IMG/VR virus record: IMGVR_UViG_3300045988_126112
Coordinates: 96,001-160,000 of that record
Reading direction: 5' to 3' (one strand)
Source of the DNA: a virus
DNA: 64,000 nt
Shown here: positions 1-64,000 of the stretch, one piece after another
Layout: each line of letters begins with the position of its first letter
Position numbering within the stretch: the stretch's first letter is position 1
Made by a program: the position numbers and the translations under genes
The notes under the pieces: generated by a model
The model's input: the letters and a program-made list of their open reading frames with translations, nothing else
Told to the model about the DNA's origin: nothing
The model's database searches: none

Positions 1-16
1 TCAAATATATTGGTTA

Positions 17-1252
17 ATGAATGGTAAAGACCTTAAAGGTTGCTCATTAGTTTGCGTAGACGCTTCTGCTGTAAAAAGTGCATTACAAAGAGTTAAAAGA
101 TCTAATAAATTAAATAAAGAAGCTAATACAAATTTAATAGGTAAATTATCAGATGCTTTACAATCTGCAAAAATTAATAAAGATGATGTTAGAGGTTATA
201 AAGACTTCAAAAAGGAAGTAAGAGAAGGATTAACTGAAGCTACTAAAGATAATAAAAATCCTGTATATATAATACTTGTATATACAGCATCACCATTTGG
301 AAAAATGATTAAAGAATATACACATGGAATATATACACATGCAGCTATGTCTTTAGATAATACTTTAAATAAACTTTATAGTTTTAATCTAAATAATCAA
401 TTTAATAAACTTGGTGGATTTAGTATTGAATCTATAGAGGGTTATAAAAAAGATAATAAAGATGCTATAATGTGTGTATATACTACATTCATAGATGATG
501 ATAAGAAAAGAAAACTAGACAAACAAATAAATTACTTTATAGGTAATATAGATAAAACTAAATATAGTATTATAAATGTGCTTGGCTTAATTGCAAATAA
601 GCCTATAGAATTAGCTAATGATATGATATGTAGTCAATTTGTTGATAGAATGCTTAAGTCTGTAGATATAGACGTTACTGGTATGGCTAGTTCTTTAGTA
701 ACTCCAAATGATATTTATAAATCAACTTCTAATAAAATATATAAAGTTTATGAAGGAAGAGTTGATGAATATAATCATAAGAAAATTCAAGCTAAAGTTA
801 ATAAACTTAGACGTTCTAGTATAACTGAAGCTAAATCTGCTCCAGTACAATTTGATAAAGATGGTAATCTTCTTATTATAAAAAATATAAAAGATGTACA
901 AGAAGAATATAATAAATGCCATAAGTTACTTCTATCTTATGATTCTTCAGGAAATATAGAAGGGATGAAGCATGAGTTATATAAATTATGGTATCTTAAT
1001 CTTATACTTGAAAGAAAGATATATAAGAATAAGAAACCTGAAAAAGAATATCATGATATGAGAGCAAGAATACTTAATGATTTTAATAAGTATCTTAAAA
1101 TAGTAAATAAAGCTGAACCAGACTTTGATTTCACATCTGGTTATGAAGAATCGCCATATAGTGATGCAGCTATTAAAATCCATTCTCATACTTTGAAATA
1201 TGGAGTTAAGTATTCTAAATCATTATTTAAGCTATTTGAAACTGTTTTATAA
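17..1252 (+). CDS. Hypothetical protein. The N-terminal part may be a permuted papain-fold (NlpC/P60-superfamily, YiiX-like) domain. The gene may be truncated at its 5' end by the window edge.
   Basis: 411-aa ORF. The frame stays open back to nt 2, so the true start may lie upstream. A His-then-Cys arrangement ('GIYTHAAMS' ... 'DMICSQFVD') resembles permuted papain-like amidases. The C-terminal half is K/E-rich and helical-looking. Confidence 0.35.
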   Translation: MNGKDLKGCSLVCVDASAVKSALQRVKRSNKLNKEANTNLIGKLSDALQSAKINKDDVRGYKDFKKEVREGLTEATKDNKNPVYIILVYTASPFGKMIKEYTHGIYTHAAMSLDNTLNKLYSFNLNNQFNKLGGFSIESIEGYKKDNKDAIMCVYTTFIDDDKKRKLDKQINYFIGNIDKTKYSIINVLGLIANKPIELANDMICSQFVDRMLKSVDIDVTGMASSLVTPNDIYKSTSNKIYKVYEGRVDEYNHKKIQAKVNKLRRSSITEAKSAPVQFDKDGNLLIIKNIKDVQEEYNKCHKLLLSYDSSGNIEGMKHELYKLWYLNLILERKIYKNKKPEKEYHDMRARILNDFNKYLKIVNKAEPDFDFTSGYEESPYSDAAIKIHSHTLKYGVKYSKSLFKLFETVL

Positions 1253-1270
1253 TCATATATTATAAAAGTG
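1251..1270 (+). promoter_or_regulatory. Conserved promoter-like motif, copy 1
   Basis: 'AATCATATATTATAAAAGTG', ending about 31 nt upstream of the Nudix start. Confidence 0.55.
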
Positions 1271-1301
1271 TAACAAAATAAATTATATTGGAGGTATGTA
1301 T

Positions 1302-1793
1302 ATGAACATGCATGCGATAGGACTAGTAATAATAAATGAAAAGGATGAAATATTGATATTAGATCATAATAAGTTTAATATCAAAACAGTTCCAGTAGGA
1401 AAAATAGAAGAAGGTGAATCTATATACAATGCACTTCATAGAGAAATAAAAGAAGAAATTGGTGTAGAATTCAGTAATGAAATATTATTAGCAGATAGCT
1501 ATGTAAGATATGAAAATATAGAACGTAGCTTTGAATATGTATTTGTTGTTAATACAAAAGATATAAAAGGTAAACCTAGAAATATGGAACCACAAAAACA
1601 TTCTGATATGTATTGGGTTCCAATAGATAAATTGCCTGAAATAGGTAGACTTGGAACAGCAACTCATATATTTATGGAATGCTTAAACAAGGGTTATGCG
1701 ACAAATAAAAATCATGAGTTTAAAATAATTAAGCATAATAAAGTTTGTAATCTAGAAAGAGATTATGACCCAGCACTATATATAATACAATAA
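1302..1793 (+). CDS. Nudix hydrolase
   Basis: The Nudix box GX5EX7REUXEEXGU is present as 'GKIEEGESIYNALHREIKEEIGV'. GGAGG at 1290-1294 favours ATG 1302 (7-nt spacing) over the track start at 1296. Confidence 0.85.
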   Translation: MNMHAIGLVIINEKDEILILDHNKFNIKTVPVGKIEEGESIYNALHREIKEEIGVEFSNEILLADSYVRYENIERSFEYVFVVNTKDIKGKPRNMEPQKHSDMYWVPIDKLPEIGRLGTATHIFMECLNKGYATNKNHEFKIIKHNKVCNLERDYDPALYIIQ

Positions 1794-1813
1794 AATATAT
1801 TGGGGGAATAATT

Positions 1814-2203
1814 ATGGTGGTATTAGATGCAATAAAAAATACATTACAAGCTAGACAACTAAATGAAAAAAGAATTAATAATAGAATAGAACTGGATATT
1901 TGTCCAGTTCTATTTATTCCTAAAGATGGAATGGCTAGAGAAAGATATATGCTAAAACCAGATGAGAAAGTTATAGGAATAACTGGATGGATATTTAGTA
2001 GTAATGATTCTCAAATGATACAATTAGTATCTGTGAATAAAAAAATAATTATATTGGACGATATAATATATCCAATATACAAGAAAGATGTTGAGATTAG
2101 TATAGTAAATAAAACTAAAAAAGATTTTGAGTTATCTTCAGGTCATTGTTTAGCTAAAGCAATATTACAACCTGAAGTAACTAGAATAAATATTTTAAAA
2201 TAA
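1814..2203 (+). CDS. Hypothetical protein
   Basis: 129-aa ORF with a GGGGG SD 7 nt upstream of the ATG, tightly packed in the operon. I recognised no motif. Confidence 0.7.
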   Translation: MVVLDAIKNTLQARQLNEKRINNRIELDICPVLFIPKDGMARERYMLKPDEKVIGITGWIFSSNDSQMIQLVSVNKKIIILDDIIYPIYKKDVEISIVNKTKKDFELSSGHCLAKAILQPEVTRINILK

Positions 2204-2221
2204 TTAAAGGGGGATTTTAGT

Positions 2222-2707
2222 ATGAATAATAAATTAATGATAGCAGGTGGATTAGTAGTAGCAGGTATAACAGTAGGAGGTTTAAACTCAGAAACTAATG
2301 CAATGGAATTACCTAACTACTATGTAACTTTAAGAGGATGCACAATAATGAGTCATCCTTCTAAATATAGCGAGATAATAACCAATGTTGACAAAAATGA
2401 ACTATTAGAAATAATCACTTATAGCAAATCAGGAAACTGGGCTAAAGTAAAATATAATGGTCATATAGGATGGTCAATGACTAAATACTTACATGTATAT
2501 GAAGATGATTTAGAAAGTGATGCAACAGTAAAAGCATATGCTTTAAATCTAAGAAGTAAACCATCTACTACAAATGGTAGAGTATTAAAAACTTTAAAGA
2601 AAGGAACTCCATTAGTAATACTTAAAAAATCTGGTGGATGGTATTATGTAAAACCTATAGATGGTGTAGGTATAAGAGGTTGGGTATCAGCTAAATATGT
2701 TGGATAG
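2222..2707 (+). CDS. Secreted or membrane-anchored protein with two SH3b-type (bacterial SH3) repeats and no catalytic domain
   Basis: N-terminal hydrophobic segment 'LMIAGGLVVAGITVGG'. Two SH3b-like repeats end in 'GNWAKVKYNGHIGWSMTKYL' and 'GGWYYVKPIDGVGIRGWVSAKYV'. SD is AAGGGGG. Confidence 0.7.
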   Translation: MNNKLMIAGGLVVAGITVGGLNSETNAMELPNYYVTLRGCTIMSHPSKYSEIITNVDKNELLEIITYSKSGNWAKVKYNGHIGWSMTKYLHVYEDDLESDATVKAYALNLRSKPSTTNGRVLKTLKKGTPLVILKKSGGWYYVKPIDGVGIRGWVSAKYVG

Positions 2708-2718
2708 AGGTGACAATA

Positions 2719-3630
2719 TTGAAAAATGTATTAATTGGAACAATTTACTACAATAAAAAGAAACAATTGTTTAAAGTAGTAAGTATTAAAAAGAATGACA
2801 AATATATTCTTCAAGATGAGAATAAAGAATTAAAAACAGTAACTAAAAAGCAGTTGATGCAAGGTTATACTAGATTAAAACCAGCAGGATATATTGTATT
2901 CTCTGTTGTAGAGTTTAATGATGATAAAGATGTAATCGTAGCTCTATATAGAGAAAAGCAATCTCAAAAGGAAGCTCAATATGAGCTTCCTTATTGTGTT
3001 TGTAGGCAAAATGTTATAAATATTTTTAGTAAGCAATTAGATAATATAGATAGAGTCGGAATGTCTGTATCATTAGACACTTCTGATATTGATACTGTAT
3101 TAGCTATGACAAATTGCAGTAAAATTGATACAGCAATAGCTGTATCTGTATATCTTAATAATACTTTACAAGATATATTAGCATTATTTGATAATCATTA
3201 CTTTGATGCAGCATTACAAAGTATGAGATTTAATAAACTTGGATTTATTCCAGGTTATTGTGATTTACTTGAAGAATTACTAATTCAAGAAGATTTCATG
3301 TATGATTTTTGTACAGGATTTGGAATTGAAAAAGTTGATTTTCCAATCAATATCATAAATGAAGAAACTGGATATGTAGATCCAATTCAAACAGTATTAT
3401 TAGAAAAGACTTTTTCAGTAGAAGTCTTCGATGCTTTTGCATTTGAGTTTGATTATACAATCAGACTTAAAGATATACAAAAACAATACAAATTAGTTTT
3501 CTCTGTTCCTGATAATAAACTATATGTCATAGCATTTACTGAAGGTAAATACTATAATGATTATGCTAGAAAAGAGATTAAGAATATGAGAAATACTATA
3601 TTTGAAAACTCTAAGTTGTTAAGTGATTAA
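2719..3630 (+). CDS. Hypothetical protein
   Basis: Long ORF. The track start GTG 2710 lies inside the SD (TAGAGGTG), so in-frame TTG 2719 (8 nt after GAGG) is more plausible. The start remains uncertain. Confidence 0.65.
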   Translation: MKNVLIGTIYYNKKKQLFKVVSIKKNDKYILQDENKELKTVTKKQLMQGYTRLKPAGYIVFSVVEFNDDKDVIVALYREKQSQKEAQYELPYCVCRQNVINIFSKQLDNIDRVGMSVSLDTSDIDTVLAMTNCSKIDTAIAVSVYLNNTLQDILALFDNHYFDAALQSMRFNKLGFIPGYCDLLEELLIQEDFMYDFCTGFGIEKVDFPINIINEETGYVDPIQTVLLEKTFSVEVFDAFAFEFDYTIRLKDIQKQYKLVFSVPDNKLYVIAFTEGKYYNDYARKEIKNMRNTIFENSKLLSD

Positions 3631-3668
3631 AAATAATTCAATTAACAACATTATAAAAACAATTATAA

Positions 3669-3688
3669 CCATATATTATAGTATTGAG
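3669..3688 (+). promoter_or_regulatory. Conserved promoter-like motif, copy 2
   Basis: 'CCATATATTATAGTATTGAG'. It runs straight into the 10-bp stem-loop at 3680-3709. The ATG is at 3738. Confidence 0.55.
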
Positions 3689-3737
3689 ATATATATAAGT
3701 CTCAATACTATATTAAAAAAATTAGGAGGTAATATCT

Positions 3738-4607
3738 ATGGAAAACAATTATAATAATATGAACGGTCAACAAATGCAACAAGGAGCTGGTAATATAAAT
3801 ACTGAGTTCCAACAAAAAATACAAGCTGGTACAATATCAGCAAATGGAGGACTTGACAATTATGAAATAACAACAGAAAATAATATATCAATGAAAGTTA
3901 GTTCTTATTGTGAATTAATAACAAATGTTGATTTAGCAAAAAGAATAACTTCAACATTAAAATTACTATTCTGTGATTACAAAGGAACATTTGTAGATAT
4001 GGATGGTAATGGTCAAATACAAGTTGTATTATGGTTTGATCCTAACATGAGAAATGGAGAAGGCATTAAAGCAGTAGAAAGAAATGACTTAGCTTTAAAA
4101 GGAACTGGAAGTAAAGTTGCTGAGTTAAAAAATATGAATACAATAATGTCAGGTAATGCTAGACAATATGTAGTAACTAATCAAGGTAAATCATTATTAG
4201 CTAAATTTATAGGTGGAGATCCAAATAAAATAAATTGGAGAAACCATGTAGGCTACTATGATGCCAAACCACAACAATATGCAACAAATAATAGAGAAAC
4301 ATTGGTAAAAATAACTGGATGCAATATAAGAAACATATTAAGATTCATCCATGGTTCTAAAGTTGAAGTAGATAATGATTCAAAACAACCAGAACATGCA
4401 GTATCTTATGATGTTAAGTTTGTTTCTTTTATGAAACCAAATAGAATGCCACAATATCAAATGAATCCATATGGCGTAGTTGTACAAATGAATCAACAAC
4501 AAGAATTCTTATTACAAATACTTTGTATAGACAACGTGTTAATGGATGAATTGAAAAATACAATGGGTATAAATCCAAGCTTAATGGGTTCTATACAAAT
4601 GTATTAA
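3738..4607 (+). CDS. Hypothetical protein with a Q/N-rich N-terminus. It forms its own transcription unit.
   Basis: Strong SD (AGGAGGT). It is preceded by the conserved promoter-like motif (3669-3688) and a 5' stem-loop, and followed by a strong terminator (4631-4665). Confidence 0.8.
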   Translation: MENNYNNMNGQQMQQGAGNINTEFQQKIQAGTISANGGLDNYEITTENNISMKVSSYCELITNVDLAKRITSTLKLLFCDYKGTFVDMDGNGQIQVVLWFDPNMRNGEGIKAVERNDLALKGTGSKVAELKNMNTIMSGNARQYVVTNQGKSLLAKFIGGDPNKINWRNHVGYYDAKPQQYATNNRETLVKITGCNIRNILRFIHGSKVEVDNDSKQPEHAVSYDVKFVSFMKPNRMPQYQMNPYGVVVQMNQQQEFLLQILCIDNVLMDELKNTMGINPSLMGSIQMY

Positions 4608-4630
4608 TAATCAATATAAATTCAAAAAGG

Positions 4631-4665
4631 AGAGATGCATTCAGTTGCATCTCTTTTATTTTTTT
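4631..4665 (+). terminator. Rho-independent terminator
   Basis: Stem AGAGATGCA/TGCATCTCT followed by TTTTATTTTTTT. Confidence 0.85.
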
Positions 4666-4679
4666 AGGAGGTAAATAAA

Positions 4680-5030
4680 ATGGATTATCAATTAGACACA
4701 TATGATCAATATATATTTGATGAAAAAGGAAATCAAATAACTGTATTAAGAGAAGAAAGTTGGAATGGAAGACCAGCTAAACTTACATTAAGAAAATGCA
4801 TTATAGATAAAGATGGAAATGAAAAACCACATAAAGGATTCGCATTTCTAACTGAAGAAGGTCCACATAGATTGGCTGAAGAATTAGTTAGAAGAGGATA
4901 TGGTGAAACTTCTGTGTTACTAGAGAGTATTAAAGAAAGAGAAGATGTAGAAGGAGAAGATATTAAAGATATAAAAGTGGACGAAGAAGAATATTTCGAT
5001 CCAAAAGAAATATTTGCTAAAGAGGTGTAA
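4680..5030 (+). CDS. Putative PC4/YdbC-like DNA-binding protein
   Basis: 116 aa. The pattern 'EESWNGRPAKLTLRKC...KPHKGFAFLTEEGPHRLAEELV' resembles the YdbC (PC4-like ssDNA-binding) family signature (WNG..K.D.R.W....KG..L..eE...L). The C-terminal tail is acidic. Confidence 0.45.
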   Translation: MDYQLDTYDQYIFDEKGNQITVLREESWNGRPAKLTLRKCIIDKDGNEKPHKGFAFLTEEGPHRLAEELVRRGYGETSVLLESIKEREDVEGEDIKDIKVDEEEYFDPKEIFAKEV

Positions 5031-5033
5031 TTA

Positions 5034-6098
5034 ATGGGAGTAAATACAATAAATGTAACTAGTACTATATTTGGATTAGCAATACAATATGATAGATTGG
5101 ATGCTCTATGTAATAGAGCATTCAGAAACTTTAATGGTAAAACTATCAATATATTTATAGACTTATATACAATCTTTAAAGATTTAAGAAAACAAAACTA
5201 TCTTGAAGGAAATAATGTAGATATATGTGCAGGTATAATAAACTTAGCTGGACATTATAGACGTTTCTTTCTAAAGAATAATATATATGCTAAGATATAT
5301 TTAATAAACTCATCTAATATTCCTCAATGGAATATTGAGTTATGTGAAGATTACAATAAGAAGATGGTTCATATTGTATCTACAACATTAAAGAGAACAA
5401 ATACGTTAATTGAATATAACTATGATTTATTAGATACATTAACTCCATATTTAAAAGATGTTTATCTTATACACAGTACTTATGAATCTAGTGTTGTAAT
5501 CTATAATATAATTAAAAAGAATAAAGATATTGGAAATAATACAGCTAATCTTATAATAACTAAAGATATATATCCTTTTCAATTAGCTGGAATATGTAGT
5601 AATACTTTAATATATAAAGTAAAGAAATATAAAGGACAAGATATAAGTTATTGTGTAGGAGCTGGTAATTTGTATAATGCTTTATTATATGAAAACAAAA
5701 TCAATTATAATGATTACGATTTCTATAAAATAAGTCCAAAACTATTTAGTGTATTAATAACTTTAAATGGATTTAAGAAAAGAAATATAAAATCTATATA
5801 TAATATAAAGACAGCTAAAAATCTTATAGAAAAAGCTATATATGGAGATGCTATATTATTGAATGATTATAACTCTATCATAAATTGGAGAGATATTCAA
5901 CCTAAAGTAGAACCTATAGAGTTAAAGAATAGATTTGAATGTCTTGATATAATAACTCAACATTACACATATATAAATGATTATGAGTCTAAGTATAAAT
6001 TGAATAACTTATATGATCCTGATGGATTAAGAAGTTTAAATGAAATGTATTTTAAGACATTGAATCCTATAATATTTGATGGATTACTAATGGAATAA
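5034..6098 (+). CDS. Hypothetical protein
   Basis: 354-aa ORF translationally coupled to the upstream gene (3-nt gap). There is a weak, unconvincing resemblance to PIN/FEN-type nucleases ('INIFIDLY', 'IITKDIYPFQL'). Followed by the terminator at 6103-6142. Confidence 0.7.
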   Translation: MGVNTINVTSTIFGLAIQYDRLDALCNRAFRNFNGKTINIFIDLYTIFKDLRKQNYLEGNNVDICAGIINLAGHYRRFFLKNNIYAKIYLINSSNIPQWNIELCEDYNKKMVHIVSTTLKRTNTLIEYNYDLLDTLTPYLKDVYLIHSTYESSVVIYNIIKKNKDIGNNTANLIITKDIYPFQLAGICSNTLIYKVKKYKGQDISYCVGAGNLYNALLYENKINYNDYDFYKISPKLFSVLITLNGFKKRNIKSIYNIKTAKNLIEKAIYGDAILLNDYNSIINWRDIQPKVEPIELKNRFECLDIITQHYTYINDYESKYKLNNLYDPDGLRSLNEMYFKTLNPIIFDGLLME

Positions 6099-6102
6099 AA
6101 CA

Positions 6103-6142
6103 TAGAAGTAAGGATTAACCTCCTTACTTCTATTTATTTTTT
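6103..6142 (+). terminator. Rho-independent terminator
   Basis: 12-bp stem TAGAAGTAAGGA/TCCTTACTTCTA followed by TTTATTTTTT. Confidence 0.85.
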
Positions 6143-6157
6143 GAAAGGAGAATAGTT

Positions 6158-7342
6158 ATGAAAGGTAATAGTTATAAATATAATATACAGCTTACTTATA
6201 TGAAAGATGATATTGAAATCAATCTAGATTATAAGAATATACTTACAATGGCTATTGATTATAATTATGAAAAAAAGAATATGCCTACATTGTTGATAAG
6301 GGTTGGTATAGATAAAAGTATTATAGACCATATGATTAGCAATAAAAATAATACAATAATATTATCTATAACTAAGTTTAAAGAAAGTAATGGTATACAT
6401 ATACGTAAGCCAGTTATAAAAAGTGAATTCTTTTATTTTTTAGATAATAATATGTCGTTTACAGACGATATAGATTATGGAAATAAGGAAAACAAAGAAA
6501 ATAAAGATATATATAAAATAATTTCTTTAGGATTGATACAAAAGGATATAGTATTAAATAATAAAACTTTGATAAATACAGTATATAAAGATACTCATTT
6601 ACTAGATATAATATGTGATGTGTTTAAAGAAAAGAATCTTGTAATTGAACCTTTTGTAAATAATGATGATGTTAAATGTCTTATAGTTCCTCCTATGGAA
6701 ACTGTAAGTAAGTTTTTAACATATTTAGACGATAGATATACATTTTATAATACACCATATAGATTCTTCTATGATTTTAATAAGACTTATTTACTTAGTT
6801 CTTCTGGAAGAGGTGTACCAGTTAAAAATGAAAAATATAATGCAATATTTATATATGTAGATAATACTATAACTGACAAATCTAAATTTGATGGAATGAA
6901 AGAAGATAGTGAATTAAAAGCATATATGATAAATGTCGATGCAGCAGCAATAAATATATCTGTAGATAAAGCAACTACTATAAGTTATAATCAAATCATT
7001 GGGGTAAATAGTGAAGGTGAATATCAATCTGTAAATATAAATAGTAATTTAGACGGAGATAGATATAAAGTTACTAGACTTAATAATGAAAGATTTGATG
7101 TATTAGATAACCTTAAAAATGAACTTGAATCAAATAATATTGTAATTAATATAATAAAAGGAGAATTAGACTCTACTGTATTTACATTGAACAAAGAATA
7201 CTATATTAAAAATTATAATAAACTAGCTGATAAGAATGGTAAGTTCTTATTATCTGCTAAAAAAGAAATATATATAAAAGAAAGTGAATACTTTAATATG
7301 ACTACTATACTTACATTGAAAAAATGCCCTAGTACTAATTAA
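6158..7342 (+). CDS. Hypothetical protein
   Basis: 394-aa ORF with SD AAAGGAG. It ends inside the bidirectional terminator hairpin. Confidence 0.75.
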   Translation: MKGNSYKYNIQLTYMKDDIEINLDYKNILTMAIDYNYEKKNMPTLLIRVGIDKSIIDHMISNKNNTIILSITKFKESNGIHIRKPVIKSEFFYFLDNNMSFTDDIDYGNKENKENKDIYKIISLGLIQKDIVLNNKTLINTVYKDTHLLDIICDVFKEKNLVIEPFVNNDDVKCLIVPPMETVSKFLTYLDDRYTFYNTPYRFFYDFNKTYLLSSSGRGVPVKNEKYNAIFIYVDNTITDKSKFDGMKEDSELKAYMINVDAAAINISVDKATTISYNQIIGVNSEGEYQSVNINSNLDGDRYKVTRLNNERFDVLDNLKNELESNNIVINIIKGELDSTVFTLNKEYYIKNYNKLADKNGKFLLSAKKEIYIKESEYFNMTTILTLKKCPSTN

Positions 7343-7368
7343 AGTACTAGGGTTTATTTTATTTTTTC
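7327..7368. terminator. Bidirectional terminator between convergent genes
   Basis: Stem CCCTAGTACT/AGTACTAGGG with T-runs on both strands. Confidence 0.8.
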
Positions 7369-8897
7369 TTTTCAGCTGGTTTATTTCCTTCCTCAAATCC
7401 ATCTCCGTTGTCTTCAGGTTTGCTAAGTTTTATATACATACGTTTATAAACATCTTTATTTCCATCTTTAGTTTTAAAGTGTCTACTAATTTTCCATAGT
7501 TTTGATTTACCTTCTTGAGATACAGTTATTCCACCTGGAACGAAATCTAATCCTTCTTTTTCATTTTTAGTTTCATTTGTTTGATAAGCTGAACTAACAT
7601 CTTGGAACATTACTTTATTGTCACCTTGATCATCAACATAATTAATTCTTATTATATAATTATTAGAATTGTTACATTGATCATTACCAGATTTATAACA
7701 TATATCAATACTTTGTATACCTTTTTGGTCTTTTTGTGCTTCTTTAGCAGCAGGAGTTAAATCATTATTATAATCTGTTCCTGTTTTAACTGGAGCATCT
7801 CCTTCTTTATCATCAGAAGCTTGACCACCATAACTAGCAACATGTTTCTTGATTATTTTCCAATAGAATTCGTATATTTCTTTAGCAATAGCTAATTTAG
7901 CTGTAGTTAAATACATTGCAGTATCTGTGTATTCACTACATTTTTTACTTACATCACTATGTTGAGATGTAGTTTTTATACCTTCTTTTTCTGCATCAGT
8001 AGGTCCTTTTACATCCCCTTTTTTCATAGCATTATTTTTAACTTGTGTACCAACTTTATTTACAGATTGTTTGTTAGTCATATCACCAGTAACTTGTTTA
8101 GCTCCAGCACCATCTACCATTTCTTCATCTTCAGCTTCAGTAAAATATTTTTCAAAGAATTCTGAATAAGCTGTTGTTGGAGTAAATAATACACTTTCAT
8201 TATTTGAAGCAGGAGTATCATCTTTTAAATCTTTTATAGATAACTGTTTAGCTATTTTTGCTGCTGCATCTCCTATAACTTTTTCATCATTTTCTAAAGG
8301 CTTTAATATTTTTTCTTTATAATCTACACAATAATTATAAATATTTGTCATATTAACTTGTTCAGCTGTATATGTCTTTTCATCTCCACCTCTAAAATAA
8401 TCTTTAGCAGCATCTATAAGTTCATCTTTATCACAGTTTAATTGATTCATTTTAAAATAGTCATGTAATATTTCATTAGTATAATTATCTATATTCCATT
8501 TACTTACTCTAGAATAATCAAATGGTGGTATAGGTGAATTTGCTATTCTTTTAATACCTTCATCATATGGATACATTTCTATTTCTTCTGTATATTTAAT
8601 CTTCTTACCTACAATAAGGTCTTTATTTTTTTGAAGATAATTTTCTTTAGTAGAGAAAAAGTTTTTAAATCCATTGATAGCTTTTCTAACCATTTCTTTT
8701 ATCTTTTCCCAAGCTTTTTGTAATTTTTCTTTGGCACTATCAATAACACCTTCATTTATTTTATCTAATTTTTCTATACTCATTTCTCCTGAAGTCCATA
8801 ATATAGCTTCTTGGATAAAATTATACATACGTTCTTGTTCATAAGCTTGTTCTAATAAGAAGTTTCTATACACAATATCTTGAGTTTGATAATCCAT
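7359..8897 (-). CDS. Hypothetical virion-module protein; distant fifth member of the paralog family
   Basis: 512 aa with SD AGGAGGT. It shares the family block 'KLQKAWEKIKEMVRKAINGFKNFF' (compare 'KKIWEKIK...F..F' in the other members). Its start overlaps the upstream stop (TAATG). Confidence 0.7.
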   Translation of the reverse strand: MDYQTQDIVYRNFLLEQAYEQERMYNFIQEAILWTSGEMSIEKLDKINEGVIDSAKEKLQKAWEKIKEMVRKAINGFKNFFSTKENYLQKNKDLIVGKKIKYTEEIEMYPYDEGIKRIANSPIPPFDYSRVSKWNIDNYTNEILHDYFKMNQLNCDKDELIDAAKDYFRGGDEKTYTAEQVNMTNIYNYCVDYKEKILKPLENDEKVIGDAAAKIAKQLSIKDLKDDTPASNNESVLFTPTTAYSEFFEKYFTEAEDEEMVDGAGAKQVTGDMTNKQSVNKVGTQVKNNAMKKGDVKGPTDAEKEGIKTTSQHSDVSKKCSEYTDTAMYLTTAKLAIAKEIYEFYWKIIKKHVASYGGQASDDKEGDAPVKTGTDYNNDLTPAAKEAQKDQKGIQSIDICYKSGNDQCNNSNNYIIRINYVDDQGDNKVMFQDVSSAYQTNETKNEKEGLDFVPGGITVSQEGKSKLWKISRHFKTKDGNKDVYKRMYIKLSKPEDNGDGFEEGNKPAEKKK

Positions 8898-9970
8898 TAT
8901 AGTTCACCTCCTATAAATTTTTTATCTTTTTCTATCTTAGATAATGCTATATATAATATACGTTTATCTTGTACGTATTTATCTTTTAAAGCATCAAGTT
9001 TTTGACTGAAAGCTATACTATGTATAGTACTCATTTCAGTTATTTGATTTGTAAGAGCTTTTACATAAAGATTTAATTGATTCATTGAATCATTATCTAA
9101 TGTTGCCTCAGTTCCACCAACAGCACCATCATTAGATTTAACTTTAAATCCACCTGCTGTTCTTTCACTACTAACCATTCTGTCTATTTGTTTTTCTATT
9201 TGTTTATATTGGTTTTCTAATTCTTTTTTAGTCTTTTTAACATTCTTTTCTGTTTCTTTATAGTCTTTCATATCTCTAAAGCATTCCATAACTTTAGCAT
9301 TATCTACAGTAAATATTGAAGTTGAATCCATATTATTTCTAAATAATTCAAATAATTCACTAGAGAAATCTGATTGATATATAGCTCTATCTGGTTGACC
9401 TATAACTTTTCCTCTAAGTTTATCATATTTTTCTCCATCTATTTCATCTTTTACATTTTTATATAATTCTTTTAATTTATCTTTATTTTTTCTATTATCT
9501 GCTCCTAATTGAGATAGATCTAATTTTACAAATTCTGAATTGAATTCAACCAAAGCATCACACACAGGTATATTAGGTTCTATAGTAAATTCATAACCAT
9601 CATAATCAAATTCATGATCTGAATTGAATTTCTTTAAAACGTCTTCTTTCTTTATAAGATATTTTTCAGAGTTTACTATTCTATGAAGTGTAGTTATAAA
9701 ACGTTCAAATAAACTCTTTATATATTTTATAAAACTTTTTATAATATCTTTAATCTTTTGGAAGAAATCAGAAAAGGCTTCATTTACTGCAACAAAATTA
9801 TCAGCTTCATAAATAGCTCTATACATTTCTTTATTGGCTTCTCTATAGGTAGTATTCATCTCTCTAAGATAACCTATAGTATATATAGTTAAAGATCTAT
9901 CTTCTATAGTTTGATTCATTATAGACGATATATCGTTTTCGATAATTAAAGAATTTAATCCTATTCCCAT
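8897..9970 (-). CDS. Paralog-family protein (putative virion, scaffold or internal protein; function unknown)
   Basis: 357 aa. It starts 'MGIGLNS' like the other members ('MGIYS') and has the block 'FFQKIKDIIKSFIKYIKSLFERF'. The sequence is coiled-coil-like and K/E-rich. SD is GAGGAGGT. Confidence 0.7.
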   Translation of the reverse strand: MGIGLNSLIIENDISSIMNQTIEDRSLTIYTIGYLREMNTTYREANKEMYRAIYEADNFVAVNEAFSDFFQKIKDIIKSFIKYIKSLFERFITTLHRIVNSEKYLIKKEDVLKKFNSDHEFDYDGYEFTIEPNIPVCDALVEFNSEFVKLDLSQLGADNRKNKDKLKELYKNVKDEIDGEKYDKLRGKVIGQPDRAIYQSDFSSELFELFRNNMDSTSIFTVDNAKVMECFRDMKDYKETEKNVKKTKKELENQYKQIEKQIDRMVSSERTAGGFKVKSNDGAVGGTEATLDNDSMNQLNLYVKALTNQITEMSTIHSIAFSQKLDALKDKYVQDKRILYIALSKIEKDKKFIGGEL

Positions 9971-9983
9971 TATCTTTGCACCT

Positions 9984-10031
9984 CCTCAAAAAGTAAATAA
10001 AATAGAGATTACCCAAAAGGCAATCTCTATT
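9984..10031 (-). terminator. Intra-operon terminator or attenuator between paralog genes
   Basis: Stem ATAGAGATT/AATCTCTAT, followed on the minus strand by TTTATTTACTTTTT. Confidence 0.6.
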
Positions 10032-10053
10032 TGGGATTTATTTATAAACTAAA

Positions 10054-11172
10054 TTATATTAATCTAAGGTTATCTAATGATGGTATACCATCTTCATTAT
10101 ATGAACTATAATCATCATCATATTCATAAGATTCATTTTTAGCTTTTCTACCTATAAGTTTAACACAAGTAGCTTTATATTGTTTACGTTGATCATTGAA
10201 TGCTGTCATTTTAGCAGCTTCAACTTGTTCTAATATAGTTAAACAGTTAGTAACAACTGTATTACATTTAGATATAACTTGAAGTCTCTTAGAATTAGTA
10301 TTAACTTCATCTTTATCTGTAGGTTTAGGTATTTTAGATAACTCTTTAGAGCATCTTTCTAATTCTTTAATTTGATTTTCACAAGTTTTCTTAGTTGTCT
10401 TAAAGTCATCTTTTATTGTTTTTGAACCTGTTGAAGCATTCATTAAGAATTGAACTATTTCTCCTTTATTTATGTCACTATCATCTAAAGTTATAGCTGA
10501 ATCTTCATCATTTCTTAATTTAGCTCTTAATTCTTTAGCAAATTCGCCAGCATCTAAACCACCAGAAGAACCTATAGCAGCTGCTCTTAATTCTTCTATT
10601 ATATCAGTATCTTCAGATTTTACATCTTTATCTTCTATAGTACTTAATCTATCAGATCTGTAATTAAATGCAATAGCTACAGTTGTTCCACTTAATCCTT
10701 CCATTTTAATAGATACTTTTTTCATAGCATCCAATATAGATTGTGCTCCAGCTACTTTTTCTGGTGTAAATTTATAACCTTTTATTTCAAGGTCTTTTGT
10801 ACTACCAGCCATTATTTGTTTTCTGTATTTATTTACAAAAGCTTTATCATCTTTACCAAAAGATTGCATTTTAGCAAAGAATTTAGTAAATAGAGATTTT
10901 ATTTTTTCCCATATTTTTTTTATTGCAGCTTTTAATTTTTCTATTATACCGCCTGCTCTACCAGCTTCATAAACTATTTCTTGACCAGTAGATTCTAATA
11001 CTGCTAATTCTGAAACACCTATAGTTTTCATTATAGCATTTAAATTTGAGTCTATTTCATAAGTATGTCTAAGAGCTGCTTCGTCAAAGCTATCTTCAAA
11101 TATATCTTCAACTTCTACATCTTCTAAATAAGCAGTTCCTTCATAAGCTTCTTTAACTGAGTATATTCCCAT
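10054..11172 (-). CDS. Paralog-family protein (function unknown)
   Basis: 372 aa with N-terminus 'MGIYSVKEAYEG' and the family block 'AAIKKIWEKIKSLFTKFFAKM'. SD is GGAGGAA. Confidence 0.75.
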   Translation of the reverse strand: MGIYSVKEAYEGTAYLEDVEVEDIFEDSFDEAALRHTYEIDSNLNAIMKTIGVSELAVLESTGQEIVYEAGRAGGIIEKLKAAIKKIWEKIKSLFTKFFAKMQSFGKDDKAFVNKYRKQIMAGSTKDLEIKGYKFTPEKVAGAQSILDAMKKVSIKMEGLSGTTVAIAFNYRSDRLSTIEDKDVKSEDTDIIEELRAAAIGSSGGLDAGEFAKELRAKLRNDEDSAITLDDSDINKGEIVQFLMNASTGSKTIKDDFKTTKKTCENQIKELERCSKELSKIPKPTDKDEVNTNSKRLQVISKCNTVVTNCLTILEQVEAAKMTAFNDQRKQYKATCVKLIGRKAKNESYEYDDDYSSYNEDGIPSLDNLRLI

Positions 11173-11198
11173 TATAATTTCCTCCTTTTTTATATAAA

Positions 11199-12344
11199 TT
11201 AAAATTCATAGTTTTCAAACATTTCATTTATTTCATATTCAGCTGCTTCTTCTACAGCATCTAAATATGTAGCTTCATTTTTAGCTTTATCATTATATGA
11301 TACAGCTTTAGCAAATACTCTTCTTGATTGAGATATTTTGAATTTATGTTCATTTAAGAAACAAGCAACTACTCTATTATGAACATTTTCAAGTGTACTT
11401 ATACAAGTTTGTACTACTCCACTAACATTTAATGAATCAGTTACTTGTTGAGCATCAACAATTTTCTTTTTACTACCTCCACCATCAGTATCTGTTGGTA
11501 TAGTTACCATATCACCTTTTTTAGCTTTACCTAATTCTTTAGAGTATGATTCTACTCTTTTTAATACAGCACTAAAATGTTTATCAGTTTTCTTTTGTGC
11601 ATCTGTTATTTCTTTCTTTATTTTATCACCTTGTAAATCTAATATAATAGAAGTTAATCTAGATGAATCTAATCCTTCTTCTGATTCTTCTGAATCAAAA
11701 CACAATTCATGTATTTCTTTAGCAAGATCTTTCATTTCAACATTTTTTAATTTACTACTTATGCATCCTTCTATAAAATAAGATTCCAAATCTCCATCAT
11801 CTATATGTTTCTTCCATGAATCAGCAGTAGATTCGTTATCTAACATACCTAATATAGTAAGTGCTTCTGTTTGTAAAGCAGTACCAGGATCTAAAGCATC
11901 TTTTAATTCTTTAAATCCAGCTAATTCTTGGCTATATTTGTATTTTAATTTACTAAGATTTTTAGTTCTTACTTGACGTTGATATTTTTCAACAAATTTT
12001 TTATTATCTCTTATGATAACTGTATCTAACTTCTTTAAAAAAGTTGAGAAAACACCTTTAATTTTTTCCCATATTTTCTTTATCATTGATTTAAATGCTT
12101 CAAAGAATCCACCTAATGAAGCTTCTGTAAATGCTAATAATTCTTCTTCTGATGCTCCTTCATTAACCATTACAGCTTGATTAAAATCTCTAGCTATACC
12201 AGCTTCAAATATAGCATGATTATTTCTTTCCATGTCTATAAGAGCATTATAACAACCTAATGTACCAACATAAGATTCATCTGCTACTATTTCTTCTCCT
12301 GAATAATAATTTAATCCAGTTCTATTTGATGAGTATATTCCCAT
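11199..12344 (-). CDS. Paralog-family protein (function unknown)
   Basis: 381 aa starting 'MGIYSS...'. It has long stretches identical at the nucleotide level to the next gene (11934-12166 = 13131-13363). Confidence 0.8.
   Translation of the reverse strand: MGIYSSNRTGLNYYSGEEIVADESYVGTLGCYNALIDMERNNHAIFEAGIARDFNQAVMVNEGASEEELLAFTEASLGGFFEAFKSMIKKIWEKIKGVFSTFLKKLDTVIIRDNKKFVEKYQRQVRTKNLSKLKYKYSQELAGFKELKDALDPGTALQTEALTILGMLDNESTADSWKKHIDDGDLESYFIEGCISSKLKNVEMKDLAKEIHELCFDSEESEEGLDSSRLTSIILDLQGDKIKKEITDAQKKTDKHFSAVLKRVESYSKELGKAKKGDMVTIPTDTDGGGSKKKIVDAQQVTDSLNVSGVVQTCISTLENVHNRVVACFLNEHKFKISQSRRVFAKAVSYNDKAKNEATYLDAVEEAAEYEINEMFENYEF
11934..12166 (-). repeat. 233-bp tract 100% identical to 13131-13363 (between adjacent paralogs)
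   Basis: Hand comparison of the two printed stretches found no mismatches from 'atatttgtattttaatttactaag' to 'gatgctccttcattaa'. The flanks diverge immediately. Confidence 0.9.
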
Positions 12345-12386
12345 TATAGTTTCCTCCTTTATTAAGCATAATATTTTATTTTATAG

Positions 12387-13526
12387 TTATAAACAATATT
12401 GTTCAAACATTTCATTTATTTCATATTCAGCTGCTTCTTCTACAGCATCTAAATATACTGATTCATTTTTAGCTTTATCATTATAAGATACAGCTTTAGC
12501 AAATACTTTTCTAGCTTGAGAAATTCTAAATTTATTTTCATTTAAGAAACAAGCAACGGCTCTATTATGAACATTTTCAAGATTATTTATTACAGTTTGA
12601 ATTACTCCAGCATTTTGTAAATAATTAGTAATAGTTTTATTACTAGTTATAGGAATTTTTTTAGATGCATCATCTGGTCTATCTATTTCTATTTTTTTAT
12701 TATTATCATCTATTTTACTTTTAGATAGGTCTTTACTATATCTATCTAAATCTTTTAATATACTTCTAAAGTGTTTATCTACAGATTTTTGTGCTGTTTC
12801 AATATCTTTTTTAGTTTTATCACCTTGAAGTATTATTATTATTTCTGTAAGTCTTGATGAATCTAATCCTTCTTCTGATTCTTCTGAATCGAAACAAATA
12901 TCATGGACTTCTTTTGATAAATCTTTCATTTCAACATTTTTAAGTTTACCACTTATACATTTTTCTATGAAGTATTCATTTAATTCATCTTTTTCAAGCA
13001 TATCTTTATAAAAAGTTAATGAACCAAACCAGTTAGCAAAGCCTTTCATAACATTATCTGCTTCATCTTTAAATTTATCTTTTGTTGTTAAAGAATCTTT
13101 TATATCGTTAAATCCTTCTAATTGCTTACAATATTTGTATTTTAATTTACTAAGATTTTTAGTTCTTACTTGACGTTGATATTTTTCAACAAATTTTTTA
13201 TTATCTCTTATGATAACTGTATCTAACTTCTTTAAAAAAGTTGAGAAAACACCTTTAATTTTTTCCCATATTTTCTTTATCATTGATTTAAATGCTTCAA
13301 AGAATCCACCTAATGAAGCTTCTGTAAATGCTAATAATTCTTCTTCTGATGCTCCTTCATTAATCATTGTAGCTTCTTGAAAATCTCTAGCTATATTATA
13401 CTCAAATATAGCACGATTATTTCTTTCCATATCTATAAGAGCATTATAACAACCTAATGTACCAACATAAGATTCATTAGCTTGCACATCATATTCTGAT
13501 TCCATATGTCTTGAATATATTCCCAA
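12387..13526 (-). CDS. Paralog-family protein (function unknown); probable TTG start
   Basis: The track start (GTG 13535) lies inside the SD. TTG at 13526 is 8 nt after TAGGAGG and gives 'MGIYSRHM...', which matches the N-termini of the paralogs. Confidence 0.75.
   Translation of the reverse strand: MGIYSRHMESEYDVQANESYVGTLGCYNALIDMERNNRAIFEYNIARDFQEATMINEGASEEELLAFTEASLGGFFEAFKSMIKKIWEKIKGVFSTFLKKLDTVIIRDNKKFVEKYQRQVRTKNLSKLKYKYCKQLEGFNDIKDSLTTKDKFKDEADNVMKGFANWFGSLTFYKDMLEKDELNEYFIEKCISGKLKNVEMKDLSKEVHDICFDSEESEEGLDSSRLTEIIIILQGDKTKKDIETAQKSVDKHFRSILKDLDRYSKDLSKSKIDDNNKKIEIDRPDDASKKIPITSNKTITNYLQNAGVIQTVINNLENVHNRAVACFLNENKFRISQARKVFAKAVSYNDKAKNESVYLDAVEEAAEYEINEMFEQYCL
13131..13363 (-). 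repeat. 233-bp tract 100% identical to 11934-12166
   Basis: See the partner entry. The offset is 1,197 bp, consistent with tandem duplication plus gene conversion. Confidence 0.9.
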
Positions 13527-13538
13527 TTTTAGCACCTC

Positions 13539-14564
13539 CTAAAAAATTGATGAAGCAACTGAATCTGGCATTGAATCTACCAAATCATCTGCTTTATATT
13601 TCTTTGTGTTATCACTTTTAACTTCTCTTGAAGCTTTTACTTCACTTTGTTTATTATCTATTGCTATTTTATTAGCAACTTTATCAAAGAAATTAGCAAT
13701 TGCATATTGCTTTTTAGATATTTCTTTTCTTTCTTTAGCTTTCATTCCAGGATTTGTTTCTACAGCTTGAGCATTTATTTTTAATAATTCAGATTGTATA
13801 TAGAAATAATCTGAAACTTGAGTTCTAGTATGGAAGAAGAAGTATACTAATTCTCTCATTATCGGAAGTATATTTGTAGCTAATAAAGTTAAAGCTACTA
13901 CAGCAGCAACACCTGCAACTGAAGTTGAAACACCTAAAAGATTTTTACTAGCTTGAGATATTACATATTCCATTGATTTATCAAAATCACCTTTCTTACA
14001 GCATTGATTGAATTTAGCTAAGTTATTTAAAACTAAATTATCTTTAGTTTTATTAACAGCTATTTTATCAACTACAGCTTCATATGAATCTCCATTAGGA
14101 ATTTTAATAAATTCAACACAAGTAGATATTAAATATGAATTAGCTTGTATAACAGCTAAAGTCATTGTAGAATACATTACCATCGGTAATTCGATACTTA
14201 ATTTAAAAGCTTTTTCAAACAATTCTCTTCTTGAACGTATATTATCTAAAGCTTCCAATACTGTATCTACTGGATTAGCTTTTTGACCATATTGTGATAA
14301 TAAAGATTTCATTACATCTAAACTATCAACCAATTGTTCATAATTACTAAGCTTAGTAATATCACCTTTAGTTTCTGGTATATCACCAAAATCTATATCA
14401 TCAATCTTATTGATGATATGGTCATAAAGTCTACTAGTTAATGATGCTAATATTTGAGATTGGTCTTCTTCATTTACATTAAGCATTATAGTTCTAGTAT
14501 CTTTATCATCTAAATCAAAATGCTCTTTTAATATTTGATCATATTCCTTAGTCATATAAGCCAT
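13539..14564 (-). CDS. Hypothetical protein with one internal transmembrane-like segment
   Basis: 341 aa with SD GGAGGTG. Hydrophobic stretch 'GVSTSVAGVAAVVALTLLATNILPI'. The stop TAG overlaps the SD of the downstream gene. Confidence 0.75.
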   Translation of the reverse strand: MAYMTKEYDQILKEHFDLDDKDTRTIMLNVNEEDQSQILASLTSRLYDHIINKIDDIDFGDIPETKGDITKLSNYEQLVDSLDVMKSLLSQYGQKANPVDTVLEALDNIRSRRELFEKAFKLSIELPMVMYSTMTLAVIQANSYLISTCVEFIKIPNGDSYEAVVDKIAVNKTKDNLVLNNLAKFNQCCKKGDFDKSMEYVISQASKNLLGVSTSVAGVAAVVALTLLATNILPIMRELVYFFFHTRTQVSDYFYIQSELLKINAQAVETNPGMKAKERKEISKKQYAIANFFDKVANKIAIDNKQSEVKASREVKSDNTKKYKADDLVDSMPDSVASSIF

Positions 14565-14641
14565 TTTATCACCTCCACCTTAATATTCTGTTATTATTTA
14601 TATTCCATTTCTATTTAATCAAAAAATAAACTTTCTATATA

Positions 14642-15943
14642 TTATCGCATTTTAGTCATAAGAGTTATCATTTTTCTGAAATCATTATCACTAGATTCTC
14701 TTTCTAGTGATCTAAATGAAAGTCTCTCATAAACATCATTACCAGTATCATAAATGAAGTCACATACTTCATTTAATTCATCTACTATAACAACAGACAT
14801 TAAATTGTAAGATTCCATTATAGGTCTTATTACTCTAGGATTATCTATATGAACATTGTAATTCTTTTTAAGATATTGTACTTCTTCTTGAGAAACTACT
14901 AATGTAGTTATAGCACTAGCATCATTTGGTTGACCTAAAGTTCTTCTTATTTTAGATTTCAAAGAACGTCTTTCTAATACTTTCCATAATTTAGAACTTG
15001 AACCTCTACGTGATTGAGATAAAGCATCTATTTTTGCTTTATCAATAGCAAATAAGAAATCTTTAACAAAAGATATTTCTCTTGTAGTAGCTCTTATGAA
15101 TTTTAAAAATCCATTATTATCTACATTTTTAGAGTATAATCTTTCTACTACATCCATAGAATCTATAGGATATAGTTTTGCTTTTACACCTATAACTAAT
15201 CTATTTTGTATAGGCATTCCATCAGTATTAGTAACAAAGTTTACTATCATTACAGTTGGTACTAATTCATTAGCTTTTTTAACATCTGAATCCATTAATT
15301 GATTTCTAAGAATATCAACATGATTTTTTGAACCTTTAAAATCCATATCTAAATAACGTTCTTCATCATAGTCTATAGGAGGAGCTTCATATAATATAGC
15401 ACTTTGACTACCATCATATTTTGAAGCTACTATCTTATAATTTTCTAATGAAATATTATTTACTGATTCTGGAAGTACATAACTTATATTATGTTTAAAA
15501 TCTTCTTTAAGCAAATCAAGTTTTTCTCTATATTCAATTGGATTGATATTAGCATTTTCATCTGCAGCTGACATTATTAAGTCATCCATTAAATTCATAA
15601 AACTATCAACAGACATTTTATCGTCTATTTTTAGATTAGTATGGAATTTCTTAATATAATCTAATCCATTATTAGTATTATTTACTGATATAGCAGAAAA
15701 AAGCATCTGTAACATAGATACAGCTTTACGTTCAACAGCTTTAGCTACCATTGTTGCATTTTCTACACTTATGTTTCTAACTGTCGCTACTGGAAAGACT
15801 AATGTTAATGCATCTGAAGCATGCGAAATAGATTTGAAACTGTCATTAGCAGTCATACCCTTAATGTAATCTGATTTTCTAACATCATTTATAACGTCTA
15901 TAATATCTCTTATAACTGTTTCATGTATTATATCATTTGACAT
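14642..15943 (-). CDS. Hypothetical protein (virion-module position)
   Basis: 433-aa ORF with strong SD AAAGGAGGT. I recognised no motif. Confidence 0.75.
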   Translation of the reverse strand: MSNDIIHETVIRDIIDVINDVRKSDYIKGMTANDSFKSISHASDALTLVFPVATVRNISVENATMVAKAVERKAVSMLQMLFSAISVNNTNNGLDYIKKFHTNLKIDDKMSVDSFMNLMDDLIMSAADENANINPIEYREKLDLLKEDFKHNISYVLPESVNNISLENYKIVASKYDGSQSAILYEAPPIDYDEERYLDMDFKGSKNHVDILRNQLMDSDVKKANELVPTVMIVNFVTNTDGMPIQNRLVIGVKAKLYPIDSMDVVERLYSKNVDNNGFLKFIRATTREISFVKDFLFAIDKAKIDALSQSRRGSSSKLWKVLERRSLKSKIRRTLGQPNDASAITTLVVSQEEVQYLKKNYNVHIDNPRVIRPIMESYNLMSVVIVDELNEVCDFIYDTGNDVYERLSFRSLERESSDNDFRKMITLMTKMR

Positions 15944-15997
15944 TAATCATACCTCCTTTAATAATATTTTAATATAATGTTAAAAAGACAAAAAATA

Positions 15998-16027
15998 AAA
16001 GACTTATAAGAAGACTTATTATAATAT
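15998..16027. repeat. Left arm of an imperfect inverted repeat flanking the 78-aa gene
   Basis: 'AAGACTTATAAGAAGACTTATTATAAT'. The reverse complement of the right arm (16338-16363) is 'TGAGACTTATAAGAA---CTTATTATATG', giving 22 matching nt with a 3-nt gap. Confidence 0.7.
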
Positions 16028-16031
16028 TATT

Positions 16032-16268
16032 CTAAAAGTATGTTATTACATATCTCATAGGTTTAATATCATCTTCTTCTCTTTTTGGTTCCTCAATTTT
16101 GTTACATTTATATTCTTCATGTTGTTTTACAGGTTCAACATAATTAGATGTAGTATCATAAGAATAATTACTTTCGTAACTTCTTTGTTTTCTACGTCTA
16201 TTACTTGAAACTGCACTCCTTCTTATATAAGTGTAACTACTTTCTGCACATAAGCCTCTATTATACAT
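16032..16268 (-). CDS. Small basic Ser/Tyr/Arg-rich protein
   Basis: 78 aa with good SD (AAGGGAGGA, 8 nt from the ATG). The motif-like promoter lies upstream at 16362-16379. Inverted repeats flank the gene. Confidence 0.6.
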   Translation of the reverse strand: MYNRGLCAESSYTYIRRSAVSSNRRRKQRSYESNYSYDTTSNYVEPVKQHEEYKCNKIEEPKREEDDIKPMRYVITYF

Positions 16269-16337
16269 ATTAAATTCCTCCCTTTATTCGATCGTATTTG
16301 ATATTTAAACATTAAGTTGGAGGTCGGAATTTTATTA

Positions 16338-16363
16338 CATATAATAAGTTCTTATAAGTCTCA
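16338..16363. repeat. Right arm of the inverted repeat flanking the 78-aa gene
   Basis: 'CATATAATAAGTTCTTATAAGTCTCA'. It contains the palindrome CTTATAAG, as does the left arm. Confidence 0.7.
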
Positions 16364-16379
16364 CTATTATAATATATAA
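16362..16379 (-). promoter_or_regulatory. Conserved promoter-like motif, minus-strand variant
   Basis: The reverse complement reads 'TTATATATTATAATAGTG' (C to T at position 2). It lies upstream of the 78-aa gene in the divergent region. Confidence 0.45.
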
Positions 16380-16431
16380 ATGAAATTTGATTTAATAGAA
16401 TAACACTAATATAATTTGAAAGGATGTGATT

Positions 16432-17529
16432 ATGATGGCTAAAACCAAGAAGAATAAAAAAGATGACGAATTAATTAAATTATCTAGAGAGTCTAAAATA
16501 CAATCCAGTATAGATAAAAATGGTAACGTCTTACATTTAGGGAAAAGTGGCTATCTTAAAGAGACTGGAGCTTTAGATAATAAGACATTAACAGAGATAC
16601 AGCAAGCTGATTTTATACAAAATTCTTCAGATATGAATTGGCTTACTAGATTTAATAGGTTAAGTTATTTGGACCCATATAATACTTTAACTCATAATAA
16701 AGAATATATATTTATAACTAAACCAGACTTACATTTATTTGAAGGTAAAAGTAGTAGTGCTTTAAATAGTGAAATAAAAGATAATACTTATTTTTTAGAC
16801 ATGTTTGAAAGATATAGACATGTAATGAAACAACTACAATATTCTGTAAATACTTCTAATCCTTATTTATGTATACTTTCTAATTCAGTAGCATCATCTA
16901 TTGAATTACCTTCTATAAATAGTTTGGAATCAGAATCTCCAGAGAATTTATATGGAGATAAAATATCATATAGACATGGCTCTGCAGCTGGAGATGTTGG
17001 ATTTGAATTCTCTTTAGAATTTTATGAAACTAAAAATTTGGAAATATATAATCTATTTAAAATGTGGGATAAATACTATGAATTAAAATCAAATGGAAGA
17101 ATCACTCCTCCAGATGATTCATATATTTTAAATATGGAATTACATGATCAAGTATCTATATATAAGATAATAGTAGGTGAAGATTATGAAACTATATTAT
17201 TCTATGCTAAATATTATGGTGTATATCCAAAAAGTTTACCTAGAGATAGCTTTGGTTCATTAGATGATGGGAATTTAAAACTAAGTGTAGATTTTAAATC
17301 TTCATTTGTTATAGATAATGACCCACTAATATTAGCTGATTTAAATAAGATATCTTATGGAGATAAAACTGGTAGTGTTGAATTAGAAAGTTTATGGGAT
17401 CATGAAAATGATAGAGTAAATTATAAATGGGTTGGAAAACCATATGTAATCAAATGTAAAGATATAGATAATGGTGAAAACTCAGAAGGAAGTATGGGAA
17501 AATATAAATTGAAATGGGGGAAAAAGTAG
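16432..17529 (+). CDS. Hypothetical virion-module protein
   Basis: ATG 16432 is 8 nt after AAAGGA; the track start GTG 16426 is too close to the SD. Translationally coupled to the next gene (stop TAG, then ATG 17530). Confidence 0.7.
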   Translation: MMAKTKKNKKDDELIKLSRESKIQSSIDKNGNVLHLGKSGYLKETGALDNKTLTEIQQADFIQNSSDMNWLTRFNRLSYLDPYNTLTHNKEYIFITKPDLHLFEGKSSSALNSEIKDNTYFLDMFERYRHVMKQLQYSVNTSNPYLCILSNSVASSIELPSINSLESESPENLYGDKISYRHGSAAGDVGFEFSLEFYETKNLEIYNLFKMWDKYYELKSNGRITPPDDSYILNMELHDQVSIYKIIVGEDYETILFYAKYYGVYPKSLPRDSFGSLDDGNLKLSVDFKSSFVIDNDPLILADLNKISYGDKTGSVELESLWDHENDRVNYKWVGKPYVIKCKDIDNGENSEGSMGKYKLKWGKK

Positions 17530-20178
17530 ATGGCAGATATGAATTACTTACCAGATATTTATAAAATAACCGATACAGTTCAAAGTATACAAAAAAATTA
17601 TATTGAGGAAGATGATGTTACTTTAACAATGGGTATCTATGGTTATTTAAATGAAGTCAATGCTAACGCATTACAAAACGCTATATTATTAGCAGCAGAA
17701 TATGGTAATGAAGCATTACCAATACGTGCTAAATATGAAAGAACCATTCTTACAAATGCTATAACTTATGATGTTAAAGATATAAATGCACAGCCAGCTG
17801 TAATGAAAGTTATGTTAGGATTCTTAAAATCTAATCTAGATAATTTTCTTGATTCAAATAAGCAATTAGTTATAGATAGATATTGCGATTTAGCTATTGA
17901 AGAATATAATTTTCATTTAGACTATGATTTAATAATAACAAGAAGAAAATTAATGAATGGAAATATTATATATTCAGCTAGATATGATTTATCTTTCGAT
18001 AATGGTATATCTGATATTACAAACCCATACTTACAATCTCCAATAATAACTTCAGTTCAAGGAGATGAATATTTATTTGTAATATGTGATATAAGACAAA
18101 CATCTTTAGATATACTTACTAATAAAATTATTACTAATAATATACTTGAATCAAAAACATTTGATTTTCAATTCGAAAATCAATTATGTAATTTTAATGT
18201 ATTTGTAAAAGAAAATGGAGTTACAACTAAATTAACGCCAATATATGAAGGTATGCCTTCAACAACAGAAAAATTCTGTTACTTTACTTATGTAAATGAA
18301 AATACAATAAGAGTAAAATTCGATAGAAAATCTTATCAACCAGCTTTAAACTGTGAAATTACAGTAGAAGTTTATACTACATTAGGTAGTGCTGGAAACT
18401 TTTCTTATTCTAAAATATTAATATTACCTTTAGAGTCTGAAAATTATGATTATAGAAATATAAAAGCTATAATAAGACCTATGGCTTCTTCCACTAATGG
18501 AAGAGATAGAAAATCTGTAAATGAATTAAAAAGAATAATACCAAAACGTATGTTAGCACGTGCTGGTATTATAAATACAAAAGATTTACAAAACTATTTT
18601 GATATGTTAGATGTTGATAATAGACTTGTAGTATTTAAGAAAAGAGATAATCAAATAGAAAGATTGTATTATGCATATTTATTAGCTAAAGATGAAAATA
18701 GTGATATAGTTCCTACAAATACTATTGAAATAAATCTTAATACTGAAAACTTTGATATTATCTATAAAGATAGATATATTTTAAAACCTGGTAGAGAGAT
18801 ATTCTATGATAAAAAAGAAATTGGATATTATGATAAAAAATTAATTGGAGAAGAAGAAAAATTAACTGAATGTGAATGCGGCTGTGGTTGTTTAATGGGT
18901 GAAAGACATCCAATATTTACTTATGCATCACCATTTATTACTGTTGTAAACAAATCACCTTTATCTATTTCTTATTATCTTGATGTAATTAATGATACTT
19001 ATATATTCGATTATGATTATATAAATCAACAGTCAGCAATACAATTTGTATCTACTAATATAAACTTATCTAAAAATTATTTAATTAGTGATGATTATGT
19101 ATTTAGAATGAGTTTCACACAAAACTCTACTACTAATGCTGATATAGTAATATATGAAAAAGATGAAGAAGGAAATAAAACTGGTGTTATCTCTGATATA
19201 CTATTAAAACCAGTTTTAGCTATAAGTATAAATGGAACAACTTATTATGTTAAAGGTGACATAGTAAACTTTGAAGAAAATACTTTCACTTATGAAACAG
19301 AATTTAGATTATCTACTAATAGCTGTTTAATAAATGAAAAAAATCAAATTCAAATAGTTAATCTAATAAGAAGTGGTGAATCTAGAGAAGAAAGTGTATT
19401 TGTTGATGAAATAATTCATATATCTGTATATGCTTTCTTAGAAAACTCATTAATTAGTGATAAAGATACTACTTATAATCCTGATATAGTAGTACCTGAA
19501 TATAATATAAATTATTCAGTTGTAAATAAATATCTAATAAATGAAGATATGCATTTATTTTATAATTATTCATCTACAATTAATTCAGTTTGTAAAGTTA
19601 ATAAACCTAATGAAGGTACTGAAACTGAAAGTTATAATTTCAGTTTAAAATCAATACCATTAATCAGACATGATTATATAAATAATAGCTATAAACTAAA
19701 TGAATTTATTAGTTATTTACAATATAGAAAATCGTATATTGATAAAGCACAAGAAATAATGGAAGATTCATTCAATATAGATTTAAAATTCTTTAACACA
19801 TATGGTCCATCTAAATTATTTAAGATTGGTAGAAAATCTGAAGAATTAGATAGAGTTAATTTAACTCTAAACTTCATTGTAAAATTAATATTGTCTTCAA
19901 ATGCTGAAGTTATATATTCTATTAAAGATAGTATAAAAGCATATATAGAAGATATAAATAAATTAACTAGTGTGCATATGAGTAATATCTGTTCTCATAT
20001 AAAACAACAATATGATTCTGATATAGATTTCATAGAATTTGTTGGAATGAATCATTATAATTCAAATTATCAATATCTTGAAAAGAATGAACCAGATATT
20101 TTAACTGATGTACCAGAGTTTATAAATGTTAACTTAAACGCTAATTTAGAGCCAGACATAAACATCACCATAATTTAA
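17530..20178 (+). CDS. Large hypothetical virion-module protein (882 aa)
   Basis: Long ORF coupled to the upstream gene. It contains a Cys cluster 'CECGCGC'. I cannot assign a family. Confidence 0.75.
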   Translation: MADMNYLPDIYKITDTVQSIQKNYIEEDDVTLTMGIYGYLNEVNANALQNAILLAAEYGNEALPIRAKYERTILTNAITYDVKDINAQPAVMKVMLGFLKSNLDNFLDSNKQLVIDRYCDLAIEEYNFHLDYDLIITRRKLMNGNIIYSARYDLSFDNGISDITNPYLQSPIITSVQGDEYLFVICDIRQTSLDILTNKIITNNILESKTFDFQFENQLCNFNVFVKENGVTTKLTPIYEGMPSTTEKFCYFTYVNENTIRVKFDRKSYQPALNCEITVEVYTTLGSAGNFSYSKILILPLESENYDYRNIKAIIRPMASSTNGRDRKSVNELKRIIPKRMLARAGIINTKDLQNYFDMLDVDNRLVVFKKRDNQIERLYYAYLLAKDENSDIVPTNTIEINLNTENFDIIYKDRYILKPGREIFYDKKEIGYYDKKLIGEEEKLTECECGCGCLMGERHPIFTYASPFITVVNKSPLSISYYLDVINDTYIFDYDYINQQSAIQFVSTNINLSKNYLISDDYVFRMSFTQNSTTNADIVIYEKDEEGNKTGVISDILLKPVLAISINGTTYYVKGDIVNFEENTFTYETEFRLSTNSCLINEKNQIQIVNLIRSGESREESVFVDEIIHISVYAFLENSLISDKDTTYNPDIVVPEYNINYSVVNKYLINEDMHLFYNYSSTINSVCKVNKPNEGTETESYNFSLKSIPLIRHDYINNSYKLNEFISYLQYRKSYIDKAQEIMEDSFNIDLKFFNTYGPSKLFKIGRKSEELDRVNLTLNFIVKLILSSNAEVIYSIKDSIKAYIEDINKLTSVHMSNICSHIKQQYDSDIDFIEFVGMNHYNSNYQYLEKNEPDILTDVPEFINVNLNANLEPDINITII

Positions 20179-20212
20179 CATTATATTAATATTAGTAAAG
20201 GAGGAGAATTTA

Positions 20213-21139
20213 ATGGATACATTAAATATTATAAACAATTATAATGCAGAAGATTATATTACAGCAAGTTTAATAAGTCAACTTAATGAAGGAGAAATAA
20301 AAGATAGAAATGTAGATGAAAATGATGATATAAGAAATATATTAATGGAAATGCATCTACAAGGAAATCAAGCTAGCTTAGAATTAGATAAATTTAAAAC
20401 TAAAGTAAGAGATGATTTATTATTTGAAGCTATATATTATGTATATAAACCAACATTAAAAGATAGAATTTCACCAAGAACTGAAGCTCTATCTAAAACT
20501 TTAGTAAAAGATTTTATAGCTGAAAATGGAAGTTATGAACTTTTAAAAAGATATAAACATGAATCAGCATTTTTATCTAATCTTTATTCTATAATTGAAA
20601 ATTATGCTGGTATGATATTAGAAAAAGTAGATAAAGATAATGTAAATACTTTCTCTATAGATACAGATTTAAAAGATGATTTCTTTAATACATTAGAAGC
20701 AGAAGATTTCCAATCTATATCTACATTAGTTAATCAAAGAATTGCTGGAGCTATAGATGAATTTATAATTGATAATCAACAAACTAAAGCTCAAATAAGA
20801 GATATAGTAGCTCAAACTAAAGAAAGAATAGACACTAAACAAAATATGCCTCAAGATATAGAAGAGGCTTATAATGAACAATGTAAAACTAGAATAGCTA
20901 ATTTAAAACGTAATAAAACTAAAACTGTTCTTGAAGCATTAATATACAATATAGCTGAATCAGCTATAAGAAAACCAGAATTAAGAGAAGTATATTTCTC
21001 TGGTAATAAACCAGATATGGATTTAATAGTAGATGAAGCTACTACAGTATATTCTTTATTAGAAACTCTAAACACTTATAAATTTGCTAGAGTAAATGAA
21101 GATTATATAGTTAAAACTTTAGATAGTTTTAGAATGTAA
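20213..21139 (+). CDS. Hypothetical protein
   Basis: 308 aa with SD AAAGGAGGAG. Followed by the bidirectional terminator at 21147-21180. Confidence 0.75.
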   Translation: MDTLNIINNYNAEDYITASLISQLNEGEIKDRNVDENDDIRNILMEMHLQGNQASLELDKFKTKVRDDLLFEAIYYVYKPTLKDRISPRTEALSKTLVKDFIAENGSYELLKRYKHESAFLSNLYSIIENYAGMILEKVDKDNVNTFSIDTDLKDDFFNTLEAEDFQSISTLVNQRIAGAIDEFIIDNQQTKAQIRDIVAQTKERIDTKQNMPQDIEEAYNEQCKTRIANLKRNKTKTVLEALIYNIAESAIRKPELREVYFSGNKPDMDLIVDEATTVYSLLETLNTYKFARVNEDYIVKTLDSFRM

Positions 21140-21146
21140 ATAAAAG

Positions 21147-21180
21147 CCCCATAGGTTGTTAGACCTATGGGGTATCTTTT
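21147..21180. terminator. Bidirectional terminator between convergent genes
   Basis: Stem CCCCATAGG/CCTATGGGG with T-runs on both sides. Confidence 0.8.
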
Positions 21181-21572
21181 TATAAATATATAGTAAAATC
21201 TTTTGATGAAAAATTAGTTATATTGAATAATAAATTTAAATAAGTATTATCATTAATACAATATTTAGCCTTACACTTACATGAACTAAGTATATTTTGT
21301 ACATAAGGATTATTAAAAAATCTTTTCAATATATTTGAAGTTGTACTAAACGGATCGAAATTTATATCATTTTCAAACTCTAATGAAATAGTTTTAAATC
21401 TACCGTTCATTAAAAAATTTATATTTAAGGGATTTAATGTATTAACAATCTCTTGCTCCAATATTTTCATTGCTGTATCATCTGAATATATATTATTGTG
21501 TATAAATATTAAAAATTTTTTACATTCATCTGTAAATCTCTCATCTATAAAAGGTAATTTATTTTCTACCAT
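21180..21572 (-). CDS. Hypothetical protein
   Basis: 130-aa ORF that overlaps the upstream gene by 14 nt. The SD is weak. Confidence 0.55.
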   Translation of the reverse strand: MVENKLPFIDERFTDECKKFLIFIHNNIYSDDTAMKILEQEIVNTLNPLNINFLMNGRFKTISLEFENDINFDPFSTTSNILKRFFNNPYVQNILSSCKCKAKYCINDNTYLNLLFNITNFSSKDFTIYL

Positions 21573-22278
21573 AATAACTCAACTCACTCTCTTCTGGAAA
21601 ATTTTTTCTTTTAGATACTTGATTATATTGAAATTTATTATAAAACATATTTAAGTATCTAATATTGATTTCAATTCTAGGTAATATGGAATAATACTTA
21701 TGTACTGACCCATCTATTATTAAATCATCATCAAGCCATACATTAGCATTAAACATATCTGTATATTTTTTACCAGCATTATCCCAGTCTGGTTTCTTTA
21801 TGGGTCTTATCATTCCCATTTCTGCTAAAAATGTATCAGCAGCGTTAAATCCTTTTGGTGTTTCTATATACATTGTAATATCTACAATGCATGGAGTACA
21901 TATTAAACTTTCTAACTCATCAAACTCTTCTTTTTCCATTAATCTTTTTATATACATATTATCTTCTTTTGCACATGGCATATAAACATGTATAAAATTA
22001 CTATTATTTTTTGCCATATCTGCTAAATTATATCTATTAACTAATCTAGCTCTTGGTCTTTCTGACCCTTCTGGTTCTTCATACAATACTACATTATAAT
22101 CTTTATAGTATAGATTATTAAGCATTCCATTTCTTTTTTCCAATATTTCATTTTGTTTCTTTTCATTTATATTTAATTTATCATACAAATAGCTTAATCT
22201 CTCATTATAATCTTGTGGAATATCACCATATTTATTATAATAATTGACAGCTTTTTCTATTCTACTTTTTTTACTCAC
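21559..22278 (-). CDS. rusA: RusA-family Holliday-junction resolvase-like protein
   Basis: The C-terminal block 'KKPDWDNAGKKYTDMFNANVWLDDDLIIDGSVHKYYS..PRIEINI' matches the RusA signature (PD.DN..K...D......DD..I......K.Y). GTG start 9 nt after GGAGG. Confidence 0.6.
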   Translation of the reverse strand: MSKKSRIEKAVNYYNKYGDIPQDYNERLSYLYDKLNINEKKQNEILEKRNGMLNNLYYKDYNVVLYEEPEGSERPRARLVNRYNLADMAKNNSNFIHVYMPCAKEDNMYIKRLMEKEEFDELESLICTPCIVDITMYIETPKGFNAADTFLAEMGMIRPIKKPDWDNAGKKYTDMFNANVWLDDDLIIDGSVHKYYSILPRIEINIRYLNMFYNKFQYNQVSKRKNFPEESELSYYGRK

Positions 22279-22338
22279 ATGGATATACCTCCTTTTATAT
22301 AATTTTAATAAATTGTTACCAATTTAATTATTTTTGAC

Positions 22339-24480
22339 TTATTGAGAAGGTAATAATTTATGATATAAATTTTCACCAAGAGAATCTACTTTAACTTGTA
22401 ATCCAACTAATCCATTTCCGAATAATGTTTTCTTACCAGCAGACCATAATCTATTTAAATCTAGTTCTATAGCTCTCATTATATCTGGTTTATTTACATT
22501 TATACCACATAAATTGGCTATATAATCTAATTGATCTACGTTTTTACTTAATCCAACATAATCATTTTTAGGTGACATAGATAATGATTGATATAAATCT
22601 TTTATACTAATACTTATATCAACATCTAATGGTAATGCTGATAAAGTCCATTTAGATTTTTCACCTCTTGTTATACTCAAACTTGATATAATTCCCATAT
22701 TTACATTAAATTGCCCTTTATAAAAAGCTCTAACTAAAAATGGTGATTGAATACCATTATATCCTAATTGTCTTGGTAATGTAAAAGCTAATAGATGTAT
22801 TAATGGTACACCTATATTTAAATACCAACTATATGGATCTCCATCTGGAGTTCTAAGTTTAATATTTATATCATAACTTCTACTGAAATCAGAATCATTC
22901 CATATTTCTGGGAATACTAATTGCCCACCAACTTTTATAGTATCTAATGTATTTCTTAATCTACTAGTTAATAGAGCTGGTAAAACTTGTATATATTTAT
23001 CTGTAAAAGATGTTATTTGGTCAAAAGCATCTGAAAAGTTATTAGTTAATAATTGATTATATGCTGTACCAGTTGCTCCACCCATTAAGAATCCTATTTC
23101 TCTTGATAAATTATTAACTTGATTTATTGAATTTGCAAATTCAGATTCTGCAGTACTATTACTAAAACTTTCAGACATTTGTGATTCAGCATCTACATAA
23201 AAACCTACAGCTTGAACTAATCCAGATATATTCTTTAAATATCTAGATTGATAATTTTCCCATGACATTTGACCAAGAGAAGATTTATCAAACAATGCTC
23301 TTGTTGTATAGATATATTTATTAGCTATACCTAAATATATAGCCATTTCTTGTAACATTGCATCTACATAGTTAAAATACTCAGAATAAGCATGCTGGAA
23401 AGTATAGAATTTTCCATCTCCTTCTTCACCACTTACATCAGCTAATAATGTTTCTGCAGCACTTATACCACCAGCAACTAATGCTGATAATAAATCATCT
23501 TTAGAATCGTTTGAATAGTTAGGCATATAAGTAGGTATTCCTGGTGATAATACTAATAATGGCATTTTACTTAATATTCTTTCAGCATATAGTCTACCAT
23601 AAGAGCTATCACTTGATAATTTAGGATCCACTAAACTAGAAAATTGATATGGCATACCATGTATACCTCTAACTATATCACTTGGTATACTATCTTGGTC
23701 ATAATCATTTAATTTACCTTGAAATGCAGCATAATCTATATCATCTCTAGTTAAACTATCATCTTCAGGAATAAATTTATCTGTGCTTACTGAAGAGTCT
23801 TCACCATCTCCACCTTCACCACTATCACCTGAACCGCCACTTCCTCCATTACCACTACTATTTTTATGCTTTACAATACTATTATTATTTATTTCACTTA
23901 CTTTTGCTTCACCAGATTTTACATCAGTAGCTTTTATATACGTATTACTAGTTGTCTTATAACAAACATATCCATGTTTATCTTTTTTAGGAGTTGGGTT
24001 TTGCATTGTTGGTTTCTTTGAACTATATTCAACATAACACCATCCATCAGTTATACCAACTTTACTCATACTTACTATAGTATTAACTGGTATAGTTCCT
24101 AAAGAAGTTTTACTTTCTCTAGTTTTCCATACTGTAACTTTTTTAACTACAGTTCCAGTAGCTTTTATACTACTAGCATTAAAAGTTCTTAATTGGAATC
24201 CTGTTGTTGGATCCCCTTTAACTCCACCTTGTGCTTTATATGCTTCAGTAACACCTTTACCACTAACATGAATGCTACCATTAATCATATATAAGCACCA
24301 TCCAGTACCTAATTTTGAATGTTTTACTTTACAATACCAGTTTGTTTTATTATATCTTAATACTGTAACTTTATCTCCTGCACTCATTACTCCTATTTTT
24401 TTAGAACTCTGAGATGTACCTTCTCTTAAAGTTGTAGCTATTTCTATTACAGCACTTCCACCTTTAACATAATTAGCCAT
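22339..24480 (-). CDS. Tail-associated protein candidate: N-terminal SH3-like repeats, a G/S/D-rich linker and a roughly 470-aa C-terminal domain of unknown fold
   Basis: 713 aa, immediately downstream of the tape-measure-like gene. SH3-like repeats ('TNWYCKVKHSKLGTGWCLYM', 'DGWCYVEYSS', 'HGYVCYK'). Linker 'SSGNGGSGGSGDSGEGGDGEDSS'. SD is AAGGAGAG. Confidence 0.5.
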   Translation of the reverse strand: MANYVKGGSAVIEIATTLREGTSQSSKKIGVMSAGDKVTVLRYNKTNWYCKVKHSKLGTGWCLYMINGSIHVSGKGVTEAYKAQGGVKGDPTTGFQLRTFNASSIKATGTVVKKVTVWKTRESKTSLGTIPVNTIVSMSKVGITDGWCYVEYSSKKPTMQNPTPKKDKHGYVCYKTTSNTYIKATDVKSGEAKVSEINNNSIVKHKNSSGNGGSGGSGDSGEGGDGEDSSVSTDKFIPEDDSLTRDDIDYAAFQGKLNDYDQDSIPSDIVRGIHGMPYQFSSLVDPKLSSDSSYGRLYAERILSKMPLLVLSPGIPTYMPNYSNDSKDDLLSALVAGGISAAETLLADVSGEEGDGKFYTFQHAYSEYFNYVDAMLQEMAIYLGIANKYIYTTRALFDKSSLGQMSWENYQSRYLKNISGLVQAVGFYVDAESQMSESFSNSTAESEFANSINQVNNLSREIGFLMGGATGTAYNQLLTNNFSDAFDQITSFTDKYIQVLPALLTSRLRNTLDTIKVGGQLVFPEIWNDSDFSRSYDINIKLRTPDGDPYSWYLNIGVPLIHLLAFTLPRQLGYNGIQSPFLVRAFYKGQFNVNMGIISSLSITRGEKSKWTLSALPLDVDISISIKDLYQSLSMSPKNDYVGLSKNVDQLDYIANLCGINVNKPDIMRAIELDLNRLWSAGKKTLFGNGLVGLQVKVDSLGENLYHKLLPSQ

Positions 24481-24494
24481 AATATCACTCTCCT

Positions 24495-24538
24495 TTTTTT
24501 ATAATAAAGTTCGGAAAGGATTATTCTCCTTTCCGAAC
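24495..24538 (-). terminator. Hairpin (terminator or attenuator) just after the giant gene
   Basis: 12-bp stem GTTCGGAAAGGA/TCCTTTCCGAAC, followed on the minus strand by TTTATTAT. Confidence 0.6.
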
Positions 24539-24544
24539 CTAGTT

Positions 24545-27500
24545 TTATTCAGTAGCTAATATTTCAAGTATATCTAAAATAGCTTGAGTATTACTTGTAT
24601 CACTATCAGTACTATTCATTCCTTTTTGTAATAATGAGAATATTTTTTGTGTCTTAGTTTTGTCAGTATCTGAAGATGTTTTAGTTGTTGGTTTTGTAGT
24701 TTTTGTCTTAGTTGCTGGTTTACCTGTTATTGATTTTTGTATTTCTGTTAATAAATCAACTACTTCTTTAATATTTTCAGTATTATTAGCGACTTTATTT
24801 AATACTGATACTATTATAGTAATAAGTTGTTTTAATACTTTTTCGTCAATTCCTTTATTTAAATTACTTATATTAGCATCAACTTTTTGGTCACTATCAG
24901 GGAATGATAAAGTAACTTTATCTAATGAATTCTTAGTACCACCATGAGCTGTTTTATCATAATATTTACTTGGATTTAAACTCTTACCATTATCTGTCAC
25001 TTCATAATGTAAATGTGAACCAGTACTTCTACCAGTTGAACCTACATTACCAATTATATCATTTTGTCTAACTTTTGTTCCTAATCCATAAGAAGATTGA
25101 TCTTTCATATGTGCAAATCTATGATCGATACCTTTCTTATCTCTTACAACAAGAGTATTACCAAATCCATATTTTTTATCTTTAAGATTTTCTACAACTT
25201 TTCCTGATACTGGTGATTTTATTGGTGTATTTTCTTTTGCAGCATAGTCAACACCAGTATGGAATTCATTATCTCTTATACCAAAATCAGATGATTTGAC
25301 TCCATCTAATGTATCTTGGAAATATCTATCAATATCTTTAGTAAGATCTGTATCTTCTCCTTTACCTTCAGATGTAATCTTGCTCTTAATGTCTGCTAAC
25401 CATTTTGTATAGAATTCTTTTGATATAGGATGTATATGGTCACTTCCTCTATAAGATGGTTTATCTATACTTCTTGAGTCAACTATGTTAACTGAGTTCT
25501 TAGATGCTATTCCTGGTAATGCTTTTTGTACTACTGGAACCCATTTTTTAGTTTTACCACCAGAAGGAGTAAATGTTTGTGTTAACACTATTTTACTCTT
25601 TGGAGATTCTTTCTTGATTTTGTTTATAAGTTTAGTATATTGCTTACTATACCAATCAGCATTGAAACTTCCACCGCCACTAATCCAGTCCGCATCATTT
25701 GTTCCATAATGTGTTATGATTACTGGAGGTTTTTTAGCAGCTGCTTTGGCAACATTTCCATCGCTAATACCTTTAGCAACTGTATCACCTATTGTAGCTA
25801 CTACTCTACTAGATGGTAATACTTTCATATCTTTAAAACCTTTAGCTATTGAGTCACCTAATATAACTGATTTATCAAAATCACTAGATGAAACTTTTGT
25901 TTTTACTGAACTGTAATCTGTACCACTACTTAAATCACTACCATCACTTGAACTTGAACTATCTGTTGTAGCATCACTTGCAGCTGGTGTATCAATATCA
26001 AATCCAAATAATTTCTTACTAAAGTTTATAGCAGCTGTAGCCATATCACTAAAGAATTCACCTGCTGTACTTCCAGTAGAAGTATCATCTCCACTTGAAG
26101 CTCCACCATGTGAAGCTGAGTAATTTCCAACACTAGCTTCAGGTAATGTATAGCTTCCTGTAGCTTTTTCAAATTTAGTTAACTTATTAGGATTTTTTAT
26201 AGTTGGTGATACTTTCTTATCTCCATCTATAAATCTCTTACCAGTTAACCAATGGTTTTGAGACCAACTACTTCCAAGATTAGCAACTCTTATACCACTA
26301 AATCCACTTGAATCACTTGTAGTAGATTCTATATATTTATTATCTCCTAAATATAATGATGAATGTGAAACATTATCTTTATATTTAGTAGTACCATTTC
26401 TACTAGATCTAGTATTTTTAAATAATATAATATCACCAGGTTTAAGATCACCTTTCTTAACTTTAGTACCTCTACTACTTAAATATTGTTCTTCTGTATA
26501 GCCACCTATTTCAGTACCTGCAGCTCTGTCAAATACATGGTGAGTAAAGCTTGAACAGTCAGAAGCATTTCTATTTTTATTTATATAATCTCTATTTGGT
26601 TGAGAATAATAGAATCCTTTGTTTAAGAAAGATAAAGCATATTCTATAATCTTAGAACTTAATTTAACTTTATCATCACCTTTACCATATCTTTCATCGT
26701 CACCTTTACCAGTACTAACAAAGTTTTCAAAGTTAACTAACTTACCATCTTTAAGATATTTCTTATAGATAGTTTGTGCAGTTTTAGCTCTAGTTCCTCC
26801 ACCAACTCCTCTTTCGAAGAATTTATTAAACTTAGAACCAGCTTGATATGCATCAGTTTCATTTAAGAATCCATTAAGTCCTTTCTTTGGATATTCTTGG
26901 TTAAGCCATACCTTATGAGTACTATCTTGTAATTGATCCCATAAGAATGCCATTTGAGCATCTGTATCTGACCATTCCAAATTCATAGATTTTGCTATTT
27001 TTTTCAATTTATCAAAGTTATTATATTTGCGTATCCATTGGAATAATCCAAAATAAGTACCAGTTTTATCTTTACCATCAGCTTTTGGATTAAAACTACT
27101 TTCACACCAAGCATTACCTAAAACACCTGCAGATGCAGCATCTGATGCACCTTTAGCTTTAGTAAATTTTAGTATTTTTTCTGCAACATTTTTAGCTGAT
27201 ATATTAGATTCATCACTAGATGAACTACCATATTCTGAAGAACTTGAATCATCTGTTGTAGCATCACTTGCAGCTGGTTCATCAATATTAAATCCAAATA
27301 ATTTCTTAGTAAAGTTTATAGCAGCTGTAGCCATATCTCCAAAGAAATCACCTGCTGTAGTTGTAGCAGTAGTATCTTCTGTAGCAGTTCCATCACTTGT
27401 ACCATCTGAAGTTCCATCAGAACCATCATTTACTTCAGTAATTTCTCCTCCTACTTTATCCATATATTCTTTAAATGATAATGAACTTCCTTTAAGTTTA

Positions 27501-30500
27501 TAATGTTTACCTTTAGTTTCAGTATAATAATTTAAAGGATCGACTCCATTACGACTCTTACTTGTACCACCTTTTAGAACTTCTAAATGAACATGAGGAC
27601 CACTAACATGACCAGTAGCACCAGAAATACCTAAAAGTTGACCTTGTTTAACTGAATCACCTTTCTTAACTTTTTTACTCTTCATATGAGCAACTCTATA
27701 GAATGTATTACCACTATTAGTTTTTATAGTCAATGAATTACCATAAGAACTATGTTCATTTTCACTATATACAGTTCCTGATTTAGGAGCATATAATGGT
27801 TGGAAATGAACGTTATAGTCTAATGCACCATGGTCACCTCTAGCTGTAGCATATTGAGATCTTTTTTCACTAAAGTAAGAAGTTATACTTCCTTTACTTG
27901 GATCACAGAAATAACCCCAATCTACACCTTCACCCATACCATAATAAGGATTAGTTAAATCTACTATATCTGGACCTTTACCTGCACTTCCATCTTTACC
28001 CATAAATGTAATATTACCTTTACAGTTTTGGAAGTTTTTATAATCTGATGCACTAACTAGAATATCTATTCTATATACACCATTTACAATTTTTATAGCT
28101 CCACCTCTATCTGTAACTGTATATATTTTACCATCTAATGATGTACCAGTATTTGATATCTTTATTTTAGTACCAACAGGAACATCTGCAGGAGCAGCAC
28201 AAGTTTGTTCAGCAGGGTTTAGAGGATTACCTTTACAATCATAGAATCCACCTTCCATAGAATCGTTATGAGGATAGTATGCTGTAAAAGATGCTTTAAC
28301 AGATTTACCAACTTTATAGTTAGTACCTGTATATCTAGTACATTCACTTCCAGGTGAACCAGAAGAACTACTAGATGTAGTATCTGTACTTGCTTCACTA
28401 ATATCAAATCCAAATAATTTCTTACCAAAGTTTATAGCAGCTGTAGCCATATCTCCGAAGAAATCATCACCATTGCTACCAGTAGCTTCAGCACCAGTAT
28501 CTTCACTAACACCTTCACTTGAAGATCCACTACTTTCTTGACCGTCTGTACTTCCTACTTTCTTAACTTTACTTTCATCTACTTTATAAGTTTTATCACC
28601 TATTTTGAAAGCAAATCTAAATCCAGTACTAAGTTGTGATTCAGATCTAGCACCTGAGAATCTAGAACCTCTAGGGTCATTTATTACATAACCATCTTTA
28701 GTTTTACCAAACAATGCTAAATAATGTCCATTAGGTCCATATGGAGTTAATAAACAGTTTTTAGACCAGTTTGAACTCTTAGAGCATCTACCATCTATAA
28801 TTAAAGGATAACCTTTAGCAGCTAATTCTTTAGTTTTTGATAATGAACTAATATAAGTTACACTTGTATTATATTTTTTACCATAGTAATTAAATAATCT
28901 TGAAGAATCTGTTACACCAGCAGTAGGACTCCATCCATGACTCTTTCCTTGTGCACACATATCTTTAGGATTTAAAGTTTTACCAGTTACTTGCCCAAAT
29001 GCCATTGCAGCTGAAGTTGGACCACAACCAGCTTTTAATATATTTCCTCCAAATGCTACTTGAGACCAATAAGGGAATCCATTTACATATGTTAATGTAG
29101 TAGGGTCTGAACCTTTACCAGCAAAATTTGGATCTTCTAAAGCTAAAGCTTTACTATCTTTGCTAGATAACATAACTTGTTCAGCATCTTTAATATCTTC
29201 TTTATAACCTGTATCACCAAACACCCATGCATGTTTAAATCCTTTCTTTAATTGACTTTCATCATAAGATTTAGAACCATTAATACTTGATGGGTCATTT
29301 ACTATATAACCATTTTTATTACGACCAAACATTGCAACTATATGTCCATCTGAATCAGTTCCATATAAATTACCACCTTCACCAGATATAACCATTGGAA
29401 CTCCACGACTAGCATATTGTTTTATTTGTTCGAAATTATCAATTGATTTAACTTTTATTCCATATTTGTTTCCTAAATATGGGAACATTGAATCTGTTGA
29501 ACCATTATCATCATAAACTCCTGCATTGTAAGTTTCATCTGCTACTTCATTAGGAGTTATCATTTTACCAGTAACTTTACTTAAAACCATTGCAGCTGAA
29601 GTTGGACCACAGCCAGTTTCACTAAGTTCTGGTTTCTTTTTATCTGTATTATAATCTTTATATTGGCTAAAATAAGGGAAGTTATTTACTCCTAAATAAG
29701 AATCGTCAGTTTGAGAAACCTCAGCTGGATCTTTACCTTTACCAACGTATTCTCCTTTACCAAATAATCCACCAAACCAGTTAAGACCACTAGCTACAGC
29801 ATTTTTAACAGTATTGTAAACATTACCAACAGCGTTACCAGCTTTCTTAACTACAGATTTAACACCACTTGCTACATTATGAACAACATTACTTACACCA
29901 CCAGTTACTTTACTAAATAATGATTGTGCACCATTTTTTATTTTATTAAGTATTCCACCTGAAGCAGATGTTGAACCAGTTAGATTTTCAGCTATACTAG
30001 TTATAGTATCTGTAGTGGCATTTGTAGACATAGATTTAAGATTAAATTCTTTAACTATTTTATCAGCTTGTTTCTTTAATGTATCAATATCTTGAGGACC
30101 TTCACCAAATACTGGCATTACATAATCTTGTATTAATTTTGCCCAATCTGTATTTGGAAGTAATTTATCTATTACGAATCTTCCATTTATAGTAGCTAAT
30201 ATTGCAGCACATGCTTTCATACCAGTAGTATAAGTATCATAAATACCTATATATTTAGCTGGATTATTAAATGCATTAACAAAATTAGATATTAAGAAAG
30301 ATATATTACTTACATTAGCATTAGATACTATTGCTCTAAGATATCTATTTAGGTTAATAGATTTATTCTTTTCACAATTCATTTTTAATTTCTTGATTAC
30401 TTGTGGAACAAAGTTTCCTAAAAGTACACTTGCTGCACTATATTGACTACTACTAGCATCACCAAGTAAATTAATTATAGTATCATTATTAAATATTTTA

Positions 30501-33500
30501 GTAAATATTTCTTCTAATACTTTACTAGCACTTTCAATCATACCAGTACCACTAACAGATTTTGTAATATGATTTAATGCTAAAGTACTTTTCTTACGGA
30601 ATGAAGAACTTAAAGCAGATGGAGCTACAGATTTTATAGTATTTCTTACATTGCCTATAACTCTTTCACTTGAAGGAACTGAATTAGAGCTATCATCATC
30701 GCCTTTACCGAAAGACCAAGAATCTCTAAATCCATTCATTAATTCTTCTTTACTATAAGCTTTAGAATATTTCTTACCTCTAGGGTCATTTACTAAATAA
30801 TTACCATTTTTATCTTTACCAAATACAGTAACTATATGACCAGCTTTAGTATAAGGACTATCTTCACCTTTTCCTAAAGTACCAGATACTGCTGTTGGTA
30901 TACCAGCACTAACCATTTTATCAAATTTTTCAAAGTTTCCACCTGAAGATACAGTTTTAACACCATATTTTTTAGCTTCAGTAGCAAACATATTACCTCT
31001 AGCACCTTCAGAATCCCAAGTCTTATTCTTATAAGCATCTTTAGCTATTGATTCTGGAGATATGTCTTTACCAGTTACTTTACTTAAAGCCATTGCTGTT
31101 GAAGTTGGACCACAACCAGCATCATTTATCATTTGTCCAAATTGTCCAGAAGCTTGTTTTTGTGAGAAATATGGATTACCATTAACTACGTCACCTTCAC
31201 CTTTACCAACTTTCATACCATTTACAGTTTTTATATCTGATACTTTTGCATTAGTATCTTTGCTAGGTTTTTTAGTGAATACATTTTTTACACCATTTTT
31301 AACAGTATCCCATGCATTACCAGCAGCTGATTTAGCATCATTCCATTTATCACTAACCCAATCTTTAGATTTCATAACCCAACCAAATTTATTTTTAAAC
31401 CAATCTAATAGGCTTTGGAATCCTTCACCTATAGCTTTAATTGGATCTTGTATAAATTTAGAGCACCAGTCTTTAATATCATTAAATTTCTTTCCTATTC
31501 CATCAAGTACAGGCTTGATATTTTTATCATACCAACCACTTAATTGTTTAGTAAGACCATCTAATATACCTTTACCCCAATCACTTATACTATTGTATAA
31601 TGAACCAATCATTTTTGGTGTATCTACTATACCATTAGCAGCAGCACTTAAGCCTTTAGCCATTAAGTTAGCTCCGCCTTTGACTCCACTAAGTAACATG
31701 TTTCCAGTCCAATTCTTAGCAGTATTGAACCCGTTTTCTAACATCTTACCACCAGCACCTATACCATTTATAGCTTGATTTCCTAACCATTTAGCTCCAT
31801 TCCATAATTGACCAGCACCATTACCCATAGCTGTTAAAGCTCCAGCCATTTTATCTCCAGCCCAATTAATTCCATTATCATTAACCCATTTAAGACCTTC
31901 AAGTGCTTTACCACCTACCCATTTATTTACATCTACCCATTTACCAATACCTTTAAGTGTAGCTTGATCAAGCCATTTAAGTCCTTTAATTGCTTTACCA
32001 CCAAGATTTTTAGCACCATTACCTATCCATTTACCAGTTTCACTAATTTTTCCACCTGCCCATTTAGCAGTATCTTTAGCTCTATCAAATAAACCTTTAT
32101 GACCTTTTACTTCTTTATTATATTCTTCTAAACTAAAATTAGTTCCGTTCTTTTCATTGTATTCTTTTAATTCTTGTTGTGCTTGAGCTTGTTGTTGTTT
32201 AATATTACCCATATCAACACCAATACCACTTAATACATTAATTAATATTGACATTATAGTTTTTGTAGGTAATAATGTAGCTATTATAGATAATCCTTGT
32301 ATAGTTTTAACAACACCAGAAATTATTCTGTACCCAAATGGAACATTGTCTTCGGTAATTCCCATTATATTTCTTGCATCTTTAAAACCAGATATGAAAT
32401 CATAAACAGCGAATCCTAAAGTTACTAATCCACCTGTTCCTATACCACCAACTACTCTAGCTAATGCAGTACCAGACATTTTTACAGCACCTTTAGATAT
32501 TACTTCTAACATCTTAGGAACAGCTCTTTCTAATAAAGCTTTAGCAACTGGAATATTTTTAACTTTACCTAAAAGATTTACTACTGTTGAATTAGTAAAT
32601 AATTTTGTAAATTGATTCTTAGCCCAGTTTAATAATTGACTTACTAAACCACTATTAGCAACATTAGTTAATATTTTGCCTTCCATTTTATTTGAAAGAC
32701 CACCACGTTTAGCTATACGTTTAGCATCCATTTTTAAGAATTTATTTCCTAAAATTTTACCACCAGCATTAGTAACAGTTTTAGCTCCTTTTACAGCTCC
32801 TTTTACAGAAGTCTTTACTGGATGTAATATAAAGTCTTTAGCTGTTTTAAATCCAGCTCTAGCTATATCTTTAGCTCCACCTTTAAATCCAGATTTTACA
32901 GCTCCTTCAGTTATTTCTTCAACTCCTTCTTTAGATAAAGATTTAGTTAAAGTTTTAACTTCTCCTTCTTTAGCTATATTTTTAGCTACAGAAGTTTTAA
33001 CAGCACTAGCATATCTAGCACCTTTTCTAACTGTACTTCTTACAGCAGTATTACCTATAACAGCAGCTGCTGATGTAGTACCTTTTCCACCTTTATTTAC
33101 AGGATTACCATTTTCATCATAAGTAACTTCTTGGTCATCAGTTCCTATATCCCATCCCATACCTTTAAGTATTGATGGTATTAATTCTGAACCTATAAAT
33201 TTAACAGTTCCTTTTAATAATGATGGTATTTCTTGAACTAAAAGAACTAATCCATCTTTAAGTCTTGGTAATGCTTCTTCAGTTAACCATGGTTTTATAG
33301 TAGTATCCCAGTTTTCAGATATTGCTGGACCTATTTTAGTTTTAAATAAATCAATTATTTCTGGAAGATACATTAATCCACCTATAACTAAAGCACCTTT
33401 TCCTATAGTACCAAATATCCCTCTAGTGAATAATCCTCCTATAGCACCTCTACCTAATATACCACCTAATAATCCTTTAGCTCTTCCAAGTAAGCCTTTA

Positions 33501-36500
33501 CCTATACCTAAAGCCATAAGTAATTTACTTAACCAACCACCAGATTTCTTTTCTTCATCTTCTTCTTTTTCATTTTTCTTAAATAATCCAGAGAAACTAT
33601 CATAGAATGCTTCTTGTTTTTCTCTTAATCTTTGAGCTATTCTAATTGATTTTCTAGTTGATGAATCTGTTGAATCTGTTTCATATTGACCAGTTTTACT
33701 ATCACGTTTCATTACAACTTCATTACCTTCAGCATCTAATATAGATTTCTTCATGTCATCAGATAATCCGTCTTTAACTTCACTAGTATCTACTGATTTT
33801 TTAATTTTTTCAACTGCTGTTTCATCTTGTTGTTTCTTAGCTTCTTCTTCACCAGTTTTCTTTACTTCATCTTCTTTAGCCTTTTTAGCTTCAGCTTCTT
33901 CTCTATATTGTTTCATTATATCTTTATATGAAACTGTACGATATTTCTTAACATAAGTTTGTAAATCAGCTAAAGGCATTTTTCTAACAAAATCAGGTTG
34001 ATCATCTAAAGATTTAATACCAATTCTTCTTAATAGTATTTGACGTTTCTTTTGATCTAAAGATAATACTTGTTCATCTCTATGAACAGCATCATCTAAT
34101 TCTATTTTAGAATTAGCTCTTCTTTGTTGGAATTCATCTCCAGTTTTAAAATCTCTTATTTGTTCAAGTAACTTATTAGTTTCGTCTTGTTTATCAGTAA
34201 GAGATTTATTAAGATCTGTAATACCTTTGATTATTTCAGTTATCTTCTTATTTCTCTCATCATCTTTAATATCTTCTGGAGTTATAACTTTACCTTTAAG
34301 ATTTCTAAGTCTATCTTCAGATATCGCTAATTTACCAAAAGTTTCTAAAGATAATTCTTTTCCTAATTTTGTTGAATTTCTAGCTAATTCTTTTACTTTT
34401 CTTTCATAAGCATTTTTACCTTTTTCTTTATCAAGTCTTAAATCTTCAGTTATTTTAAATTCATTCATTAAGTCCATTATCTTATTAAAGTCAGCATTAT
34501 CATCTAATTTAATTCCTTGATCTTTAGCAAGTTTTCTTAAATAATTTATAGCCATTTCAGATTGACCATAATTTAATCCACCTAAGATTATATTTCTATC
34601 TTTAATCTTTAATTTACCATTTGCACCGATATTCATATTTTTAAGTAAAGCTGTTATTTCTTTTCCAGCTTTTATTTTATTCTTTTCATATTCTTTATCA
34701 GTAACACCAAAAGCTTTATATTGATTAACAAATTCTCCAAGTTGGTCATTTGTCATTGATGCTAATATTTTATCAGCTTCATCATTATTATAACCATTAT
34801 CTTTTACCTTCTTATTATATTTATCTCCATATATATTTTGAAGGTATTCTTCACGAGTTACTTTACTATTTGGATTAGCTTTCTTATAAGCTTCAAATTG
34901 TTCATCAACTTGATTTTTTACATTATCAGCAGCTTCTTTTCTTTCATAGTAAGTATCTCTTAATATCCTAGAACCATAATATTTTTTATAATTTGAAGTG
35001 TCTTTAAGCATATTTTGCATAACTTTCTTACTTTCTTCGTCTTTAACATCTCCAAATCTTTTCTTAATTAAATCTTGAGCTTGATCATGGAAACCAGTTC
35101 TCATTAAGAATCTTAATTTATTGGCATCTTTTTTACCAAATCTTTTTTCCATTTCTTCTGCAGCATTATTAAATGAATCTCTTTTAATCTTTTGAGATTG
35201 ATCATAGAAGAAATCCATTTCATTTTGATTATTCATATAATTAAGTCTTTCTTCTGCTGTCATATCATCAGCTGTACCAACTCTTATTTGATGTCTTTGA
35301 GTTGCACGTCCTATTCCACCTAGTATTCTAGCTGGAGTAGATATAATTCTACCAACTGTTCCTAATAAACGTTTACCTAAATTCTTAAATGGACTAAATA
35401 TAGTACTTAAGAATTTACCAACTTTTTCTTTTATTGGAACAACTAAAGTTTTATTGAAGAAATTAATTATACCTTTAGCTATACCACCAAATACTGTTTT
35501 AAACATTATACCAATTTGTTTTGTTATAGGTTTAAAAGCATCTTTTAATGGTTTTAATATATCACGTTTAGCCCAATTAATAAATGGACTAAATATTTTA
35601 TCTTTCATGAAACCTATTAATCCACCTTCTTGTTCTCCAGTTTGTGGATTATAAGTACCAAATATCATTTCTTTAAATTTATCTGTAGTTGATGCATATC
35701 CTAAAGCTGAACCTATTAAGATACTACCAAGTACACCAAATGGACCACTTAGATGTAACATGTTTAATCCAAATCCTACACCAGCACCTGCTAATATATT
35801 AGGAAGATTCTTCTTAAATTTATTCCATCTATCTTCTCCTATAATACCTGTTTCTCCGAATAATCTATTTTGTATAGTTGCATTATTTTTAGCTACACCT
35901 AATGCAGATCCTATTAATAATCCAGGAACTGGACCTAAAGGATTTAAAGCAGTAAAGCCAGAAAGTAAACCAACTATACCATATTTTTTCATATCTGGGA
36001 ATGTTTTAGCAACTGTATTGACAAAGTCTTTAGGTAATAATCCTCCTTTACGTCCGATATAATTACCATCTTTATCAAATTCTTTTTCACCAAATAACAT
36101 TGCTTGTACTTTTGCACTATTTTTAGTTAATGCTATACCAGAACCTACAGCTGCTCCTAATAATGGACCACCTATAAATCCTGTAAGTAATGATGCTCCA
36201 CCACCTAATAATGCTCCAGATACAACATCTGGTCCATATAGTTTAGCTTCACCCATTACTTCTTTCATTGCATTTGCTGATACTTTTTTATCTTTCTTAC
36301 CGTCTTTATCTCCAACAATAGCTTCCATAGTTTTATTAATAGCTCTTTTATAAACTTGGAATGTTTCAGAGAATATATTAGTATAATCTCCTGCTACACC
36401 TTTATCAGTTTGATTACCAGAATTATTAATAACTCCTTCATTACGTTGATTCAAGGCTTGTTGAGTTATTTTAGCTATTTTTACAAAGTGTTTTTGTTGG

Positions 36501-39500
36501 TCTTCATTATCTAAATTAGCAAAATCATTACCAACTTCTCCACTTCTTCCAAGCATAGATATTATAATATTAGGATCTACATTATCAGCTCCCATTACAG
36601 CAGCTATATTTTGATATAAATATTTAGCTTGGTCATGCACTTTATTATCTTTCCATTTACCTGATTGAACTTTAGCCATAGCTTCTCTTATTTGATTAGC
36701 TATTTGATTACGTTTATCACCTGTAAGTGAAGGAACAACAGTTTCACCTTTACCTACTATAGCTAATTGATCTTTATCTATTACTCCACCTTTAGCAAAT
36801 CCTGGTATACCAACTCTACCAAAATATCCTTTAACTGCATTTTGTATATCAGTAGTTAATCCATCCATAAAATCATTTAATACTGCTTGTTCATTTCCTG
36901 CTTCTATATTTCTTAAAGGATTTTGCATAAATGGTGTTATTCTAGGACCAGGTTTAAATTGGTTCTTATTACCATTTCCTTGTAAAAGATTTAATATTTG
37001 TTTCAAAGTACTATCTATACTTTCAGTAGTAGAAGTTTGAGTTTGCATAGATTCTTTTATAAATTTATTATCTGTAATAAATTTAGAACCACCTTCAGTA
37101 AGATTATCAGACCAAGGTCTATCTTTATCTAATTGATCTTCAGGTCTTTCTTTAGATTGATTATATTTCTTAATTCTATCAAAAGCATCTAAAGCTTCTA
37201 TATCTTCTACACCATTACCAGTATCTAAAGTTCCATCTTCTTTTAATCCTAATGCATCAGTAATAAATTCTGTAAGTTCATTAAATGTATCTTCAACATC
37301 TTCTATTTGTCTAGATAATTCTTTTATACGTTTATTAGCTGGAGCATTTTCAGACATTTTATAACCTGTACCTTTTTTATTATATATCTTTTGTTTAGCT
37401 CTTATAGCAACATCTTTCTTATCACTTATATCTTTTATAACACTATCTTTTTGACCTAATATATCTTTAATAGTTATACCTTCAAAATTATCAGCATAAT
37501 TTGAATCTCTATCTTTAAATAATTTATCTATAGATTTAGATACAAAATCATACATATCTCCATCTTCGCTGCCTAATATTCCTGCAAATGAATCAAGTAA
37601 TTTTTGTTTAGCAGTTTTATCATATTGTAAATCTAATCCAGCTATAGATCTTGGATCATTTTTATTAAGATTAGATTCACCAGTTTCAATCATCTTTTCT
37701 ATTTCAGCTATTTGTTTATTTAAATCTTCTGATTCTCCATTAAGAGAAACTTCACTTAATAAACCTTGATATCTATTATCTAATGTAGCTAAATATCTTA
37801 ATGCTGGTAAACTCATATCATTTGAACGAATTGATTGTTCAATTTGTTTAGTCAATTTATCTATTTTTTGTTTTTCTATCTTTTGTAATAATTCGGTATT
37901 GACTTTTCTCATACCATTCTTTTTACCATCTTTAGTAACTCCATTAAAGTTTCTAAATCTACCTATCTCAGTACCGTTTTGTTTTTCTAATTCTTTAAGT
38001 CTATCTTGAGATTTCTTTAATTGATCAACAACATTCTTATCTTTACCAGTTAACATTTCTTCAGCTAATCTACGTTGTTCTTCTATTGGAAGATTTTTAA
38101 ATTCAGAGCTTTGGAAATATTCATAAGCTTGTTCATTAAGAACATTTTGTCTTTGTCCTATATCATATTTATTAAAATTATTCTTATTAATAATATTCTC
38201 TCTAGCATTATCATAATCTAATAATTCTTGTTCGATATTTTGATTACTATCTCTCATTTCTTTTAATCTTTTCATTGCTTTATCTAATCTGTCATTAAGT
38301 TTAGCTATTGTATCTTTACATTTCTTTATTTCAGCTTTGACTTTTTTAGCTTTAATTTGTTGCTGTTTATTTCTACTTTTTCTTAAAGCTAAATATTGAG
38401 TATTGTAATCATTTAAATCTTTAGTAACTGATCTAATTTGTTGTCTTAAAGTCATTACTGACATATTAAGAGATCTATATTCTTTTATATCTTTTAAATT
38501 CTTAGTTTCTTCATCTAATTCTTTTAATTCAAGTTTAATATTATTTATATCAAACATATCATTTATATTATTAGATTCACCACTTTGAACTTTTCTAGCA
38601 TGCTCAATACTTCTCTTAGTTTTATCAAATTTTTGTTTTCCATTAAGATTATCATAATTATCAAAATCATAATTTCTTAATATCTTTGTAACTGTTGTAG
38701 TTATATCATCTTCATCAAATTCTTCTTGATTATTATCTTCTTTCTTTTTATCAAAAAAGTTTTTAGATTTGAATAAATTAGTTAATGGGCTAAATACATC
38801 TTTAACAGAATCAGTTATAGAAGTACCGATACCTTTAAGAGTATCACTCATTTTTTCTCTAACTTGTTTAAAGAAATCTTTAGCTCCTTGTTTCTTTTCT
38901 TCCAATCCAAACATTTCAGATATCTTACCATATATACCTTTTATAAGTCCTTTATCTTTATCTAATCCTAATCTATCTTTTAATGGATTAAGAATCTTTT
39001 CATCCATAAATTCATTGAAATGATTAAAAGATTTTTTCATTTCAAAAAGTAAATGATCTAATATGCCTTTAATAGATTTCTTACCATTTTCTCCTTCTTT
39101 ACCATATATTAATTCAAATAATCCTTGATCTACTTTTACAGCTAAATCAGTCATTATTGAAGAAGGACGTTTAATATATTTTTGAGCTTTTTCAGCAAAC
39201 TTATCAAATTTAGAACTAAATGATTTACCACTTAATCCCATTTCTTCTTTAAGTTTATCAAATTCAGTCTTTTCTTTTTCAGCTTCTTCTCTAAGTTTAT
39301 CTTTATTTTTATTAGTTTGAACGTTGCTTCTAACAGCTCCTCTAACAGTTTCATCATCTAAATCAGATATATTAACTAATAATTCTCCTTTTTCTAATCT
39401 TCTAGCTTGTTGTCTTAAAAATGTTTTATTAGCTCTATCTCTTTCAAGTGCTTTTTTAGTACTTTCACTCATCTTTTCATTTTCACTTCTTGTATCTTTT

Positions 39501-41671
39501 ATAGCTGTTTCAGATAGTGATCTAAAACCTCTATCATATCTTTGAGTATAAGTATTACCATCAGCATCAATTATATCGTAATTTTGTACTAAATCCAAAG
39601 GCATACCTTGGATATTTCCTCCACCACCAAATCCTTGAGCTGTTATACGTCTCATATAATTTAATTCTTTATACATACTTTGCATATAGAAGAATATATT
39701 CTTACCATAATTATCTTTAGTATCTAATAAAAGATTAGTATTAAAAGAAGTCTTTTCAGCTTTTTTATTTTTCTTACCATTTAATTCTTTAGCAAATTGA
39801 TTATGATTAGCATTATTAAATAAATATGCATATTGTCCACTTTTTTCTATATCTTTAAAACGTCTAGTTTGATTGCCATATTGATCTTGCATATCTGCAT
39901 TATATTGCATCATAATATTTCTTGGTAATTCTCTTAATATAGATTGTATAGCTAATAAATTCTTTTCACTAACACCATAATCTAAATATTTTTCATTAAA
40001 ATTATTCTTTTGATAATCAATTATTTCACCTTTGTTATATGAAGTTTCAAATAGTTTTTCTAAATCTTTAAAGAATTGATCATATTCTTCTTTACTACCA
40101 AAAGCTAAATTTTTATTAGCTATTTCTCTTACTTGTTGCATAGGTTCAGATGCAGCACTTTTCCAGAAAGAATTTTTCATATTATCAAATTCTTTTTTCA
40201 TTTCATCATAAGTAACAAATTTACCTGTTTCATAATTAAATGTAGTTTCTTGACTTCCTGTAAGAGCTGATAATATTTTGCTTAATTGTTGTGGTATAAC
40301 TTCAGTTAAAGCTTTTTGAGATTTACCATTCCAATCAACTTTACCTTTGTCATATTGAGAAACATCTACACTAGTTTTTGGTGAATTTTTTATACCAAAT
40401 ACTTTTCCAAGCATTTTTTCTAGCATACTATCTTCAGAATTAGACATAGTATTTAATTTTGTAACCATAGATGCAAAGAATCCACCTATAGTTTTATTCA
40501 TATTATTAAATGCTTTTTCTAAATCTTTAGGTGTCATTCTATTAATCATAGAAGATAATAAAGCACCATATGGGTTTGCAGCAAATAATGCAAGCATATT
40601 ACTATTTTCACCAGTACCTTGCATCATCATATTCCAAGCTCCACCTGTTAATTCATTAAGATAAGAATTTGAATTTTTCATTATTGTTTTACCATATGCA
40701 ACTAAATCAGGCATACCACCAGCATCAACAACATCATTATATCCAATTTTATTTTTCTTACCTTCTTCACTATTAGTAGTAGCTTCAATCTTTCTAGTAT
40801 TCTCAGCTATTTCTCTTAATAATGAAACTTGATCTTGTAAAGCTTTACTTGTATTTGTAAAGAACTCAGTTGAATTTGATAAATGAGGTGTCAAATTTTT
40901 ATCCAAGTATTGCATTACGCTACCAATATTACTATTCATAGCATCTAAATGACCATTCATAATACCAAAAGCTTTAGTATTTTGAGTATATAAAAGATTT
41001 GTATTTTTTATATTTACTTTAGATGAGTATTCAGCACTTCTAGCAACAGCCATAGATATAGCGTTAGCATTAGCTTGTGATGTATTTTCTATACTACTAA
41101 TAGTTGCTAATGTTTCTTGAGCAGTTCCACTAGTTTTACTACCACTAGATGATGAATCAGTAGCTTCATCATCCCAATTATCGTCAAAATCAGAAAAATC
41201 ATCGTCCCAATCATCTAGATTTAAATCTCCAAGATCAGCACTAAGATTATCATCAAATCCAGAGCCCATGTCATCACTAAGCCCCATTTGTTTCATTTCC
41301 ATTTTTTCAAGACGTTCTTTATTATAAAGATTACCTGTCATTATATCTTCTTTAAGTGCTCTTAATCCTACATCAGCAGCTTCATAGAATTTAGTTTTCA
41401 TGATAGCATCTAATCCACGTCTATAAGTAGTACGATAATCCATAGCAGATTTGTATATTGTTTTAAATAAATCATTATTAGTATCAGAGAAATCTGATAT
41501 AACTGGATTCATTTGTTTCATCTTTTCAACAGCAACATATGTTATAGATTTACCTACATTATAAAGATATCCTTGTCTTTTACCTAATTTTTGTTTATTA
41601 GTTTCAACTTTAGGTTTTCTACTAGCATTCTTCTTTAATTGCTTAACAGCACTAGGACTTTTATTTGCCAT
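24545..41671 (-). CDS. Giant tape-measure-like virion protein (5,708 aa) with a C-terminal array of nine predicted peptidoglycan or cell-wall hydrolase domains
   Basis: One uninterrupted 17,127-nt ORF with SD AAAGGAGGT. The N-terminal ~2,000 aa are K/E-rich and coiled-coil-like. It has Gly-zipper hydrophobic segments and W/G repeats typical of tape-measure proteins. Recognisable catalytic motifs follow (listed as separate domain features). Confidence 0.8.
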   Translation of the reverse strand: MANKSPSAVKQLKKNASRKPKVETNKQKLGKRQGYLYNVGKSITYVAVEKMKQMNPVISDFSDTNNDLFKTIYKSAMDYRTTYRRGLDAIMKTKFYEAADVGLRALKEDIMTGNLYNKERLEKMEMKQMGLSDDMGSGFDDNLSADLGDLNLDDWDDDFSDFDDNWDDEATDSSSSGSKTSGTAQETLATISSIENTSQANANAISMAVARSAEYSSKVNIKNTNLLYTQNTKAFGIMNGHLDAMNSNIGSVMQYLDKNLTPHLSNSTEFFTNTSKALQDQVSLLREIAENTRKIEATTNSEEGKKNKIGYNDVVDAGGMPDLVAYGKTIMKNSNSYLNELTGGAWNMMMQGTGENSNMLALFAANPYGALLSSMINRMTPKDLEKAFNNMNKTIGGFFASMVTKLNTMSNSEDSMLEKMLGKVFGIKNSPKTSVDVSQYDKGKVDWNGKSQKALTEVIPQQLSKILSALTGSQETTFNYETGKFVTYDEMKKEFDNMKNSFWKSAASEPMQQVREIANKNLAFGSKEEYDQFFKDLEKLFETSYNKGEIIDYQKNNFNEKYLDYGVSEKNLLAIQSILRELPRNIMMQYNADMQDQYGNQTRRFKDIEKSGQYAYLFNNANHNQFAKELNGKKNKKAEKTSFNTNLLLDTKDNYGKNIFFYMQSMYKELNYMRRITAQGFGGGGNIQGMPLDLVQNYDIIDADGNTYTQRYDRGFRSLSETAIKDTRSENEKMSESTKKALERDRANKTFLRQQARRLEKGELLVNISDLDDETVRGAVRSNVQTNKNKDKLREEAEKEKTEFDKLKEEMGLSGKSFSSKFDKFAEKAQKYIKRPSSIMTDLAVKVDQGLFELIYGKEGENGKKSIKGILDHLLFEMKKSFNHFNEFMDEKILNPLKDRLGLDKDKGLIKGIYGKISEMFGLEEKKQGAKDFFKQVREKMSDTLKGIGTSITDSVKDVFSPLTNLFKSKNFFDKKKEDNNQEEFDEDDITTTVTKILRNYDFDNYDNLNGKQKFDKTKRSIEHARKVQSGESNNINDMFDINNIKLELKELDEETKNLKDIKEYRSLNMSVMTLRQQIRSVTKDLNDYNTQYLALRKSRNKQQQIKAKKVKAEIKKCKDTIAKLNDRLDKAMKRLKEMRDSNQNIEQELLDYDNARENIINKNNFNKYDIGQRQNVLNEQAYEYFQSSEFKNLPIEEQRRLAEEMLTGKDKNVVDQLKKSQDRLKELEKQNGTEIGRFRNFNGVTKDGKKNGMRKVNTELLQKIEKQKIDKLTKQIEQSIRSNDMSLPALRYLATLDNRYQGLLSEVSLNGESEDLNKQIAEIEKMIETGESNLNKNDPRSIAGLDLQYDKTAKQKLLDSFAGILGSEDGDMYDFVSKSIDKLFKDRDSNYADNFEGITIKDILGQKDSVIKDISDKKDVAIRAKQKIYNKKGTGYKMSENAPANKRIKELSRQIEDVEDTFNELTEFITDALGLKEDGTLDTGNGVEDIEALDAFDRIKKYNQSKERPEDQLDKDRPWSDNLTEGGSKFITDNKFIKESMQTQTSTTESIDSTLKQILNLLQGNGNKNQFKPGPRITPFMQNPLRNIEAGNEQAVLNDFMDGLTTDIQNAVKGYFGRVGIPGFAKGGVIDKDQLAIVGKGETVVPSLTGDKRNQIANQIREAMAKVQSGKWKDNKVHDQAKYLYQNIAAVMGADNVDPNIIISMLGRSGEVGNDFANLDNEDQQKHFVKIAKITQQALNQRNEGVINNSGNQTDKGVAGDYTNIFSETFQVYKRAINKTMEAIVGDKDGKKDKKVSANAMKEVMGEAKLYGPDVVSGALLGGGASLLTGFIGGPLLGAAVGSGIALTKNSAKVQAMLFGEKEFDKDGNYIGRKGGLLPKDFVNTVAKTFPDMKKYGIVGLLSGFTALNPLGPVPGLLIGSALGVAKNNATIQNRLFGETGIIGEDRWNKFKKNLPNILAGAGVGFGLNMLHLSGPFGVLGSILIGSALGYASTTDKFKEMIFGTYNPQTGEQEGGLIGFMKDKIFSPFINWAKRDILKPLKDAFKPITKQIGIMFKTVFGGIAKGIINFFNKTLVVPIKEKVGKFLSTIFSPFKNLGKRLLGTVGRIISTPARILGGIGRATQRHQIRVGTADDMTAEERLNYMNNQNEMDFFYDQSQKIKRDSFNNAAEEMEKRFGKKDANKLRFLMRTGFHDQAQDLIKKRFGDVKDEESKKVMQNMLKDTSNYKKYYGSRILRDTYYERKEAADNVKNQVDEQFEAYKKANPNSKVTREEYLQNIYGDKYNKKVKDNGYNNDEADKILASMTNDQLGEFVNQYKAFGVTDKEYEKNKIKAGKEITALLKNMNIGANGKLKIKDRNIILGGLNYGQSEMAINYLRKLAKDQGIKLDDNADFNKIMDLMNEFKITEDLRLDKEKGKNAYERKVKELARNSTKLGKELSLETFGKLAISEDRLRNLKGKVITPEDIKDDERNKKITEIIKGITDLNKSLTDKQDETNKLLEQIRDFKTGDEFQQRRANSKIELDDAVHRDEQVLSLDQKKRQILLRRIGIKSLDDQPDFVRKMPLADLQTYVKKYRTVSYKDIMKQYREEAEAKKAKEDEVKKTGEEEAKKQQDETAVEKIKKSVDTSEVKDGLSDDMKKSILDAEGNEVVMKRDSKTGQYETDSTDSSTRKSIRIAQRLREKQEAFYDSFSGLFKKNEKEEDEEKKSGGWLSKLLMALGIGKGLLGRAKGLLGGILGRGAIGGLFTRGIFGTIGKGALVIGGLMYLPEIIDLFKTKIGPAISENWDTTIKPWLTEEALPRLKDGLVLLVQEIPSLLKGTVKFIGSELIPSILKGMGWDIGTDDQEVTYDENGNPVNKGGKGTTSAAAVIGNTAVRSTVRKGARYASAVKTSVAKNIAKEGEVKTLTKSLSKEGVEEITEGAVKSGFKGGAKDIARAGFKTAKDFILHPVKTSVKGAVKGAKTVTNAGGKILGNKFLKMDAKRIAKRGGLSNKMEGKILTNVANSGLVSQLLNWAKNQFTKLFTNSTVVNLLGKVKNIPVAKALLERAVPKMLEVISKGAVKMSGTALARVVGGIGTGGLVTLGFAVYDFISGFKDARNIMGITEDNVPFGYRIISGVVKTIQGLSIIATLLPTKTIMSILINVLSGIGVDMGNIKQQQAQAQQELKEYNEKNGTNFSLEEYNKEVKGHKGLFDRAKDTAKWAGGKISETGKWIGNGAKNLGGKAIKGLKWLDQATLKGIGKWVDVNKWVGGKALEGLKWVNDNGINWAGDKMAGALTAMGNGAGQLWNGAKWLGNQAINGIGAGGKMLENGFNTAKNWTGNMLLSGVKGGANLMAKGLSAAANGIVDTPKMIGSLYNSISDWGKGILDGLTKQLSGWYDKNIKPVLDGIGKKFNDIKDWCSKFIQDPIKAIGEGFQSLLDWFKNKFGWVMKSKDWVSDKWNDAKSAAGNAWDTVKNGVKNVFTKKPSKDTNAKVSDIKTVNGMKVGKGEGDVVNGNPYFSQKQASGQFGQMINDAGCGPTSTAMALSKVTGKDISPESIAKDAYKNKTWDSEGARGNMFATEAKKYGVKTVSSGGNFEKFDKMVSAGIPTAVSGTLGKGEDSPYTKAGHIVTVFGKDKNGNYLVNDPRGKKYSKAYSKEELMNGFRDSWSFGKGDDDSSNSVPSSERVIGNVRNTIKSVAPSALSSSFRKKSTLALNHITKSVSGTGMIESASKVLEEIFTKIFNNDTIINLLGDASSSQYSAASVLLGNFVPQVIKKLKMNCEKNKSINLNRYLRAIVSNANVSNISFLISNFVNAFNNPAKYIGIYDTYTTGMKACAAILATINGRFVIDKLLPNTDWAKLIQDYVMPVFGEGPQDIDTLKKQADKIVKEFNLKSMSTNATTDTITSIAENLTGSTSASGGILNKIKNGAQSLFSKVTGGVSNVVHNVASGVKSVVKKAGNAVGNVYNTVKNAVASGLNWFGGLFGKGEYVGKGKDPAEVSQTDDSYLGVNNFPYFSQYKDYNTDKKKPELSETGCGPTSAAMVLSKVTGKMITPNEVADETYNAGVYDDNGSTDSMFPYLGNKYGIKVKSIDNFEQIKQYASRGVPMVISGEGGNLYGTDSDGHIVAMFGRNKNGYIVNDPSSINGSKSYDESQLKKGFKHAWVFGDTGYKEDIKDAEQVMLSSKDSKALALEDPNFAGKGSDPTTLTYVNGFPYWSQVAFGGNILKAGCGPTSAAMAFGQVTGKTLNPKDMCAQGKSHGWSPTAGVTDSSRLFNYYGKKYNTSVTYISSLSKTKELAAKGYPLIIDGRCSKSSNWSKNCLLTPYGPNGHYLALFGKTKDGYVINDPRGSRFSGARSESQLSTGFRFAFKIGDKTYKVDESKVKKVGSTDGQESSGSSSEGVSEDTGAEATGSNGDDFFGDMATAAINFGKKLFGFDISEASTDTTSSSSSGSPGSECTRYTGTNYKVGKSVKASFTAYYPHNDSMEGGFYDCKGNPLNPAEQTCAAPADVPVGTKIKISNTGTSLDGKIYTVTDRGGAIKIVNGVYRIDILVSASDYKNFQNCKGNITFMGKDGSAGKGPDIVDLTNPYYGMGEGVDWGYFCDPSKGSITSYFSEKRSQYATARGDHGALDYNVHFQPLYAPKSGTVYSENEHSSYGNSLTIKTNSGNTFYRVAHMKSKKVKKGDSVKQGQLLGISGATGHVSGPHVHLEVLKGGTSKSRNGVDPLNYYTETKGKHYKLKGSSLSFKEYMDKVGGEITEVNDGSDGTSDGTSDGTATEDTTATTTAGDFFGDMATAAINFTKKLFGFNIDEPAASDATTDDSSSSEYGSSSSDESNISAKNVAEKILKFTKAKGASDAASAGVLGNAWCESSFNPKADGKDKTGTYFGLFQWIRKYNNFDKLKKIAKSMNLEWSDTDAQMAFLWDQLQDSTHKVWLNQEYPKKGLNGFLNETDAYQAGSKFNKFFERGVGGGTRAKTAQTIYKKYLKDGKLVNFENFVSTGKGDDERYGKGDDKVKLSSKIIEYALSFLNKGFYYSQPNRDYINKNRNASDCSSFTHHVFDRAAGTEIGGYTEEQYLSSRGTKVKKGDLKPGDIILFKNTRSSRNGTTKYKDNVSHSSLYLGDNKYIESTTSDSSGFSGIRVANLGSSWSQNHWLTGKRFIDGDKKVSPTIKNPNKLTKFEKATGSYTLPEASVGNYSASHGGASSGDDTSTGSTAGEFFSDMATAAINFSKKLFGFDIDTPAASDATTDSSSSSDGSDLSSGTDYSSVKTKVSSSDFDKSVILGDSIAKGFKDMKVLPSSRVVATIGDTVAKGISDGNVAKAAAKKPPVIITHYGTNDADWISGGGSFNADWYSKQYTKLINKIKKESPKSKIVLTQTFTPSGGKTKKWVPVVQKALPGIASKNSVNIVDSRSIDKPSYRGSDHIHPISKEFYTKWLADIKSKITSEGKGEDTDLTKDIDRYFQDTLDGVKSSDFGIRDNEFHTGVDYAAKENTPIKSPVSGKVVENLKDKKYGFGNTLVVRDKKGIDHRFAHMKDQSSYGLGTKVRQNDIIGNVGSTGRSTGSHLHYEVTDNGKSLNPSKYYDKTAHGGTKNSLDKVTLSFPDSDQKVDANISNLNKGIDEKVLKQLITIIVSVLNKVANNTENIKEVVDLLTEIQKSITGKPATKTKTTKPTTKTSSDTDKTKTQKIFSLLQKGMNSTDSDTSNTQAILDILEILATE
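24950..25340 (-). other. M23 metallopeptidase domain, copy 2 (within the giant CDS; approximate bounds)
   Basis: 'HTGVDYAA...' and 'GSTGRSTGSHLHYEV', the HxxxD and HxH motifs of the LytM/M23 family. Confidence 0.8.
25390..25880 (-). other. SGNH/GDSL-type esterase domain (within the giant CDS; approximate bounds)
   Basis: Block I 'ILGDSIAKG', block III 'HYGTNDA', block V 'SDHIHP' (DxxH). This pattern fits SGNH hydrolases such as peptidoglycan O-acetyl-esterases. Confidence 0.7.
25961..26066 (-). repeat. Intragenic linker cassette, copy 3 (encodes 'AGEFFSDMATAAINFSKKLFGFDIDTPAASDATTD')
   Basis: About 93% nucleotide identity to copy 2 over ~107 nt by hand alignment (8 mismatches). Confidence 0.9.
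26270..26640 (-). other. NlpC/P60 cysteine peptidase domain (within the giant CDS; approximate bounds)
   Basis: 'ASDCSSFTHHVF' (catalytic Cys), 'KPGDIILF' and 'VSHSSLYLGDNKYIE' (catalytic His). Confidence 0.75.
26770..27190 (-). other. Lysozyme-like domain ('phage tail lysozyme' or transglycosylase type; within the giant CDS; approximate bounds)
   Basis: 'AGVLGNAWCESSFNP...GLFQW' resembles the G(I/V)LGN..(E)S motif of tape-measure-associated lysozyme-like domains. Confidence 0.55.
27251..27357 (-). repeat. Intragenic linker cassette, copy 2 (encodes 'AGDFFGDMATAAINFTKKLFGFNIDEPAASDATTD')
   Basis: Shares 'atctgttgtagcatcacttgcagctgg...aaatccaaataatttctta.taaagtttatagcagctgtagccatatc' with copy 3. 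Confidence 0.9.
27535..27900 (-). other. M23 metallopeptidase domain, copy 1 (within the giant CDS; approximate bounds)
   Basis: 'DHGALDYN' and 'GATGHVSGPHVHLEV' (HxxxD and HxH). Confidence 0.8.
28050..28340 (-). other. 3D (Asp-Asp-Asp, MltA/RlpA-like) domain (within the giant CDS; approximate bounds)
   Basis: 'FTAYYPHNDSMEGG...CAAPADVPVGTKIKI...GKIYTVTDRGGAIK...RIDILV' matches the typical layout of 3D domains in Firmicute cell-wall proteins. Confidence 0.6.
28385..28468 (-). repeat. Intragenic linker cassette, copy 1 (encodes 'DDFFGDMATAAINFGKKLFGFDISEASTDTT')
   Basis: Shares the core 'atatcaaatccaaataatttcttaccaaagtttatagcagctgtagccatatctcc.aagaaatca' with copies 2 and 3. Confidence 0.9.
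28600..29100 (-). other. C39-like (papain-fold) cysteine peptidase domain, copy 3 (within the giant CDS; approximate bounds)
   Basis: 'FPYWSQ...AGCGPTSAAMAF' (Cys codon about 29024-29026) and 'NGHYLALFG...YVINDPRG' (His codon about 28724-28726). Confidence 0.65.
29215..29700 (-). other. C39-like cysteine peptidase domain, copy 2 (within the giant CDS; approximate bounds)
   Basis: 'FPYFSQ...TGCGPTSAAMVL' (Cys about 29609-29611) and 'DGHIVAMFG...YIVNDP' (His about 29342-29344). Confidence 0.65.
30715..31190 (-). other. C39-like cysteine peptidase domain, copy 1 (within the giant CDS; approximate bounds)
   Basis: 'NPYFSQ...AGCGPTSTAMAL' (Cys about 31112-31114) and 'AGHIVTVFG...YLVNDPRG' (His about 30836-30838). 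Confidence 0.65.
35700..36240 (-). other. Cluster of three Gly-zipper hydrophobic segments (within the giant CDS)
   Basis: 'GALLGGGASLLTGFIGGPLLGAAVGSGIAL', 'GLLSGFTALNPLGPVPGLLIGSALGVA' and 'AGAGVGFGLNMLHLSGPFGVLGSILIGSALGYA'. Such segments are typical of tape-measure proteins. More occur near 33350-33545 and 32390-32470. Confidence 0.7.
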
Positions 41672-41714
41672 TTTGATTACCTCCTTTTACAAAAAATAAA
41701 TATTATCTTAATGT

Positions 41715-41760
41715 TAAAAAACAAATTTGAAGGAGATACAGCGTTAGCCGTATCTCCTTG
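41715..41760 (-). terminator. Terminator-like hairpin immediately upstream of the giant gene
   Basis: 10-bp stem AAGGAGATAC/GTATCTCCTT, followed on the minus strand by CAAATTTGTTTTTT. Confidence 0.6.
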
Positions 41761-41946
41761 TAGAGTGTAGAAATTATTCAATATGTTTGAATAACAATGT
41801 GGTACACTAAGTGTCGGGGAAAGTTGAACACTTAGTGATTCAAGAGTTAAAGCTTTAGTATATAGCTCATCATATAAAGTTTTTTGGGTCGGGAGTTTCT
41901 ATAAAAAACTTTTAAATATACTAGCCTACTTTTATGTTAGTTTAAT
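41761..41946 (-). other. Structured non-coding leader between the 174-aa gene and the giant gene
   Basis: No ORF on either strand. It has 10-bp stems at 41805-41814/41828-41837 and 41876-41885/41903-41912. Both loops carry GTCGGG(G)A on the + strand. Confidence 0.6.
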
Positions 41947-42471
41947 TTATTTTTTATTTTTCAAATGTTTTGGACAAGGAGAACTTGCTTTTACACCTTT
42001 ATGAGCTGGTGTTATAGATTCACCTTTGTCATAAGTTCCATCTTCATTTTTCTTAGGGAAATATGCAACTTTTTCTTCTGTTTCTTTAAGCATAAAGCTT
42101 ATATCAGAATCTGCTTTGCAGCCTAAAGATATTTTTCTTCCTGTATCTAAATATCCTAGCATGAATTCTTTAGATATATCTACTAAATTACTAGCATCTG
42201 CTTTTGTGAATTGCATGTTATTAGCTAATTCTTGAGCTTCTGCTGATGGTATTGAAGCACCTTTATTTATTATTGATGCTGCTAATTGTACTGCATTATC
42301 ATGTGGGCAACATTCTCTAACTACTTCACCTACATTATTATATTCTGCAGTCTTAAACTCTGGGTCATTTATCATTGCATGCATTACATCTCTTTCATCT
42401 TTTTTACTTTGTCCTTTTTGAGTTAATCCTTCATTAATTTCACTTATTAATTTTCTAGCGTTGAATTCCAT
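41947..42471 (-). CDS. Hypothetical protein occupying the position where a tail-assembly chaperone is usually found (upstream of the tape-measure-like gene)
   Basis: 174 aa with strong SD TAGGAGGT. The chaperone idea rests on position only; I saw no slippery site and no overlapping -1 frame. Confidence 0.6.
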   Translation of the reverse strand: MEFNARKLISEINEGLTQKGQSKKDERDVMHAMINDPEFKTAEYNNVGEVVRECCPHDNAVQLAASIINKGASIPSAEAQELANNMQFTKADASNLVDISKEFMLGYLDTGRKISLGCKADSDISFMLKETEEKVAYFPKKNEDGTYDKGESITPAHKGVKASSPCPKHLKNKK

Positions 42472-42483
42472 AATTCTTACCTC

Positions 42484-42639
42484 CTAATTATCTTTTTTAT
42501 TATTGTTAATAGATTTTATTTTATAATGATACACTATTGGGTTAAATGGCTTTCTTTTTTTCCCATTCTCCCTAATAATGTCATTTAACTGTTCTTTAGT
42601 ACAATTTGAAATCGTACTAATAAAATTTTTTTTATCCAT
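42484..42639 (-). CDS. Small basic protein (51 aa; not in the ORF track)
   Basis: Translation: MDKKNFISTISNCTKEQLNDIIRENGKKRKPFNPIVYHYKIKSINNNKKDN*. It fills an otherwise empty 188-nt gap. The stop TAG overlaps the SD (TAGGAGG) of the next gene. Its own SD is weak (AAAGGAAAAG). Confidence 0.4.
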   Translation of the reverse strand: MDKKNFISTISNCTKEQLNDIIRENGKKRKPFNPIVYHYKIKSINNNKKDN

Positions 42640-42659
42640 ATTATTTCTTTTCCTTTCTT

Positions 42660-42890
42660 TTACATGTTTTTCTTTACACTTTTCTTTTTATCTATATTAT
42701 GTGTAATTGAACAATAATGCCAATTTTCACATCTATACATTCGACCTCCATTACTATCTACATCATATAGTATCCATTCTTTCCCACAATAAGGACATAT
42801 ACCTTTATTCCATTGTTTTTTCTCTTTTCTTATATCAGATATCATTGAACCTATAAGACATACAATTACAAATACTATTAACCATTGCAT
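42660..42890 (-). CDS. Small membrane-anchored zinc-ribbon protein (paralog A)
   Basis: ATG 42890 is 9 nt after AGGGGG (the track start at 42917 is less likely). It has an N-terminal TM helix 'WLIVFVIVCLIGSMI' followed by 'KKQWNKGICPYCG...YRCENWHYC'. Confidence 0.65.
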   Translation of the reverse strand: MQWLIVFVIVCLIGSMISDIRKEKKQWNKGICPYCGKEWILYDVDSNGGRMYRCENWHYCSITHNIDKKKSVKKNM

Positions 42891-42894
42891 ATAC

Positions 42895-43155
42895 CTATAC
42901 CCCCTGTCTCTTATCAAAGTTATAAGTCATTTCACACATATGTCCTTCTTTACATAAGTATATTCTTTTTTCTGTTAAATTATAATCTTCTTCAGATGTA
43001 TGATATATCCATGCATTTCCACATTTTCTACATATACCTTTATTCCATTCTCTTTTTTCTTTTAGTATAGTATATAGTATACCACCTACTATAAAAGATA
43101 CTAAACCTCCACAAAATATTAAAGCTACAATATCTACTATTTGATCTGTATTCAT
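42895..43155 (-). CDS. Small membrane-anchored zinc-ribbon protein (paralog B)
   Basis: TM helix 'IVALIFCGGLVSFIVGGILYTIL' followed by 'KREWNKGICRKCG...YLCKEGHMC'. The 'EK(K/R)(Q/E)WNKGIC..CG' block is shared with paralog A. ATG 43155 is 9 nt after GGAGG. Confidence 0.65.
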   Translation of the reverse strand: MNTDQIVDIVALIFCGGLVSFIVGGILYTILKEKREWNKGICRKCGNAWIYHTSEEDYNLTEKRIYLCKEGHMCEMTYNFDKRQGV

Positions 43156-43168
43156 ATACATATACCTC

Positions 43169-43399
43169 CTATTTTCTTCTTTCTTCTAGATTGATTATTT
43201 TACATTCTTCTTTTATTCCCTTTCTTTTACTATCATATTTATTACATATACTAGCATGTATAATAGGATACTCTATAAGTTTCCTATTTATACTACACAT
43301 ACATGTTGCATTAAATATGTACGTATTAGAATGTTTACACTTCCTACAATCCTTTAAGTATTGATTACCTTTACACTTCTTAACTATTTTCTTTATCAT
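43169..43399 (-). CDS. Small Cys-rich protein (76 aa)
   Basis: SD AAAGGAGGA. Eight Cys residues ('CKGNQYLKDCRKCKH...CMC...C...C'). First gene of the minus-strand block, downstream of the motif at 43450-43461. Confidence 0.65.
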   Translation of the reverse strand: MIKKIVKKCKGNQYLKDCRKCKHSNTYIFNATCMCSINRKLIEYPIIHASICNKYDSKRKGIKEECKIINLEERRK

Positions 43400-43449
43400 A
43401 AGCTATGTCCTCCTTTATTTATATAAAAGTACTTATTTTATTACATTAA

Positions 43450-43461
43450 TATAATATATAA
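43450..43461 (-). promoter_or_regulatory. Conserved promoter-like motif, minus-strand variant
   Basis: The reverse complement reads 'TTATATATTATA', about 50 nt upstream of the first gene of the minus block (start 43399). Confidence 0.45.
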
Positions 43462-43510
43462 AAGAAAATAATATTAAAAAATATTTTTTTACAATGTAAC
43501 TAACATTTCG

Positions 43511-43820
43511 ATAAGAAGGAGGACATAGGGGTGGGCGGTCGGGAAAGATTGTGAATGGGATAAATGATAGAGAAGAGTGAAGGATAAGAGTGAAGACAAG
43601 GGAACAGGAAGAAAAGACCCGACCCGAGAGGGGAGGGAGATAAGCAGTAACAAGATAGATACGATAGAAAAGAGAGATAGATAAGAGAGAAAGGGAATAG
43701 AACGTGAAAATGAAAGAAAAGAGAGATACAAGGAGTGAAAGGGAGTAATGGATCCTGGGAACTAGAGAACTTAGGAACAGGGAACTTGAAGTTAAGGAAT
43801 GGGTAGAGAAGAACAGGCTT
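43511..43820 (+). other. Non-coding polypurine (GA-rich) tract of about 310 nt
   Basis: My hand count finds about 65 pyrimidines in 310 nt on the + strand (~80% purine) in a genome otherwise rich in T. The longest + strand ATG ORF is 12 codons. It lies between divergent gene blocks. Confidence 0.9.
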
Positions 43821-43873
43821 TTATCAAATAGAAAAAATAAACATTAATATAAGTAAAAAAGGAGGTAAAGGAA

Positions 43874-44149
43874 ATGTTAGTAAACAATATAAAAGATATA
43901 GAATATAAAAAAGTATATGGAATAGTCGATGATAAAGGAATAAAAAGACTATATATACTAGCAGAAGAGAATGAATGTAATATGAAATTCTCAAGAGTAT
44001 TAGTAATACAAAATAATAATAAAAATAGATTAGCAATGGAAGATAGTAGACATAGACATGGATTAAAAATCTATACTAAAAAGAAATTAAAACAAATGGT
44101 TGAAAGTGGACAAATAGAAGAATTAGTAGAATTAAAAGTTCATGAATAA
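43874..44149 (+). CDS. Hypothetical small protein (91 aa)
   Basis: Strong SD (AAAGGAGGT, 8 nt spacing). Followed by the terminator or attenuator hairpin at 44156-44191. Confidence 0.7.
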   Translation: MLVNNIKDIEYKKVYGIVDDKGIKRLYILAEENECNMKFSRVLVIQNNNKNRLAMEDSRHRHGLKIYTKKKLKQMVESGQIEELVELKVHE

Positions 44150-44155
44150 TATTAT

Positions 44156-44191
44156 AAAGGATATAGTAAATATATCCTTTATTTTTATTTT
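44156..44191 (+). terminator. Terminator or attenuator upstream of the RNAP beta-like gene
   Basis: Stem AAAGGATATA/TATATCCTTT followed by ATTTTTATTTT. Confidence 0.7.
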
Positions 44192-44211
44192 GTCAAGGAG
44201 GTGGTATACTA

Positions 44212-47200
44212 ATGATATTATTAGATGAAGTACAAAAAATGAAATTAATAAAGAAACCATTTTATTTACCTTTAAATAAAGATAAGAAACATGGTAAAGC
44301 AGTATTATTAATGACTCCAATGTATGATAGTACTATAAGATTATTAAATAATCCATTAATAATAAAGAAACATTATGAATCATATTATTTAGAAAGAGAT
44401 ATGATGTATGTAATTAATCATGAAGGACATATAGATTATGATGCTACAGATGGATTGATTAATGAATATAATGATATTCTAGATGATATTAATGAAGCTA
44501 CATTAGCTAATCCTTATATAGGAAACTATAGTAATAATCTTAAAGAAAAGAATAAAGTAAGAAAAAGAAAGATGAGAAAATCTATTCATAAAATGAATAG
44601 AATAGGAAATTATGAAAAAAATAATGTAGGAATAGAAGGAGATAAAAAAGCTATAGGTAAAGAAGTAGTTAAAGATGATCCAGATAAGATATCAGATGAT
44701 AAATCAGTAGAAGAAATTTATGTTGGATATTCTGGAGATATGTATGTAGAAGATAATAATTCTCTTATAAGATATAATATAGGAGATAATAAGAATCTAT
44801 TATATATATTAGAAGCAGATCAAATATATAATAATCAATTAAAGAAATTATTATATAATGATAGAATGAAACAAAAAGGAGAATTGTTTGATATCTATAA
44901 TATGATTAAACAAGATGTAGATTATATCAAATATTGCTATATAGATATTAATAAATATAAAGCAAGAAATATGTTTATTGATACATTCTATTATAATGAA
45001 ATATTCTTAAATAAGAATGTATGGAAAAGAGATAAAGCTATTAATTTATACTTTGATTTAATGGATAGATTCTTAGATAATCCTAAAATAGAAAAAGATT
45101 ATGGTAGAATAGAAACAGTATTAGTACCAGTATTAGAATGGGTAAGAGAAGATGATGATTTAGATTTTACAAAGAGTATAAATTTCGTATCTATGGTATT
45201 AAGATTATTAAAGAATAAAGCTCATAATTCTTTACTTAATAAATGGAGAGGAATAAACTTTGTATTTATGACTAGTAAAGGATATTTTACTTGTGATTTA
45301 GGTTCTTTAGAAGGAAAAAGAGATAAAGCTAAATTTAGAGTATTACTTAGTAAATTAATTAATGGTGATAGTATTCAAGATGAAGGTAAAGAAGATTCAC
45401 CAGGAGCTATTAAACAAGCTATTACAGATAAAATAGAAGATGATGCTAAGATAAAACTTTATAATGCAACTGGAGATGCTGATAAAAAAGAAGCTAGTAA
45501 GAAAGAATTAGAAGAAAAGATAGATAAAGCTGCTGAATTATCATCTTCAGTAGATGGAGCATTAGATAAATTAGATGATGATGAAAGAGTTAAACAAATC
45601 TTAATGGATTTAGCTGCAGAAGAAGAAAATAAAGTTAAACTTAATGCTGCTAGAACTTCAAGAATGTTAAAAGCACAAGACAAATCAATGGAAAAAGTTA
45701 TTAATGGTAGATCAATAAGAGATATATTATCAGCTCAAAAAGAAGAAGTTGAAATACCTGAAACATCAATAAATATAGATTCAGTAAATGATGAATGGAA
45801 ACATATGACATTTATGAATTTTGAAGATGCTTATAATATAGATGAAGACATAATGGCTATTATATATTCATTCTCAGAAAAATCAGATCCAATAGCTATA
45901 TTAGATGTTGATGTACAAGACACTTCAACTTCTGAAGATAAAAAAGAAACTTATACAGTTAAAATGGAAGATGCTCAAGGTAAAAGATTTACTATTAAAT
46001 TTGATATACCTAAATTTATAGATAATAAATTCATGTTACTTAGAGGTAATGAAAAGACTATGAATGGGCAATTAACTTTAATACCAATATGTAAAACAGA
46101 TGAAGATACAGTACAAATTGTTTCAAACTATAAGAAAATATTTGTTCATCCATATGGTTCATCAGTAGGAAAATCAATGCCATCAGCAGATGTATTATAT
46201 AAATACTTAAATAAATATGATGGCAAAGATATAAAAATAGTTCCAGGTGATAATACTAAAACATGTCATAAATATGATTTACCAATAGACTATATAGATT
46301 TAGCTAAAGTATATAATACTATAGAAACTGATAAATATATCATATATTTTAATCAAGATGCTATAAGAGAAAAATATAAAGTTGATGATAAAGAAGAAGG
46401 TATTCCATTAGCAGTAGAAAAAGCTACAGGTAAAGTAAGATATTATCGTGGAGCTGCTGATACAACATGTACAAGTGCTATAATAAGTTTATTATGCCAA
46501 TCTAAAAATGGTGATAAACATAGAGAAGGAATTAATAATCAAAAGATTGCTAATAAGTATATGTATAGTAAAGCTAATATACTTAATGTAAAAATACCAT
46601 TAATAGTTATAATGGCTCATTCAGAAGGATTAGAAGAATCAATGAAAAAAGGTAATATTAATTATAGTATACAAGAAAAGAGATATAAACCAAATATGTA
46701 TGAAGATGTAATTAAATTTAAAGATGCATATATTGTTTATAGAGTAGATTATAATTCATCTTTATTAATGAATGGTCTTAAAGAATGTCCAACTGAAGAA
46801 TATTCAATTAAAGAAATGAATAATAAATCAATGTATATAGATTTCTTAGAATTATATGGTGGTAGAATATTATCAGATGGTCTAGACAACTTCTATGACT
46901 TAATGATAGATCCAATAACTAAAGAAGTTCTTGAATATTATAAACTTCCAACTGATTATTGTGAATTATTAGCTTATGCTAACTTCTTATTAGCTGATAA
47001 TAAATATGTAAAACATACAGATATGCGTTCAAGAAGATATAGAACTAATGAATTAGTTGCTGGTTATGCTTATCAAGCTCTTTCAGAATCTTACGGAGCA
47101 TACAAAACTGAACTTAAAAAACGTGGTACAGCTACAATGACAATAAAACAAACTGCTATTATAGATAAAGTAATGCTTGACCCAACTTGTGCAGATTTAT

Positions 47201-48729
47201 CATCATTAAATGATTTACAAAATGCTGAAGCTATAAATTCTGCAACATATAAAGGATTAGCTGGAATGAACTATGATAGATCTTATGATTTGGATAAACG
47301 TTCTTATGACCCATCAATGCTAAATCTTATAGGAATGGCTACAGGATTTGCTGGTAATGTTGGTTTAACAAGACAAACTACTATGGATATGAATATAGAA
47401 GGTAAAAGAGGATATGTTAAAACTATAGATGGTGATACTAGTCAATTATCAGTAACCAAATCATTCTGTCCTACTGAAGGATTAACTCCATTTGGGGCTA
47501 CAAGAGATGACCCATTTAGATCTGCGATGAACTTTATTCAAACTAGTAAACATGGTATGAGAATAAAGAATGCTATGCCATTATTAATGAGTAATGGTAC
47601 TGATATGGCATTACCATATTTAACTTCAAATACATTCTCTTTCAATGCTAAAGCTAATGGCAAAGTTATTGAAATTACTAATGATTATATGATAGTAGAA
47701 TATAAACTTACTAAAGAAGAAAAAGAAAGAGGATTACCAGAAAAAGATTTTATAGATTTAAGAAATACAATCAAGAAAAACTCTAATGGTGGATTCTATC
47801 AAGCAATAAAATTAGATACAGATTTAAAAGTAGGAAATACTTTTAAGAAGAATGAAGTAATAGCATATGATAAATTATCATATTCATCTAAAGTAGGTAA
47901 TACAGGAGATTTATCATATAATTTAGGTGCATTATGTAAAGTTGCTATGCTTACAACAGATGAAGGATTTGAAGATAGTGCCATAATATCTGAATGGTTA
48001 TCAGATGCATTAGCATCTAGAGTTGTTGTTAAAAAAGAATATGTATTACCAAAGAATACTAATATATATTACATGGCTAAAAAAGGTCAAGAGATTCAAG
48101 AAGGAGAACCTTTAATGATTTTCCAAAATGCATTTGAAGATGATGATGTAAATTTATTATTAAAGAATCTTAGTGATGATGAAGAACTTATATCAGATTT
48201 AGGTCGTGTTCCAATTCGTTCTAAAGTTACAGGAAGAATAGAAGATATAAAAGTATATCGTACTGTAGAAAAAGATGAATTATCAGAATCTTTAAGAAAA
48301 GAAGTTAATAAAATAGAAAAACCTATAAATGATATTAAGAAAGCTATGAATAATACAGATACTTATGATGCTAGTAAACTTGAACCAACATATGTACTTG
48401 AAAAAAGTGGTAAATTAAAAAATGTTGATGAAGGTGTATTAGTTGAATTCTATTTATCTTATTATGATAAGATGTCTGTTGGAGATAAACTTATATATTA
48501 TTCAGCATGTAAAGGTGTTGTAAAAGATATATTCCCAGCAGGAAAAGAACCTTATTCATTATTTAGACCTGATGAAAAGATTCATACATTAGTTCCTTAT
48601 TTTGGTGTAGCAAATCGTATAGTTTGCTCAATAGTGAATACTATACCTATGAATAAAGTATTAATAGAATTAGATAGAGCAGTTAAAGATTTATGTGATA
48701 TTCCATATAAATATTTAGATGAAGAGTAA
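44212..48729 (+). CDS. Highly divergent multisubunit RNA polymerase beta-subunit homologue with a ~590-aa N-terminal extension
   Basis: These blocks align by eye with bacterial RpoB signatures. 'KFMLLRGNEKTMNGQL' matches 'F.INGaERV..SQl'. 'FCPTEGLTPFG' matches 'ICPIETPEGPNIG'. 'TRDDPFRSAMNFIQTSKHG' matches 'HDDANRALMGANMQRQA'. 'GFEDSAIIS' matches 'NFEDSILVS'. 'GDKLIYYSACKGVV' matches 'GDKMAGRHGNKGVI'. 'LVPYFGVANRI' matches 'LNPLGVPSRMN'. Confidence 0.7.
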   Translation: MILLDEVQKMKLIKKPFYLPLNKDKKHGKAVLLMTPMYDSTIRLLNNPLIIKKHYESYYLERDMMYVINHEGHIDYDATDGLINEYNDILDDINEATLANPYIGNYSNNLKEKNKVRKRKMRKSIHKMNRIGNYEKNNVGIEGDKKAIGKEVVKDDPDKISDDKSVEEIYVGYSGDMYVEDNNSLIRYNIGDNKNLLYILEADQIYNNQLKKLLYNDRMKQKGELFDIYNMIKQDVDYIKYCYIDINKYKARNMFIDTFYYNEIFLNKNVWKRDKAINLYFDLMDRFLDNPKIEKDYGRIETVLVPVLEWVREDDDLDFTKSINFVSMVLRLLKNKAHNSLLNKWRGINFVFMTSKGYFTCDLGSLEGKRDKAKFRVLLSKLINGDSIQDEGKEDSPGAIKQAITDKIEDDAKIKLYNATGDADKKEASKKELEEKIDKAAELSSSVDGALDKLDDDERVKQILMDLAAEEENKVKLNAARTSRMLKAQDKSMEKVINGRSIRDILSAQKEEVEIPETSINIDSVNDEWKHMTFMNFEDAYNIDEDIMAIIYSFSEKSDPIAILDVDVQDTSTSEDKKETYTVKMEDAQGKRFTIKFDIPKFIDNKFMLLRGNEKTMNGQLTLIPICKTDEDTVQIVSNYKKIFVHPYGSSVGKSMPSADVLYKYLNKYDGKDIKIVPGDNTKTCHKYDLPIDYIDLAKVYNTIETDKYIIYFNQDAIREKYKVDDKEEGIPLAVEKATGKVRYYRGAADTTCTSAIISLLCQSKNGDKHREGINNQKIANKYMYSKANILNVKIPLIVIMAHSEGLEESMKKGNINYSIQEKRYKPNMYEDVIKFKDAYIVYRVDYNSSLLMNGLKECPTEEYSIKEMNNKSMYIDFLELYGGRILSDGLDNFYDLMIDPITKEVLEYYKLPTDYCELLAYANFLLADNKYVKHTDMRSRRYRTNELVAGYAYQALSESYGAYKTELKKRGTATMTIKQTAIIDKVMLDPTCADLSSLNDLQNAEAINSATYKGLAGMNYDRSYDLDKRSYDPSMLNLIGMATGFAGNVGLTRQTTMDMNIEGKRGYVKTIDGDTSQLSVTKSFCPTEGLTPFGATRDDPFRSAMNFIQTSKHGMRIKNAMPLLMSNGTDMALPYLTSNTFSFNAKANGKVIEITNDYMIVEYKLTKEEKERGLPEKDFIDLRNTIKKNSNGGFYQAIKLDTDLKVGNTFKKNEVIAYDKLSYSSKVGNTGDLSYNLGALCKVAMLTTDEGFEDSAIISEWLSDALASRVVVKKEYVLPKNTNIYYMAKKGQEIQEGEPLMIFQNAFEDDDVNLLLKNLSDDEELISDLGRVPIRSKVTGRIEDIKVYRTVEKDELSESLRKEVNKIEKPINDIKKAMNNTDTYDASKLEPTYVLEKSGKLKNVDEGVLVEFYLSYYDKMSVGDKLIYYSACKGVVKDIFPAGKEPYSLFRPDEKIHTLVPYFGVANRIVCSIVNTIPMNKVLIELDRAVKDLCDIPYKYLDEE

Positions 48730-48736
48730 CAATAAT

Positions 48737-48769
48737 ACCCAAGAGTATACTCTTGGGTATATTTTTTTA
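48737..48769 (+). terminator. Rho-independent terminator
   Basis: Perfect palindrome ACCCAAGAGTA/TACTCTTGGGT followed by ATATTTTTTT. Confidence 0.85.
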
Positions 48770-48810
48770 TTATGCTCAAAACTATGAATTAAATAAAAGG
48801 AGGTATTTTA

Positions 48811-48891
48811 ATGGAGGTAATAGAATCAATTGGCATTTGTATAGTTGTATTATGTTTTATAATATTTGCTATATTCTTATTTAAAAATTAG
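48811..48891 (+). CDS. Micro-ORF encoding a 26-aa hydrophobic peptide (not in the track)
   Basis: Translation: MEVIESIGICIVVLCFIIFAIFLFKN*. SD AAAGGAGGT is 7 nt upstream. The stop TAG is fused to the SD of the next gene (TAGGAGGA). Confidence 0.5.
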   Translation: MEVIESIGICIVVLCFIIFAIFLFKN

Positions 48892-48903
48892 GAGGAAAAG
48901 AAA

Positions 48904-49377
48904 ATGGAAGAAAATAAAAGTATATTTGAAAGATTTCAAGAGTGCGTACAAAGAGATGATTTTAGTAGTGTAAGTGATGATGAATTAACTTGGATGATTG
49001 ATTATTTTACATCTTATTCATTAGGAAAAGATAAAGATGGTGATGAATTAGCTCTTCATTCATTAAGAAGACTTAGTAAAGAATATGCTAGAAGAACAGC
49101 TATGTTATTAACTATGAGTATGGAAAATTTAGAAGAATGTTTTAAAACAGCAATAGAAAATAATTCAAAATACATTGCTGTTAAAATAGAAACTAGAGGC
49201 TCAGAAGGAGCTGAAATAATAATAAATCCTAGATGTAATTTTGAATCTAAACTTGAATATTATAAGAAAGCTTATACTGATGACTTAGTACTTAAAACTT
49301 ATGATGGAATAAGAATCATAGGATTCTGTGATAGCGATACTTTTGATTTTATAGATTTCATGCTAGGGGATGATTAA
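48904..49377 (+). CDS. Hypothetical protein
   Basis: 157-aa ORF with SD TAGGAGGA. Confidence 0.75.
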   Translation: MEENKSIFERFQECVQRDDFSSVSDDELTWMIDYFTSYSLGKDKDGDELALHSLRRLSKEYARRTAMLLTMSMENLEECFKTAIENNSKYIAVKIETRGSEGAEIIINPRCNFESKLEYYKKAYTDDLVLKTYDGIRIIGFCDSDTFDFIDFMLGDD

Positions 49378-49378
49378 T

Positions 49379-49471
49379 ATGAATAAAAGAAAGAAAACTG
49401 AAAGAAATACTTGTATAGCTTGTATAGCAATATTCACAATATTGCTATTACTTTTATTAAAATATTATTAG
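49379..49471 (+). CDS. Micro-ORF encoding a 30-aa peptide with one TM-like segment (not in the track)
   Basis: Translation: MNKRKKTERNTCIACIAIFTILLLLLLKYY*. It starts 1 nt after the upstream stop. The stop TAG is fused to the SD of the next gene (TAGGAGGA). Confidence 0.45.
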   Translation: MNKRKKTERNTCIACIAIFTILLLLLLKYY

Positions 49472-49483
49472 GAGGAATGTAAT

Positions 49484-50206
49484 ATGAATAATAATAGAGA
49501 GTATTTGAGTATGTATTTTAAAGATATTGAAAAAGTTCAAAATTATGCTATAAATAATGATGTTAAAGAAACTTTTGATAAATGTTTACTATTGTTAAGT
49601 AAATTTAAAGAAGAGTTTTGTAATTATGGTTCATTGTACGGTGCTGAATCTATCTGTGAATCATATTTTTATAGAATAGGATTTATAATCATTGAAAATG
49701 AATTGAAAGGTAAAGAAAGATATGTTATAGAAAAAGTACAAAGTTGTATCGAAAGAGTAAAATGGACTATTAATATCTTATATAAACTTGAAGAGCAAGA
49801 TAAAGATATTGATGATTATTTTGACGGTATATTAAGAACTACTTTTGATGAAGAAAATGGTACATTAAAACCACTTACTGAAAATTTAAATGGGTTATTA
49901 AAAGCATATAGAGATGAATATTCAGATAGAATAAATATAGTAAGAGAAGAGACTGATTTATATGGCTCAGTTTTAAGACGAAAAAAAATATATGACTATT
50001 ATATTGGTTTTTATCAAAATATGTTAAAGAATTATGTTCCTGGAGAATATATGAATACTGTAGCAACTAGATGTATGTATGCTGTTGAACATTTACGTGA
50101 AAATAAAGTATATGTAAATGCATTACTTGATGGAAGTTGCCCAACAATTTATAAACCATATTATGGTGATAAATTTCTTGAATGCTGTAGAGTAATAGAA
50201 ATATAG
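49484..50206 (+). CDS. Hypothetical protein
   Basis: 240-aa ORF with SD TAGGAGGA. Confidence 0.75.
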   Translation: MNNNREYLSMYFKDIEKVQNYAINNDVKETFDKCLLLLSKFKEEFCNYGSLYGAESICESYFYRIGFIIIENELKGKERYVIEKVQSCIERVKWTINILYKLEEQDKDIDDYFDGILRTTFDEENGTLKPLTENLNGLLKAYRDEYSDRINIVREETDLYGSVLRRKKIYDYYIGFYQNMLKNYVPGEYMNTVATRCMYAVEHLRENKVYVNALLDGSCPTIYKPYYGDKFLECCRVIEI

Positions 50207-50216
50207 GAGTGATAAT

Positions 50217-50561
50217 ATGTATGTGGTTAAACGTAAAGAATTAATGGAATTAATAGAGAAGCAAAATAGAATTATATATTCATGCGTCTATGGTACTTCT
50301 ATAGAAGGATTATATATTGGATTCTATTTTAATTCATCTGATTTTGGTACAGTAGATTTGATTGATAATGTTGATTGTGATTCTGTTGATGATTTATATA
50401 TGATGAAAGAAACTAAACAACATTTTAAATTTGATTTAGATTGTGCTCAAAGAGAAGGAATATATGATGATAATAAAGAATATGTGGTATATGAGAAAAA
50501 TGATATAGAATCTCTTATACATGTATTAAATAATATATTGGGTGATTATGAATTTAAATAG
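50217..50561 (+). CDS. Hypothetical protein
   Basis: 114-aa ORF with SD TAGGAGTG. Confidence 0.7.
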   Translation: MYVVKRKELMELIEKQNRIIYSCVYGTSIEGLYIGFYFNSSDFGTVDLIDNVDCDSVDDLYMMKETKQHFKFDLDCAQREGIYDDNKEYVVYEKNDIESLIHVLNNILGDYEFK

Positions 50562-50572
50562 GAGGTTGCAAT

Positions 50573-51235
50573 ATGAGAGGAAAAATTATAGACTTTGAAG
50601 GATTAGATGCAAGTTTCAAAGAAACTAATGTAAAAGCTCTACATACTTATCTTTTAGGAAATGGTATAAAAGCTAATTATGTTTCTTTTCCAAGACACAA
50701 TACAGCAGAAGGAACTTTTGTAGATAAATTTCTTCAAGGTAAATATGGGAATATAGATAGAAAGATAGTTGCAACTATGTTTGCATTAGATAGATTTGAC
50801 TATATTAAATGCGAAGATGTTGTAAAAAGAGTTGAAGAAGGTGAATGGTTCATATTTGATAGATATACACCTTCAAGTGTAATATATCAAACTGCTGAAG
50901 TTTCAAATTTAAAGAAAAGAAGAAATGAGCAAATGGATATACTTGAATATGAATATGTAAAACTTGAAATACCTGAACCTGATATTGTATTAGCTATGTA
51001 TTCTGATTATGATATGATGCTTAAAGCTATAAAAGATAGAGGTGAAGATAAAGATATATTTGAAAGTAATGCTGCTTATCTAAAGAAAGTTCATGATTGT
51101 TTTACTCAAGCTATAGAAGATTATGATTGGGTAAGAATTAATACCTATTCTGATCTTTCTGAACGTATATTTAAATCAAAGATAACTTTATTTGAAGAAA
51201 TAATTCAGACTCTTAAAGCTGAAAAGATATTATAA
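50573..51235 (+). CDS. tmk: Thymidylate kinase (type I TMPK) homologue with a non-canonical Walker A / P-loop
   Basis: It is collinear with TMPKs: 'IIDFEGLDASFKET' (compare 'IVLEGVDRAGKST'), 'VSFPRH' (compare 'RFPER') and 'FDRYTPSSVIYQ' (compare 'DRYAFSGVAF'). The GK(S/T) of Walker A is replaced by FKE. Confidence 0.65.
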   Translation: MRGKIIDFEGLDASFKETNVKALHTYLLGNGIKANYVSFPRHNTAEGTFVDKFLQGKYGNIDRKIVATMFALDRFDYIKCEDVVKRVEEGEWFIFDRYTPSSVIYQTAEVSNLKKRRNEQMDILEYEYVKLEIPEPDIVLAMYSDYDMMLKAIKDRGEDKDIFESNAAYLKKVHDCFTQAIEDYDWVRINTYSDLSERIFKSKITLFEEIIQTLKAEKIL

Positions 51236-51359
51236 AAAAATATCTTAATAACAATAAAGTATATAAATCATTAGTTTTCCTTTTTTGTAGAGAGGGAATG
51301 ACTAAGACAGTCATCGACAAAATAATAAATAATTTAAACGACCTTTCAATAGTTTCAAA

Positions 51360-51396
51360 CCCATCAAGTTGTAGAGACTTGATGGGTAATTTTTTA
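51360..51396 (+). terminator. Rho-independent terminator
   Basis: Stem CCCATCAAGT/ACTTGATGGG followed by TAATTTTTT. Confidence 0.8.
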
Positions 51397-51412
51397 TAGG
51401 AGGTATAAGGTT

Positions 51413-51895
51413 ATGGAAGATTTACATGTTAGAATTAAATATTTTGAAGGAGCTACACACTTAGAAGGAATATCAATAGGAGATTGGATTGATGTATATA
51501 GTAACGAAACAGTATATTTACATGAAGGACAATTTGCTTTAATCCCACTAGGATTTGCAATGGAATTACCAAAAGGATATGAAGCATATTTAATGCCTAG
51601 AAGTTCAACTTTTAAAAATTGGGGTGTAATACAAACTAATTCAGTTGGACTAATAGATGAAAGTTATTGTGGTGATGGTGATGAATGGAAACTGCCAGTA
51701 TATTGTTTAGAGCCTAGACATAGTATCAGAGGAAGTGAATATCCATGTACTATAATTAAAAAAGGTGATAAAATAGCACAATTTAGAATTCAAAAGAAAC
51801 AACCTAAATTAGCATTTGATGTAGTTGAAACTTTAGGTAATGAAGATAGAGGTGGATTTGGTTCTACTGGAACAACTAAATATGAAGAAAAATAG
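51413..51895 (+). CDS. dut: dUTP pyrophosphatase (trimeric dUTPase)
   Basis: dUTPase motifs present: 'LMPRSS', 'GLIDESYCG', 'GDKIAQ' and C-terminal 'RGGFGSTG'. Confidence 0.9.
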   Translation: MEDLHVRIKYFEGATHLEGISIGDWIDVYSNETVYLHEGQFALIPLGFAMELPKGYEAYLMPRSSTFKNWGVIQTNSVGLIDESYCGDGDEWKLPVYCLEPRHSIRGSEYPCTIIKKGDKIAQFRIQKKQPKLAFDVVETLGNEDRGGFGSTGTTKYEEK

Positions 51896-51911
51896 ACATA
51901 GTTATATTACT

Positions 51912-51950
51912 GGTCAAGGGTAGAAATATCCTTGACTAATTTTTATTTTT
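51912..51950 (+). terminator. Rho-independent terminator
   Basis: Stem GTCAAGG/CCTTGAC followed by TAATTTTTATTTTT. Confidence 0.7.
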
Positions 51951-52023
51951 AATTTTAAGCAAACAATATAAATAAAATATAAGGTATACTGAAAGTTTTC
52001 AGTAAGATATGGAGGTATGTATT

Positions 52024-54066
52024 ATGAGTAAAAATTTTGTAGAATTTAGAAATGCTGTTATGGATAAATTTTATGAATTATCAGATGTATGTGGTAATGC
52101 AATATTTGAAATGGAAGTAGGAGATAAATCTCAACTATGGGATGCTTATATAAATAATTTCCCAGAAGGAACAAATCCAATATTTAGAACTAATAGAGTT
52201 CATGATTGTAATTGTTGTCGACATTTTATAAAAGCAGTAGGTGCATTAGTAGGTATAAAAAATGGAGACTTAATATCAATATGGGATGTTAATCTTCCAG
52301 ATGATTCTGAATTTAAGGAACCAGCAAAAGCTTTATCTGACTTTGTTAAATCACAAGTTAAGATAAAAGATATATTCTGTACTAAATTTGATAGTTATGG
52401 AATAGCTCATAATTATAAAGAAATTGATGGAGAATCAGTTAAATTTAATCATTTTTATTTAGAAATTCCAGAAATGTACAAATCTAATAATTGTGACACA
52501 TTTAGAGGTGAATTTAGAAGTTCAGTAGCTGTATTTAAACGTGGCTTAGATGAATTTACACTAGAAGCATTAGATAATGTATTAGATTTAATAAATGATA
52601 ATAATTTATATAGAGGTGAGCAATATTTAAGAGCTTTAAAATCATTTAGAGCTTATAAAATTTTGTATGATACTATAGAAGATAGTAGAAGTAAAGAATT
52701 TTTCGCTTGGGAAAGAGCTACACATGAAGGTTCATCTGTAGTAAGATTAAGAAATACATCAATAGGTACATTACTTACTGATATATCTACAGGAATGGAT
52801 ATAGAAGAAGCAGTAAGAAAATATGAAATTATAGTTGCACCTAGTAATTACAAAAGACCTAAAGCTATATTTACTAAAAAAATGCTAGATGAAGCAAAAG
52901 AAACTATAACTGAATTAGGATATATGGATTCAATAGGTAGAAAGTTTGCTACTATAGATGATATGAATGTAAATAATGTTTTATTTATAGACAGAAATAC
53001 TAAGAGTAAACTTGATACCACAGAAGATATATTTGAACAAATGTCAAAAGAATGCGTTGTAAAACGTAAATCTTTTGATAGAGCTCAAGAAATATCAATA
53101 GAAGACTTTATAAATTTAGCACCACAAGCTAAATCTATAGAAGCTTTATTTGTACCTAATTTAGAAAGAAACTTAGTATCTTTGATAGCACCAAAAGTTA
53201 AAGATTCAAAATCTATGTTTAAATGGAATAATAATTTCTCTTGGGCATATAAAGGAAATATAGCTGATTCAGCTATAAAAGAAAATGTTAAGAGTGCTGG
53301 AGGTAATGTAACTGGTGTTCTTAGATTTTCAATACAATGGAATGATATAGATAGAGATATGAATGATTTAGATGCACATTGTATAGAACCTAATAGATTC
53401 CATATAAGTTTCTCTGATAAGAAAAGTCCATATACAAAAGGAGCTTTAGATATAGATATAATGAATCCATATCCAAATAGACCAGCTGTAGAAAATATCA
53501 TATATCCAAATAAAGAAATTATGATGGAAGGTAGATACTTATTCTTTGTTCATAATTATGCTTTTAGAGGTGGTAGAAATGGATTTAGAGCAGAAATAGA
53601 ATGTGATGGAGAAATATATCAATTTGATTATAGAAAACCATTGCAAGAAAAAGAAATAGTAAATGTTGCTGCTGTAACATTTGATAAAGAAAAGGGATTT
53701 ACAGTTGAAACTTTATTACCTGCTGATGTTATTAATAGAGAAGTTTGGGGATTGAAAACAAACACATTTGTTCCTGTGAGAGCTATATGCTTATCTCCAA
53801 ACTATTGGGATAACAATCAAGTAGGAGCTAAACATTATATGTTTATGCTACAAGATTGTGTGAATGAAGAACAACCAAATGGATTCTTTAATGAATACTT
53901 AAATGAAGAACTTATGAAACACAAAAGAGTATTTGAAGCATTAGGACATAATGCTAAAGTAGATGATTGCCCAAATCAATTATCTGGTTTAGGATTTAGT
54001 GCTTCAAGAAGAAATGAAGTTATAGTAAAAATAGATGGTAAGAAAGTTTATAAAATTAAATTTTAA
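52024..54066 (+). CDS. Large conserved-looking hypothetical protein (680 aa) embedded in the nucleotide-metabolism cluster
   Basis: ATG 52024 is 8 nt after GGAGG; the track ATG at 52009 lies inside the SD. It has a Cys/His patch 'HDCNCCRH'. I cannot assign a family. Confidence 0.75.
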   Translation: MSKNFVEFRNAVMDKFYELSDVCGNAIFEMEVGDKSQLWDAYINNFPEGTNPIFRTNRVHDCNCCRHFIKAVGALVGIKNGDLISIWDVNLPDDSEFKEPAKALSDFVKSQVKIKDIFCTKFDSYGIAHNYKEIDGESVKFNHFYLEIPEMYKSNNCDTFRGEFRSSVAVFKRGLDEFTLEALDNVLDLINDNNLYRGEQYLRALKSFRAYKILYDTIEDSRSKEFFAWERATHEGSSVVRLRNTSIGTLLTDISTGMDIEEAVRKYEIIVAPSNYKRPKAIFTKKMLDEAKETITELGYMDSIGRKFATIDDMNVNNVLFIDRNTKSKLDTTEDIFEQMSKECVVKRKSFDRAQEISIEDFINLAPQAKSIEALFVPNLERNLVSLIAPKVKDSKSMFKWNNNFSWAYKGNIADSAIKENVKSAGGNVTGVLRFSIQWNDIDRDMNDLDAHCIEPNRFHISFSDKKSPYTKGALDIDIMNPYPNRPAVENIIYPNKEIMMEGRYLFFVHNYAFRGGRNGFRAEIECDGEIYQFDYRKPLQEKEIVNVAAVTFDKEKGFTVETLLPADVINREVWGLKTNTFVPVRAICLSPNYWDNNQVGAKHYMFMLQDCVNEEQPNGFFNEYLNEELMKHKRVFEALGHNAKVDDCPNQLSGLGFSASRRNEVIVKIDGKKVYKIKF

Positions 54067-54084
54067 TAAATGGAGGTAAATACA

Positions 54085-54480
54085 ATGGAAAAAGTTAATA
54101 ATTTATTCTTAAAAGCTACAAAGGAAAAATTTAGATTCCCATATATGGGACAAATATCAACAGAAGATTTATGGGATTTATCTATCGAAAATCTAGATTC
54201 CATATATGGAAAACTAGATGAAGATTTAACTAGACTAAGTACAAAGACTTTAATAAAAGATAAAAAGACTGATATAGAAAAAGAATTAGAAGATAAAATA
54301 GAAATAGTTAAATTTATAGTTGAATTCAAACAAGCAGAAATAGAAGCTGCAAAAGAAAACGCAATGAAATCAGTTAAGAAACAAAAAATACTTGCATTGA
54401 TACATGAAAAAGAAAATGAATCACTAAAAGAAAAATCTGTTGATGAATTGAAAGAAATGTATGACGCATTAAATGACTAA
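54085..54480 (+). CDS. Hypothetical K/E-rich coiled-coil protein
   Basis: ATG 54085 is 8 nt after GGAGG; the track ATG at 54070 is inside the SD. The terminator at 54487-54535 follows. Confidence 0.7.
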   Translation: MEKVNNLFLKATKEKFRFPYMGQISTEDLWDLSIENLDSIYGKLDEDLTRLSTKTLIKDKKTDIEKELEDKIEIVKFIVEFKQAEIEAAKENAMKSVKKQKILALIHEKENESLKEKSVDELKEMYDALND

Positions 54481-54486
54481 TCAAAA

Positions 54487-54535
54487 AGCAATACGAGAGT
54501 AATCTCGTATTGCTATTATATAAATTTATTTTTTG
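54487..54535 (+). terminator. Probable terminator
   Basis: 12-bp stem AGCAATACGAGA/TCTCGTATTGCT. The T-run is about 12 nt distal. Confidence 0.55.
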
Positions 54536-54553
54536 TAAGGAGGAGTATGTAAA

Positions 54554-55735
54554 ATGTTATTTAAGAAGAAAAAGAAAAAACTAAAAGAAATTATAAGTAG
54601 TGCTGATATAGGGTTTACTCCTATATATCATAATGATGCTATAGCTATAGTACATGATGCTTGTATAGTTTGTGTAGATGGTAAAAAAGAAAGAACTTTA
54701 GATGAAAAAGTTAAGTTCATATCTGATAAAGTAAAAATAGGACATGAGTCTATATTAGAACATTCAAACTATATTGTTTTATTAAACTTTACTGGCAATC
54801 CAGATAATCTTGAAGCTTATATGGATATACTAGAATGCTTTAAATATCTTAATGTAAAAGCAAAAATATATCAATCTGATGGAGAACCTTATGGACAAGT
54901 AAAACTTCTTATAGGTGGTTCAGCAAGAGCATATAAACATTTAATAAGAACTTGCAATAATCATAATAATCCTATATATAAAACTTTATTGGAATATATT
55001 CAATATGCAATACCATCTTGTTTCTTTAGTGATTTAATCCAAGATAATGTATTAAAAGAACTAGATTTCTTAAATCTTTATTTCGATGATGATTATAAGA
55101 ATATAGATTATAAATGCAATACTAAAACTACAACTATAGATGATGGAATAATATTATATGTAGATAATATATATGATATTTATAAAAGACTAGATGGTGT
55201 ATTTGACTCTTATGAACTTATGGATTTCTGTATGGTAAATACTTTATTCCATAATGTATCAAGAGCTTGTTCACATCAAATAGTTAGACATAGAAATGGT
55301 GTTACACAATTATCTCAAAGATATGTAGATATGAAAAATGCTCCAATGATATTACCACCATTAGACATACCATCACAAGCTAAAAATGAAATGGTAATAT
55401 TATTAGACCAAATAGTTAATAAGTATACAGAATTAGTAGATAAATATGAAATGAAGAAAGAAGACGCTAGATATCTTTTACCTAATGCATGTGCTACTAC
55501 ATTATATATGACATTTACATTTAGAAACTTCTTAAAAGCATATCAACTTAGAACAGGTAAAGGAGCTCAAAGAGAAATCCATATAGTATTCGATAAACTA
55601 TATTCAGGATTAGAAAAATATTGGGAAACTCAATTTGATAAAGACTTAGAATCTTGTCATCCAATGTTATATTTAGAACCTAAATTAGTATTTGATGGAA
55701 TTGAAGCTGATAAAAATCTAGAATCAAAAAAATAA
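54554..55735 (+). CDS. thyX: Flavin-dependent thymidylate synthase ThyX (long form)
   Basis: 'GHESILEH' and the ThyX signature 'RHRNGVTQLSQRY' (RHR...SQRY). At 393 aa it is longer than typical ThyX, with extra N-terminal and internal sequence. Confidence 0.8.
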   Translation: MLFKKKKKKLKEIISSADIGFTPIYHNDAIAIVHDACIVCVDGKKERTLDEKVKFISDKVKIGHESILEHSNYIVLLNFTGNPDNLEAYMDILECFKYLNVKAKIYQSDGEPYGQVKLLIGGSARAYKHLIRTCNNHNNPIYKTLLEYIQYAIPSCFFSDLIQDNVLKELDFLNLYFDDDYKNIDYKCNTKTTTIDDGIILYVDNIYDIYKRLDGVFDSYELMDFCMVNTLFHNVSRACSHQIVRHRNGVTQLSQRYVDMKNAPMILPPLDIPSQAKNEMVILLDQIVNKYTELVDKYEMKKEDARYLLPNACATTLYMTFTFRNFLKAYQLRTGKGAQREIHIVFDKLYSGLEKYWETQFDKDLESCHPMLYLEPKLVFDGIEADKNLESKK

Positions 55736-55742
55736 AAATGTT

Positions 55743-55772
55743 ATGGGGATAAGCTTAATTGCTTATCCCCAT
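55743..55772 (+). terminator. Possible terminator after thyX
   Basis: 12-bp stem ATGGGGATAAGC/GCTTATCCCCAT with a weak U-tract. Confidence 0.45.
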
Positions 55773-56159
55773 TGGAAACGTTTTAGGTTAAAATAATAAT
55801 ACGAAAGTTTGATGAGTAATATTTAGTATTGAAATCAAAATAATTAAAAGAGTTATATTTTTATATCGAAAAATAATATATTGGATTACTATATAGTTAG
55901 GAAAATTTTAAGCCCAATCATAATTATGATTGGGCAAATACTTAAATACATATTATTATATAAATTTGAAGGTACTTTGTTATGTGGTAATATAATAATT
56001 TCTACTATTATATTATATTATAGTTACTTAGAAATATTTTAAAATTAAAAATTTATGATTGTATTTTTTATGAGTATGATTTTTTTCTTTTTCAAATTTT
56101 ACAAAACAATTTAGTAATCAAAATTATATATAGAAATTTTTTTTTGGAGGGATAGAATT

Positions 56160-58238
56160 ATGAAAGATACTATAATAAAAAGAGATGGAACTAGAGAAGC
56201 TTATAATGAAGCTAAAATTTTAAATGCTGTTTTAAGAGCAGCTTATGATACAACTGGAGTAAATAATGGACCAGATTTAGCAATAGAAGTTACAAATAAT
56301 GTACGTAATGAAATGGAACAAAATCCAGATAAAGAGTACAATGTAGAAGAAATACAAGATTTAGTTGAAAAATATTTAATGTTATCAGGAAAAACTGATA
56401 TTGCTAAACAATATATTTTATATAGAGATAAAAGAACTAAAGCAAGAGAAAAAGGATGGGACTTAGATGAAGTAGGAAAGAAATCTTATGAAGAAAAATA
56501 TAGACATGCTGGAGAAAACTTTGACGAATTCATAGACAGAATATCTAATGGAAATAAAAAGATAGCTAAGCTATTAAGAGAAAAGAAATTTGTATTTGGA
56601 GGAAGAATACTTTCAAATAGAGGATTACAAAATGATGGATATAAAATTACTTATAGTAACTGCTATGTATTAAAAGGACCAGAAGATAATCTAGAATCTA
56701 TATTTGATGTAAATAGAGATATGGCTATTACTTTTAGTAGAGGTGGTGGAGTAGGTTTTGATTTATCAAGATTAAGACCTAAAGATGAACCAGTTCATAA
56801 TAATGCAAGAACTACATCAGGACCTTGTTCATTTATGGATATATATAATAAAACAACTCAAACTATTGGTCAAAAAGGAAGACGTGGAGCTTTAATGTTA
56901 GCAATGAGAGTATCTCATCCAGATATACAAGAATTTATAGATTTAAAAAGACAACTAGGAGAAATTGAATGTGCAAATCTTTCTGTAATGATTGATGATA
57001 AATTTATGGAAGCTGTTATAGGAGGAAAATCATATTTATGCAAATTTAAATATGATGATGGACGTGAAGTTCTTAAAATGGTTAATGCTAATGAATTATT
57101 TACAAGAATGTGTGAAAATTCTTGTGACTATGCAGAACCAGGATTATTATTCTGGGATACAGTAGATAGAGGAGGACTTTTAGCAAAAGACCCAGAATTT
57201 TCGTATGAGTGCGTAAACCCATGCGCTGAAGAGGTTTTACCAGCTGGAGGTTCTTGTTTACTTGGGCATATGAATCTATCTGAATTTGTAGTACATCCAT
57301 TTACAGAAGGAGCTTATTTTGATTATGATAAATATGAAGAAGCTGTAAAACAAGCTGTAATAGCTTTAAATGAAGTTTTAGATGAAGGTGAAACATTCCA
57401 CCCATTAGATTATCAAATAGAAGCTGTTAGAAAATATAGACAAATTGGATTAGGATATTTAGGAATAGCAGATATGCTTATAAAATTAGGAATTAAATAT
57501 GGTTCAATAGAATCATTACAAATTTGTGATAGAATAGGATTTAAAACTGCAGATATGGCTATAAGAACTTCAGCTGAAATAGCTAAAGACAAAGGAACTT
57601 ATGAAACTTATAATAAAGAATATGTATTTGCATCACCATTCTTTAAATCAAACACAACTGCATTAACAAGAGAAATGGTTAGAAAATATGGATTAAGAAA
57701 CTCTCAATTATTAACTTGTGCACCTACAGGAACTGTATCATTATTATATAGAACTTCTGGTGGTATAGAACCTATATTTGCATTAAAGACTGAAAGAAAA
57801 ACACTTAGCTTAAATAATGGTGAAGAAGTAAAATATGAAGTAAATGCTAAGATAGTACAAGACTTTATGGATATATATGGTGAAATGGATATAGAAGATT
57901 TACCAGATTATTTTGTAACTGCTGCTGATATAGATTATAAAGATAGAGTTAGATTCCAAGCTATATGGCAAAAACATATAGATGCTTCAATATCTTCTAC
58001 TGTTAATCTACCTCATGAAACTTCTATTGAAGATATAAAACAATTATTTATATTTGCTTGGGAATCAGGTCTTAAAGGAATAACTGTATATAGAGCTGGT
58101 TGTGCAAGAGAAGGAATATTAGTTAATAAAGATGGTGAAAAGGATGAAAGTAATATATGTCCAGAATGTGGAGCAGAATTACAACATGTAGAAGGATGTG
58201 TTACTTGTATGAATTGTGGATATAGTAAATGTAGTTAA
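56160..58238 (+). CDS. nrdJ: Class II (adenosylcobalamin-dependent) ribonucleotide reductase with an N-terminal ATP-cone
   Basis: ATP-cone 'IIKRDGTREAYNEAKILNAV'. Catalytic block 'NPCAEEVLPAGGSCLLGHMNL'. Also 'SSTVNLP' and a C-terminal Cys cluster 'CPECG...CVTCMNCGYSKC' typical of NrdJ. No NrdB/NrdF or NrdG partner lies nearby. Confidence 0.85.
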   Translation: MKDTIIKRDGTREAYNEAKILNAVLRAAYDTTGVNNGPDLAIEVTNNVRNEMEQNPDKEYNVEEIQDLVEKYLMLSGKTDIAKQYILYRDKRTKAREKGWDLDEVGKKSYEEKYRHAGENFDEFIDRISNGNKKIAKLLREKKFVFGGRILSNRGLQNDGYKITYSNCYVLKGPEDNLESIFDVNRDMAITFSRGGGVGFDLSRLRPKDEPVHNNARTTSGPCSFMDIYNKTTQTIGQKGRRGALMLAMRVSHPDIQEFIDLKRQLGEIECANLSVMIDDKFMEAVIGGKSYLCKFKYDDGREVLKMVNANELFTRMCENSCDYAEPGLLFWDTVDRGGLLAKDPEFSYECVNPCAEEVLPAGGSCLLGHMNLSEFVVHPFTEGAYFDYDKYEEAVKQAVIALNEVLDEGETFHPLDYQIEAVRKYRQIGLGYLGIADMLIKLGIKYGSIESLQICDRIGFKTADMAIRTSAEIAKDKGTYETYNKEYVFASPFFKSNTTALTREMVRKYGLRNSQLLTCAPTGTVSLLYRTSGGIEPIFALKTERKTLSLNNGEEVKYEVNAKIVQDFMDIYGEMDIEDLPDYFVTAADIDYKDRVRFQAIWQKHIDASISSTVNLPHETSIEDIKQLFIFAWESGLKGITVYRAGCAREGILVNKDGEKDESNICPECGAELQHVEGCVTCMNCGYSKCS

Positions 58239-58359
58239 TAAAAAAATATTCACATCTAACTATATAATAGCACAATAATTTTCAGATTTTGTGTTAATTG
58301 TAAAATATTTCTCTGCCTTTGATTTTTATTGTTTATTTTTGAATTGATCTTTTTAACCC

Positions 58360-58395
58360 GCTGGAAGGAAAATTTTCCTTCCAGCAAAATTTTTG
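58360..58395 (+). terminator. Rho-independent terminator after nrdJ
   Basis: Perfect 13-bp palindrome GCTGGAAGGAAAA/TTTTCCTTCCAGC followed by AAAATTTTT. Confidence 0.75.
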
Positions 58396-58526
58396 ATAAC
58401 TATAAAATAATCCTTTGATTTGTTTTTGATTTTTATATAATAACTTGCTGCAACTTAAACCAGATAGCTTAGTCGGCTATCTGGTTTAAAATTTGCCTTA
58501 ACATTTTAATTAAGGGGGTGTTAAGA

Positions 58527-59324
58527 ATGAGAAATTCAGATATAATAACAGATAATTTTGATTCTGAACCAGAAGTGGTAAAAATTAATGATTTACCTGA
58601 ATGTAATCAATTCGAATATGATTTGATGGACGAAAAAGATTTTAAAAAATATATGAAAGATGTTGAGAGAATGGTACGTAATTCTATGGAATATAGACTT
58701 ATGGTTAAATTTCTAAGAGAGAATATGGATATGAATAAATGTAGTTTCTATGAAAATGTAAATAATATAGATACATTTAAGATTAAGATTCATTTACATC
58801 ATCATCCATTTACTCTTTATGATATATGCTATATAGTTTATAAGAAACGTTGTGCTTATGGAGAACCTGTTGATGTTGAAGATGTTGCTAAAGAAGTTAT
58901 GCATATTCATTATAATATGATGGTTGGATTAATACCATTAGCAGAAACTCCTCATGAGCTAGTACACAATAAATATTTGTTTGTTCCTTTGGATAGAGTA
59001 TATGGTGCTTGGAGTGCATTTTATGATATGTATTTTCCATTTATGGATTTAGATTATATAGAAAATATAAGAGAAAATGTAGAACGTACAAAAGCATATA
59101 AAGAATCTCAAGAAGAATTAGGTGTATTAGCTAAGAAATATGTATATGTCGATGTGGATAGTGGTATATATGATATTCCTGATTATGCTACTGTAATACA
59201 AGCTATGGAAAAAAGAATAGCTACTATTAATGAAGAAGAAAGACTTAATCATCAACCTATGAGAAAAGTTATACATTTTATAAAAGCTAATGGGGAAAAA
59301 GAAACAAACAATAGTATTTTTTAA
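58527..59324 (+). CDS. Hypothetical protein (His-rich patch 'HLHHHP')
   Basis: ATG 58527 is 8 nt after AAGGGGG; the track GTG at 58518 lies inside the SD. I recognised no family. Confidence 0.7.
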   Translation: MRNSDIITDNFDSEPEVVKINDLPECNQFEYDLMDEKDFKKYMKDVERMVRNSMEYRLMVKFLRENMDMNKCSFYENVNNIDTFKIKIHLHHHPFTLYDICYIVYKKRCAYGEPVDVEDVAKEVMHIHYNMMVGLIPLAETPHELVHNKYLFVPLDRVYGAWSAFYDMYFPFMDLDYIENIRENVERTKAYKESQEELGVLAKKYVYVDVDSGIYDIPDYATVIQAMEKRIATINEEERLNHQPMRKVIHFIKANGEKETNNSIF

Positions 59325-59343
59325 TCATATATTATAGTATTGA
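59323..59343 (+). promoter_or_regulatory. Conserved promoter-like motif, copy 3
   Basis: 'AATCATATATTATAGTATTGA', which is 19/19 identical to copy 2 over CATATATTATAGTATTGA. The ATG is at 59370. Confidence 0.55.
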
Positions 59344-59369
59344 ATAAAAATATTAGGGGGTTTGATATT

Positions 59370-60212
59370 ATGAATATTGGAGAAATGGGAATACCAACTA
59401 CACACAGAAATGTAACAACTAAAAACGATATAAAGTTTATGGAAAAATTTGAATTACTTAAAGAGTTTAAAAAGGAATTTAACAGATTTCCAAAAGCAAG
59501 AGAAACTTATAAAGGTGTCAAATTAGGTATGTGGTGTGCAGATTTAAGAGCTAAAAGATGGAGACATTCTAAAGATAGAATAGCTTTATTAGATTCAATT
59601 GGATTTGTTTGGGATGTGCATAAACACAGCTGGGATACTAATTTTAAACTAGTTAAAGAATTTAAAGAAGAATTTGGAAAAATGCCATCTAGTACTGAAG
59701 TATATAAAGGTGTTAAATTAGGTATGTGGTGTGATATCCAAAGACATTATTATAATAATAATATAGATTATATATCTAAAGAAAGAATAGATTTATTAGA
59801 TTCAATTGGATTTGTTTGGAGTATACAAGATGATAGATATAATAATAACTTTGAATTACTTAAAGAGTTTAAAGAAGAGTTTGGTAAAATGCCAACAACA
59901 ACAGATGAATATAAAGGTGTTAAATTAGGAGCTTGGTGTTCAAACGTAAGAGTCTTATATAAATGCAACAGCTTATCTGAAGACCTTTATAAGAAACTTA
60001 GAGACATTGGATTCATGTTTGACTACAATAAAGAAAAATGGGAATACAATTTCAATCTACTTAAAGAATTTAAAGAAGAGTTTAACAGATTACCTAAACA
60101 ATATGAAAAATATAAAAATATTGAATTAGGCTTTTGGGTGTATAATAATATGAGTAGATGTATAGATGACAGAAAGAAAGAATTACTTAGAAGTGTTGGA
60201 GTAAATATATAG
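59370..60212 (+). CDS. Protein made of four tandem helicase-associated (HA) domain repeats
   Basis: Four units of ~65-70 aa: 'F.LLKEFK(K/E)EF(G/N)(K/R).P....YKGVKLG.WC...R........L.SIGF.W'. This matches the HA-domain consensus (W..f..L..f....G...vp.....LG.W...qR...L..lGF.W). ATG 59370 follows AGGGGG. Confidence 0.7.
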   Translation: MNIGEMGIPTTHRNVTTKNDIKFMEKFELLKEFKKEFNRFPKARETYKGVKLGMWCADLRAKRWRHSKDRIALLDSIGFVWDVHKHSWDTNFKLVKEFKEEFGKMPSSTEVYKGVKLGMWCDIQRHYYNNNIDYISKERIDLLDSIGFVWSIQDDRYNNNFELLKEFKEEFGKMPTTTDEYKGVKLGAWCSNVRVLYKCNSLSEDLYKKLRDIGFMFDYNKEKWEYNFNLLKEFKEEFNRLPKQYEKYKNIELGFWVYNNMSRCIDDRKKELLRSVGVNI

Positions 60213-60224
60213 GGGGCAATATTT

Positions 60225-60383
60225 ATGGATTTTTATAATGAAGAATACGGAAAGTATATTGATCTTGTAGGATATTTATATCCAGAGTTAGATTTAAAAT
60301 TTACAGAAGAAGATGCTATTGAAGTAGATTTTAAAGTAGTTGATGATGAGGAAAATAATGAAGGGGGATTATTGAATGAATAA
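60225..60383 (+). CDS. Small acidic protein (52 aa; not in the track)
   Basis: Translation: MDFYNEEYGKYIDLVGYLYPELDLKFTEEDAIEVDFKVVDDEENNEGGLLNE*. SD AGGGGG is 8 nt upstream. Its 3' end overlaps the start of the next gene by 8 nt. Confidence 0.5.
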   Translation: MDFYNEEYGKYIDLVGYLYPELDLKFTEEDAIEVDFKVVDDEENNEGGLLNE

Positions 60384-60984
60384 TATATGGTTTAGTGCAG
60401 ATTGGCATTTTTCTAAATGGAGCAGAAGAAAAGAAGAGTTGCAATATGACATAAAGAAAGATAGAGATATATTAAGAAAGTATGCATCATCTGTAGATAA
60501 AGATGATATCTTTATATTTCTAGGTGACCTTACTGAAGTAAGAGATGACAATCCTAGATTAGTAAAGAGATGCATTGAACAAATAAAAGAATTACCTGGA
60601 AATAAAATATTTATTAGAGGAAATAATGACCAAGAAAGTGATGACTATTATATTAATCATTTGGGATTTCTAGCTTGTTACGACAAGCTAGAAGTTGATA
60701 ACTTTGTATTTACACATGAACCAGTTCAAATCAATGAGGGGCAAATAAACATCCATGGACATATCCATGGGTGTAGAACTTATTGGTATTGCGATGCAAA
60801 AAATCATGTGGACACATATATAAAACTATTCAACAACTATCCAATTAAAATTGGTCCTTTATTATATAAAGGAAATTGTATTGATAAAGACTTAATAGAA
60901 GATGGATTAATGGTTGAAAAACTTAAATCATCTTTATTTGGATATGTAAATAGATTAAAGGAGATAGAAAAGGGTAATTTATAA
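60376..60984 (+). CDS. Calcineurin-like metallophosphoesterase
   Basis: Motifs appear in the canonical order: 'SADWHF' (DxH), 'LGDL' (GD), 'RGNND' (GNH/D-type) and 'HGHIHG'. Confidence 0.75.
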   Translation: MNNIWFSADWHFSKWSRRKEELQYDIKKDRDILRKYASSVDKDDIFIFLGDLTEVRDDNPRLVKRCIEQIKELPGNKIFIRGNNDQESDDYYINHLGFLACYDKLEVDNFVFTHEPVQINEGQINIHGHIHGCRTYWYCDAKNHVDTYIKLFNNYPIKIGPLLYKGNCIDKDLIEDGLMVEKLKSSLFGYVNRLKEIEKGNL

Positions 60985-61011
60985 AAATCTGAAATGTATT
61001 CAAATGTATTA

Positions 61012-61050
61012 AAATAGCTAGGTTCGCCTAGCTATTTATTTTTTATTTTT
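61012..61050 (+). terminator. Rho-independent terminator
   Basis: Stem AAATAGCTAGG/CCTAGCTATTT followed by a long T-run. Confidence 0.85.
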
Positions 61051-61087
61051 TAACATGTATATAATAAATATAAAAGGAGGAAATAGA

Positions 61088-61651
61088 ATGATAAACGATA
61101 TTCTTATAAAAAACAAACTAGATATCTTAACTGAAGCTGCATCAACTGAAGATTTTGCAGTTAATAGTACTCAAGATGATATGAATGCATCTGATTTAGA
61201 ATTTGCATTAGAAGATGGTGTTGCAACATTAGCTTATGATTTAACATATCCAGTACAATCAATTCCAGTAATAGAACAAGAAAGTGCATATGACAATGGA
61301 AAAATATATGTTGTTGAATATGATATGTTAGATAAATTAATGGAATCATATGATGTTGATGAAGTTGAAGCAATGCATATGCTATGTGAAGCTAATCAAA
61401 TAGATTATGATGATTTATATTTAGCTATAGAATCAACAGAATATTTCTTAGAAAAAATGGAAGAAATAGGTGGTTCTCAACTTAAAGGAAGAAAGACAAG
61501 AAATTTAGTTAAATCTATATCTGATCTAAAAGATAAAGGTATTAAGATGACTAAGAAACCATCTGGAAAGAAGAAAAAGAAAAAAGGTAAAAGAGGTATA
61601 GAAATTACTATAAAGACTGAAGGTAAAAAGAAAAAAAAGAAAAACTGCTAG
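61088..61651 (+). CDS. Acidic hypothetical protein with a poly-lysine C-terminal tail
   Basis: ATG 61088 is 7 nt after AAGGAGGA; the track start at 61055 lies upstream of the SD. The C-terminus is 'KKPSGKKKKKKGKRGIEITIKTEGKKKKKKNC'. Confidence 0.7.
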   Translation: MINDILIKNKLDILTEAASTEDFAVNSTQDDMNASDLEFALEDGVATLAYDLTYPVQSIPVIEQESAYDNGKIYVVEYDMLDKLMESYDVDEVEAMHMLCEANQIDYDDLYLAIESTEYFLEKMEEIGGSQLKGRKTRNLVKSISDLKDKGIKMTKKPSGKKKKKKGKRGIEITIKTEGKKKKKKNC

Positions 61652-61694
61652 GGATGAAAGATTAACTAGAGATAAACATTGGAAACTATAATAT

Positions 61695-61712
61695 AATCAT
61701 ATATTATAATCA
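61695..61712 (+). promoter_or_regulatory. Conserved promoter-like motif, copy 4
   Basis: 'AATCATATATTATAATCA'. Two further ATATTATAAT copies follow within 50 nt. Confidence 0.5.
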
Positions 61713-61854
61713 TGATGTAAATAAATATTATAATATAACTATATTATAATTGTATATTCATAATAAACCTTTTTAATAATTAATAACTTATTACTTTGGA
61801 CTATGGGTGAGGATCCATAGTCCAATAAACTCTTTTTTGAAAGGTGGGGAACTT

Positions 61855-62523
61855 ATGAGAAGTTTATTTAATATAGGTACATTAAATATATTTACAGATG
61901 CATCAGTAAAAAGTAAAGCTGATGGAAATTATATATCTTGTTATGGTGCAGTATGTGTCATAACAAATCAAGATGGAAGTACGACAGTAATAGAAGAACA
62001 ATATGAAGTAATGGATAATGCCACAAATAATAGAGGAGAATTATGTGGTATATATTTAGGATTATTATTAGCTATTAAATATAGAAACCAATTTAATAGA
62101 ATAAACATCCTATCTGACTCACAATTTAGTATATTCAGTTTAACTAAATGGATATATGGATGGGTTAGAAATATAAAAGACAATATGTATATATCTAGTA
62201 GTGATGCAGAAGTAGCTAATCAAGATATGATTAAACTTATAATCAATACTGTATTACTTAATAATATACATGTAAACTTTTATCATCAAAAAGGTCATGC
62301 AAATACTAATAAGATGATAAAGAAAGCAAGACAAGTTTTTTATAATTCAAATGGAATCTGGTTAGATGACTTTGAATTAAAAAGTGTATGTTACTACAAT
62401 GATAGAGTAGACATATATACTGGATATAAGTTAAATGAAATACCAGTAGATTATAAAGTAGCAATAAATTATAATGCACAATTCAATGTGCAAAAATATA
62501 AAAACTTGATTAATAATGGGTAG
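61855..62523 (+). CDS. rnhA: Ribonuclease H (type 1)
   Basis: DEDD-type layout: 'IFTDASV', 'NNRGELCGIYLGL', 'ILSDSQF' and 'HQKGH'. ATG 61855 follows AAAGGTGGGG; the track GTG at 61807 lies inside a hairpin. Confidence 0.75.
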   Translation: MRSLFNIGTLNIFTDASVKSKADGNYISCYGAVCVITNQDGSTTVIEEQYEVMDNATNNRGELCGIYLGLLLAIKYRNQFNRINILSDSQFSIFSLTKWIYGWVRNIKDNMYISSSDAEVANQDMIKLIINTVLLNNIHVNFYHQKGHANTNKMIKKARQVFYNSNGIWLDDFELKSVCYYNDRVDIYTGYKLNEIPVDYKVAINYNAQFNVQKYKNLINNG

Positions 62524-62558
62524 AGGATAGTTTTTAACTATCCTCTTAACATTTTTAA
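62522..62558 (+). terminator. Rho-independent terminator
   Basis: Stem AGAGGATAGTT/AACTATCCTCT followed by TAACATTTTT. Confidence 0.7.
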
Positions 62559-62594
62559 TAAATTTATAATATAATAAACGGAGGTAATAAGATT

Positions 62595-63554
62595 ATGAAA
62601 AATGAAGTAATGCAAGGAAGAGAAATAAGAGATTTAGATTTTAAAGATTTCAAAAATGTGATAACACCAATATATAGAGATGGTGTTAAAGAAGTTCAAT
62701 CTATGAGTGTTCCAACATATACTTGCTGTGATAAATGTTGGAATGTTAGCAATCCTTCTATAGATAGAATAGCAGAAGGGGTAGAAGAATATGCAGATAT
62801 AGCAAAGAAACAAATAGTAATGACAGAAGTATTTAAAACTAGATTTTATACACTAATGAAAACAAATGTTGAATCATTATTTGCTTCATATTCAAATATG
62901 ATGGTAAATGATAAAAGACTTTTAGATTTAAATAATGAAATTGGTAAAGTAGATTTCTATCCTGCATCAACTTTTTCTAGAAACTTAGATAAAGTATTAG
63001 AAGATGAAAGTGGTAAAAATGATTTCATTAAAGAATTACTTTATAATTTTAGACCAGCTAATATATGTAATATCTTTTATGATAAAAGAGATAGTACAGG
63101 TTTACATGATTATGAAGTGTATAGAAACGCATTTGAAATAACAACTTATTTTACAACTGATCGTTCAATTGTATTTGATTTTACTAATTTATTTGCTACA
63201 TTCTTTATGACAACTGTTTTAGAATCAATGAAATTAGTAATAAATGAAAAAGAATTATATGATATATTCAATTCATATATAGTAGACTTATCTTCAGATT
63301 TATTTGATATCTTATCAATGATATTTATAACAATGTATGAAACAGCTCAAGAATATTTAAAATACACATCATATCTATGCCATACAATTGATGATAGAGA
63401 GTTAATGATAGAAATGGATGAAGAATATTCAAAAGCTCAAGCTGAAGCTATGGAAGAAAAAGATGATACAGATAATAGTAAAATTGTTGATGGTTTAAAT
63501 TCTATAATTAATGCAGCTACAGCTAAATTAGAAGCTTTAAAAAATAATAAATAG
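62595..63554 (+). CDS. Hypothetical protein
   Basis: 319-aa ORF with SD ACGGAGGT. Confidence 0.75.
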   Translation: MKNEVMQGREIRDLDFKDFKNVITPIYRDGVKEVQSMSVPTYTCCDKCWNVSNPSIDRIAEGVEEYADIAKKQIVMTEVFKTRFYTLMKTNVESLFASYSNMMVNDKRLLDLNNEIGKVDFYPASTFSRNLDKVLEDESGKNDFIKELLYNFRPANICNIFYDKRDSTGLHDYEVYRNAFEITTYFTTDRSIVFDFTNLFATFFMTTVLESMKLVINEKELYDIFNSYIVDLSSDLFDILSMIFITMYETAQEYLKYTSYLCHTIDDRELMIEMDEEYSKAQAEAMEEKDDTDNSKIVDGLNSIINAATAKLEALKNNK

Positions 63555-63566
63555 GGGGTAATTAAT

Positions 63567-63860
63567 ATGGAAGATACTAACATGAAAGATTTTGATGTAA
63601 AAGAAATGGAAGAAGACATAAATAATTTTTCAGATGATGAAAAATACTTATTTGATTGTCTTCAAGACTCTAGAAAGTTTAGAGAAAGAATTTATAAAAA
63701 GAGAAAAGAATTAGGGTTTAGTGAAAGAGAGTTAGCTAATAAAGCTGATGTAAAAGCTTTTGAAGTTAAAGCTGTTGAAGGTGGAAAATCAATAGCTATA
63801 CTTTCATTAGTAAAAATATTAAAATCATTAGATTTAGATATCAATAAAATATTTGAATAA
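63567..63860 (+). CDS. XRE-family helix-turn-helix protein
   Basis: 'RKELGFSERELANKADVKAFEVKAVEGGKSIAILSLVKILKSLDLDINKIF' fits the HTH_3/Cro-C1 pattern. The N-terminus is acidic. Confidence 0.7.
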   Translation: MEDTNMKDFDVKEMEEDINNFSDDEKYLFDCLQDSRKFRERIYKKRKELGFSERELANKADVKAFEVKAVEGGKSIAILSLVKILKSLDLDINKIFE

Positions 63861-63871
63861 TCATTAGAGAT

Positions 63872-63903
63872 AAACATGCGTTCATTCGCATGTTTATTTT
63901 TTT
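63872..63903 (+). terminator. Rho-independent terminator
   Basis: Stem AAACATGCG/CGCATGTTT followed by ATTTTTTT. Confidence 0.85.
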
Positions 63904-63907
63904 ATAT

Positions 63908-63927
63908 AATCATATATTATAGAAGTG
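63908..63927 (+). promoter_or_regulatory. Conserved promoter-like motif, copy 5
   Basis: 'AATCATATATTATAGAAGTG', directly after terminator 63872-63903 and 30 nt before the ATG at 63957. Confidence 0.55.
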
Positions 63928-63956
63928 AATGAATATACAAGGAGGTAGATATTATT

Positions 63957-64000
63957 ATGTATGAATATAATAATATGTGGGACCCTAATGTGGTAAATGC
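63957..64000 (+). CDS. 5' end of a further ORF (truncated by the window end)
   Basis: ATG is 9 nt after AAGGAGGT, downstream of motif copy 63910-63921. Only 14 codons are visible. Confidence 0.4.
   Translation, partial: MYEYNNMWDPNVVN

What the first reader, a model, noticed from the sequence alone, without database searches (positions are those of the whole stretch)
3669..3715. Recurrent 12-19-nt intergenic motif TCATATATTATA(R)(W)A(G/T)TG: candidate phage-specific promoter
The same motif occurs at 1253-1270, 3669-3688, 59325-59343, 61697-61712 and 63910-63927 on the + strand. Close variants occur on the minus strand at 16362-16379 and 43450-43461. Every copy is intergenic and oriented with the downstream gene, usually 30-60 nt before the start codon and often right after a terminator. 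Copies 2 and 3 are identical over 19 nt (CATATATTATAGTATTGA). Copies 1 and 5 share TCATATATTATA[AG]AAGTG. I see no conserved -35 (TTGACA-like) hexamer at a fixed distance, so this is not a simple host sigma-A promoter. The window also encodes a divergent RNAP beta homologue, so a phage-RNAP-specific promoter class is plausible. In copy 2 the motif runs directly into a 10-bp stem-loop (3680-3709), which would sit at the 5' end of the transcript. Weaker ATATTATA(A/G) cores occur at 44150, 56013 and 16012-16031 (minus).
Basis: partly seen in the sequence, partly recalled or inferred. Interest (0 to 1): 0.65.

Follow-up and report, generated by a model that had tools for sequence, protein, structure and literature searches.

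The report
Early promoters of a gut jumbo phage
The repeated AT-rich motif is real and is most likely the set of early-gene promoters read by the RNA polymerase that this uncultivated human-gut jumbo phage carries in its virion, a promoter type already known from Bacillus phage AR9 and phiKZ-like phages.

Summary
All seven copies sit at the stated coordinates. Their shared form is (T/A)TAAT(C/T)ATATATTATA-N4-TG. The exact pattern ATATATTATA-N4-TG occurs 7 times against 0.36 expected, never in coding sequence, and always intergenic and co-oriented with the next gene.

The window comes from a 244-kb human-gut metagenome contig of an AR9/PBS1-like jumbo phage. It encodes an orthologue of AR9 g189, a beta-like subunit of the virion RNA polymerase. 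The motif matches the experimentally mapped AR9 early (virion-RNAP) promoter, AAATATATATTAT-(6N)-G(+1), in both core and spacing.

Four more copies lie just outside the window. The motif also keeps its place upstream of orthologous genes in relatives whose proteins are only 22-45% identical. The AR9 late-promoter pattern AACA-N6-T(A/G) is separately enriched in front of the virion genes.

- The stem-loop at copy 2 has 14 bp, straddles the predicted start site, and is unique to that copy.
- Only one copy follows a clear terminator.
- The "weaker cores" are not members of the class.

This is a new member of a known kind. Start sites and the polymerase assignment are inferred, not measured.

The parts
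1248..1270 (+). Early-promoter copy 1 (TATAATCATATATTATAAAAGTG). Predicted +1 is G1270. It lies 26 nt upstream of the NUDIX hydrolase gene 1296-1793.
   Evidence: 27.7 bits. NUDIX assignment. The same motif-NUDIX pairing occurs in relative L069 and in AR9 g074.
3664..3686 (+). Early-promoter copy 2, the focal copy (TATAACCATATATTATAGTATTG). Predicted +1 is G3686. It lies 52 nt upstream of gene 3738-4607.
   Evidence: 25.8 bits. The motif is also present upstream of the orthologues in L031 and L086, and at the same position in L045.
3677..3712 (+). Perfect 14-bp inverted repeat (UAUAGUAUUGAGAU / GUCUCAAUACUAUA) that straddles the predicted start site of copy 2. It is specific to this copy and its role is unknown.
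   Evidence: -17 kcal/mol, z = -6.1. Folded from +1, only 5 bp remain (-5 kcal/mol, z = -0.1). It is absent at the other copies and in orthologous loci.
16362..16384 (-). Early-promoter copy 6 (TTCATTTATATATTATAATAGTG). Predicted +1 is G16362. It lies 94 nt upstream of the small gene 16032-16268 (-).
   Evidence: 25.7 bits.
43444..43466 (-). Early-promoter copy 7 (TTCTTTTATATATTATATTAATG). Predicted +1 is G43444. It heads a minus-strand operon of small genes running from 43399 down to 41947.
   Evidence: 19.8 bits.
59320..59342 (+). Early-promoter copy 3 (TTTAATCATATATTATAGTATTG). Predicted +1 is G59342. It lies 28 nt upstream of gene 59370-60212 (HA-domain / HNH-repeat protein).
   Evidence: 27.3 bits. 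The same arrangement occurs after the orthologue of 58518-59324 in L050.
61692..61714 (+). Early-promoter copy 4 (TATAATCATATATTATAATCATG). Predicted +1 is G61714. It lies upstream of the RNase H gene (called 61855-62523).
   Evidence: 25.9 bits.
63905..63927 (+). Early-promoter copy 5 (TATAATCATATATTATAGAAGTG). Predicted +1 is G63927. It sits directly after a strong terminator hairpin (63866-63901) and 30 nt upstream of a gene starting at 63957.
   Evidence: 29.1 bits. Terminator: (-17.5 kcal/mol, z = -7.5).
44212..48729 (+). Beta-like subunit of the virion RNA polymerase (1505 aa), orthologue of AR9 g189. This is the enzyme proposed to read the motif. The gene itself follows a late-type motif at 43840-43851.
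   Evidence: PHROG RNAP beta, 7e-141. tblastn to the exons of AR9 g189, which is annotated as a virion RNAP subunit: 30-36% identity, E = 3e-61 and 1e-47. No match to the sequences of solved structures.
41704..41715 (-). One example of the second promoter class, the AR9 late type AACA-N6-TA (here AACATTAAGATA), 32 nt upstream of the 5708-aa tape-measure gene. Other copies: 14581-14592(-), 15970-15981(-), 16402-16413(+), 20177-20188(+), 22306-22317(-), 43840-43851(+), 56105-56116(+).
   Evidence: 14 in sense upstream regions against 2.67 expected, 0/1000 shuffles.

Best explanation
The motif (T/A)TAAT(C/T)ATATATTATA-N4-T-G is the early promoter of this phage, of the kind described for AR9 and for phiKZ-related jumbo phages. 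The proposed mechanism has four steps.

1. The phage packages a multisubunit, beta/beta'-like RNA polymerase in its virion. One subunit is encoded at 44212-48729.
2. That enzyme is injected together with the DNA.
3. Without host RNAP or a sigma factor, it recognises the roughly 10-nt AT-rich element centred near -12.
4. It starts transcription at the invariant G that lies 6 nt downstream of TATATTAT.

Each copy heads an operon of small or unknown proteins and nucleotide/DNA-metabolism proteins (NUDIX hydrolase, RNase H, phosphoesterase, an HTH protein). Virion genes are instead preceded by a second motif, AACA-N6-TA. In AR9 that motif is the late promoter read by the non-virion polymerase.

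Shown here: the motif, its statistics, its position and orientation, its match to the AR9 consensus, its conservation in relatives, and the presence of a virion-RNAP subunit orthologue.

Inferred: the start site at G, early timing, and which polymerase reads the motif.
For: 1. Match to a mapped promoter. The AR9 early consensus AAATATATATTAT-(6N)-G+1 was defined by dRNA-seq and primer extension, and its transcription does not depend on protein synthesis (PMC5312081). All 7 window copies and 4 further copies fit ATATATTAT-N6-G.
2. Enrichment and location. 7 matches against 0.36 expected, none in coding sequence; 6 against 0.155 in intergenic-only shuffles. All are co-oriented with the next gene.
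3. Out-of-sample copies. Four more copies lie in the 17.7 kb of the same contig outside the window, all intergenic and co-oriented.
4. The polymerase. The window's beta-like protein is the orthologue of AR9 g189, which is annotated as a virion RNAP subunit and is a late gene in AR9.
5. Gene classes. The motif precedes the NUDIX, RNase H and phosphoesterase genes and small unknown genes. Virion-protein genes carry AACA-N6-TA instead: 14 against 2.67 expected, 0/1000.
6. Conservation. The motif is found upstream of the orthologues of the NUDIX gene and of 3738-4607, and of the gene that follows 58518-59324, in IMG/VR jumbo contigs with 22-45% protein identity. Nine extra copies there are all intergenic and co-oriented. 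In strain variant L021 the upstream flank is unrelated but the core is kept.
7. The same core occurs in front of genes in Staphylococcus phage SA1 and Listeria phage LPJP1. Related cores are published as predicted early promoters of phiKZ (TATATTAC), 201phi2-1, OBP and N1M2 (PMC7058600; PMC7598289).
Against: - No transcript 5' ends, timing data or in vitro transcription exist for this phage. The host is unknown.
- TATTAT at -12 to -7 relative to the G has the geometry of a sigma-70 -10 hexamer, and 2 of 7 copies have a -35-like hexamer. Some use by host RNAP cannot be excluded.
- Only one RNAP subunit gene lies in the window. The other virion and non-virion subunits could not be checked.
- A matrix trained on 8 annotated AR9 promoters puts all 7 copies in the top 19 window hits but does not separate them cleanly from AT-rich coding sites. 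The resemblance is to the core plus spacing, not to the AR9 flanks.
- One relative (L068) has a copy that points into the 3' end of an opposite-strand gene.
Confidence: 0.85

Rival explanations
1. The motif is a promoter for the host sigma-A holoenzyme that relies on the -10 element alone. TATTAT would serve as the -10 hexamer and the G as +1, so the phage's early genes would be read by host RNAP.
For: TATTAT sits at -12 to -7 relative to the conserved G and keeps A-11 and T-7. Copies 1 and 4 have TTGAAA/TTGGAA at 16-17 bp.
Against: - Five of 7 copies have no -35 match.
- There is no TGn extension; the bases upstream of the hexamer are an invariant ATA.
- Eleven of 11 copies are identical at 10 consecutive positions plus TG. 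Host promoter sets are not that uniform, and the invariant hexamer is not the consensus TATAAT.
- Sigma-70-like sites as a class are not enriched in the window (132 against 167; 20 against 29; 53 against 49 expected).
- The identical core serves phages of Bacillus, Staphylococcus and Listeria and the gut clade.
- AR9 early transcription was attributed to the injected virion RNAP.
Confidence: 0.07
2. The motif is read by some other phage-directed machinery. Candidates are the non-virion RNAP with a dedicated specificity subunit (a middle class), or a phage activator or repressor that binds the AT-rich box, rather than the virion RNAP.
For: Nothing in the sequence says which polymerase binds. 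The enzyme assignment rests on analogy with AR9 and phiKZ. How the virion RNAP recognises promoters was unknown when AR9 was studied.
Against: - In AR9 the non-virion enzyme recognises a different motif, AACA-N6-T(A/G). That motif is present as a separate class in this window, in front of virion genes.
- In every profiled phage of this group, the AT-rich box centred near -10 was the early promoter consensus and is attributed to the virion RNAP (PMC7598289).
Confidence: 0.06
3. The motif is not a promoter. It could be a short repeat tied to module boundaries or recombination, a replication or packaging signal, or a chance product of the AT-rich composition.
For: The genome is 26% G+C. In strain L021 a sequence replacement ends exactly at the motif.
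Against: - Composition-matched shuffles never reach the observed count.
- The motif has a strict orientation relative to the downstream gene and lies 26-141 nt from start codons.
- Copies do not share flanks beyond about 23 nt.
- The motif keeps its position upstream of orthologues after the DNA has diverged to 22-45% protein identity.
Confidence: 0.02

Closest known systems
Early (virion-RNAP) promoters of Bacillus phage AR9/PBS1: AAATATATATTAT-(6N)-G+1 (Lavysh et al. 2017, PMC5312081)
   Same: - The core ATATATTAT is identical, as are the 6-nt spacing and the invariant G.
- Both are intergenic, co-oriented with the next gene, and have short 5' UTRs (26-141 nt here; 26-491 nt in AR9).
- Density is similar: 11 copies in 82 kb here, 41 in 251 kb in AR9.
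- A NUDIX hydrolase gene is preceded by the motif in both.
- Both have a separate AACA-N6-T(A/G) class in front of virion genes.
- The phage encodes an orthologue of the AR9 virion-RNAP subunit g189.
   Different: - The upstream flank is TAAT(C/T) here rather than AAAT.
- Position -6 (A) and position -1 (T) are invariant here but variable in AR9.
- The proteins are only about 30-36% identical.
- The beta-like gene here is one uninterrupted 1505-aa ORF, whereas AR9 g189 is joined from 6 pieces.
- This phage encodes ThyX-like, dUTPase-like and dTMP-kinase-like proteins, so it may not have AR9's uracil DNA.
- Nothing has been tested experimentally here.
Early promoters of phiKZ-related Pseudomonas and enterobacterial jumbo phages: phiKZ TATATTAC, 201phi2-1 BTATATTACDWHDGTG, OBP/N1M2 KATATTATYWWADTG (PMC7058600, PMC11512511, PMC7598289)
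   Same: An AT-rich, highly conserved box of about 10 nt centred near -10, with (T)ATATTA(T/C) followed 5-6 nt later by (G)TG. It lies upstream of early operons and is attributed to the injected multisubunit virion RNAP.
   Different: Those phages also conserve elements around -20 and -30, and their late promoter is different (TATG in phiKZ). This window's late-type motif follows AR9, not phiKZ.
Staphylococcus jumbo phage vB_StaM_SA1 and Listeria phage LPJP1 (closest cultivated relatives by RNAP beta, about 31-32% identity)
   Same: SA1 carries AAATATATATTATAAAAATG at least four times in a 43-kb stretch. LPJP1 carries ATTATAATCATATATTATATTATTG, whose 17-nt TATAATCATATATTATA is identical to this window's version. 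In both phages the copies lie in front of genes.
   Different: I found no published mapping of these sites in the papers I read. The counts here come from 43-kb stretches only.
Bacterial sigma-70/sigma-A -10 element (TATAAT at -12 to -7)
   Same: TATTAT occupies -12 to -7 relative to the predicted +1.
   Different: There is no conserved -35 or TGn. The copies are invariant over 10 or more positions, and the hexamer is never the consensus TATAAT.

Membership tests
AR9/phiKZ-type virion-RNAP early promoter | Highly conserved AT-rich element of about 10-13 nt with core TATATTA(T/C), centred near -10 | tested here: met
   ATATATTATA is invariant in 11/11 copies. The AR9 consensus is quoted from PMC5312081 and the phiKZ-group consensus sequences from PMC7058600.
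AR9/phiKZ-type virion-RNAP early promoter | Conserved G located 6 nt downstream of the element | tested here: met
   G is present at that position in 11/11 copies, always preceded by T.
AR9/phiKZ-type virion-RNAP early promoter | That G is the transcription start site | not testable with these tools
   This needs 5'-end mapping. No cultured host and no RNA data were available.
AR9/phiKZ-type virion-RNAP early promoter | Over-represented, intergenic, co-oriented with downstream operons, and absent in front of virion genes | tested here: met
   Downstream genes are NUDIX, RNase H, phosphoesterase, HTH and small unknowns. Virion genes carry the late-type motif instead.
AR9/phiKZ-type virion-RNAP early promoter | The phage encodes a multisubunit beta/beta'-like virion RNAP | tested here: met
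   Met for one subunit only. Gene 44212-48729 is the orthologue of AR9 g189, annotated as a virion RNAP beta subunit. The remaining virion subunits lie outside the window and could not be checked.
AR9/phiKZ-type virion-RNAP early promoter | A second, non-virion RNAP with a distinct late-promoter class | tested here: inconclusive
   The AR9 late pattern AACA-N6-T(A/G) is enriched in sense upstream regions: 14 against 2.67 expected, 0/1000. No non-virion RNAP subunit gene was identified in the window.
AR9/phiKZ-type virion-RNAP early promoter | Transcription immediately after infection, independent of host RNAP and of new protein synthesis | not testable with these tools
   This needs infection experiments with rifampicin and chloramphenicol.
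Host sigma-A (sigma-70 type) promoter | A -35 hexamer (TTGACA-like) 16-18 bp upstream of the -10 hexamer, or a TGn extended -10 | tested here: not met
   Only copies 1 and 4 have a -35-like hexamer. No copy has TGn; the bases at that position are an invariant ATA.
N4-type hairpin promoter (single-subunit virion RNAP) | A DNA hairpin at a fixed position in every promoter of the class | tested here: not met
   Only copy 2 has a significant inverted repeat. It is absent at the other copies and in orthologous loci.

The most novel reading that the evidence does not exclude
This uncultivated human-gut clade of roughly 220-260-kb AR9-like phages keeps both AR9 promoter classes: ATATATTAT-N6-G for early genes and AACA-N6-TA for late genes. 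It also encodes ThyX-like, dUTPase-like and dTMP-kinase-like enzymes, which point to thymine DNA rather than uracil DNA. In AR9, recognition of the late promoter strictly requires deoxyuridine in the template strand. So one of two things would follow. Either these gut phages are uracil-DNA phages despite those genes, or their polymerases read the same promoter words written with thymine. The second case would separate promoter sequence from the base-modification requirement. A smaller point: the 14-bp palindrome across the start site of copy 2 could be a copy-specific operator or a structural switch.
Probability: 0.25. Interest if true: 0.55.

Novelty: new member of a known kind. Interest (0 to 1): 0.35.

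Why it matters
The result gives a sequence-level transcription map for an uncultivated 244-kb human-gut jumbo phage: predicted early start sites, early and late operons, and the virion RNA polymerase subunit.

It also shows that the core of the virion-RNAP promoter is kept almost letter for letter across phages of Bacillus, Staphylococcus and Listeria and across gut metagenome phages, even though their polymerase subunits are only about 30% identical. The motif could therefore help to recognise and annotate this phage group in metagenomes, and to choose promoters for biochemical work on virion RNAPs. How those enzymes recognise promoters was unresolved in the papers read here.

It does not reveal a new kind of system.

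Tried and rejected
- Megablast of 20 kb against GenBank phages found no match.
- Relatives fetched through the DUF8224 protein (L001-L018, 44-51% identity) were too distant or lay in the wrong genome region. They gave few matches and no shared intergenic word.
- IMG/VR relatives sought directly with the protein of gene 3738-4607 gave none.
Two other window proteins were not on record.
- A matrix trained on 8 annotated AR9 promoters ranks all 7 copies in the top 19 but does not separate them cleanly, so it was not used as evidence of class membership.
- The sigma-70 scan showed no enrichment and no consistent -35.
- The hairpin is not a class feature.
- Terminator-promoter coupling holds clearly for only one copy.
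- The PDB sequence search with the beta-like protein found nothing.
- I tested whether the N-terminal half of the 5708-aa ORF hides a tape-measure-fused RNAP, as in phage P23-45. It has no Pfam, PHROG or PDB hit and no DxDGD motif, and residues 364-539 align to the AR9 tape-measure gene g204.
- The window has no tRNA genes and no Rfam families.
- Most of the 88 IMG/VR stretches with the exact 17-base motif are single hits on unrelated contigs. By my rough estimate they are compatible with chance in AT-rich DNA. Only the multi-hit jumbo contigs and the 9 loci with homologous proteins were used.

Full report
**1. Observation**

It reads (T/A)TAAT(C/T)ATATATTATA-N4-T-G, with ten invariant bases followed by an invariant TG.

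The enrichment is clear:
- The exact pattern ATATATTATA-N4-TG occurs 7 times against 0.36 expected from dinucleotide-preserving shuffles, 0/100. It occurs zero times in 60.7 kb of coding sequence.
- When only the intergenic DNA is shuffled (3.3 kb, 5.2% of the window, 24% G+C), 6 matches are observed against 0.03-0.16 expected, 0/1000. The seventh copy overlaps only a mechanically called TTG start; the called gene begins at 59370.
- Every copy points toward the next gene, and the conserved G lies 26-141 nt from the start codon.
- A weight matrix built from the copies gives a bimodal result: 19.8-29.1 bits for the sites, and 12.8 bits for the next best position in 81.7 kb.
- A count made without any prior pattern puts ATATATTATA second among 10-mers shared by upstream regions, after a terminator T-tract word. 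TCATATATTATA is first among 12-mers.

**2. What the window is**

The DNA is 26% G+C and has no close match among GenBank phages. It belongs to a 244,046-bp contig from a human gut metagenome, ENA ERZ918339.

It encodes virion proteins, a 5708-aa tape-measure-like protein, nucleotide-metabolism enzymes, and a 1505-aa protein with homology to RNAP beta.

The nearest cultivated relatives of that beta-like protein are Staphylococcus jumbo phages, Listeria phage LPJP1 and Bacillus phages PBS1/AR9, at about 31% identity. Within AR9 it aligns to the exons of g189, which is annotated as a virion RNAP beta subunit (30-36% identity, E = 3e-61 and 1e-47). It does not align to the AR9 region that holds g078 and g089. 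In AR9 all virion-RNAP subunit genes, g189 included, are late genes.

**3. What the motif is**

For AR9, dRNA-seq and primer extension defined 41 early promoters with the consensus AAATATATATTAT-(6N)-G+1. These promoters are active without protein synthesis and were therefore assigned to the injected virion RNAP (PMC5312081).

All seven window copies fit ATATATTAT-(6N)-G exactly. Used as an a-priori query, that pattern finds 8 sites against 1.82 expected. Seven of them are the intergenic copies. The eighth, at 5271-5286(-), is antisense inside a gene and lacks the A...TG extension.

A review of jumbo-phage RNAPs states that every such phage has an AT-rich box of about 10 nt centred near -10 upstream of early operons (PMC7598289). 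Published consensus sequences for phiKZ (TATATTAC), 201phi2-1, OBP and N1M2 (KATATTATYWAAGTG) share the same core and the downstream GTG (PMC7058600; PMC11512511).

**4. Independent support**

- Same contig, outside the window. The 17.7 kb flanking the window holds four more perfect copies. All are intergenic and co-oriented (L020 about 177 and about 5637; L019 about 16261 and about 19143).
- Strain variant. In L021 the DNA upstream of the NUDIX copy is unrelated, and identity resumes at the motif. The two differences inside the motif span fall at positions that also vary among copies.
- Relatives found by the motif. The exact 17-base version occurs on several IMG/VR contigs of 220-264 kb, some of them hit 2-4 times. 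Nine of the fetched loci encode homologues of window proteins at 22-45% identity.
- Positional conservation in those relatives. The motif lies upstream of the NUDIX orthologue (L069). It lies upstream of the orthologue of 3738-4607 in L031 and L086, and at the same position in L045. In L050 it lies between the orthologue of 58518-59324 and the next gene.
- Extra copies. Nine further copies in those loci, not used as the search seed, are all intergenic and co-oriented.
- AR9 itself has an annotated early promoter in front of its NUDIX gene, g074.
- Cultivated relatives. Staphylococcus phage SA1 (AAATATATATTATAAAAATG, four times) and Listeria phage LPJP1 (ATTATAATCATATATTATATTATTG) carry the same core in front of genes.

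**5. Gene context and the second promoter class**

The motif precedes genes for a NUDIX hydrolase, an unknown 289-aa protein, an HA/HNH-repeat protein followed by a phosphoesterase, RNase H, and two runs of small unknown proteins.

Genes with virion-protein hits (13539-14564, 14642-15943, 16426-17529), the tape-measure gene, and the operon that contains the virion-RNAP subunit are preceded by AACA-N6-TA, 12-32 nt from the start codon. This is the AR9 late-promoter consensus. In sense upstream regions it occurs 14 times against 2.67 expected, 0/1000 shuffles. The window therefore shows the AR9 arrangement of two promoter classes.

**6. The hairpin at the focal copy**

Positions 3677-3712 form a perfect 14-bp stem (-17 kcal/mol, z = -6.1). 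The predicted +1, G3686, lies inside the 5' arm. A transcript starting there keeps only 5 bp of stem (-5 kcal/mol, z = -0.1).

No other copy has such a repeat, and neither do the orthologous loci. The repeat is identical in the two strain variants, so there is no covariation to examine. It has no U-tract. I treat it as a copy-specific DNA palindrome of unknown role, possibly an operator. It is not part of the promoter class.

**7. Mechanism and rival explanations**

The best-supported explanation (0.85) is that the injected multisubunit virion RNAP recognises the AT-rich box and initiates at the G, driving the early operons. The sequence facts are shown here. The start site, the timing and the identity of the enzyme are inferred from AR9 and phiKZ.

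- Host sigma-A promoter (0.07). TATTAT has the geometry of a -10 element, and 2 of 7 copies have a -35-like hexamer. The other five do not, there is no TGn, the hexamer is invariant and not the consensus, and sigma-70-like sites are not enriched.
- Another phage factor or the non-virion RNAP (0.06). The non-virion-type motif is present as a separate class.
- Not a promoter (0.02). This is contradicted by the strict orientation, the spacing to start codons and the positional conservation.

**8. Comparison with known systems, and novelty**

The motif meets the testable defining features of the AR9/phiKZ-type early promoter: core sequence, spacing to G, distribution, a virion-RNAP subunit, and a distinct late-type motif. 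The start site and independence from the host cannot be tested with these tools.

It differs from AR9 in the flank (TAATC/T rather than AAAT) and in having invariant A at -6 and T at -1. It is a new member of a known kind, found in an uncultivated gut phage clade.

The most novel reading still open concerns DNA chemistry. The window encodes ThyX-like, dUTPase-like and dTMP-kinase-like proteins. Among the ThyX-like protein's 15 listed best matches and 10 commonest organism groups, none is an AR9/PBS1-like or Staphylococcus jumbo phage. Yet AR9 late promoters require template-strand deoxyuridine. I did not resolve this point.

**9. Verdict**

The finding is ordinary for this phage group but cleanly documented. 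Interest is 0.35.

Noticed in passing
window 14581-14592(-), 15970-15981(-), 16402-16413(+), 20177-20188(+), 22306-22317(-), 41704-41715(-), 43840-43851(+), 56105-56116(+): A second recurrent upstream motif, (T)AACA-N6-TA, often AACATTA-N3-TA. It lies 12-43 nt before the start codons of virion genes, the tape-measure gene, the virion-RNAP operon and the RNR gene. It equals the AR9 late-promoter consensus. In sense upstream regions: 14 against 2.67 expected, 0/1000 shuffles.
   Followed up: yes
window 24545-41671 (-): A single 5708-aa ORF. The C-terminal half carries three C39-like peptidase domains, a tail lysozyme, NlpC/P60, a GDSL lipase and two M23 peptidase domains, plus tape-measure PHROG hits. 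Residues 364-539 align to the AR9 tape-measure gene g204. The N-terminal 2854 aa otherwise have no Pfam, PHROG or PDB-sequence match and no DxDGD motif.
   Followed up: partly
window 50573-51235, 51413-51895, 54554-55735, 56160-58238 (+): A cluster of dTMP-kinase-like, dUTPase-like, ThyX-like and class-I/II RNR large-subunit genes. The ThyX-like protein's listed best matches in GenBank phages are cyanophages, actinophages and other phages. None of the 15 listed matches or the 10 commonest organism groups is a uracil-DNA jumbo phage (AR9/PBS1, Staphylococcus). This raises the question of whether this AR9-like phage has thymine DNA.
   Followed up: partly
window 44212-48729 (+): The virion-RNAP beta-like subunit is one uninterrupted 1505-aa ORF. 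Its first 450-500 residues or so have no match in relatives. The AR9 orthologue g189 is joined from six pieces and hosts a homing-endonuclease gene.
   Followed up: partly
L021 9400-9445 versus L020 9400-9445 (window about 1213-1258): In a strain variant from another sample, the gene upstream of the NUDIX promoter is 998 aa instead of 871 aa, and its 3' end is unrelated. Sequence identity resumes exactly at the promoter motif, as if the promoter marks a module boundary.
   Followed up: partly
L068 968-982 (+): In a relative (137-kb IMG/VR contig) a perfect motif copy lies between the tape-measure orthologue and the orthologue of 41947-42471. It points into the 3' end of that opposite-strand gene. 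It could drive an antisense transcript or an uncalled small gene.
   Followed up: no
window, e.g. 4658-4668, 6134-6144, 41685-41695(-), 54523-54533, 61038-61048: Intrinsic terminators are frequent (16 in the first 20 kb against 3.1 expected), and many share the same tail word, TTTATTTTTT(G). That word occurs in 9 upstream regions.
   Followed up: no
window 41672-41946, 43732-43873, 58239-58517: Three unusually long intergenic regions (275, 142 and 279 nt). Region 43732-43873 is G-rich with repeated GGGAAC/GGAAC words. Region 58239-58517 holds two strong hairpins (58360-58385 and 58455-58489). No tRNA gene or Rfam family matches anywhere in the window.
   Followed up: partly

Follow-up and report, generated by a model that had tools for sequence, protein, structure and literature searches.

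A Single 17.1-kb Phage Gene Encodes a gp181-Family Tail Lysin and Putative Tape Measure with Nine Predicted Enzyme Modules

A single uninterrupted gene at 24545..41671 (-) of the 64-kb window (the whole stretch of DNA that was analysed) encodes a protein of 5,708 aa, assigned to the gp181 family of tail lysins and putative tape measures. Nine catalytic modules representing six enzyme families lie within aa 3500–5567, behind a very long non-catalytic body. The explanation that we consider likely as a whole is that of an AR9/phiKZ-type jumbo myophage virion protein of the gp181 family, and it comprises the location in the tail lumen, the lysin array, the history by which this array was filled, and the mechanism proposed below. 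All features described here lie on the minus strand (-) unless marked (+).

Continuity of the Gene

The ORF starts with ATG and contains no internal stop in the ORF listing of the window, in which the second-longest ORF, at 1,505 aa, is far shorter. The G+C content of the DNA is about 26–33%; a stop is expected roughly every 12 codons, by estimate, in random DNA of that composition, so that chance cannot account for an open frame of this length. A strong ribosome-binding site (Shine–Dalgarno sequence, AGGAGG) lies 7 nt 5' of the ATG, and the hairpin terminator belonging to the preceding gene is located at 41759–41730. Intact collinear relatives are known from two to three independent assemblies: P0008 encodes 5,717 aa with 47% identity on a 92.9-kb contig, flanked by the same genes, and P0158 encodes 5,722 aa on a contig of 239.6 kb. 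The uninterrupted 17.1-kb ORF described in the first-pass annotation is thus one real gene, and its continuity is confirmed.

The intact ORF is not seen in every sampled genome, since in contig L048, which is 97% identical, the gene is interrupted by deletions of 7 nt and 23 nt and three ORFs occupy the locus in place of one; the third piece has no usable start, so the broken form looks defective rather than ancestral. In the more distantly related L002, the reading frame contains a single TAA. Both cases could be read as signs that the long ORF is an artefact in which adjacent genes were fused by misassembly over the linker repeats or by missed stops, as could the presence of the linker repeat in three copies and the division of function between two genes in Staphylococcus relatives. 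Such a fusion is nevertheless very improbable: the linker copies are just 60–80% identical at the DNA level, which is too diverged for misassembly; the same module order is found in the independent assembly of P0008 at 47% identity and also in L048, up to aa 4342, where the locus ends; and the 5,722-aa gene of P0158 sits on a long contig.

Catalytic Modules

Profile searches support all nine predicted enzyme modules as real. Eight exceed the Pfam gathering scores in segment scans (three Peptidase_C39_2, two M23, Phage_lysozyme2, NlpC/P60, and GDSL_2), and the ninth is recognised through PDB 8v3w_H. All signature strings quoted in the first-pass annotation are present in the sequence; the catalytic motifs of all nine modules were checked and are retained in the 47%-identical P0008, with the exception of one conservative Asp-to-Glu change.

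Three C39-like cysteine peptidases open the array, at aa 3500–3630 (30782..31174; PF13529, 66.8 bits), aa 3997–4127 (29291..29683; PF13529, 65.7 bits), and aa 4198–4333 (28673..29080; PF13529, 40.3 bits). The Cys/His/Asp triad of the C39-like module is invariant across 18 family sequences, and the AF2 model of module 1 (pLDDT 79.8) shows a papain-like fold. These modules are followed by an MltA-like lytic transglycosylase module (aa 4438–4567; 27971..28360), which matches the diffocin hub-hydrolase CD1368 (PDB 8v3w_H) with E=6.6e-10; the matching part of CD1368 is its MltA-like lytic transglycosylase lobe (PMC10996793). The module had been annotated as a '3D domain', and although the module itself is real, a scan of aa 4400–4580 gave no Pfam family at E<=0.1, the Pfam 3D model (PF06725) included. 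It is 46–72% identical to wall hydrolases of C. difficile or Terrisporobacter phages, and the transglycosylase motifs ADVP, TDRGGAI, and RIDIL are present and kept in P0008, where D is changed to E in the first.

The first M23 metallopeptidase (aa 4614–4703; 27563..27832; PF01551, 67.9 bits) carries the zinc motifs HGALD and HVH (HxxxD, HxH) and matches M23 enzymes in the PDB down to E=4e-15. The phage tail lysozyme module (aa 4829–4972; 26756..27187; PF18013, 88.5 bits) spans 139 of the 140 positions of the Phage_lysozyme2 profile, and its CES motif is retained in P0008. The NlpC/P60 cysteine peptidase (aa 5033–5123; 26303..26575; PF00877, 47.1 bits) matches PDB 7cfl, a C. difficile wall hydrolase, with E=1.6e-10, and its DCSSF and SHSSLY motifs are conserved in P0008. 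The SGNH/GDSL esterase (aa 5271–5415; 25427..25861; PF13472) reaches 38.9 bits as a segment against a cut-off of 32.9 and 32.7 bits in a long scan; its blocks I, III, and V (GDS, GTND, and DHIH) are present and retained in P0008, and a sub-threshold NCBIfam match to acetylxylan esterase/polysaccharide deacetylase was obtained (E=6e-4, 18.8 bits vs a cut-off of 500). The second M23 metallopeptidase (aa 5470–5567; 24971..25264; PF01551, 88.9 bits) has HTGVD and HLH motifs and PDB matches down to E=1.9e-20; LytM, lysostaphin, and ShyA are among the PDB matches of the M23 modules.

That the C39-like modules are peptidases follows from the PF13529 matches and the triad, while the wall-degrading role previously ascribed to them can be stated less firmly. 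The best match of the family profile is the pseudomurein endoisopeptidase PeiR (E=9.5e-7), with ComA at E=8e-4, and PeiR-like viral lysins of the C39 family exist. The fold is ambiguous: at similar scores, the neighbours of the model include ComA, PCAT1, staphopain, and CdiA-CT toxins, and superposition on the double-glycine peptidase domains found in ComA, PCAT1, and LahT gives TM-scores of 0.67–0.75 (target-normalised). The three modules may therefore act on the wall, and their modelled fold would fit protein-processing proteases equally well. In AR9, a lysozyme occupies the place of the C39 module carried by most relatives, which favours a wall-directed role.

An unlikely alternative is that the protein is a self-processing lysin polyprotein whose C39-like modules are double-glycine-type proteases, not wall enzymes, and cut at junctions with the conserved pattern (F/Y)-G-(K/R)-G-(E/D), freeing the lysins from the helical carrier in tail maturation or after ejection. 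G-K/R-G motifs flank almost every module of the 5,708-aa protein, the modules of L093, and the single C39 module in about two thirds of 21 orthologues, and their background in the orthologue comparison is about one per 500–700 aa; however, the canonical motif is G-G/A/S, four family members (L016, L018, L043, and L062) have C39 without motif enrichment, and two others (L064 and L007) are enriched though C39 is not detected. The superposition of the model on ComA, PCAT1, and LahT and the profile match to ComA agree with processing, but the best sequence match is the cell-wall isopeptidase PeiR. Tape-measure proteins of other phages undergo cleavage, as in lambda gpH and T5 pb2, which serves as a precedent, and C39 is the one module retained by most orthologues; against this, the C39 module is replaced by a lysozyme in AR9, and three copies exceed the needs of a processing role.

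Non-Catalytic Body

The protein begins with a conserved N-terminal region that serves as the family signature (aa ~30–540; 40052..41584; tblastn and family profile) and has no Pfam or PDB sequence match. A K/E-rich, predicted helical region follows (aa ~700–1560; 36992..39574; composition and AF2 DSSP), and a second K/E-rich region is located at aa ~2200–2700 (33572..35074; composition). The K+E content is 18–27% over aa ~700–1560 and 20–27% over aa 800–1600 and aa 2200–2800. In the AF2 model of aa 1–1000, DSSP assigns almost wholly long helices at a mean pLDDT of 44.8, which is low confidence, and a fold search with this low-confidence N-terminal model gave no match. Of the long K/E-rich coiled-coil described in the first-pass annotation, the K/E richness (up to 27%) holds, and its helicity is predicted by the low-confidence model. 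The motif GFAKGGVIDKDQLAIVGKGETVVPS (aa 1626–1648; 36728..36796) is kept in P0008 and P0010 and may resemble a motif common in tape-measure proteins.

The three Gly-zipper hydrophobic clusters and the W/G repeats described earlier were recovered at the coordinates given for them, by hydropathy scan and by composition, respectively. In the first cluster, a Gly-zipper hydrophobic helix and the xLFGE that comes after it occur three times (aa 1815–1990; 35702..36229; hydropathy, sequence); this cluster is the non-catalytic block most widely detected among family members. The second (aa 2713–2775; 33347..33535) lies in a 200-aa window with 61% identity to P0008. The third is a hydrophobic Gly-rich segment at aa 3069–3089 (nt 32405–32467) within the first copy of a hydrophobic helical module (aa ~2986–3160; 32192..32716; phmmer self-match, hydropathy). 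A further hydrophobic pair at aa 3116–3157 had not been listed before. The Trp/Gly-rich repeats (aa 3191–3344; 31640..32101; composition, sequence) are poorly conserved, with 20% identity to P0008, and the composition window of aa 3201–3400 contains 6% Trp vs about 0.5% elsewhere. Phmmer self-comparison matches aa 3660–3970 to aa 2986–3275, so that the hydrophobic module is duplicated; the second copy (aa 3660–3970; 29762..30694), which lies between the first two C39-like modules, has no Pfam or NCBIfam match. The protein closes with a conserved C-terminal tail (aa ~5590–5708; 24548..24904; iterative HMM).

Orthology, Gene Neighbourhood, and Probable Host

The conserved N-terminal region matches AR9 g204, PBS1 gp95, BpSp gp263, and JD-Fnp gp101 by tblastn and occurs in 86 metagenomic and IMG/VR loci. 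A family profile of 35 sequences matches residues 364–526 of phiKZ gp181 (hhalign probability 90%, E=1.7e-6), and an iterative HMM locates the conserved tail at the C-terminal end in 32 of the 46 family members, regardless of the lysin array that precedes it. The downstream gene (22339..24480) encodes a protein that is homologous to gp182, the baseplate spacer of phiKZ, and has an SH3_3 domain at its N-terminus (phrog_20401, PF08239); its BLASTP matches include phiKZ gp182 (E=2e-18) and JD-Fnp4 gp102 (E=3e-35). It has been reported that phiKZ gp182 forms a hexameric spacer ring in the central baseplate (PMC13250141). A RusA resolvase gene follows as a synteny marker (21559..22278; PF05866), and the order of large gene, gp182-like gene, and RusA is common to AR9, BpSp, JD-Fnp1/4, and L092. 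Upstream, an ORF of 174 aa (41947..42471) is conserved in close relatives, since L048, L002, and L092 have ORFs of 170–174 aa at the corresponding position; it has no family match and no similarity to AR9 g203. The divergent gene beyond it encodes a jumbo-phage RNA polymerase beta-like subunit, another synteny marker (44212..48729 (+); phrog_3148, E=7e-141), and phiKZ gp178/gp180 have the same orientation relative to gp181. The profile match, synteny, and the two conserved terminal regions identify the gene, at the level of sequence comparison, as an orthologue of phiKZ gp181, AR9 g204, and JD-Fnp4 gp101, and the RNA polymerase beta subunit, virion-protein PHROGs, and RusA borne by the window support its assignment to a phage.

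Weak evidence points to a host among the Peptostreptococcaceae, probably a Firmicute with a thick wall and low G+C content: the transglycosylase module shares 72% identity with a Terrisporobacter phage and 64% with the genome of Metaclostridioides mangenotii, and relative P0004 is binned as Peptostreptococcaceae.

Comparison with Known Systems

phiKZ gp181 is described as a structural, tail-associated peptidoglycan hydrolase of the virion with a single glycosidase (PMC5380687). This protein (2,237 aa) and the 5,708-aa protein are alike in the N-terminal region, where similarity is limited to about 140 aligned residues, in the neighbourhood of a downstream gp182 homologue and a divergent RNAP beta gene, and in having the muralytic part close to the C-terminus, behind a long body that is not catalytic. 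Unlike gp181 with its one glycosidase, the present protein has nine modules, and its length is 2.5 times that of gp181. AR9 g204/PBS1 gp95 (1,925 aa, annotated as tail tape measure or lysis domain protein) and BpSp gp263 show tblastn similarity at aa 266–539, have the large gene, the virion protein gene, and RusA in the same order, and belong to the same multisubunit-RNAP jumbo-phage group, but AR9 g204 and BpSp gp263 carry one VgrG3-like lysozyme (PF21277), lack C39, M23, NlpC/P60, and SGNH modules, and have one-third of the length. The Fusobacterium phage proteins JD-Fnp4 gp101 (2,978 aa) and JD-Fnp1 gp176 (3,026 aa), annotated as 'papain-like cysteine protease', show weak homology at aa 344–499 and 1896–2120, have one C39-like module, and are followed by the same downstream genes; they differ in this single catalytic module, in being about half the length, and in the portal gene immediately upstream. 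Both phages are myoviruses with tails of 300–335 nm.

The tape measure protein of Thermus phage P23-45 (5,002 aa) has been described as 'giant' and as bearing enzymatic cargo (PMC10770324). It is of comparable size, but what it carries is an RNA polymerase at the N-terminus, in contrast to the C-terminal lysin array here; P23-45 is a siphovirus whose tail is very long, and no homology was found beyond M23. The PHROG profile phrog_23188, which has 5,002 positions and matches the M23 region, may correspond to the P23-45 protein, judging from the equal length. CD1368 (diffocin/C. difficile myophage, PDB 8v3w_H) has a lytic half whose first enzyme, an MltA-like transglycosylase, is homologous to aa 4438–4567, and relative P0010 has the same pairing of transglycosylase and NlpC/P60 as CD1368; however, CD1368 is a 581-aa baseplate hub, not a lumen protein, whereas the 5,708-aa protein pairs its transglycosylase with M23 in a far larger array. 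In the AR9-related Staphylococcus jumbo phages (DC4, MarsHill group), adjoining genes encode 'tail lysozyme' and 'tape measure' proteins of ~2,000 aa each; the tail lysin bears PF18013 and PF00877 and the tape measure bears M23, which gives three modules across two genes vs nine in one gene here.

The first-pass annotation took one or two such domains as typical, and the cultured relatives AR9 g204, BpSp gp263, and JD-Fnp4 gp101 indeed carry one each. The architecture is not singular among uncultivated relatives, in which up to eight modules are found: metagenomic orthologues typically have 2,800 to >5,100 aa and 1–8 shuffled lysin modules, several of them 4–8. Module counts in the family range from one to nine with differing enzyme sets, and the highest count observed in this analysis, nine, is reached by the 5,708-aa protein and its closest relatives.

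Proposed Filling of the Array

A variable 'cargo bay' immediately N-terminal of the conserved C-terminal tail houses the predicted wall-degrading enzymes. The three C39 copies would have arisen by tandem duplication of a unit consisting of the hydrophobic module and the C39-like peptidase, after which three two-enzyme cassettes would have been gained, each behind one copy of a 64-aa linker. The linkers form direct-repeat family D1 and comprise copy 1, an acidic/Ser-Thr-rich stretch plus the helix FFGDMATAAINFGKKLFGF (28306..28496), copy 2 (27190..27380), and copy 3 (25900..26090). Cassette 1 would correspond to the MltA-like transglycosylase and M23, cassette 2 to the tail lysozyme and NlpC/P60, and cassette 3 to the SGNH esterase and M23. 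Precedents for such cassettes are the lytic half of CD1368, which combines a transglycosylase with an endopeptidase (PMC10996793), and the Staphylococcus jumbo phage tail lysin, whose PF18013 and PF00877 pair is that of cassette 2 and which lies beside an M23-bearing tape measure.

Putative Tape-Measure Role and Proposed Mechanism

A role as tape measure is plausible from the orthology to phiKZ gp181 and AR9 g204, the gp182-like neighbour, and the composition. Hallmarks of a tape measure are in part present, as a helical and hydrophobic body beside a baseplate gene; a match to a tape-measure family is not among them, since the N-terminal 3,500 aa have no Pfam match at E<=0.1, aa 1–3000 have no PHROG match, and PHROG 'tape measure' matches are confined to the M23 and lysin modules. 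In addition, the term 'tape measure' is absent from the 2026 phiKZ structural atlas (PMC13250141).

These null results are also consistent with a quite different role, in which the protein would be kept in the baseplate cavity or head and ejected from there as a virion lysin or pilot protein, acting like T7 gp16 or in the manner of the phiKZ gp181 'needle' idea, while another protein sets tail length. The gene directly follows the portal gene in JD-Fnp1 and JD-Fnp4, and two such proteins occur in the Staphylococcus jumbo phages. The number of residues scales poorly with tail length between JD-Fnp4 (2,978 aa, 300 nm) and JD-Fnp1 (3,026 aa, 335 nm), a loose scaling from two points. The gp182-like central baseplate spacer gene, however, adjoins in all lineages, and together with the megagene it mirrors the T4 gp29–gp48 gene order; the long helical body, the Gly-zipper helices, and the conserved termini likewise speak against a pilot protein. 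gp181 has been described as belonging to a needle-like device that punctures the cell, rather than as a ruler (PMC5380687), but the resolved phiKZ spike complex consists of gp164, gp163.1, gp101, and gp182 (PMC13250141), and since this complex is built from other proteins, the lumen is the obvious unresolved place for gp181. On this evidence, we judge a pilot protein without measuring function to be improbable.

In the preferred reading, the protein is very long, is helical for the most part, and most likely occupies the lumen of the tail tube. Two observations run against it: no structure puts gp181 in the phiKZ tube lumen (PMC13250141), and the fitting of at least three copies of a 240-kDa globular array into the tail is hard to picture.

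In the proposed mechanism, the lumen protein would be docked by its conserved C-terminal tail at the central baseplate, beside the gp182-like spacer ring; sheath contraction would expel the megaprotein, and the C-terminal enzyme array would exit the tube first. The array would hit several wall bonds at once: two enzymes would cut glycan strands, up to six would cleave the stem peptides or the cross-bridges, and the esterase would strip O-acetyl groups, its predicted substrate, that otherwise block the transglycosylase and the lysozyme. The Gly-zipper hydrophobic helices would then enter the membrane and line a conduit for DNA, and the idea of a pore of hydrophobic helices is supported by the diffocin tape-measure model (PMC10996793). 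The 5,708-aa protein is thus not a new type of device but an extreme form of a known infection device, an enlarged counterpart of gp181.

Integrity of the Giant Gene

The 5,708-aa protein of the window, here called MEGA (aa numbers refer to its residues), is encoded on the minus strand by a single ORF of 5,708 codons (window 24545–41671), and the runner-up ORF in the window encodes 1,505 aa. The G+C content of the window DNA is 26–33%, and a chance ORF of 5,708 codons is excluded because random sequence would, by our own estimate, contain a stop about every dozen codons. The sequence AAAGGAGGTAATCAAA precedes the ATG of MEGA, and a hairpin terminator ends the gene upstream of it. A relative of MEGA, the 5,717-aa P0008, comes from a 92.9-kb contig and is surrounded there by the same genes, namely a 171-aa ORF, a 710-aa gene and RusA. 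A 5,722-aa cluster mate sits on a 239.6-kb contig. MEGA and P0008 are collinear, with 47% identity overall, and the catalytic motifs of all nine modules are kept in P0008, the single change being Asp-to-Glu in the transglycosylase; this retention argues that purifying selection acts on each activity. The uninterrupted giant ORF proposed in the first-pass annotation is thus confirmed, both by its 5,708 codons and by intact collinear relatives of 5,717 and 5,722 aa. Misassembly via the linker repeats inside the gene was also considered and is rejected, since the linker copies are just 60–80% identical.

Broken forms of the gene also occur and speak against a universally intact ORF. In the metagenomic contig L048 (OGPA01001092.1), 97% identical, deletions remove 7 nt at aa ~1574 and a net 23 nt at aa 2418–2431 (positions 6470–6490 and 8990–9030, corresponding to window ~36950 and ~34380–34420). 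The gene there falls into three pieces, two ORFs of 1,576 and 822 aa and a remainder for which no start codon is convincing; as the two deletions total 30 nt, the last piece returns to the original frame. The locus L002 (ENA ERZ27302292 k141_1387468), about 50% identical to MEGA across the first 1,000 residues, has one in-frame TAA at 13490–13495, equivalent to aa ~1164, and homology runs on in the same frame on either side of it; this TAA may reflect an error or a nonsense allele, or it may be read through. We read both forms as defective or erroneous alleles, and their breaks show that the MEGA gene is a large mutational target.

Catalytic Modules

MEGA was scanned in segments against Pfam, where a module passed if it scored above the gathering score, and eight modules did so: three C39-like modules (Peptidase_C39_2; 66.8, 65.7 and 40.3 bits), two M23 modules (Peptidase_M23; 67.9 and 88.9 bits), a tail lysozyme (Phage_lysozyme2; 88.5 bits), an NlpC/P60 module (NLPC_P60; 47.1 bits) and an SGNH esterase (Lipase_GDSL_2; 38.9 bits, cut-off 32.9). 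Both M23 modules retain the HxxxD and HxH zinc motifs of active enzymes and match LytM, lysostaphin and ShyA, the NlpC/P60 module retains its Cys and His, and the SGNH module retains the GDS, GTND and DHIH blocks. The segment at aa 4400–4580 had been called a 3D domain, and no Pfam model matched it; instead, it matches the diffocin hub-hydrolase CD1368 (PDB 8v3w_H, E = 6.6e-10) and is 46–72% identical to wall hydrolases of C. difficile and Terrisporobacter phages. It has been reported that the matching part of CD1368 is an MltA-like lytic transglycosylase lobe, partnered by an NlpC/P60 endopeptidase lobe (PMC10996793). The module is thus supported by the CD1368 match, the phage hydrolase matches and this lobe assignment. 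None of the unassigned MEGA segments scored above the NCBIfam cut-offs. MEGA carries nine modules, which fall into six enzyme families and all appear to be active. The nine wall-degrading modules first proposed are borne out in number, eight by Pfam and the ninth via CD1368, but a wall role for the C39-like modules had been stated with too much certainty.

Orthology to gp181 and Gene Neighbourhood

The neighbours of MEGA in the window include a 1,505-aa multisubunit RNAP beta-like protein (phrog_3148, E = 7e-141), several "virion structural protein" PHROGs, RusA, ribonucleotide reductase and thymidylate kinase, a gene content that points to an AR9/phiKZ-type jumbo phage. Megablast against 50,697 phage genomes gave no match, so no deposited phage is closely related in DNA. 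At the protein level, aa 266–539 match AR9 g204 (1,925 aa, annotated as "tail tape measure protein"), PBS1 gp95 and BpSp gp263, and two MEGA stretches match gp101 (2,978 aa) of Fusobacterium phage JD-Fnp4. In the AR9, BpSp and JD-Fnp relatives, the big gene is followed by one for a 490–780-aa protein and then by RusA. phiKZ shows the same arrangement: its RNAP beta genes gp178 and gp180 point away from gp181, a tail-associated lysin of 2,237 aa, and gp182 comes next. An N-terminal profile built from 35 sequences matches residues 364–526 of gp181 (probability 90%, E = 1.7e-6), and the 713-aa protein downstream of MEGA matches gp182 (E = 2e-18) and JD-Fnp4 gp102 (E = 3e-35). The layout shared with phiKZ, the N-terminal profile match and the downstream gp182 homologue together identify MEGA as a gp181 orthologue. 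It has been reported that gp181 is a structural peptidoglycan hydrolase (PMC5380687) and that gp182 forms a hexameric spacer ring of the phiKZ baseplate between the tube initiator and the hub (PMC13250141).

The gp182-like protein of the window (22339–24480, minus strand) has an extra N-terminal SH3_3 domain at aa 17–62. SH3_3 domains are typically wall-binding. Upstream of MEGA, a 174-aa ORF showed no similarity to AR9 g203, and the 1.7 kb between the divergent MEGA operon and the RNAP beta gene (window 42472–44211) contains no ORF of at least 150 aa. In L002, five genes of 42–170 aa are called upstream of the MEGA homologue; the 170-aa gene matches the 174-aa ORF, and the four smaller genes fall in the equivalent of 42472–44211. 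A scan of the whole window for tRNA and Rfam families found none. Elsewhere in the window, three tandem paralogous genes of 372, 381 and 382 aa with 29–31% identity (10054–13535, minus strand, with 8897–9970 and 13539–15943) adjoin "virion structural protein" PHROG genes and resemble the paralogous families of head and inner-body proteins in phiKZ-like phages.

Non-Catalytic Body, Linkers and Cassettes

The Gly-zipper helices, W/G repeats and K/E-rich tracts of the first-pass annotation were all found where it had placed them. The Gly-rich hydrophobic segments lie at aa 1815–1990, 2713–2775 and 3069–3089, and a further pair, absent from the earlier list, lies at aa 3116–3157; the Trp/Gly-rich stretch covers aa 3191–3344, with Trp at 6% in the composition window aa 3201–3400, and K/E-rich tracts are present. 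Profile and structure searches of this body gave no assignment: aa 1–3500, searched in 400-aa pieces against Pfam, gave nothing and hence no tape-measure family; the 35-sequence N-terminal profile found no solved relative among PDB sequences; the AlphaFold2 model of aa 1–1000 from seven sequences had a mean pLDDT of 44.8 and no Foldseek match below E = 1; and a homology search with aa 2650–3700 gave no match, Gly-rich words having probably crowded the candidate list. The tape-measure reading is plausible through orthology to phiKZ gp181 and AR9 g204, the place beside a gp182-like spacer gene, and composition.

The C-terminal 2,200 aa consist of larger units that recur. One of them, a hydrophobic helical module at aa 2986–3275, is repeated at aa 3660–3970, each copy upstream of a C39 module, and three linker copies of 191 nt each, 60–80% identical, lie at window 28306–28496, 27190–27380 and 25900–26090. 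Each linker copy encodes an acidic, Ser/Thr-rich stretch and the amphipathic helix FFxDMATAAINFxKKLFGF, and each precedes one two-enzyme cassette, namely transglycosylase with M23, lysozyme with NlpC/P60, and SGNH with M23. Two of these pairings have precedents, in the lytic half of CD1368 and in a Staphylococcus tail lysin with PF18013 and PF00877. Helices analogous to the linker helix are present in the relative protein P0011 and in the related locus L093.

A Family with Variable Arrays

No relative emerged when IMG/VR was scanned with the N-terminal or the central region as a single sequence, whereas alignment-based scans of IMG/VR and metagenomes, in which loci were taken with 10-kb flanks, recovered 86 related loci on contigs mostly of 150–290 kb. 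The orthologous ORFs are usually 2,800–4,300 aa long, and many extend past the 10-kb flank; on extension, one reached ~5,025 aa, one ~4,581 aa, and six more at least 4,630–5,106 aa with their N-ends still cut. Most orthologues have one C39-like module, with or without lysozyme or M23. Cultured family members have one module each, and AR9-related Staphylococcus jumbo phages have three modules over two adjacent ~2,000-aa proteins.

Larger arrays were found by a full HMMER search with aa 4400–5599 as the query. P0008 (5,717 aa) is collinear across the entire query, P0010 (4,681 aa) has three C39 modules, transglycosylase, NlpC/P60, lysozyme, M23 and an unassigned domain, P0011 (4,234 aa) has three C39 modules, M23, SGNH and again this unassigned domain, and several proteins of 3,000–4,000 aa have 2–5 modules. 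In other lineages the enzymes differ: for L093, C39 and Phage_lysozyme2 score above Pfam cut-offs, glucosaminidase and GDSL score below, and an NlpC/CHAP-like module is recognisable by eye only; the related locus L099 has C39 and GH25 above cut-offs and glucosaminidase below. The all-in-one array is therefore not unique, given relatives with large shuffled arrays and the collinear P0008. The extra domain of P0010 (aa ~3596–3680 and ~4009–4190) and P0011 (aa ~3127–3300), about 180 aa with the pattern FPKY...AEASL.ANLTDISG...RTLPRY..EHDCF, matches no Pfam model and does not occur in the window; it may be an undescribed wall-acting module. The parts fixed across the family are the N-terminal region and a C-terminal tail of ~100 aa, the latter detected with an iterative HMM in 32 of 46 members, and because both ends are fixed across diverse arrays, the lysin array is an insert that varies between members and lies directly before the conserved C-terminal anchor.

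Role of the C39-like Modules

In an alignment of 18 sequences, the Cys, His and Asp of the C39-like module are invariant. A PDB sequence search with a single module gave chance-level matches only, and the family profile had PeiR, a pseudomurein endoisopeptidase, as its best solved match (E = 9.5e-7), with the C39 domain of ComA second (E = 8e-4). The AF2 model (pLDDT 79.8) matches staphopains, the CdiA-CT papain-like toxin, the ComA/PCAT1/LahT double-glycine peptidases and PeiR with similar scores, so the fold by itself fits a wall substrate and a protein substrate alike. It has been reported that PeiR-like enzymes are viral endolysins of the C39 family (PMC11375127).

Almost every module boundary of MEGA (window 24545–31500) has the motif (F/Y)-G-(K/R)-G-(E/D), which lies between catalytic modules at aa 3489, 3655, 3971/3977, 4185, 4564, 4988/4996 and 5436; in roughly two out of three orthologues it also flanks the C39-like module, and L093 has it around its modules too. 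These junctions keep alive a self-processing role, in which MEGA would be a self-dismantling lysin polyprotein whose C39-like modules, acting as double-glycine-type proteases, cut the junctions so that one tail-lumen carrier sets a mixture of wall enzymes free where infection takes place; until then, the conserved amphipathic helices of the linkers would hold the array bundled in the tube. We consider this improbable, and a wall role for the C39-like modules is favoured because a lysozyme occupies the C39 place in AR9. If true, self-processing would mean that virion-associated lysins can be delivered in a new way and would give a function to the C39-like module, which most members of this jumbo-phage family keep. 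The phiKZ prohead protease cuts at S/A/G-X-E, and the G-K/R-G junctions, considered as sites for that protease, do not fit this consensus.

Proposed Mechanism, Possible Host and Significance

T5 pb2 is the analogue used here for placement in the lumen. MEGA would lie in the tube lumen by analogy with it and with the diffocin tape measure (PMC10996793), with the conserved C-terminal tail placed at the gp182-like spacer. When the tail contracts, the lysin array at the C-terminus would leave first and open the wall through complementary activities, after which the Gly-zipper helices would make a membrane conduit. Ape-type esterases are established to remove O-acetyl groups that block transglycosylases and lysozymes, and the predicted SGNH esterase would probably strip such groups. 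With the JD-Fnp values of 0.10–0.11 nm per residue, the tail would be ~350–400 nm long if the non-catalytic body of 3,450 aa alone measures, and ~570–630 nm if the whole chain does. The host may be a Peptostreptococcaceae Firmicute, as weakly suggested by the transglycosylase module, whose identity is 72% with a Terrisporobacter phage and 64% with Metaclostridioides mangenotii, and by the binning of one MEGA relative as Peptostreptococcaceae.

The first interpretation was right in substance and went too far on uniqueness and on the certainty of the tape-measure and C39 assignments; MEGA is an extreme form of gp181-type tail lysin. A tail-lumen or tail-tip protein with muralytic domains is already well known as a principle. 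The P23-45 tape measure of 5,002 aa has been called giant (PMC10770324), and MEGA, at 5,708 aa, is longer. Its nine modules are the largest wall-degrading set in one phage protein that we could find in this analysis, and no tape measure with C39, M23 and NlpC modules was described in the literature searched, which covered few subscription journals. MEGA also offers a natural library of linked, co-evolved lysins for enzybiotic work, probably against a clostridial-type wall. The family comparison reveals a cargo-bay design, for which no description was found in the literature searched, in which conserved ends enclose a bay that takes shuffled lysin cassettes; it is common to an uncultivated branch of AR9/phiKZ-type jumbo phages, the cassettes being joined by recurring linkers and junction motifs. 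MEGA also puts to the test the amount of folded cargo that fits into a contractile tail and can be ejected from it, and it is a route to the role of gp181-type proteins in phiKZ-like virions.

Follow-up and report, generated by a model that had tools for sequence, protein, structure and literature searches.

The window analysed here, a stretch of 64,000 nucleotides (64 kb), is part of the genome of an AR9/PBS1-like jumbo phage of ~245 kb. Within it, a leftward early block and a rightward block of virion RNA polymerase and nucleotide-metabolism genes meet at a junction whose flanking genes start at 43399 (minus strand) and 43874 (plus strand), as given in the initial annotation. The first leftward gene (43169..43399, minus strand) encodes 76 aa, has no family match in Pfam or PHROGs, and is probably an early gene, an early-type promoter lying 45 nt upstream of it. 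The rightward operon (43874..48729, plus strand) consists of a 91-aa gene (43874-44149) followed by a 1505-aa RNA polymerase beta-like gene (44212-48729), the product of which shares 24–36% identity with the annotated RNA polymerase beta subunits of Staphylococcus, Bacillus PBS1, Listeria and Yersinia jumbo phages (tblastn). The phage is common in human-gut metagenomes: the 91-aa gene is indexed in 153 blocks of a public assembly collection, and one copy is labelled as a Romboutsia timonensis MAG (a single source). There was no DNA match among GenBank phages, where the nearest polymerase shares ~31% identity, a protein-based search of IMG/VR found no relatives, and a promoter-pattern scan of IMG/VR returned chance matches only. 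No tRNA or tmRNA was found.

Between these two genes lies a purine- and G-rich non-coding tract (43513..43839, plus strand; 79% purine, 34% G), which corresponds to the predicted transcript or leader running from a promoter that we term P1 up to a second promoter, P2. The initial annotation had described the plus strand from 43511 to 43820 as ~80% purine by hand count, with about 65 pyrimidines in 310 nt, and as visibly enriched in G. Our counts (136 A, 109 G, 41 T and 24 C) agree with this description, giving exactly 65 pyrimidines, 79.0% purine and a G content of 35.5%, as compared with a window mean for G of 13.6% (sd 3.8); the subsegment 43511-43740, put at ~82% purine, measures 81.7%. The GC content of the 310 nt is 43% versus 27% for the window. 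The purine fraction averages 0.499 (sd 0.095) across the window, and the most purine-rich 310 nt of the entire 64 kb are found at 43509-43818 (0.794), the next best stretch reaching 0.713. The segment 43511-43820 is the strongest compositional outlier in the 64 kb. The onset of its purine bias coincides with the predicted start site of P1, and the coding strands of this genome are at most 59% purine. The other divergent junction in the window (16268/16426) has no such tract; the purine tract is not a generic accompaniment of divergence points.

The tract does not code for protein. TAA, TAG and TGA stops are present in all three plus-strand frames, the longest open stretch is 37 codons, and a protein-coding test of the tract revealed no conserved open frame equipped with a start codon and an RBS. 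As every frame contains all three stop types, we rejected both an alternative genetic code and a hidden plus-strand ORF. The 80-aa minus-strand ORF, which the initial annotation had taken for an artefact, is indeed disrupted in close relatives by indels of 1, 7 and 16 nt that shift its frame. A tiny leader ORF (GTG-GGY-GGT...) following the 5' SD was likewise discarded, as neither its length (3–16 codons) nor its sequence is conserved and the relative L009 lacks it. Finally, a 67–71 aa ORF overlapping the start of the 91-aa gene is called in relatives, and the frame that covers the 3' block of the tract is open for 72–74 codons in 12 of 14 distinct close sequences, so that the 3' part might be thought to encode a small basic protein. 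However, in the window and in L147 this frame lacks a start codon and stops early, a 16-nt indel places the N-terminal halves of the L140-type and L148-type sequences in different frames, no properly spaced SD is present (real genes here have AAGGAGG 6–9 nt upstream), and there is no Pfam or PHROG match; we therefore consider such a protein very improbable.

Upstream of the tract is an AT-rich divergent promoter spacer (43400..43512) of 15% GC. By composition and duplex instability it is a possible DNA unwinding element, as it ranks second to third among the least stable duplex stretches in the 64 kb (99.95th percentile), AT-rich promoter spacers being common in this genome. Among 11 full-length close sequences, 4 of its 113 columns are variable. 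Recognition by the phage polymerase holoenzyme of AR9 requires uracil in the template strand; since relatives of the phage studied here encode thymidylate kinase, ThyX and dUTPase, its DNA probably contains thymine.

Within the spacer, a predicted early-type (virion RNA polymerase) promoter, ATATATTAT-N6-G, points to the left (43444..43459, minus strand). Its core matches the early consensus of AR9 exactly (AAATATATATTAT-(6N)-G+1; PMC5312081), and the motif occurs eight times in the window against 1.8 expected, a number that was reached in none of 100 shuffles. On the plus strand, the element AAAAATATTTTTTTACA (43477..43493), which is unique in the window and whose near-matches there occur at chance frequency, is located upstream of P1, and in all deep lineages P1 is preceded by a T-run and then (T)ACA. 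P1 itself (AACA-TTTCGA-T-A, 43502..43513, plus strand, predicted +1 at 43513) is a promoter of the late (non-virion RNA polymerase) type, the AR9 consensus for which has been defined experimentally as AACA-(6N)-T-A/G(+1) on the non-template strand (PMC7598289, PMC5312081). It is found at the same site in all eight syntenic loci (seven deep lineages). Of the 22 TAACA-N6-TA sites in the window, nine are followed within 120 nt by the start of a gene on the same strand (P=2e-7), and the late motif preceding the giant virion gene is conserved in seven lineages. The presence of both the early and the late motif class suggests that this phage shares the promoter grammar of AR9, and, judged by its sequence context, the tract is probably transcribed from its own promoter P1. 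Sigma-70 promoters were also sought and rejected, their number (14 found, 17.4 expected) being at chance level.

The RNA predicted to start at P1 would begin AAGAAGGAGGACAUAG and would carry a perfect SD, AAGGAGG, at +4 to +10. A second promoter of the late type, P2 (AACA-TTAATA-T-A, 43840..43851, plus strand, predicted +1 at 43851), appears to be the operon's own: it is located 23 nt before the start codon of the 91-aa gene, and an equivalent AACA-N6-TA motif precedes the first plus-strand gene in L001, L002, L003, L004 and L008. In none of the lineages was an intrinsic terminator found to separate P1 from the first gene, although the phage uses classical terminators elsewhere (e.g. 41759-41730).

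This arrangement raises the main rival to the interpretation that we develop below, namely that the tract is the 5' leader of the virion RNA polymerase beta operon, acting at the RNA level to stabilise the operon mRNA. In Bacillus, STAB-SD elements of the cryIIIA type are unused SDs near the 5' end of a long leader, which bind the 30S subunit and stabilise Firmicutes mRNA. By analogy, the SD-like, G-rich 5' word of the tract, which is not followed by an ORF, would hold a 30S subunit and block 5'-exonuclease, and the body, being unstructured, poor in U and rich in purines, would withstand endonucleases and provide standby sites for ribosomes. The lack of a terminator, the perfect SD at +4 to +10, the near absence of structure in the RNA, and the occurrence of SD-like G-rich words within the first 25–30 nt in most lineages fit a leader well, as does the length of AR9 5' UTRs, which reach 491 nt (PMC5312081). 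However, the operon already possesses a late promoter of the same class and an ordinary short leader, the other late leaders in the window measure only 25–45 nt, L004 retains only ~45 nt of the tract, and L006 and L007 express the same gene without it. A STAB-SD, furthermore, is a single short element that neither requires nor explains 300 nt of purine-rich sequence or a cluster of G-runs; the SD-like words of the tract occur at the level set by its composition; and the recurrence of the same G-box (see below) in unrelated phages would be left unexplained. Lastly, a promoter-proximal G-rich homopurine run should lower read-through (PMC5499740). We regard a stabilising leader as possible, if slightly less likely than the interpretation developed below: of the suggestion in the initial annotation that the tract is a long leader of this operon, the upstream promoter and the uninterrupted path to the first gene are borne out, while the presence of P2 speaks against it.

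The initial annotation had recommended that the conservation and position of the tract be checked in related genomes. Seven deep lineages and 20 close genomes have the unit of P1, G cluster and purine-rich body at one and the same position. Despite bodies that cannot be aligned, six of the seven deep lineages retain a purine fraction of 0.62–0.79 and a G fraction of 0.21–0.35 (whole-tract G is 21–23% in L005 and L009), with tract lengths ranging among lineages from ~45 to ~600 nt; L004 has P1 plus a G cluster of ~45 nt only. The tracts of L002 and L008 are 62–64% purine and more structured than the window RNA. The unit is not at this position in the more distant L006 and L007 (48% identity in the polymerase), and PBS1, of which 98.7% of the genome was scanned, has no equivalent, its G- and purine-rich peaks all lying within Gly-rich coding genes.

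Hardly any variation is seen among the 20 close genomes in the spacer, in P1 or over the initial 48 nt of the tract, as compared with 79–81% identity in the genes neighbouring the tract. In the body, 19% of the columns vary and indels are present, the purine content still being 78–80%; in the middle region (43614-43769), 31 of 166 columns are variable, and the repeat body (43566..43728) shows 80–87% identity to the closest relative versus 96.7% genome-wide. What selection appears to have kept across lineages is the architecture, not the sequence or an RNA fold. This pattern also bears on the possibility that the tract has no sequence-specific function and is a spacer enlarged through slippage or duplication of GA-rich units, its bias stemming from transcription-associated mutation or from selection solely against pyrimidine-containing signals (stops, starts, promoters, terminators). 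The internal repeats do point to growth by duplication, few segments evolve faster than the body between close genomes, and the length of the tract is highly variable. Nevertheless, we consider a functionless spacer rather unlikely, as the G and purine bias survives complete sequence turnover in the six deep lineages, near-invariance is seen at the 5' end and in the upstream spacer where the neighbouring genes have diverged, and the bias begins exactly at the predicted start site and far exceeds that of the coding strands.

The body is composed largely of GA-rich internal direct repeats of the form GATAGA(A/G)AAGAG(A/T)GA... (43566..43728, plus strand; repeat families D1, D2 and D4; TRF periods 9 and 13). 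The short internal repeats noticed in the initial annotation comprise three 17-nt copies and one 29-nt pair of 83% identity. Within this fast-evolving body, a small hairpin, CCCGACCC-GAGA-GGGGAGGG (43618..43637, plus strand), with a GNRA tetraloop and a 2x2 G/A internal loop in its stem, is predicted to form at -12.7 kcal/mol (96% of the ensemble, z -3.75). The hairpin block is invariant in close genomes save for the loop, where either GAGA or GGGA occurs, each of the GNRA type, and its CCCGACC sequence is complementary to GGTCGGG of the G-box. At the 3' end of the tract, a conserved block, GGAACAGGGAACTT...GGAATGGGTAGAGAAGAACAGGCTTTTATC (43770..43830, plus strand), contains an extra AACA-N6-TA at 43812-43823; 7 of 70 columns are variable, and L147, a lineage of 76% identity, retains the block. 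Instead of belonging to a functional RNA, this segment may act as regulatory DNA for the promoters of the operon.

Overall, the predicted fold of the tract RNA is weak (-38.7 kcal/mol over 327 nt, or -0.12 kcal/mol per nt). A shared RNA secondary structure was rejected, since the helices are lineage-specific and z scores in L002 and L008 are only -1 to -2; no covariance model was built because the tract bodies cannot be aligned between lineages. Rfam 15 gave no match at gathering thresholds in the window or in six relatives, nothing at E<=10 on 43400-43900, and nothing at E<=1 on L140, L147 and L148. Together with the absence of an equivalent in PBS1, this accords with the remark in the initial annotation that no standard phage feature looks like the tract. 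Through an inverted repeat (43403-15 / 43516-28), the RNA has its 5' 13 nt in common with the ribosome-binding region of the early gene next to it, without a mismatch. Other pairings did not hold up: an 11-nt inverted repeat (43499-509 / 43871-881), which by rough estimate is about at chance level, and a 19-nt AT-rich one are not collinear, and the complementary match between the G-box and CCCGACC in another small non-coding unit (41.9 kb) fails to recur even in a 97%-identical relative.

The initial annotation had further described the tract as packed with SD-like words. Of the words it listed, AAGGAGG (43516-43522), GGGGAGGGAG (43630-43639) and GGGAG (43741-43745) are where they were reported, and AAGGAG, assigned to about 43720, lies at 43730-43735. 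Their frequency, however, is what the composition predicts: SD-like and GGA words show no excess over the G+A content of the tract (z -1.9 to +0.6), the values for GGAGG, AGGAG, GGAG and GAGG range from z -1.9 to -0.1 versus shuffles, and such words are few in L002 and L008. These results weigh on a further suggestion of that annotation, the anti-SD or ribosome sponge, which we assessed in the broader form of a stand-alone, abundant ncRNA that titrates a host factor binding single-stranded purines (the 30S anti-SD, Hfq or CsrA). The distal face of Hfq binds AG repeats in Gram-positive bacteria, and CsrA binds GGA. An RNA of the predicted kind would be single-stranded and ~80% purine, would offer 17 GGA, 5 GGAG and three AGAGAGA runs, and would share its 5' end with a ribosome-binding region as noted above. 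Even so, a titrating RNA appears unlikely: none of the candidate words exceeds composition-matched shuffles (z -1.9 to +1.5; for GGA, 17 versus 19.8+-2.5), there are almost no hairpins and none of the hairpin-loop GGA sites of the CsrB/RsmZ kind, the tracts of L002 and L008 are far less purine-rich and more structured and do not conserve the words, and neither a terminator that would define a discrete RNA nor an Rfam match is present.

The most distinctive element of the tract is a G-box, GGGGTGGGCGGTCGGG, which is located on the non-template strand at +16 to +31 of P1 (43528..43543, plus strand). It is the only motif of the R-loop-initiation form G3+N1-10G3+N1-10G3+ in the 64 kb on either strand, and it gives the window its highest 25-mer score in G4Hunter (1.64). 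The G-box is invariant in the 20 close genomes, and a G cluster is found at this position in all deep lineages; the cluster at P1 likewise has the top G4Hunter score in L001–L004 and L009 and the second highest in L008, and in L005 the top-scoring window is also inside the tract. Scans of JGI metagenomes and GTDB genomes with the pattern GGACATAGGRRGGGTGGGYGG, which fits the L002/L008 form of the box and not the window form (CATAGGGGTGGGYGGTCGGGAA), were negative and bear on the L002/L008 form only. The G density that follows the G-box, 37%, is below the 40% of the QmRLFS rule, so that no extension zone of that definition (>=100 nt with >=40% G) is reached: the best values are 37% in the window, L002 and L003, 34–36% in L140 and L008, and 24% in L005.

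Nearest-neighbour calculations, carried out with standard parameters (Sugimoto 1995; SantaLucia 1998), give a hybrid-minus-duplex energy for the tract of -24 kcal per 100 nt and -64 kcal per 300 nt, versus window means of +5 and +16, respectively (z about -4), a result that largely re-expresses the richness in G. The most hybrid-favouring 100-nt and 300-nt stretches of the window begin at 43517-43518, within 5 nt of the predicted start site, and in each locus analysed the tract is the most favourable segment. The best 100-nt stretch starts 0–13 nt from the predicted start site in the window, L002, L003, L008 and L009; in L004 it begins 22 nt upstream, so that the start site falls inside it, and in L005 it is situated deeper in the tract.

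On the basis of this anatomy, we tentatively propose, as a reading that we hold to be quite possible rather than probable, that the tract is a co-transcriptional R-loop element and may serve as a transcription-primed replication origin. P1 would be read by the non-virion multisubunit RNA polymerase of the phage, making the tract an initially transcribed non-coding region, in an architecture consisting of an AT-rich meltable spacer, P1 with G-runs within the first 30–60 nt, and 40 to ~600 nt of G- and purine-rich, pyrimidine-poor sequence. Such an arrangement is a recognised basis for R-loops formed during transcription. Behind the advancing polymerase, the nascent G-rich RNA would pair again with the C-rich template, the G cluster providing the nucleation point. 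Since a hybrid of purine-rich RNA and pyrimidine-rich DNA exceeds the DNA duplex in stability, it would then spread through the body. The persistent R-loop would be the functional product, most likely opening or priming a replication origin beside the AT-rich spacer; transcripts not trapped in the hybrid would continue into the RNA polymerase beta operon and provide it with a long leader. As P1 is of the late class, its firing would need prior synthesis of the non-virion polymerase, which would fit the logic of T7 or of T4 middle mode. There is a precedent for the first step of this scheme: a G-rich homopurine run on the non-template strand, 9 bp from the promoter, forms stable R-loops and cuts transcript yield more than 10-fold (PMC5499740).

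Of the possibilities raised in the initial annotation, an R-loop origin or priming site is the best anatomical match, a ranking that reflects physical plausibility only. The H-DNA that was proposed alongside it is unlikely, because the longest uninterrupted purine run in the tract is 15 nt and a pyrimidine occurs about every 5 nt; no run of the length sought for a triplex was found. Other signs of an origin were looked for. There are no DnaA boxes (TTATCCACA, <=1 mismatch) in 43300-43900, their total in the window being that expected by chance, and the locus in the window has no iterons, only GA-rich low-complexity repeats. Over the 64 of ~245 kb available, third-position coding-strand GC skew in the five gene blocks is 0.20 (A), 0.12 (B), -0.05 (C), 0.22 (D) and 0.23 (E), and does not sort them by the leading and lagging strands predicted from an origin at 43.45 kb. 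A different DNA-level role, that of a packaging (pac) or partition site, had also been put forward, and a unique, conserved non-coding element with short repeats is the kind of object that might serve as one. Near-complete contigs of 239–246 kb from different samples, however, end at differing positions, none of them at the tract locus, indicating that there is no fixed genome end at the tract; no terminase or partition genes adjoin it; and a strand-specific G bias from the promoter onward would go unexplained. We found no evidence for such a site and consider it extremely unlikely.

A possible independent instance of the R-loop element is the viral contig L162 (33% GC), which has the same 18-nt G-box with an AACA-N6-TA ~30 nt upstream of it, followed by ~300 nt of 66%-purine non-coding sequence; homology past the G-box is weak, and the neighbouring proteins are unrelated. 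Beside this region lies a 910-nt non-coding stretch of 23% GC with iteron-like repeats (RATTCA, 12 versus 1.0 expected; TGATTA, 11 versus 0.9), many of them 36–38 nt apart. More generally, an 18–22 nt G-box is present in the unrelated low-GC phages L160 and L162 at predicted transcript 5' ends, and because of this recurrence we suggest that it may be a portable module for R-loop or G-quadruplex nucleation. To our knowledge, no origin has been mapped for a jumbo phage with its own multisubunit RNA polymerases. A 2026 review of jumbo phages does not mention replication origins. That the tract represents the first identifiable origin of an RNA-polymerase-encoding jumbo phage, with the G-box as such a module, is a more speculative suggestion than the R-loop itself; it nonetheless provides a concrete, testable origin candidate in a phage common in the human gut. 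Were the R-loop reading correct, the unusual transcription machinery of the phage would be tied directly to the start of replication, and G-cluster-nucleated R-loops would operate in phages with 27% GC. Were the tract instead a leader, it would be an extreme, composition-defined and fold-free one. Either way, an unclassified conserved non-coding element is added to phage biology.

Mitochondria, plasmids, herpesviruses and immunoglobulin switch regions provide the best-known cases of G-cluster-nucleated R-loops, and the proposed origin may be likened to ColE1 RNA II, mitochondrial LSP/CSBII, T4 oriF/oriG and herpesvirus oriLyt. ColE1 RNA II is the transcript of a dedicated promoter that forms a persistent hybrid through G-rich RNA and C-rich DNA and serves as a replication primer. 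Unlike the tract, RNA II is highly structured and 550 nt long, with folding that controls the hybrid and regulation by the antisense RNA I, whereas the tract RNA is almost unstructured and has no evident antisense partner. The RNA II primer is mentioned in PMC3016281, which also treats T4 oriF/oriG (uvsY). In these phage origins, a promoter read by reprogrammed machinery is followed by a downstream element with a persistent R-loop, and the transcript also serves expression (PMC3016281), as would be the case for the tract; the minimal T4 origin is ~100 bp, and at the tract locus an AT-rich segment lies upstream of the promoter instead. Promoter-proximal G-rich homopurine R-loop blocks and mammalian class-switch regions resemble the tract in that R-loops start at G clusters and lengthen across a G-dense region, the effect being strongest when the G-rich run is no more than ~10 bp from the promoter (PMC5499740). 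They are not replication origins, unlike the role proposed here, and in comparison with QmRLFS systems the tract, in a 27%-GC phage, has a single initiation-zone motif, at P1, and 37% rather than >=40% G. The LSP/CSBII system differs in that CSBII, a short G-run element, is located ~100 nt or more from LSP, and the tract differs from it in having ~300 nt of purine-rich sequence after the G-box, a multisubunit phage polymerase, and priming that is only proposed. In the mitochondrial system (PMC3488243), however, a promoter likewise leads into non-template G-runs, the G-rich RNA enters a stable hybrid or G-quadruplex, and transcription either stops and primes or reads on; the G-box at +16 to +31 of P1, with possible read-through into the operon, would be arranged in the same way.

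Between a leftward gene for a 76-aa protein and a rightward gene for a 91-aa protein, the plus strand contains 136 A, 109 G, 41 T and 24 C from 43511 to 43820, i.e., exactly 65 pyrimidines and 79.0% purine, where the initial annotation had estimated about 65 pyrimidines in 310 nt and roughly 80%; for 43511–43740, its estimate of about 82% compares with a measured 81.7%. Purine content, taken over every 310-nt stretch in the 64-kb window, peaks at 43509–43818 (0.794; mean 0.499, s.d. 0.095; runner-up 0.713), and the G enrichment also holds, as this stretch is the G maximum of the window as well (0.355 vs a mean of 0.136, s.d. 0.038). GC content is 43% in the tract and 27% in the window sequence. 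Stops of all three types (TAA, TAG and TGA) are present in each of the three plus-strand frames, in agreement with the claim that the region is non-coding, while the minus-strand ORF that had been dismissed as an artefact is interrupted in close relatives by indels of 1, 7 and 16 nt; long open frames on that strand are an expected by-product of a pyrimidine-poor plus strand. Searches for a tRNA, a tmRNA or an Rfam family in the tract gave no match, for Rfam even at E ≤ 10. The tract is a real, strongly non-random and conserved non-coding element that belongs to no current RNA family.

Public gene calls nevertheless place an ORF of 67–71 aa over the 3' end of the tract, overlapping the start of the 91-aa gene (equivalent to ~43740–43930; 9518–9721 in the syntenic locus L001, 2841–3056 and 2856–3059 in the close genomes L140 and L148). 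As this frame is broken in the window and in the close genome L147, and two lineages use different reading frames for its N-terminal half, we consider it probably a false gene call that is spreading in databases, and a small protein as the function of the tract highly improbable. The tract had also been described as packed with SD-like words. Such words are present, but SD-like and GGA words are no commoner than in shuffles of the tract that keep its dinucleotides, so that their density reflects base composition and carries no extra signal. A sponge RNA, for which we find neither motif enrichment nor conservation, is accordingly an improbable explanation.

In AR9, an experimentally studied relative, early promoters (AAATATATATTAT-(6N)-G+1) are read by the injected virion polymerase and late promoters (AACA-(6N)-T-A/G+1) by the non-virion polymerase (PMC5312081, PMC7598289). 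The motif ATATATTAT-N6-G, whose core is identical to that of the AR9 early (virion RNA polymerase) promoters, occurs eight times in the window (1.8 expected; eight reached by 0 of 100 shuffles), mostly in front of genes: at 1255, 3671, 59327, 61699 and 63912, and on the minus strand at 5286, 16377 and 43459. The last of these (43444–43459) is directed at the 76-aa gene. Overall, TAACA-N6-TA shows no over-representation (22 sites vs 33 expected), but nine of these sites have a gene start on the same strand no more than 120 nt downstream (binomial P = 2e-7). Both AR9 promoter classes occur in the window, and, judging by these motifs, the uncultivated gut phage shares them; its DNA probably contains thymine, ThyX, thymidylate kinase and dUTPase being encoded by relatives.

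The tract starts at a predicted late-type promoter, P1 (plus strand; AACA at 43502–43505, T at 43512, predicted +1 at A43513), whose upstream element, AAAAATATTTTTTTACA, is unique in the window. The 91-aa gene has a second predicted late promoter, P2 (43840–43851, plus strand), 23 nt ahead of its start codon, and a third late-promoter match lies at 43812 on the same strand. We detected no terminator-like signal between P1 and the gene, either in the window or in any relative searched. From motif, position and conservation, we infer transcription from P1. Another small non-coding transcription unit was noted on the minus strand at 41720–41940, between a 174-aa gene and a giant gene: a late-type promoter (41927–41939, ACTAACA-TAAAAG-TA) precedes ~190 nt with hairpins and a strong, classical intrinsic terminator (41759–41730, then a T-run), 1.7 kb to the left of the tract locus. 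This unit evolves rapidly, having 76–87% identity to a 97%-identical relative and being absent or much shorter in other lineages. The late-type promoter motif of the giant gene, TAACATTAAGATA (41704–41716, minus strand), is conserved in seven lineages.

Downstream of the tract, a 1505-aa gene encodes a beta-like subunit of the jumbo-phage multisubunit RNA polymerase (24–36% identity to genes of Staphylococcus, Bacillus PBS1, Listeria and Yersinia phiR1-37-type phages). Leftward of the tract, small genes without known family precede the gene for a 5708-aa virion protein (24545–41671, minus strand) and other structural genes. In relatives, the 5708-aa product has Peptidase_C39_2, two M23 peptidase, phage lysozyme, NlpC/P60 and GDSL lipase domains, and it is predicted to be a giant multi-hydrolase virion or ejection protein. 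Two minus-strand ORFs that share 23 nt (42660–42917 and 42895–43161) encode paralogous proteins of 85 and 88 aa, each with an N-terminal hydrophobic segment and the common motif KE(K/R)..WNKGIC..CG..W....C; no family match was found for them, and their copy number varies between relatives, where 76-, 83- and 95-aa versions occur. Two more long non-coding gaps, at 55736–56159 (424 nt) and 58239–58517 (279 nt) in the nucleotide-metabolism block, sit upstream of a ribonucleotide-reductase-like gene and the next gene; the former ranks with the window's least stable duplexes, and neither has an Rfam match.

Relatives turned up solely in Logan, ENA, NCBI and JGI-derived protein collections. Near-identical genomes, as contigs of 239–246 kb, are present in many human-gut metagenome assemblies, and a public assembly collection lists the 91-aa protein in 153 blocks; the phage is widespread. 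The differing break points of these contigs suggest that the assembly is circular or circularly permuted. One copy resides in an NCBI MAG that carries the name Romboutsia timonensis, a low-GC species of the family Peptostreptococcaceae; this label is either a host hint or a binning artefact.

The initial annotation had proposed checking the conservation and position of the tract in related genomes. The gene block is syntenic in eight loci (polymerase identity 98–56%), and in all eight the gap contains, at the same position, a T-run with (T)ACA, then (A)CTAACA-N6-TA and then a G cluster. Beyond ~50 nt the tracts are unalignable; composition is nonetheless kept (purine 0.62–0.79; G 0.21–0.35 vs locus means of ~0.13), except in L004, where only ~45 nt of G-rich sequence is left after P1. 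The unit of P1 and G cluster is absent at this position from two more distant loci (L006 and L007, 48% polymerase identity), and PBS1 has no non-coding G-rich or purine-rich tract in the 98.7% of its genome scanned, its G- and purine-rich peaks being Gly-rich coding repeats.

A set of 20 close genomes yielded 14 distinct sequences, and variable columns were counted over the 11 that are full length. The AT-rich spacer and P1 vary in four of 113 columns, and the tract shows no variation over its first 48 nt, as far as GGGAAAGA, when the alignment is judged by eye; the middle (43614–43769) varies in 31 of 166 columns and has indels, and the 3' block (43770–43839) in seven of 70. Purine content is 78–80% in every sequence. 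Identity to the closest relative is 99–100% over 43405–43604 and 80–87% over 43605–43804 (genome mean 96.7%). Therefore, promoter, G cluster and composition are constrained, while the sequence of the body is not. A function-free spacer is unlikely, given that its composition is kept despite complete sequence turnover and its 5' part is invariant; least probable of all the readings is a packaging site. A perfect 13-nt inverted repeat (43403–43415, CTATGTCCTCCTT; 43516–43528, AAGGAGGACATAG) was also observed, by which the predicted P1 RNA would repeat, within its first 16 nt, the SD plus spacer at which ribosomes would bind the mRNA of the divergent early gene (76 aa); the repeat is found in all close genomes and missing from deep lineages, its core GGACATAGG being common to the window, L002 and L008.

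The predicted tract RNA has almost no structure (−38.7 kcal/mol over 327 nt), and those of relatives fold little better than shuffles (z −1 to −2), with helices that differ by lineage; a small hairpin is conserved locally (43618–43637, CCCGACCC-GAGA-GGGGAGGG, −12.7 kcal/mol), its loop being GAGA or GGGA depending on the genome, each GNRA. The G cluster, or G-box (43528–43543, plus strand, GGGGTGGGCGGTCGGG), is the sole G3+N1-10G3+N1-10G3+ motif on either strand of the 64-kb window and its highest G4Hunter 25-mer (1.64). The equivalent cluster ranks first in L001–L004 and L009 and second in L008, while in L005 the top window also lies inside the tract. In a nearest-neighbour estimate of RNA:DNA minus DNA:DNA stability (parameters of Sugimoto 1995 and SantaLucia 1998), the 100 nt and the 300 nt in the window that most favour a hybrid began at 43518 and 43517, 5 and 4 nt past the predicted P1 start (−24 and −64 kcal vs window means of +5 and +16). 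The best 100 nt begin 0–13 nt from the P1 start in L002, L003, L008 and L009, 22 nt upstream and spanning it in L004, and deeper inside the tract in L005. The spacer directly upstream ranks among the three stretches with the lowest duplex stability in the window, and G density 3' of the G-box (37%) is slightly below the 40% rule of the QmRLFS model.

The anatomy of the tract suggests that transcription by the phage's own RNA polymerase would give rise to an R-loop. The promoter, adjoining meltable AT-rich DNA, would direct transcription into the tract; the G cluster would lie on the non-template strand near the promoter, followed by a purine-rich, pyrimidine-poor body free in sequence and length, over which the nascent transcript would form a co-transcriptional R-loop. 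Meltable DNA, phage promoter, promoter-proximal G cluster, free purine body and the lack of a common fold form a conserved combination of the kind expected from selection for such an R-loop. The main rival, a leader of the polymerase beta operon that acts purely at the RNA level, is possible but somewhat less probable. Read-through looks unobstructed, and a perfect SD (AAGGAGG, +4 to +10) that no ORF follows would stand at the start of the RNA, which in Firmicutes is a 5' stabiliser of the STAB-SD type. However, the operon already has P2 and an ordinary short leader, L004, L006 and L007 manage without the tract, and a promoter-proximal G-rich run should lower read-through rather than help it: such a homopurine run 9 bp from a promoter forms stable R-loops and cuts transcript yield more than 10-fold, which RNase H relieves (PMC5499740).

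A scan of IMG/VR for the window-type G-box pattern, GGGGTGGGYGGTCGGGAA, gave five matches. Two are in contigs of 60% GC, in which such matches should occur by chance, and that in L161 (46% GC) also looks like chance; for the other two, in low-GC DNA of unrelated phages, chance is estimated to be very unlikely. In L162 (IMGVR_UViG_3300010163_000071, 33% GC), AACA-N6-TA lies ~30 nt upstream of the box, which is followed by ~300 nt of non-coding, 66% purine sequence with repeated CGAACAG(G/A) and a hairpin terminator at its end. Directly upstream of this unit, a 910-nt non-coding stretch (3691–4600, 23% GC) contains RATTCA 12 times and TGATTA 11 times (1.0 and 0.9 in shuffles), many copies 36–38 nt apart; this putative iteron-like array looks like a replication origin. 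The neighbouring proteins are unrelated to those of the window phage, and similarity past the box is weak. L160 (IMGVR_UViG_3300037847_003971, 40% GC) has 22 nt identical to the window (CATAGGGGTGGGCGGTCGGGAA, 1519–1540), directly downstream of a sigma-70-like promoter (TTGACA-N17-TACCAT) in a divergent intergenic region, and a third unrelated contig, L163, has 20 nt in common with the L002/L008-type box (1240–1261). Pattern scans of metagenomes and GTDB were negative; the pattern used does not match the window-type box, so they are uninformative for it. If these three contigs are true instances, the G-box would be a portable module at transcript 5' ends, and its position beside an origin-like repeat array in L162 would favour an origin, evidence that we regard as suggestive only.

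Third-position coding-strand GC skews of five gene blocks (0.20, 0.12, −0.05, 0.22 and 0.23), covering 64 of ~245 kb, show no split along the leading and lagging strands predicted for an origin, and the uniqueness of the element likewise applies to this 64-kb window only. ColE1 and the mitochondrial CSBII element are transcription-primed origins of the same logic. T4 oriF and oriG (PMC3016281) and herpesvirus oriLyt (PMC12599619) are also transcription-primed origins. It is on the architecture of the tract together with these systems, whose logic resembles that proposed here, that we tentatively rank first a co-transcriptional R-loop element, possibly a transcription-primed replication origin.
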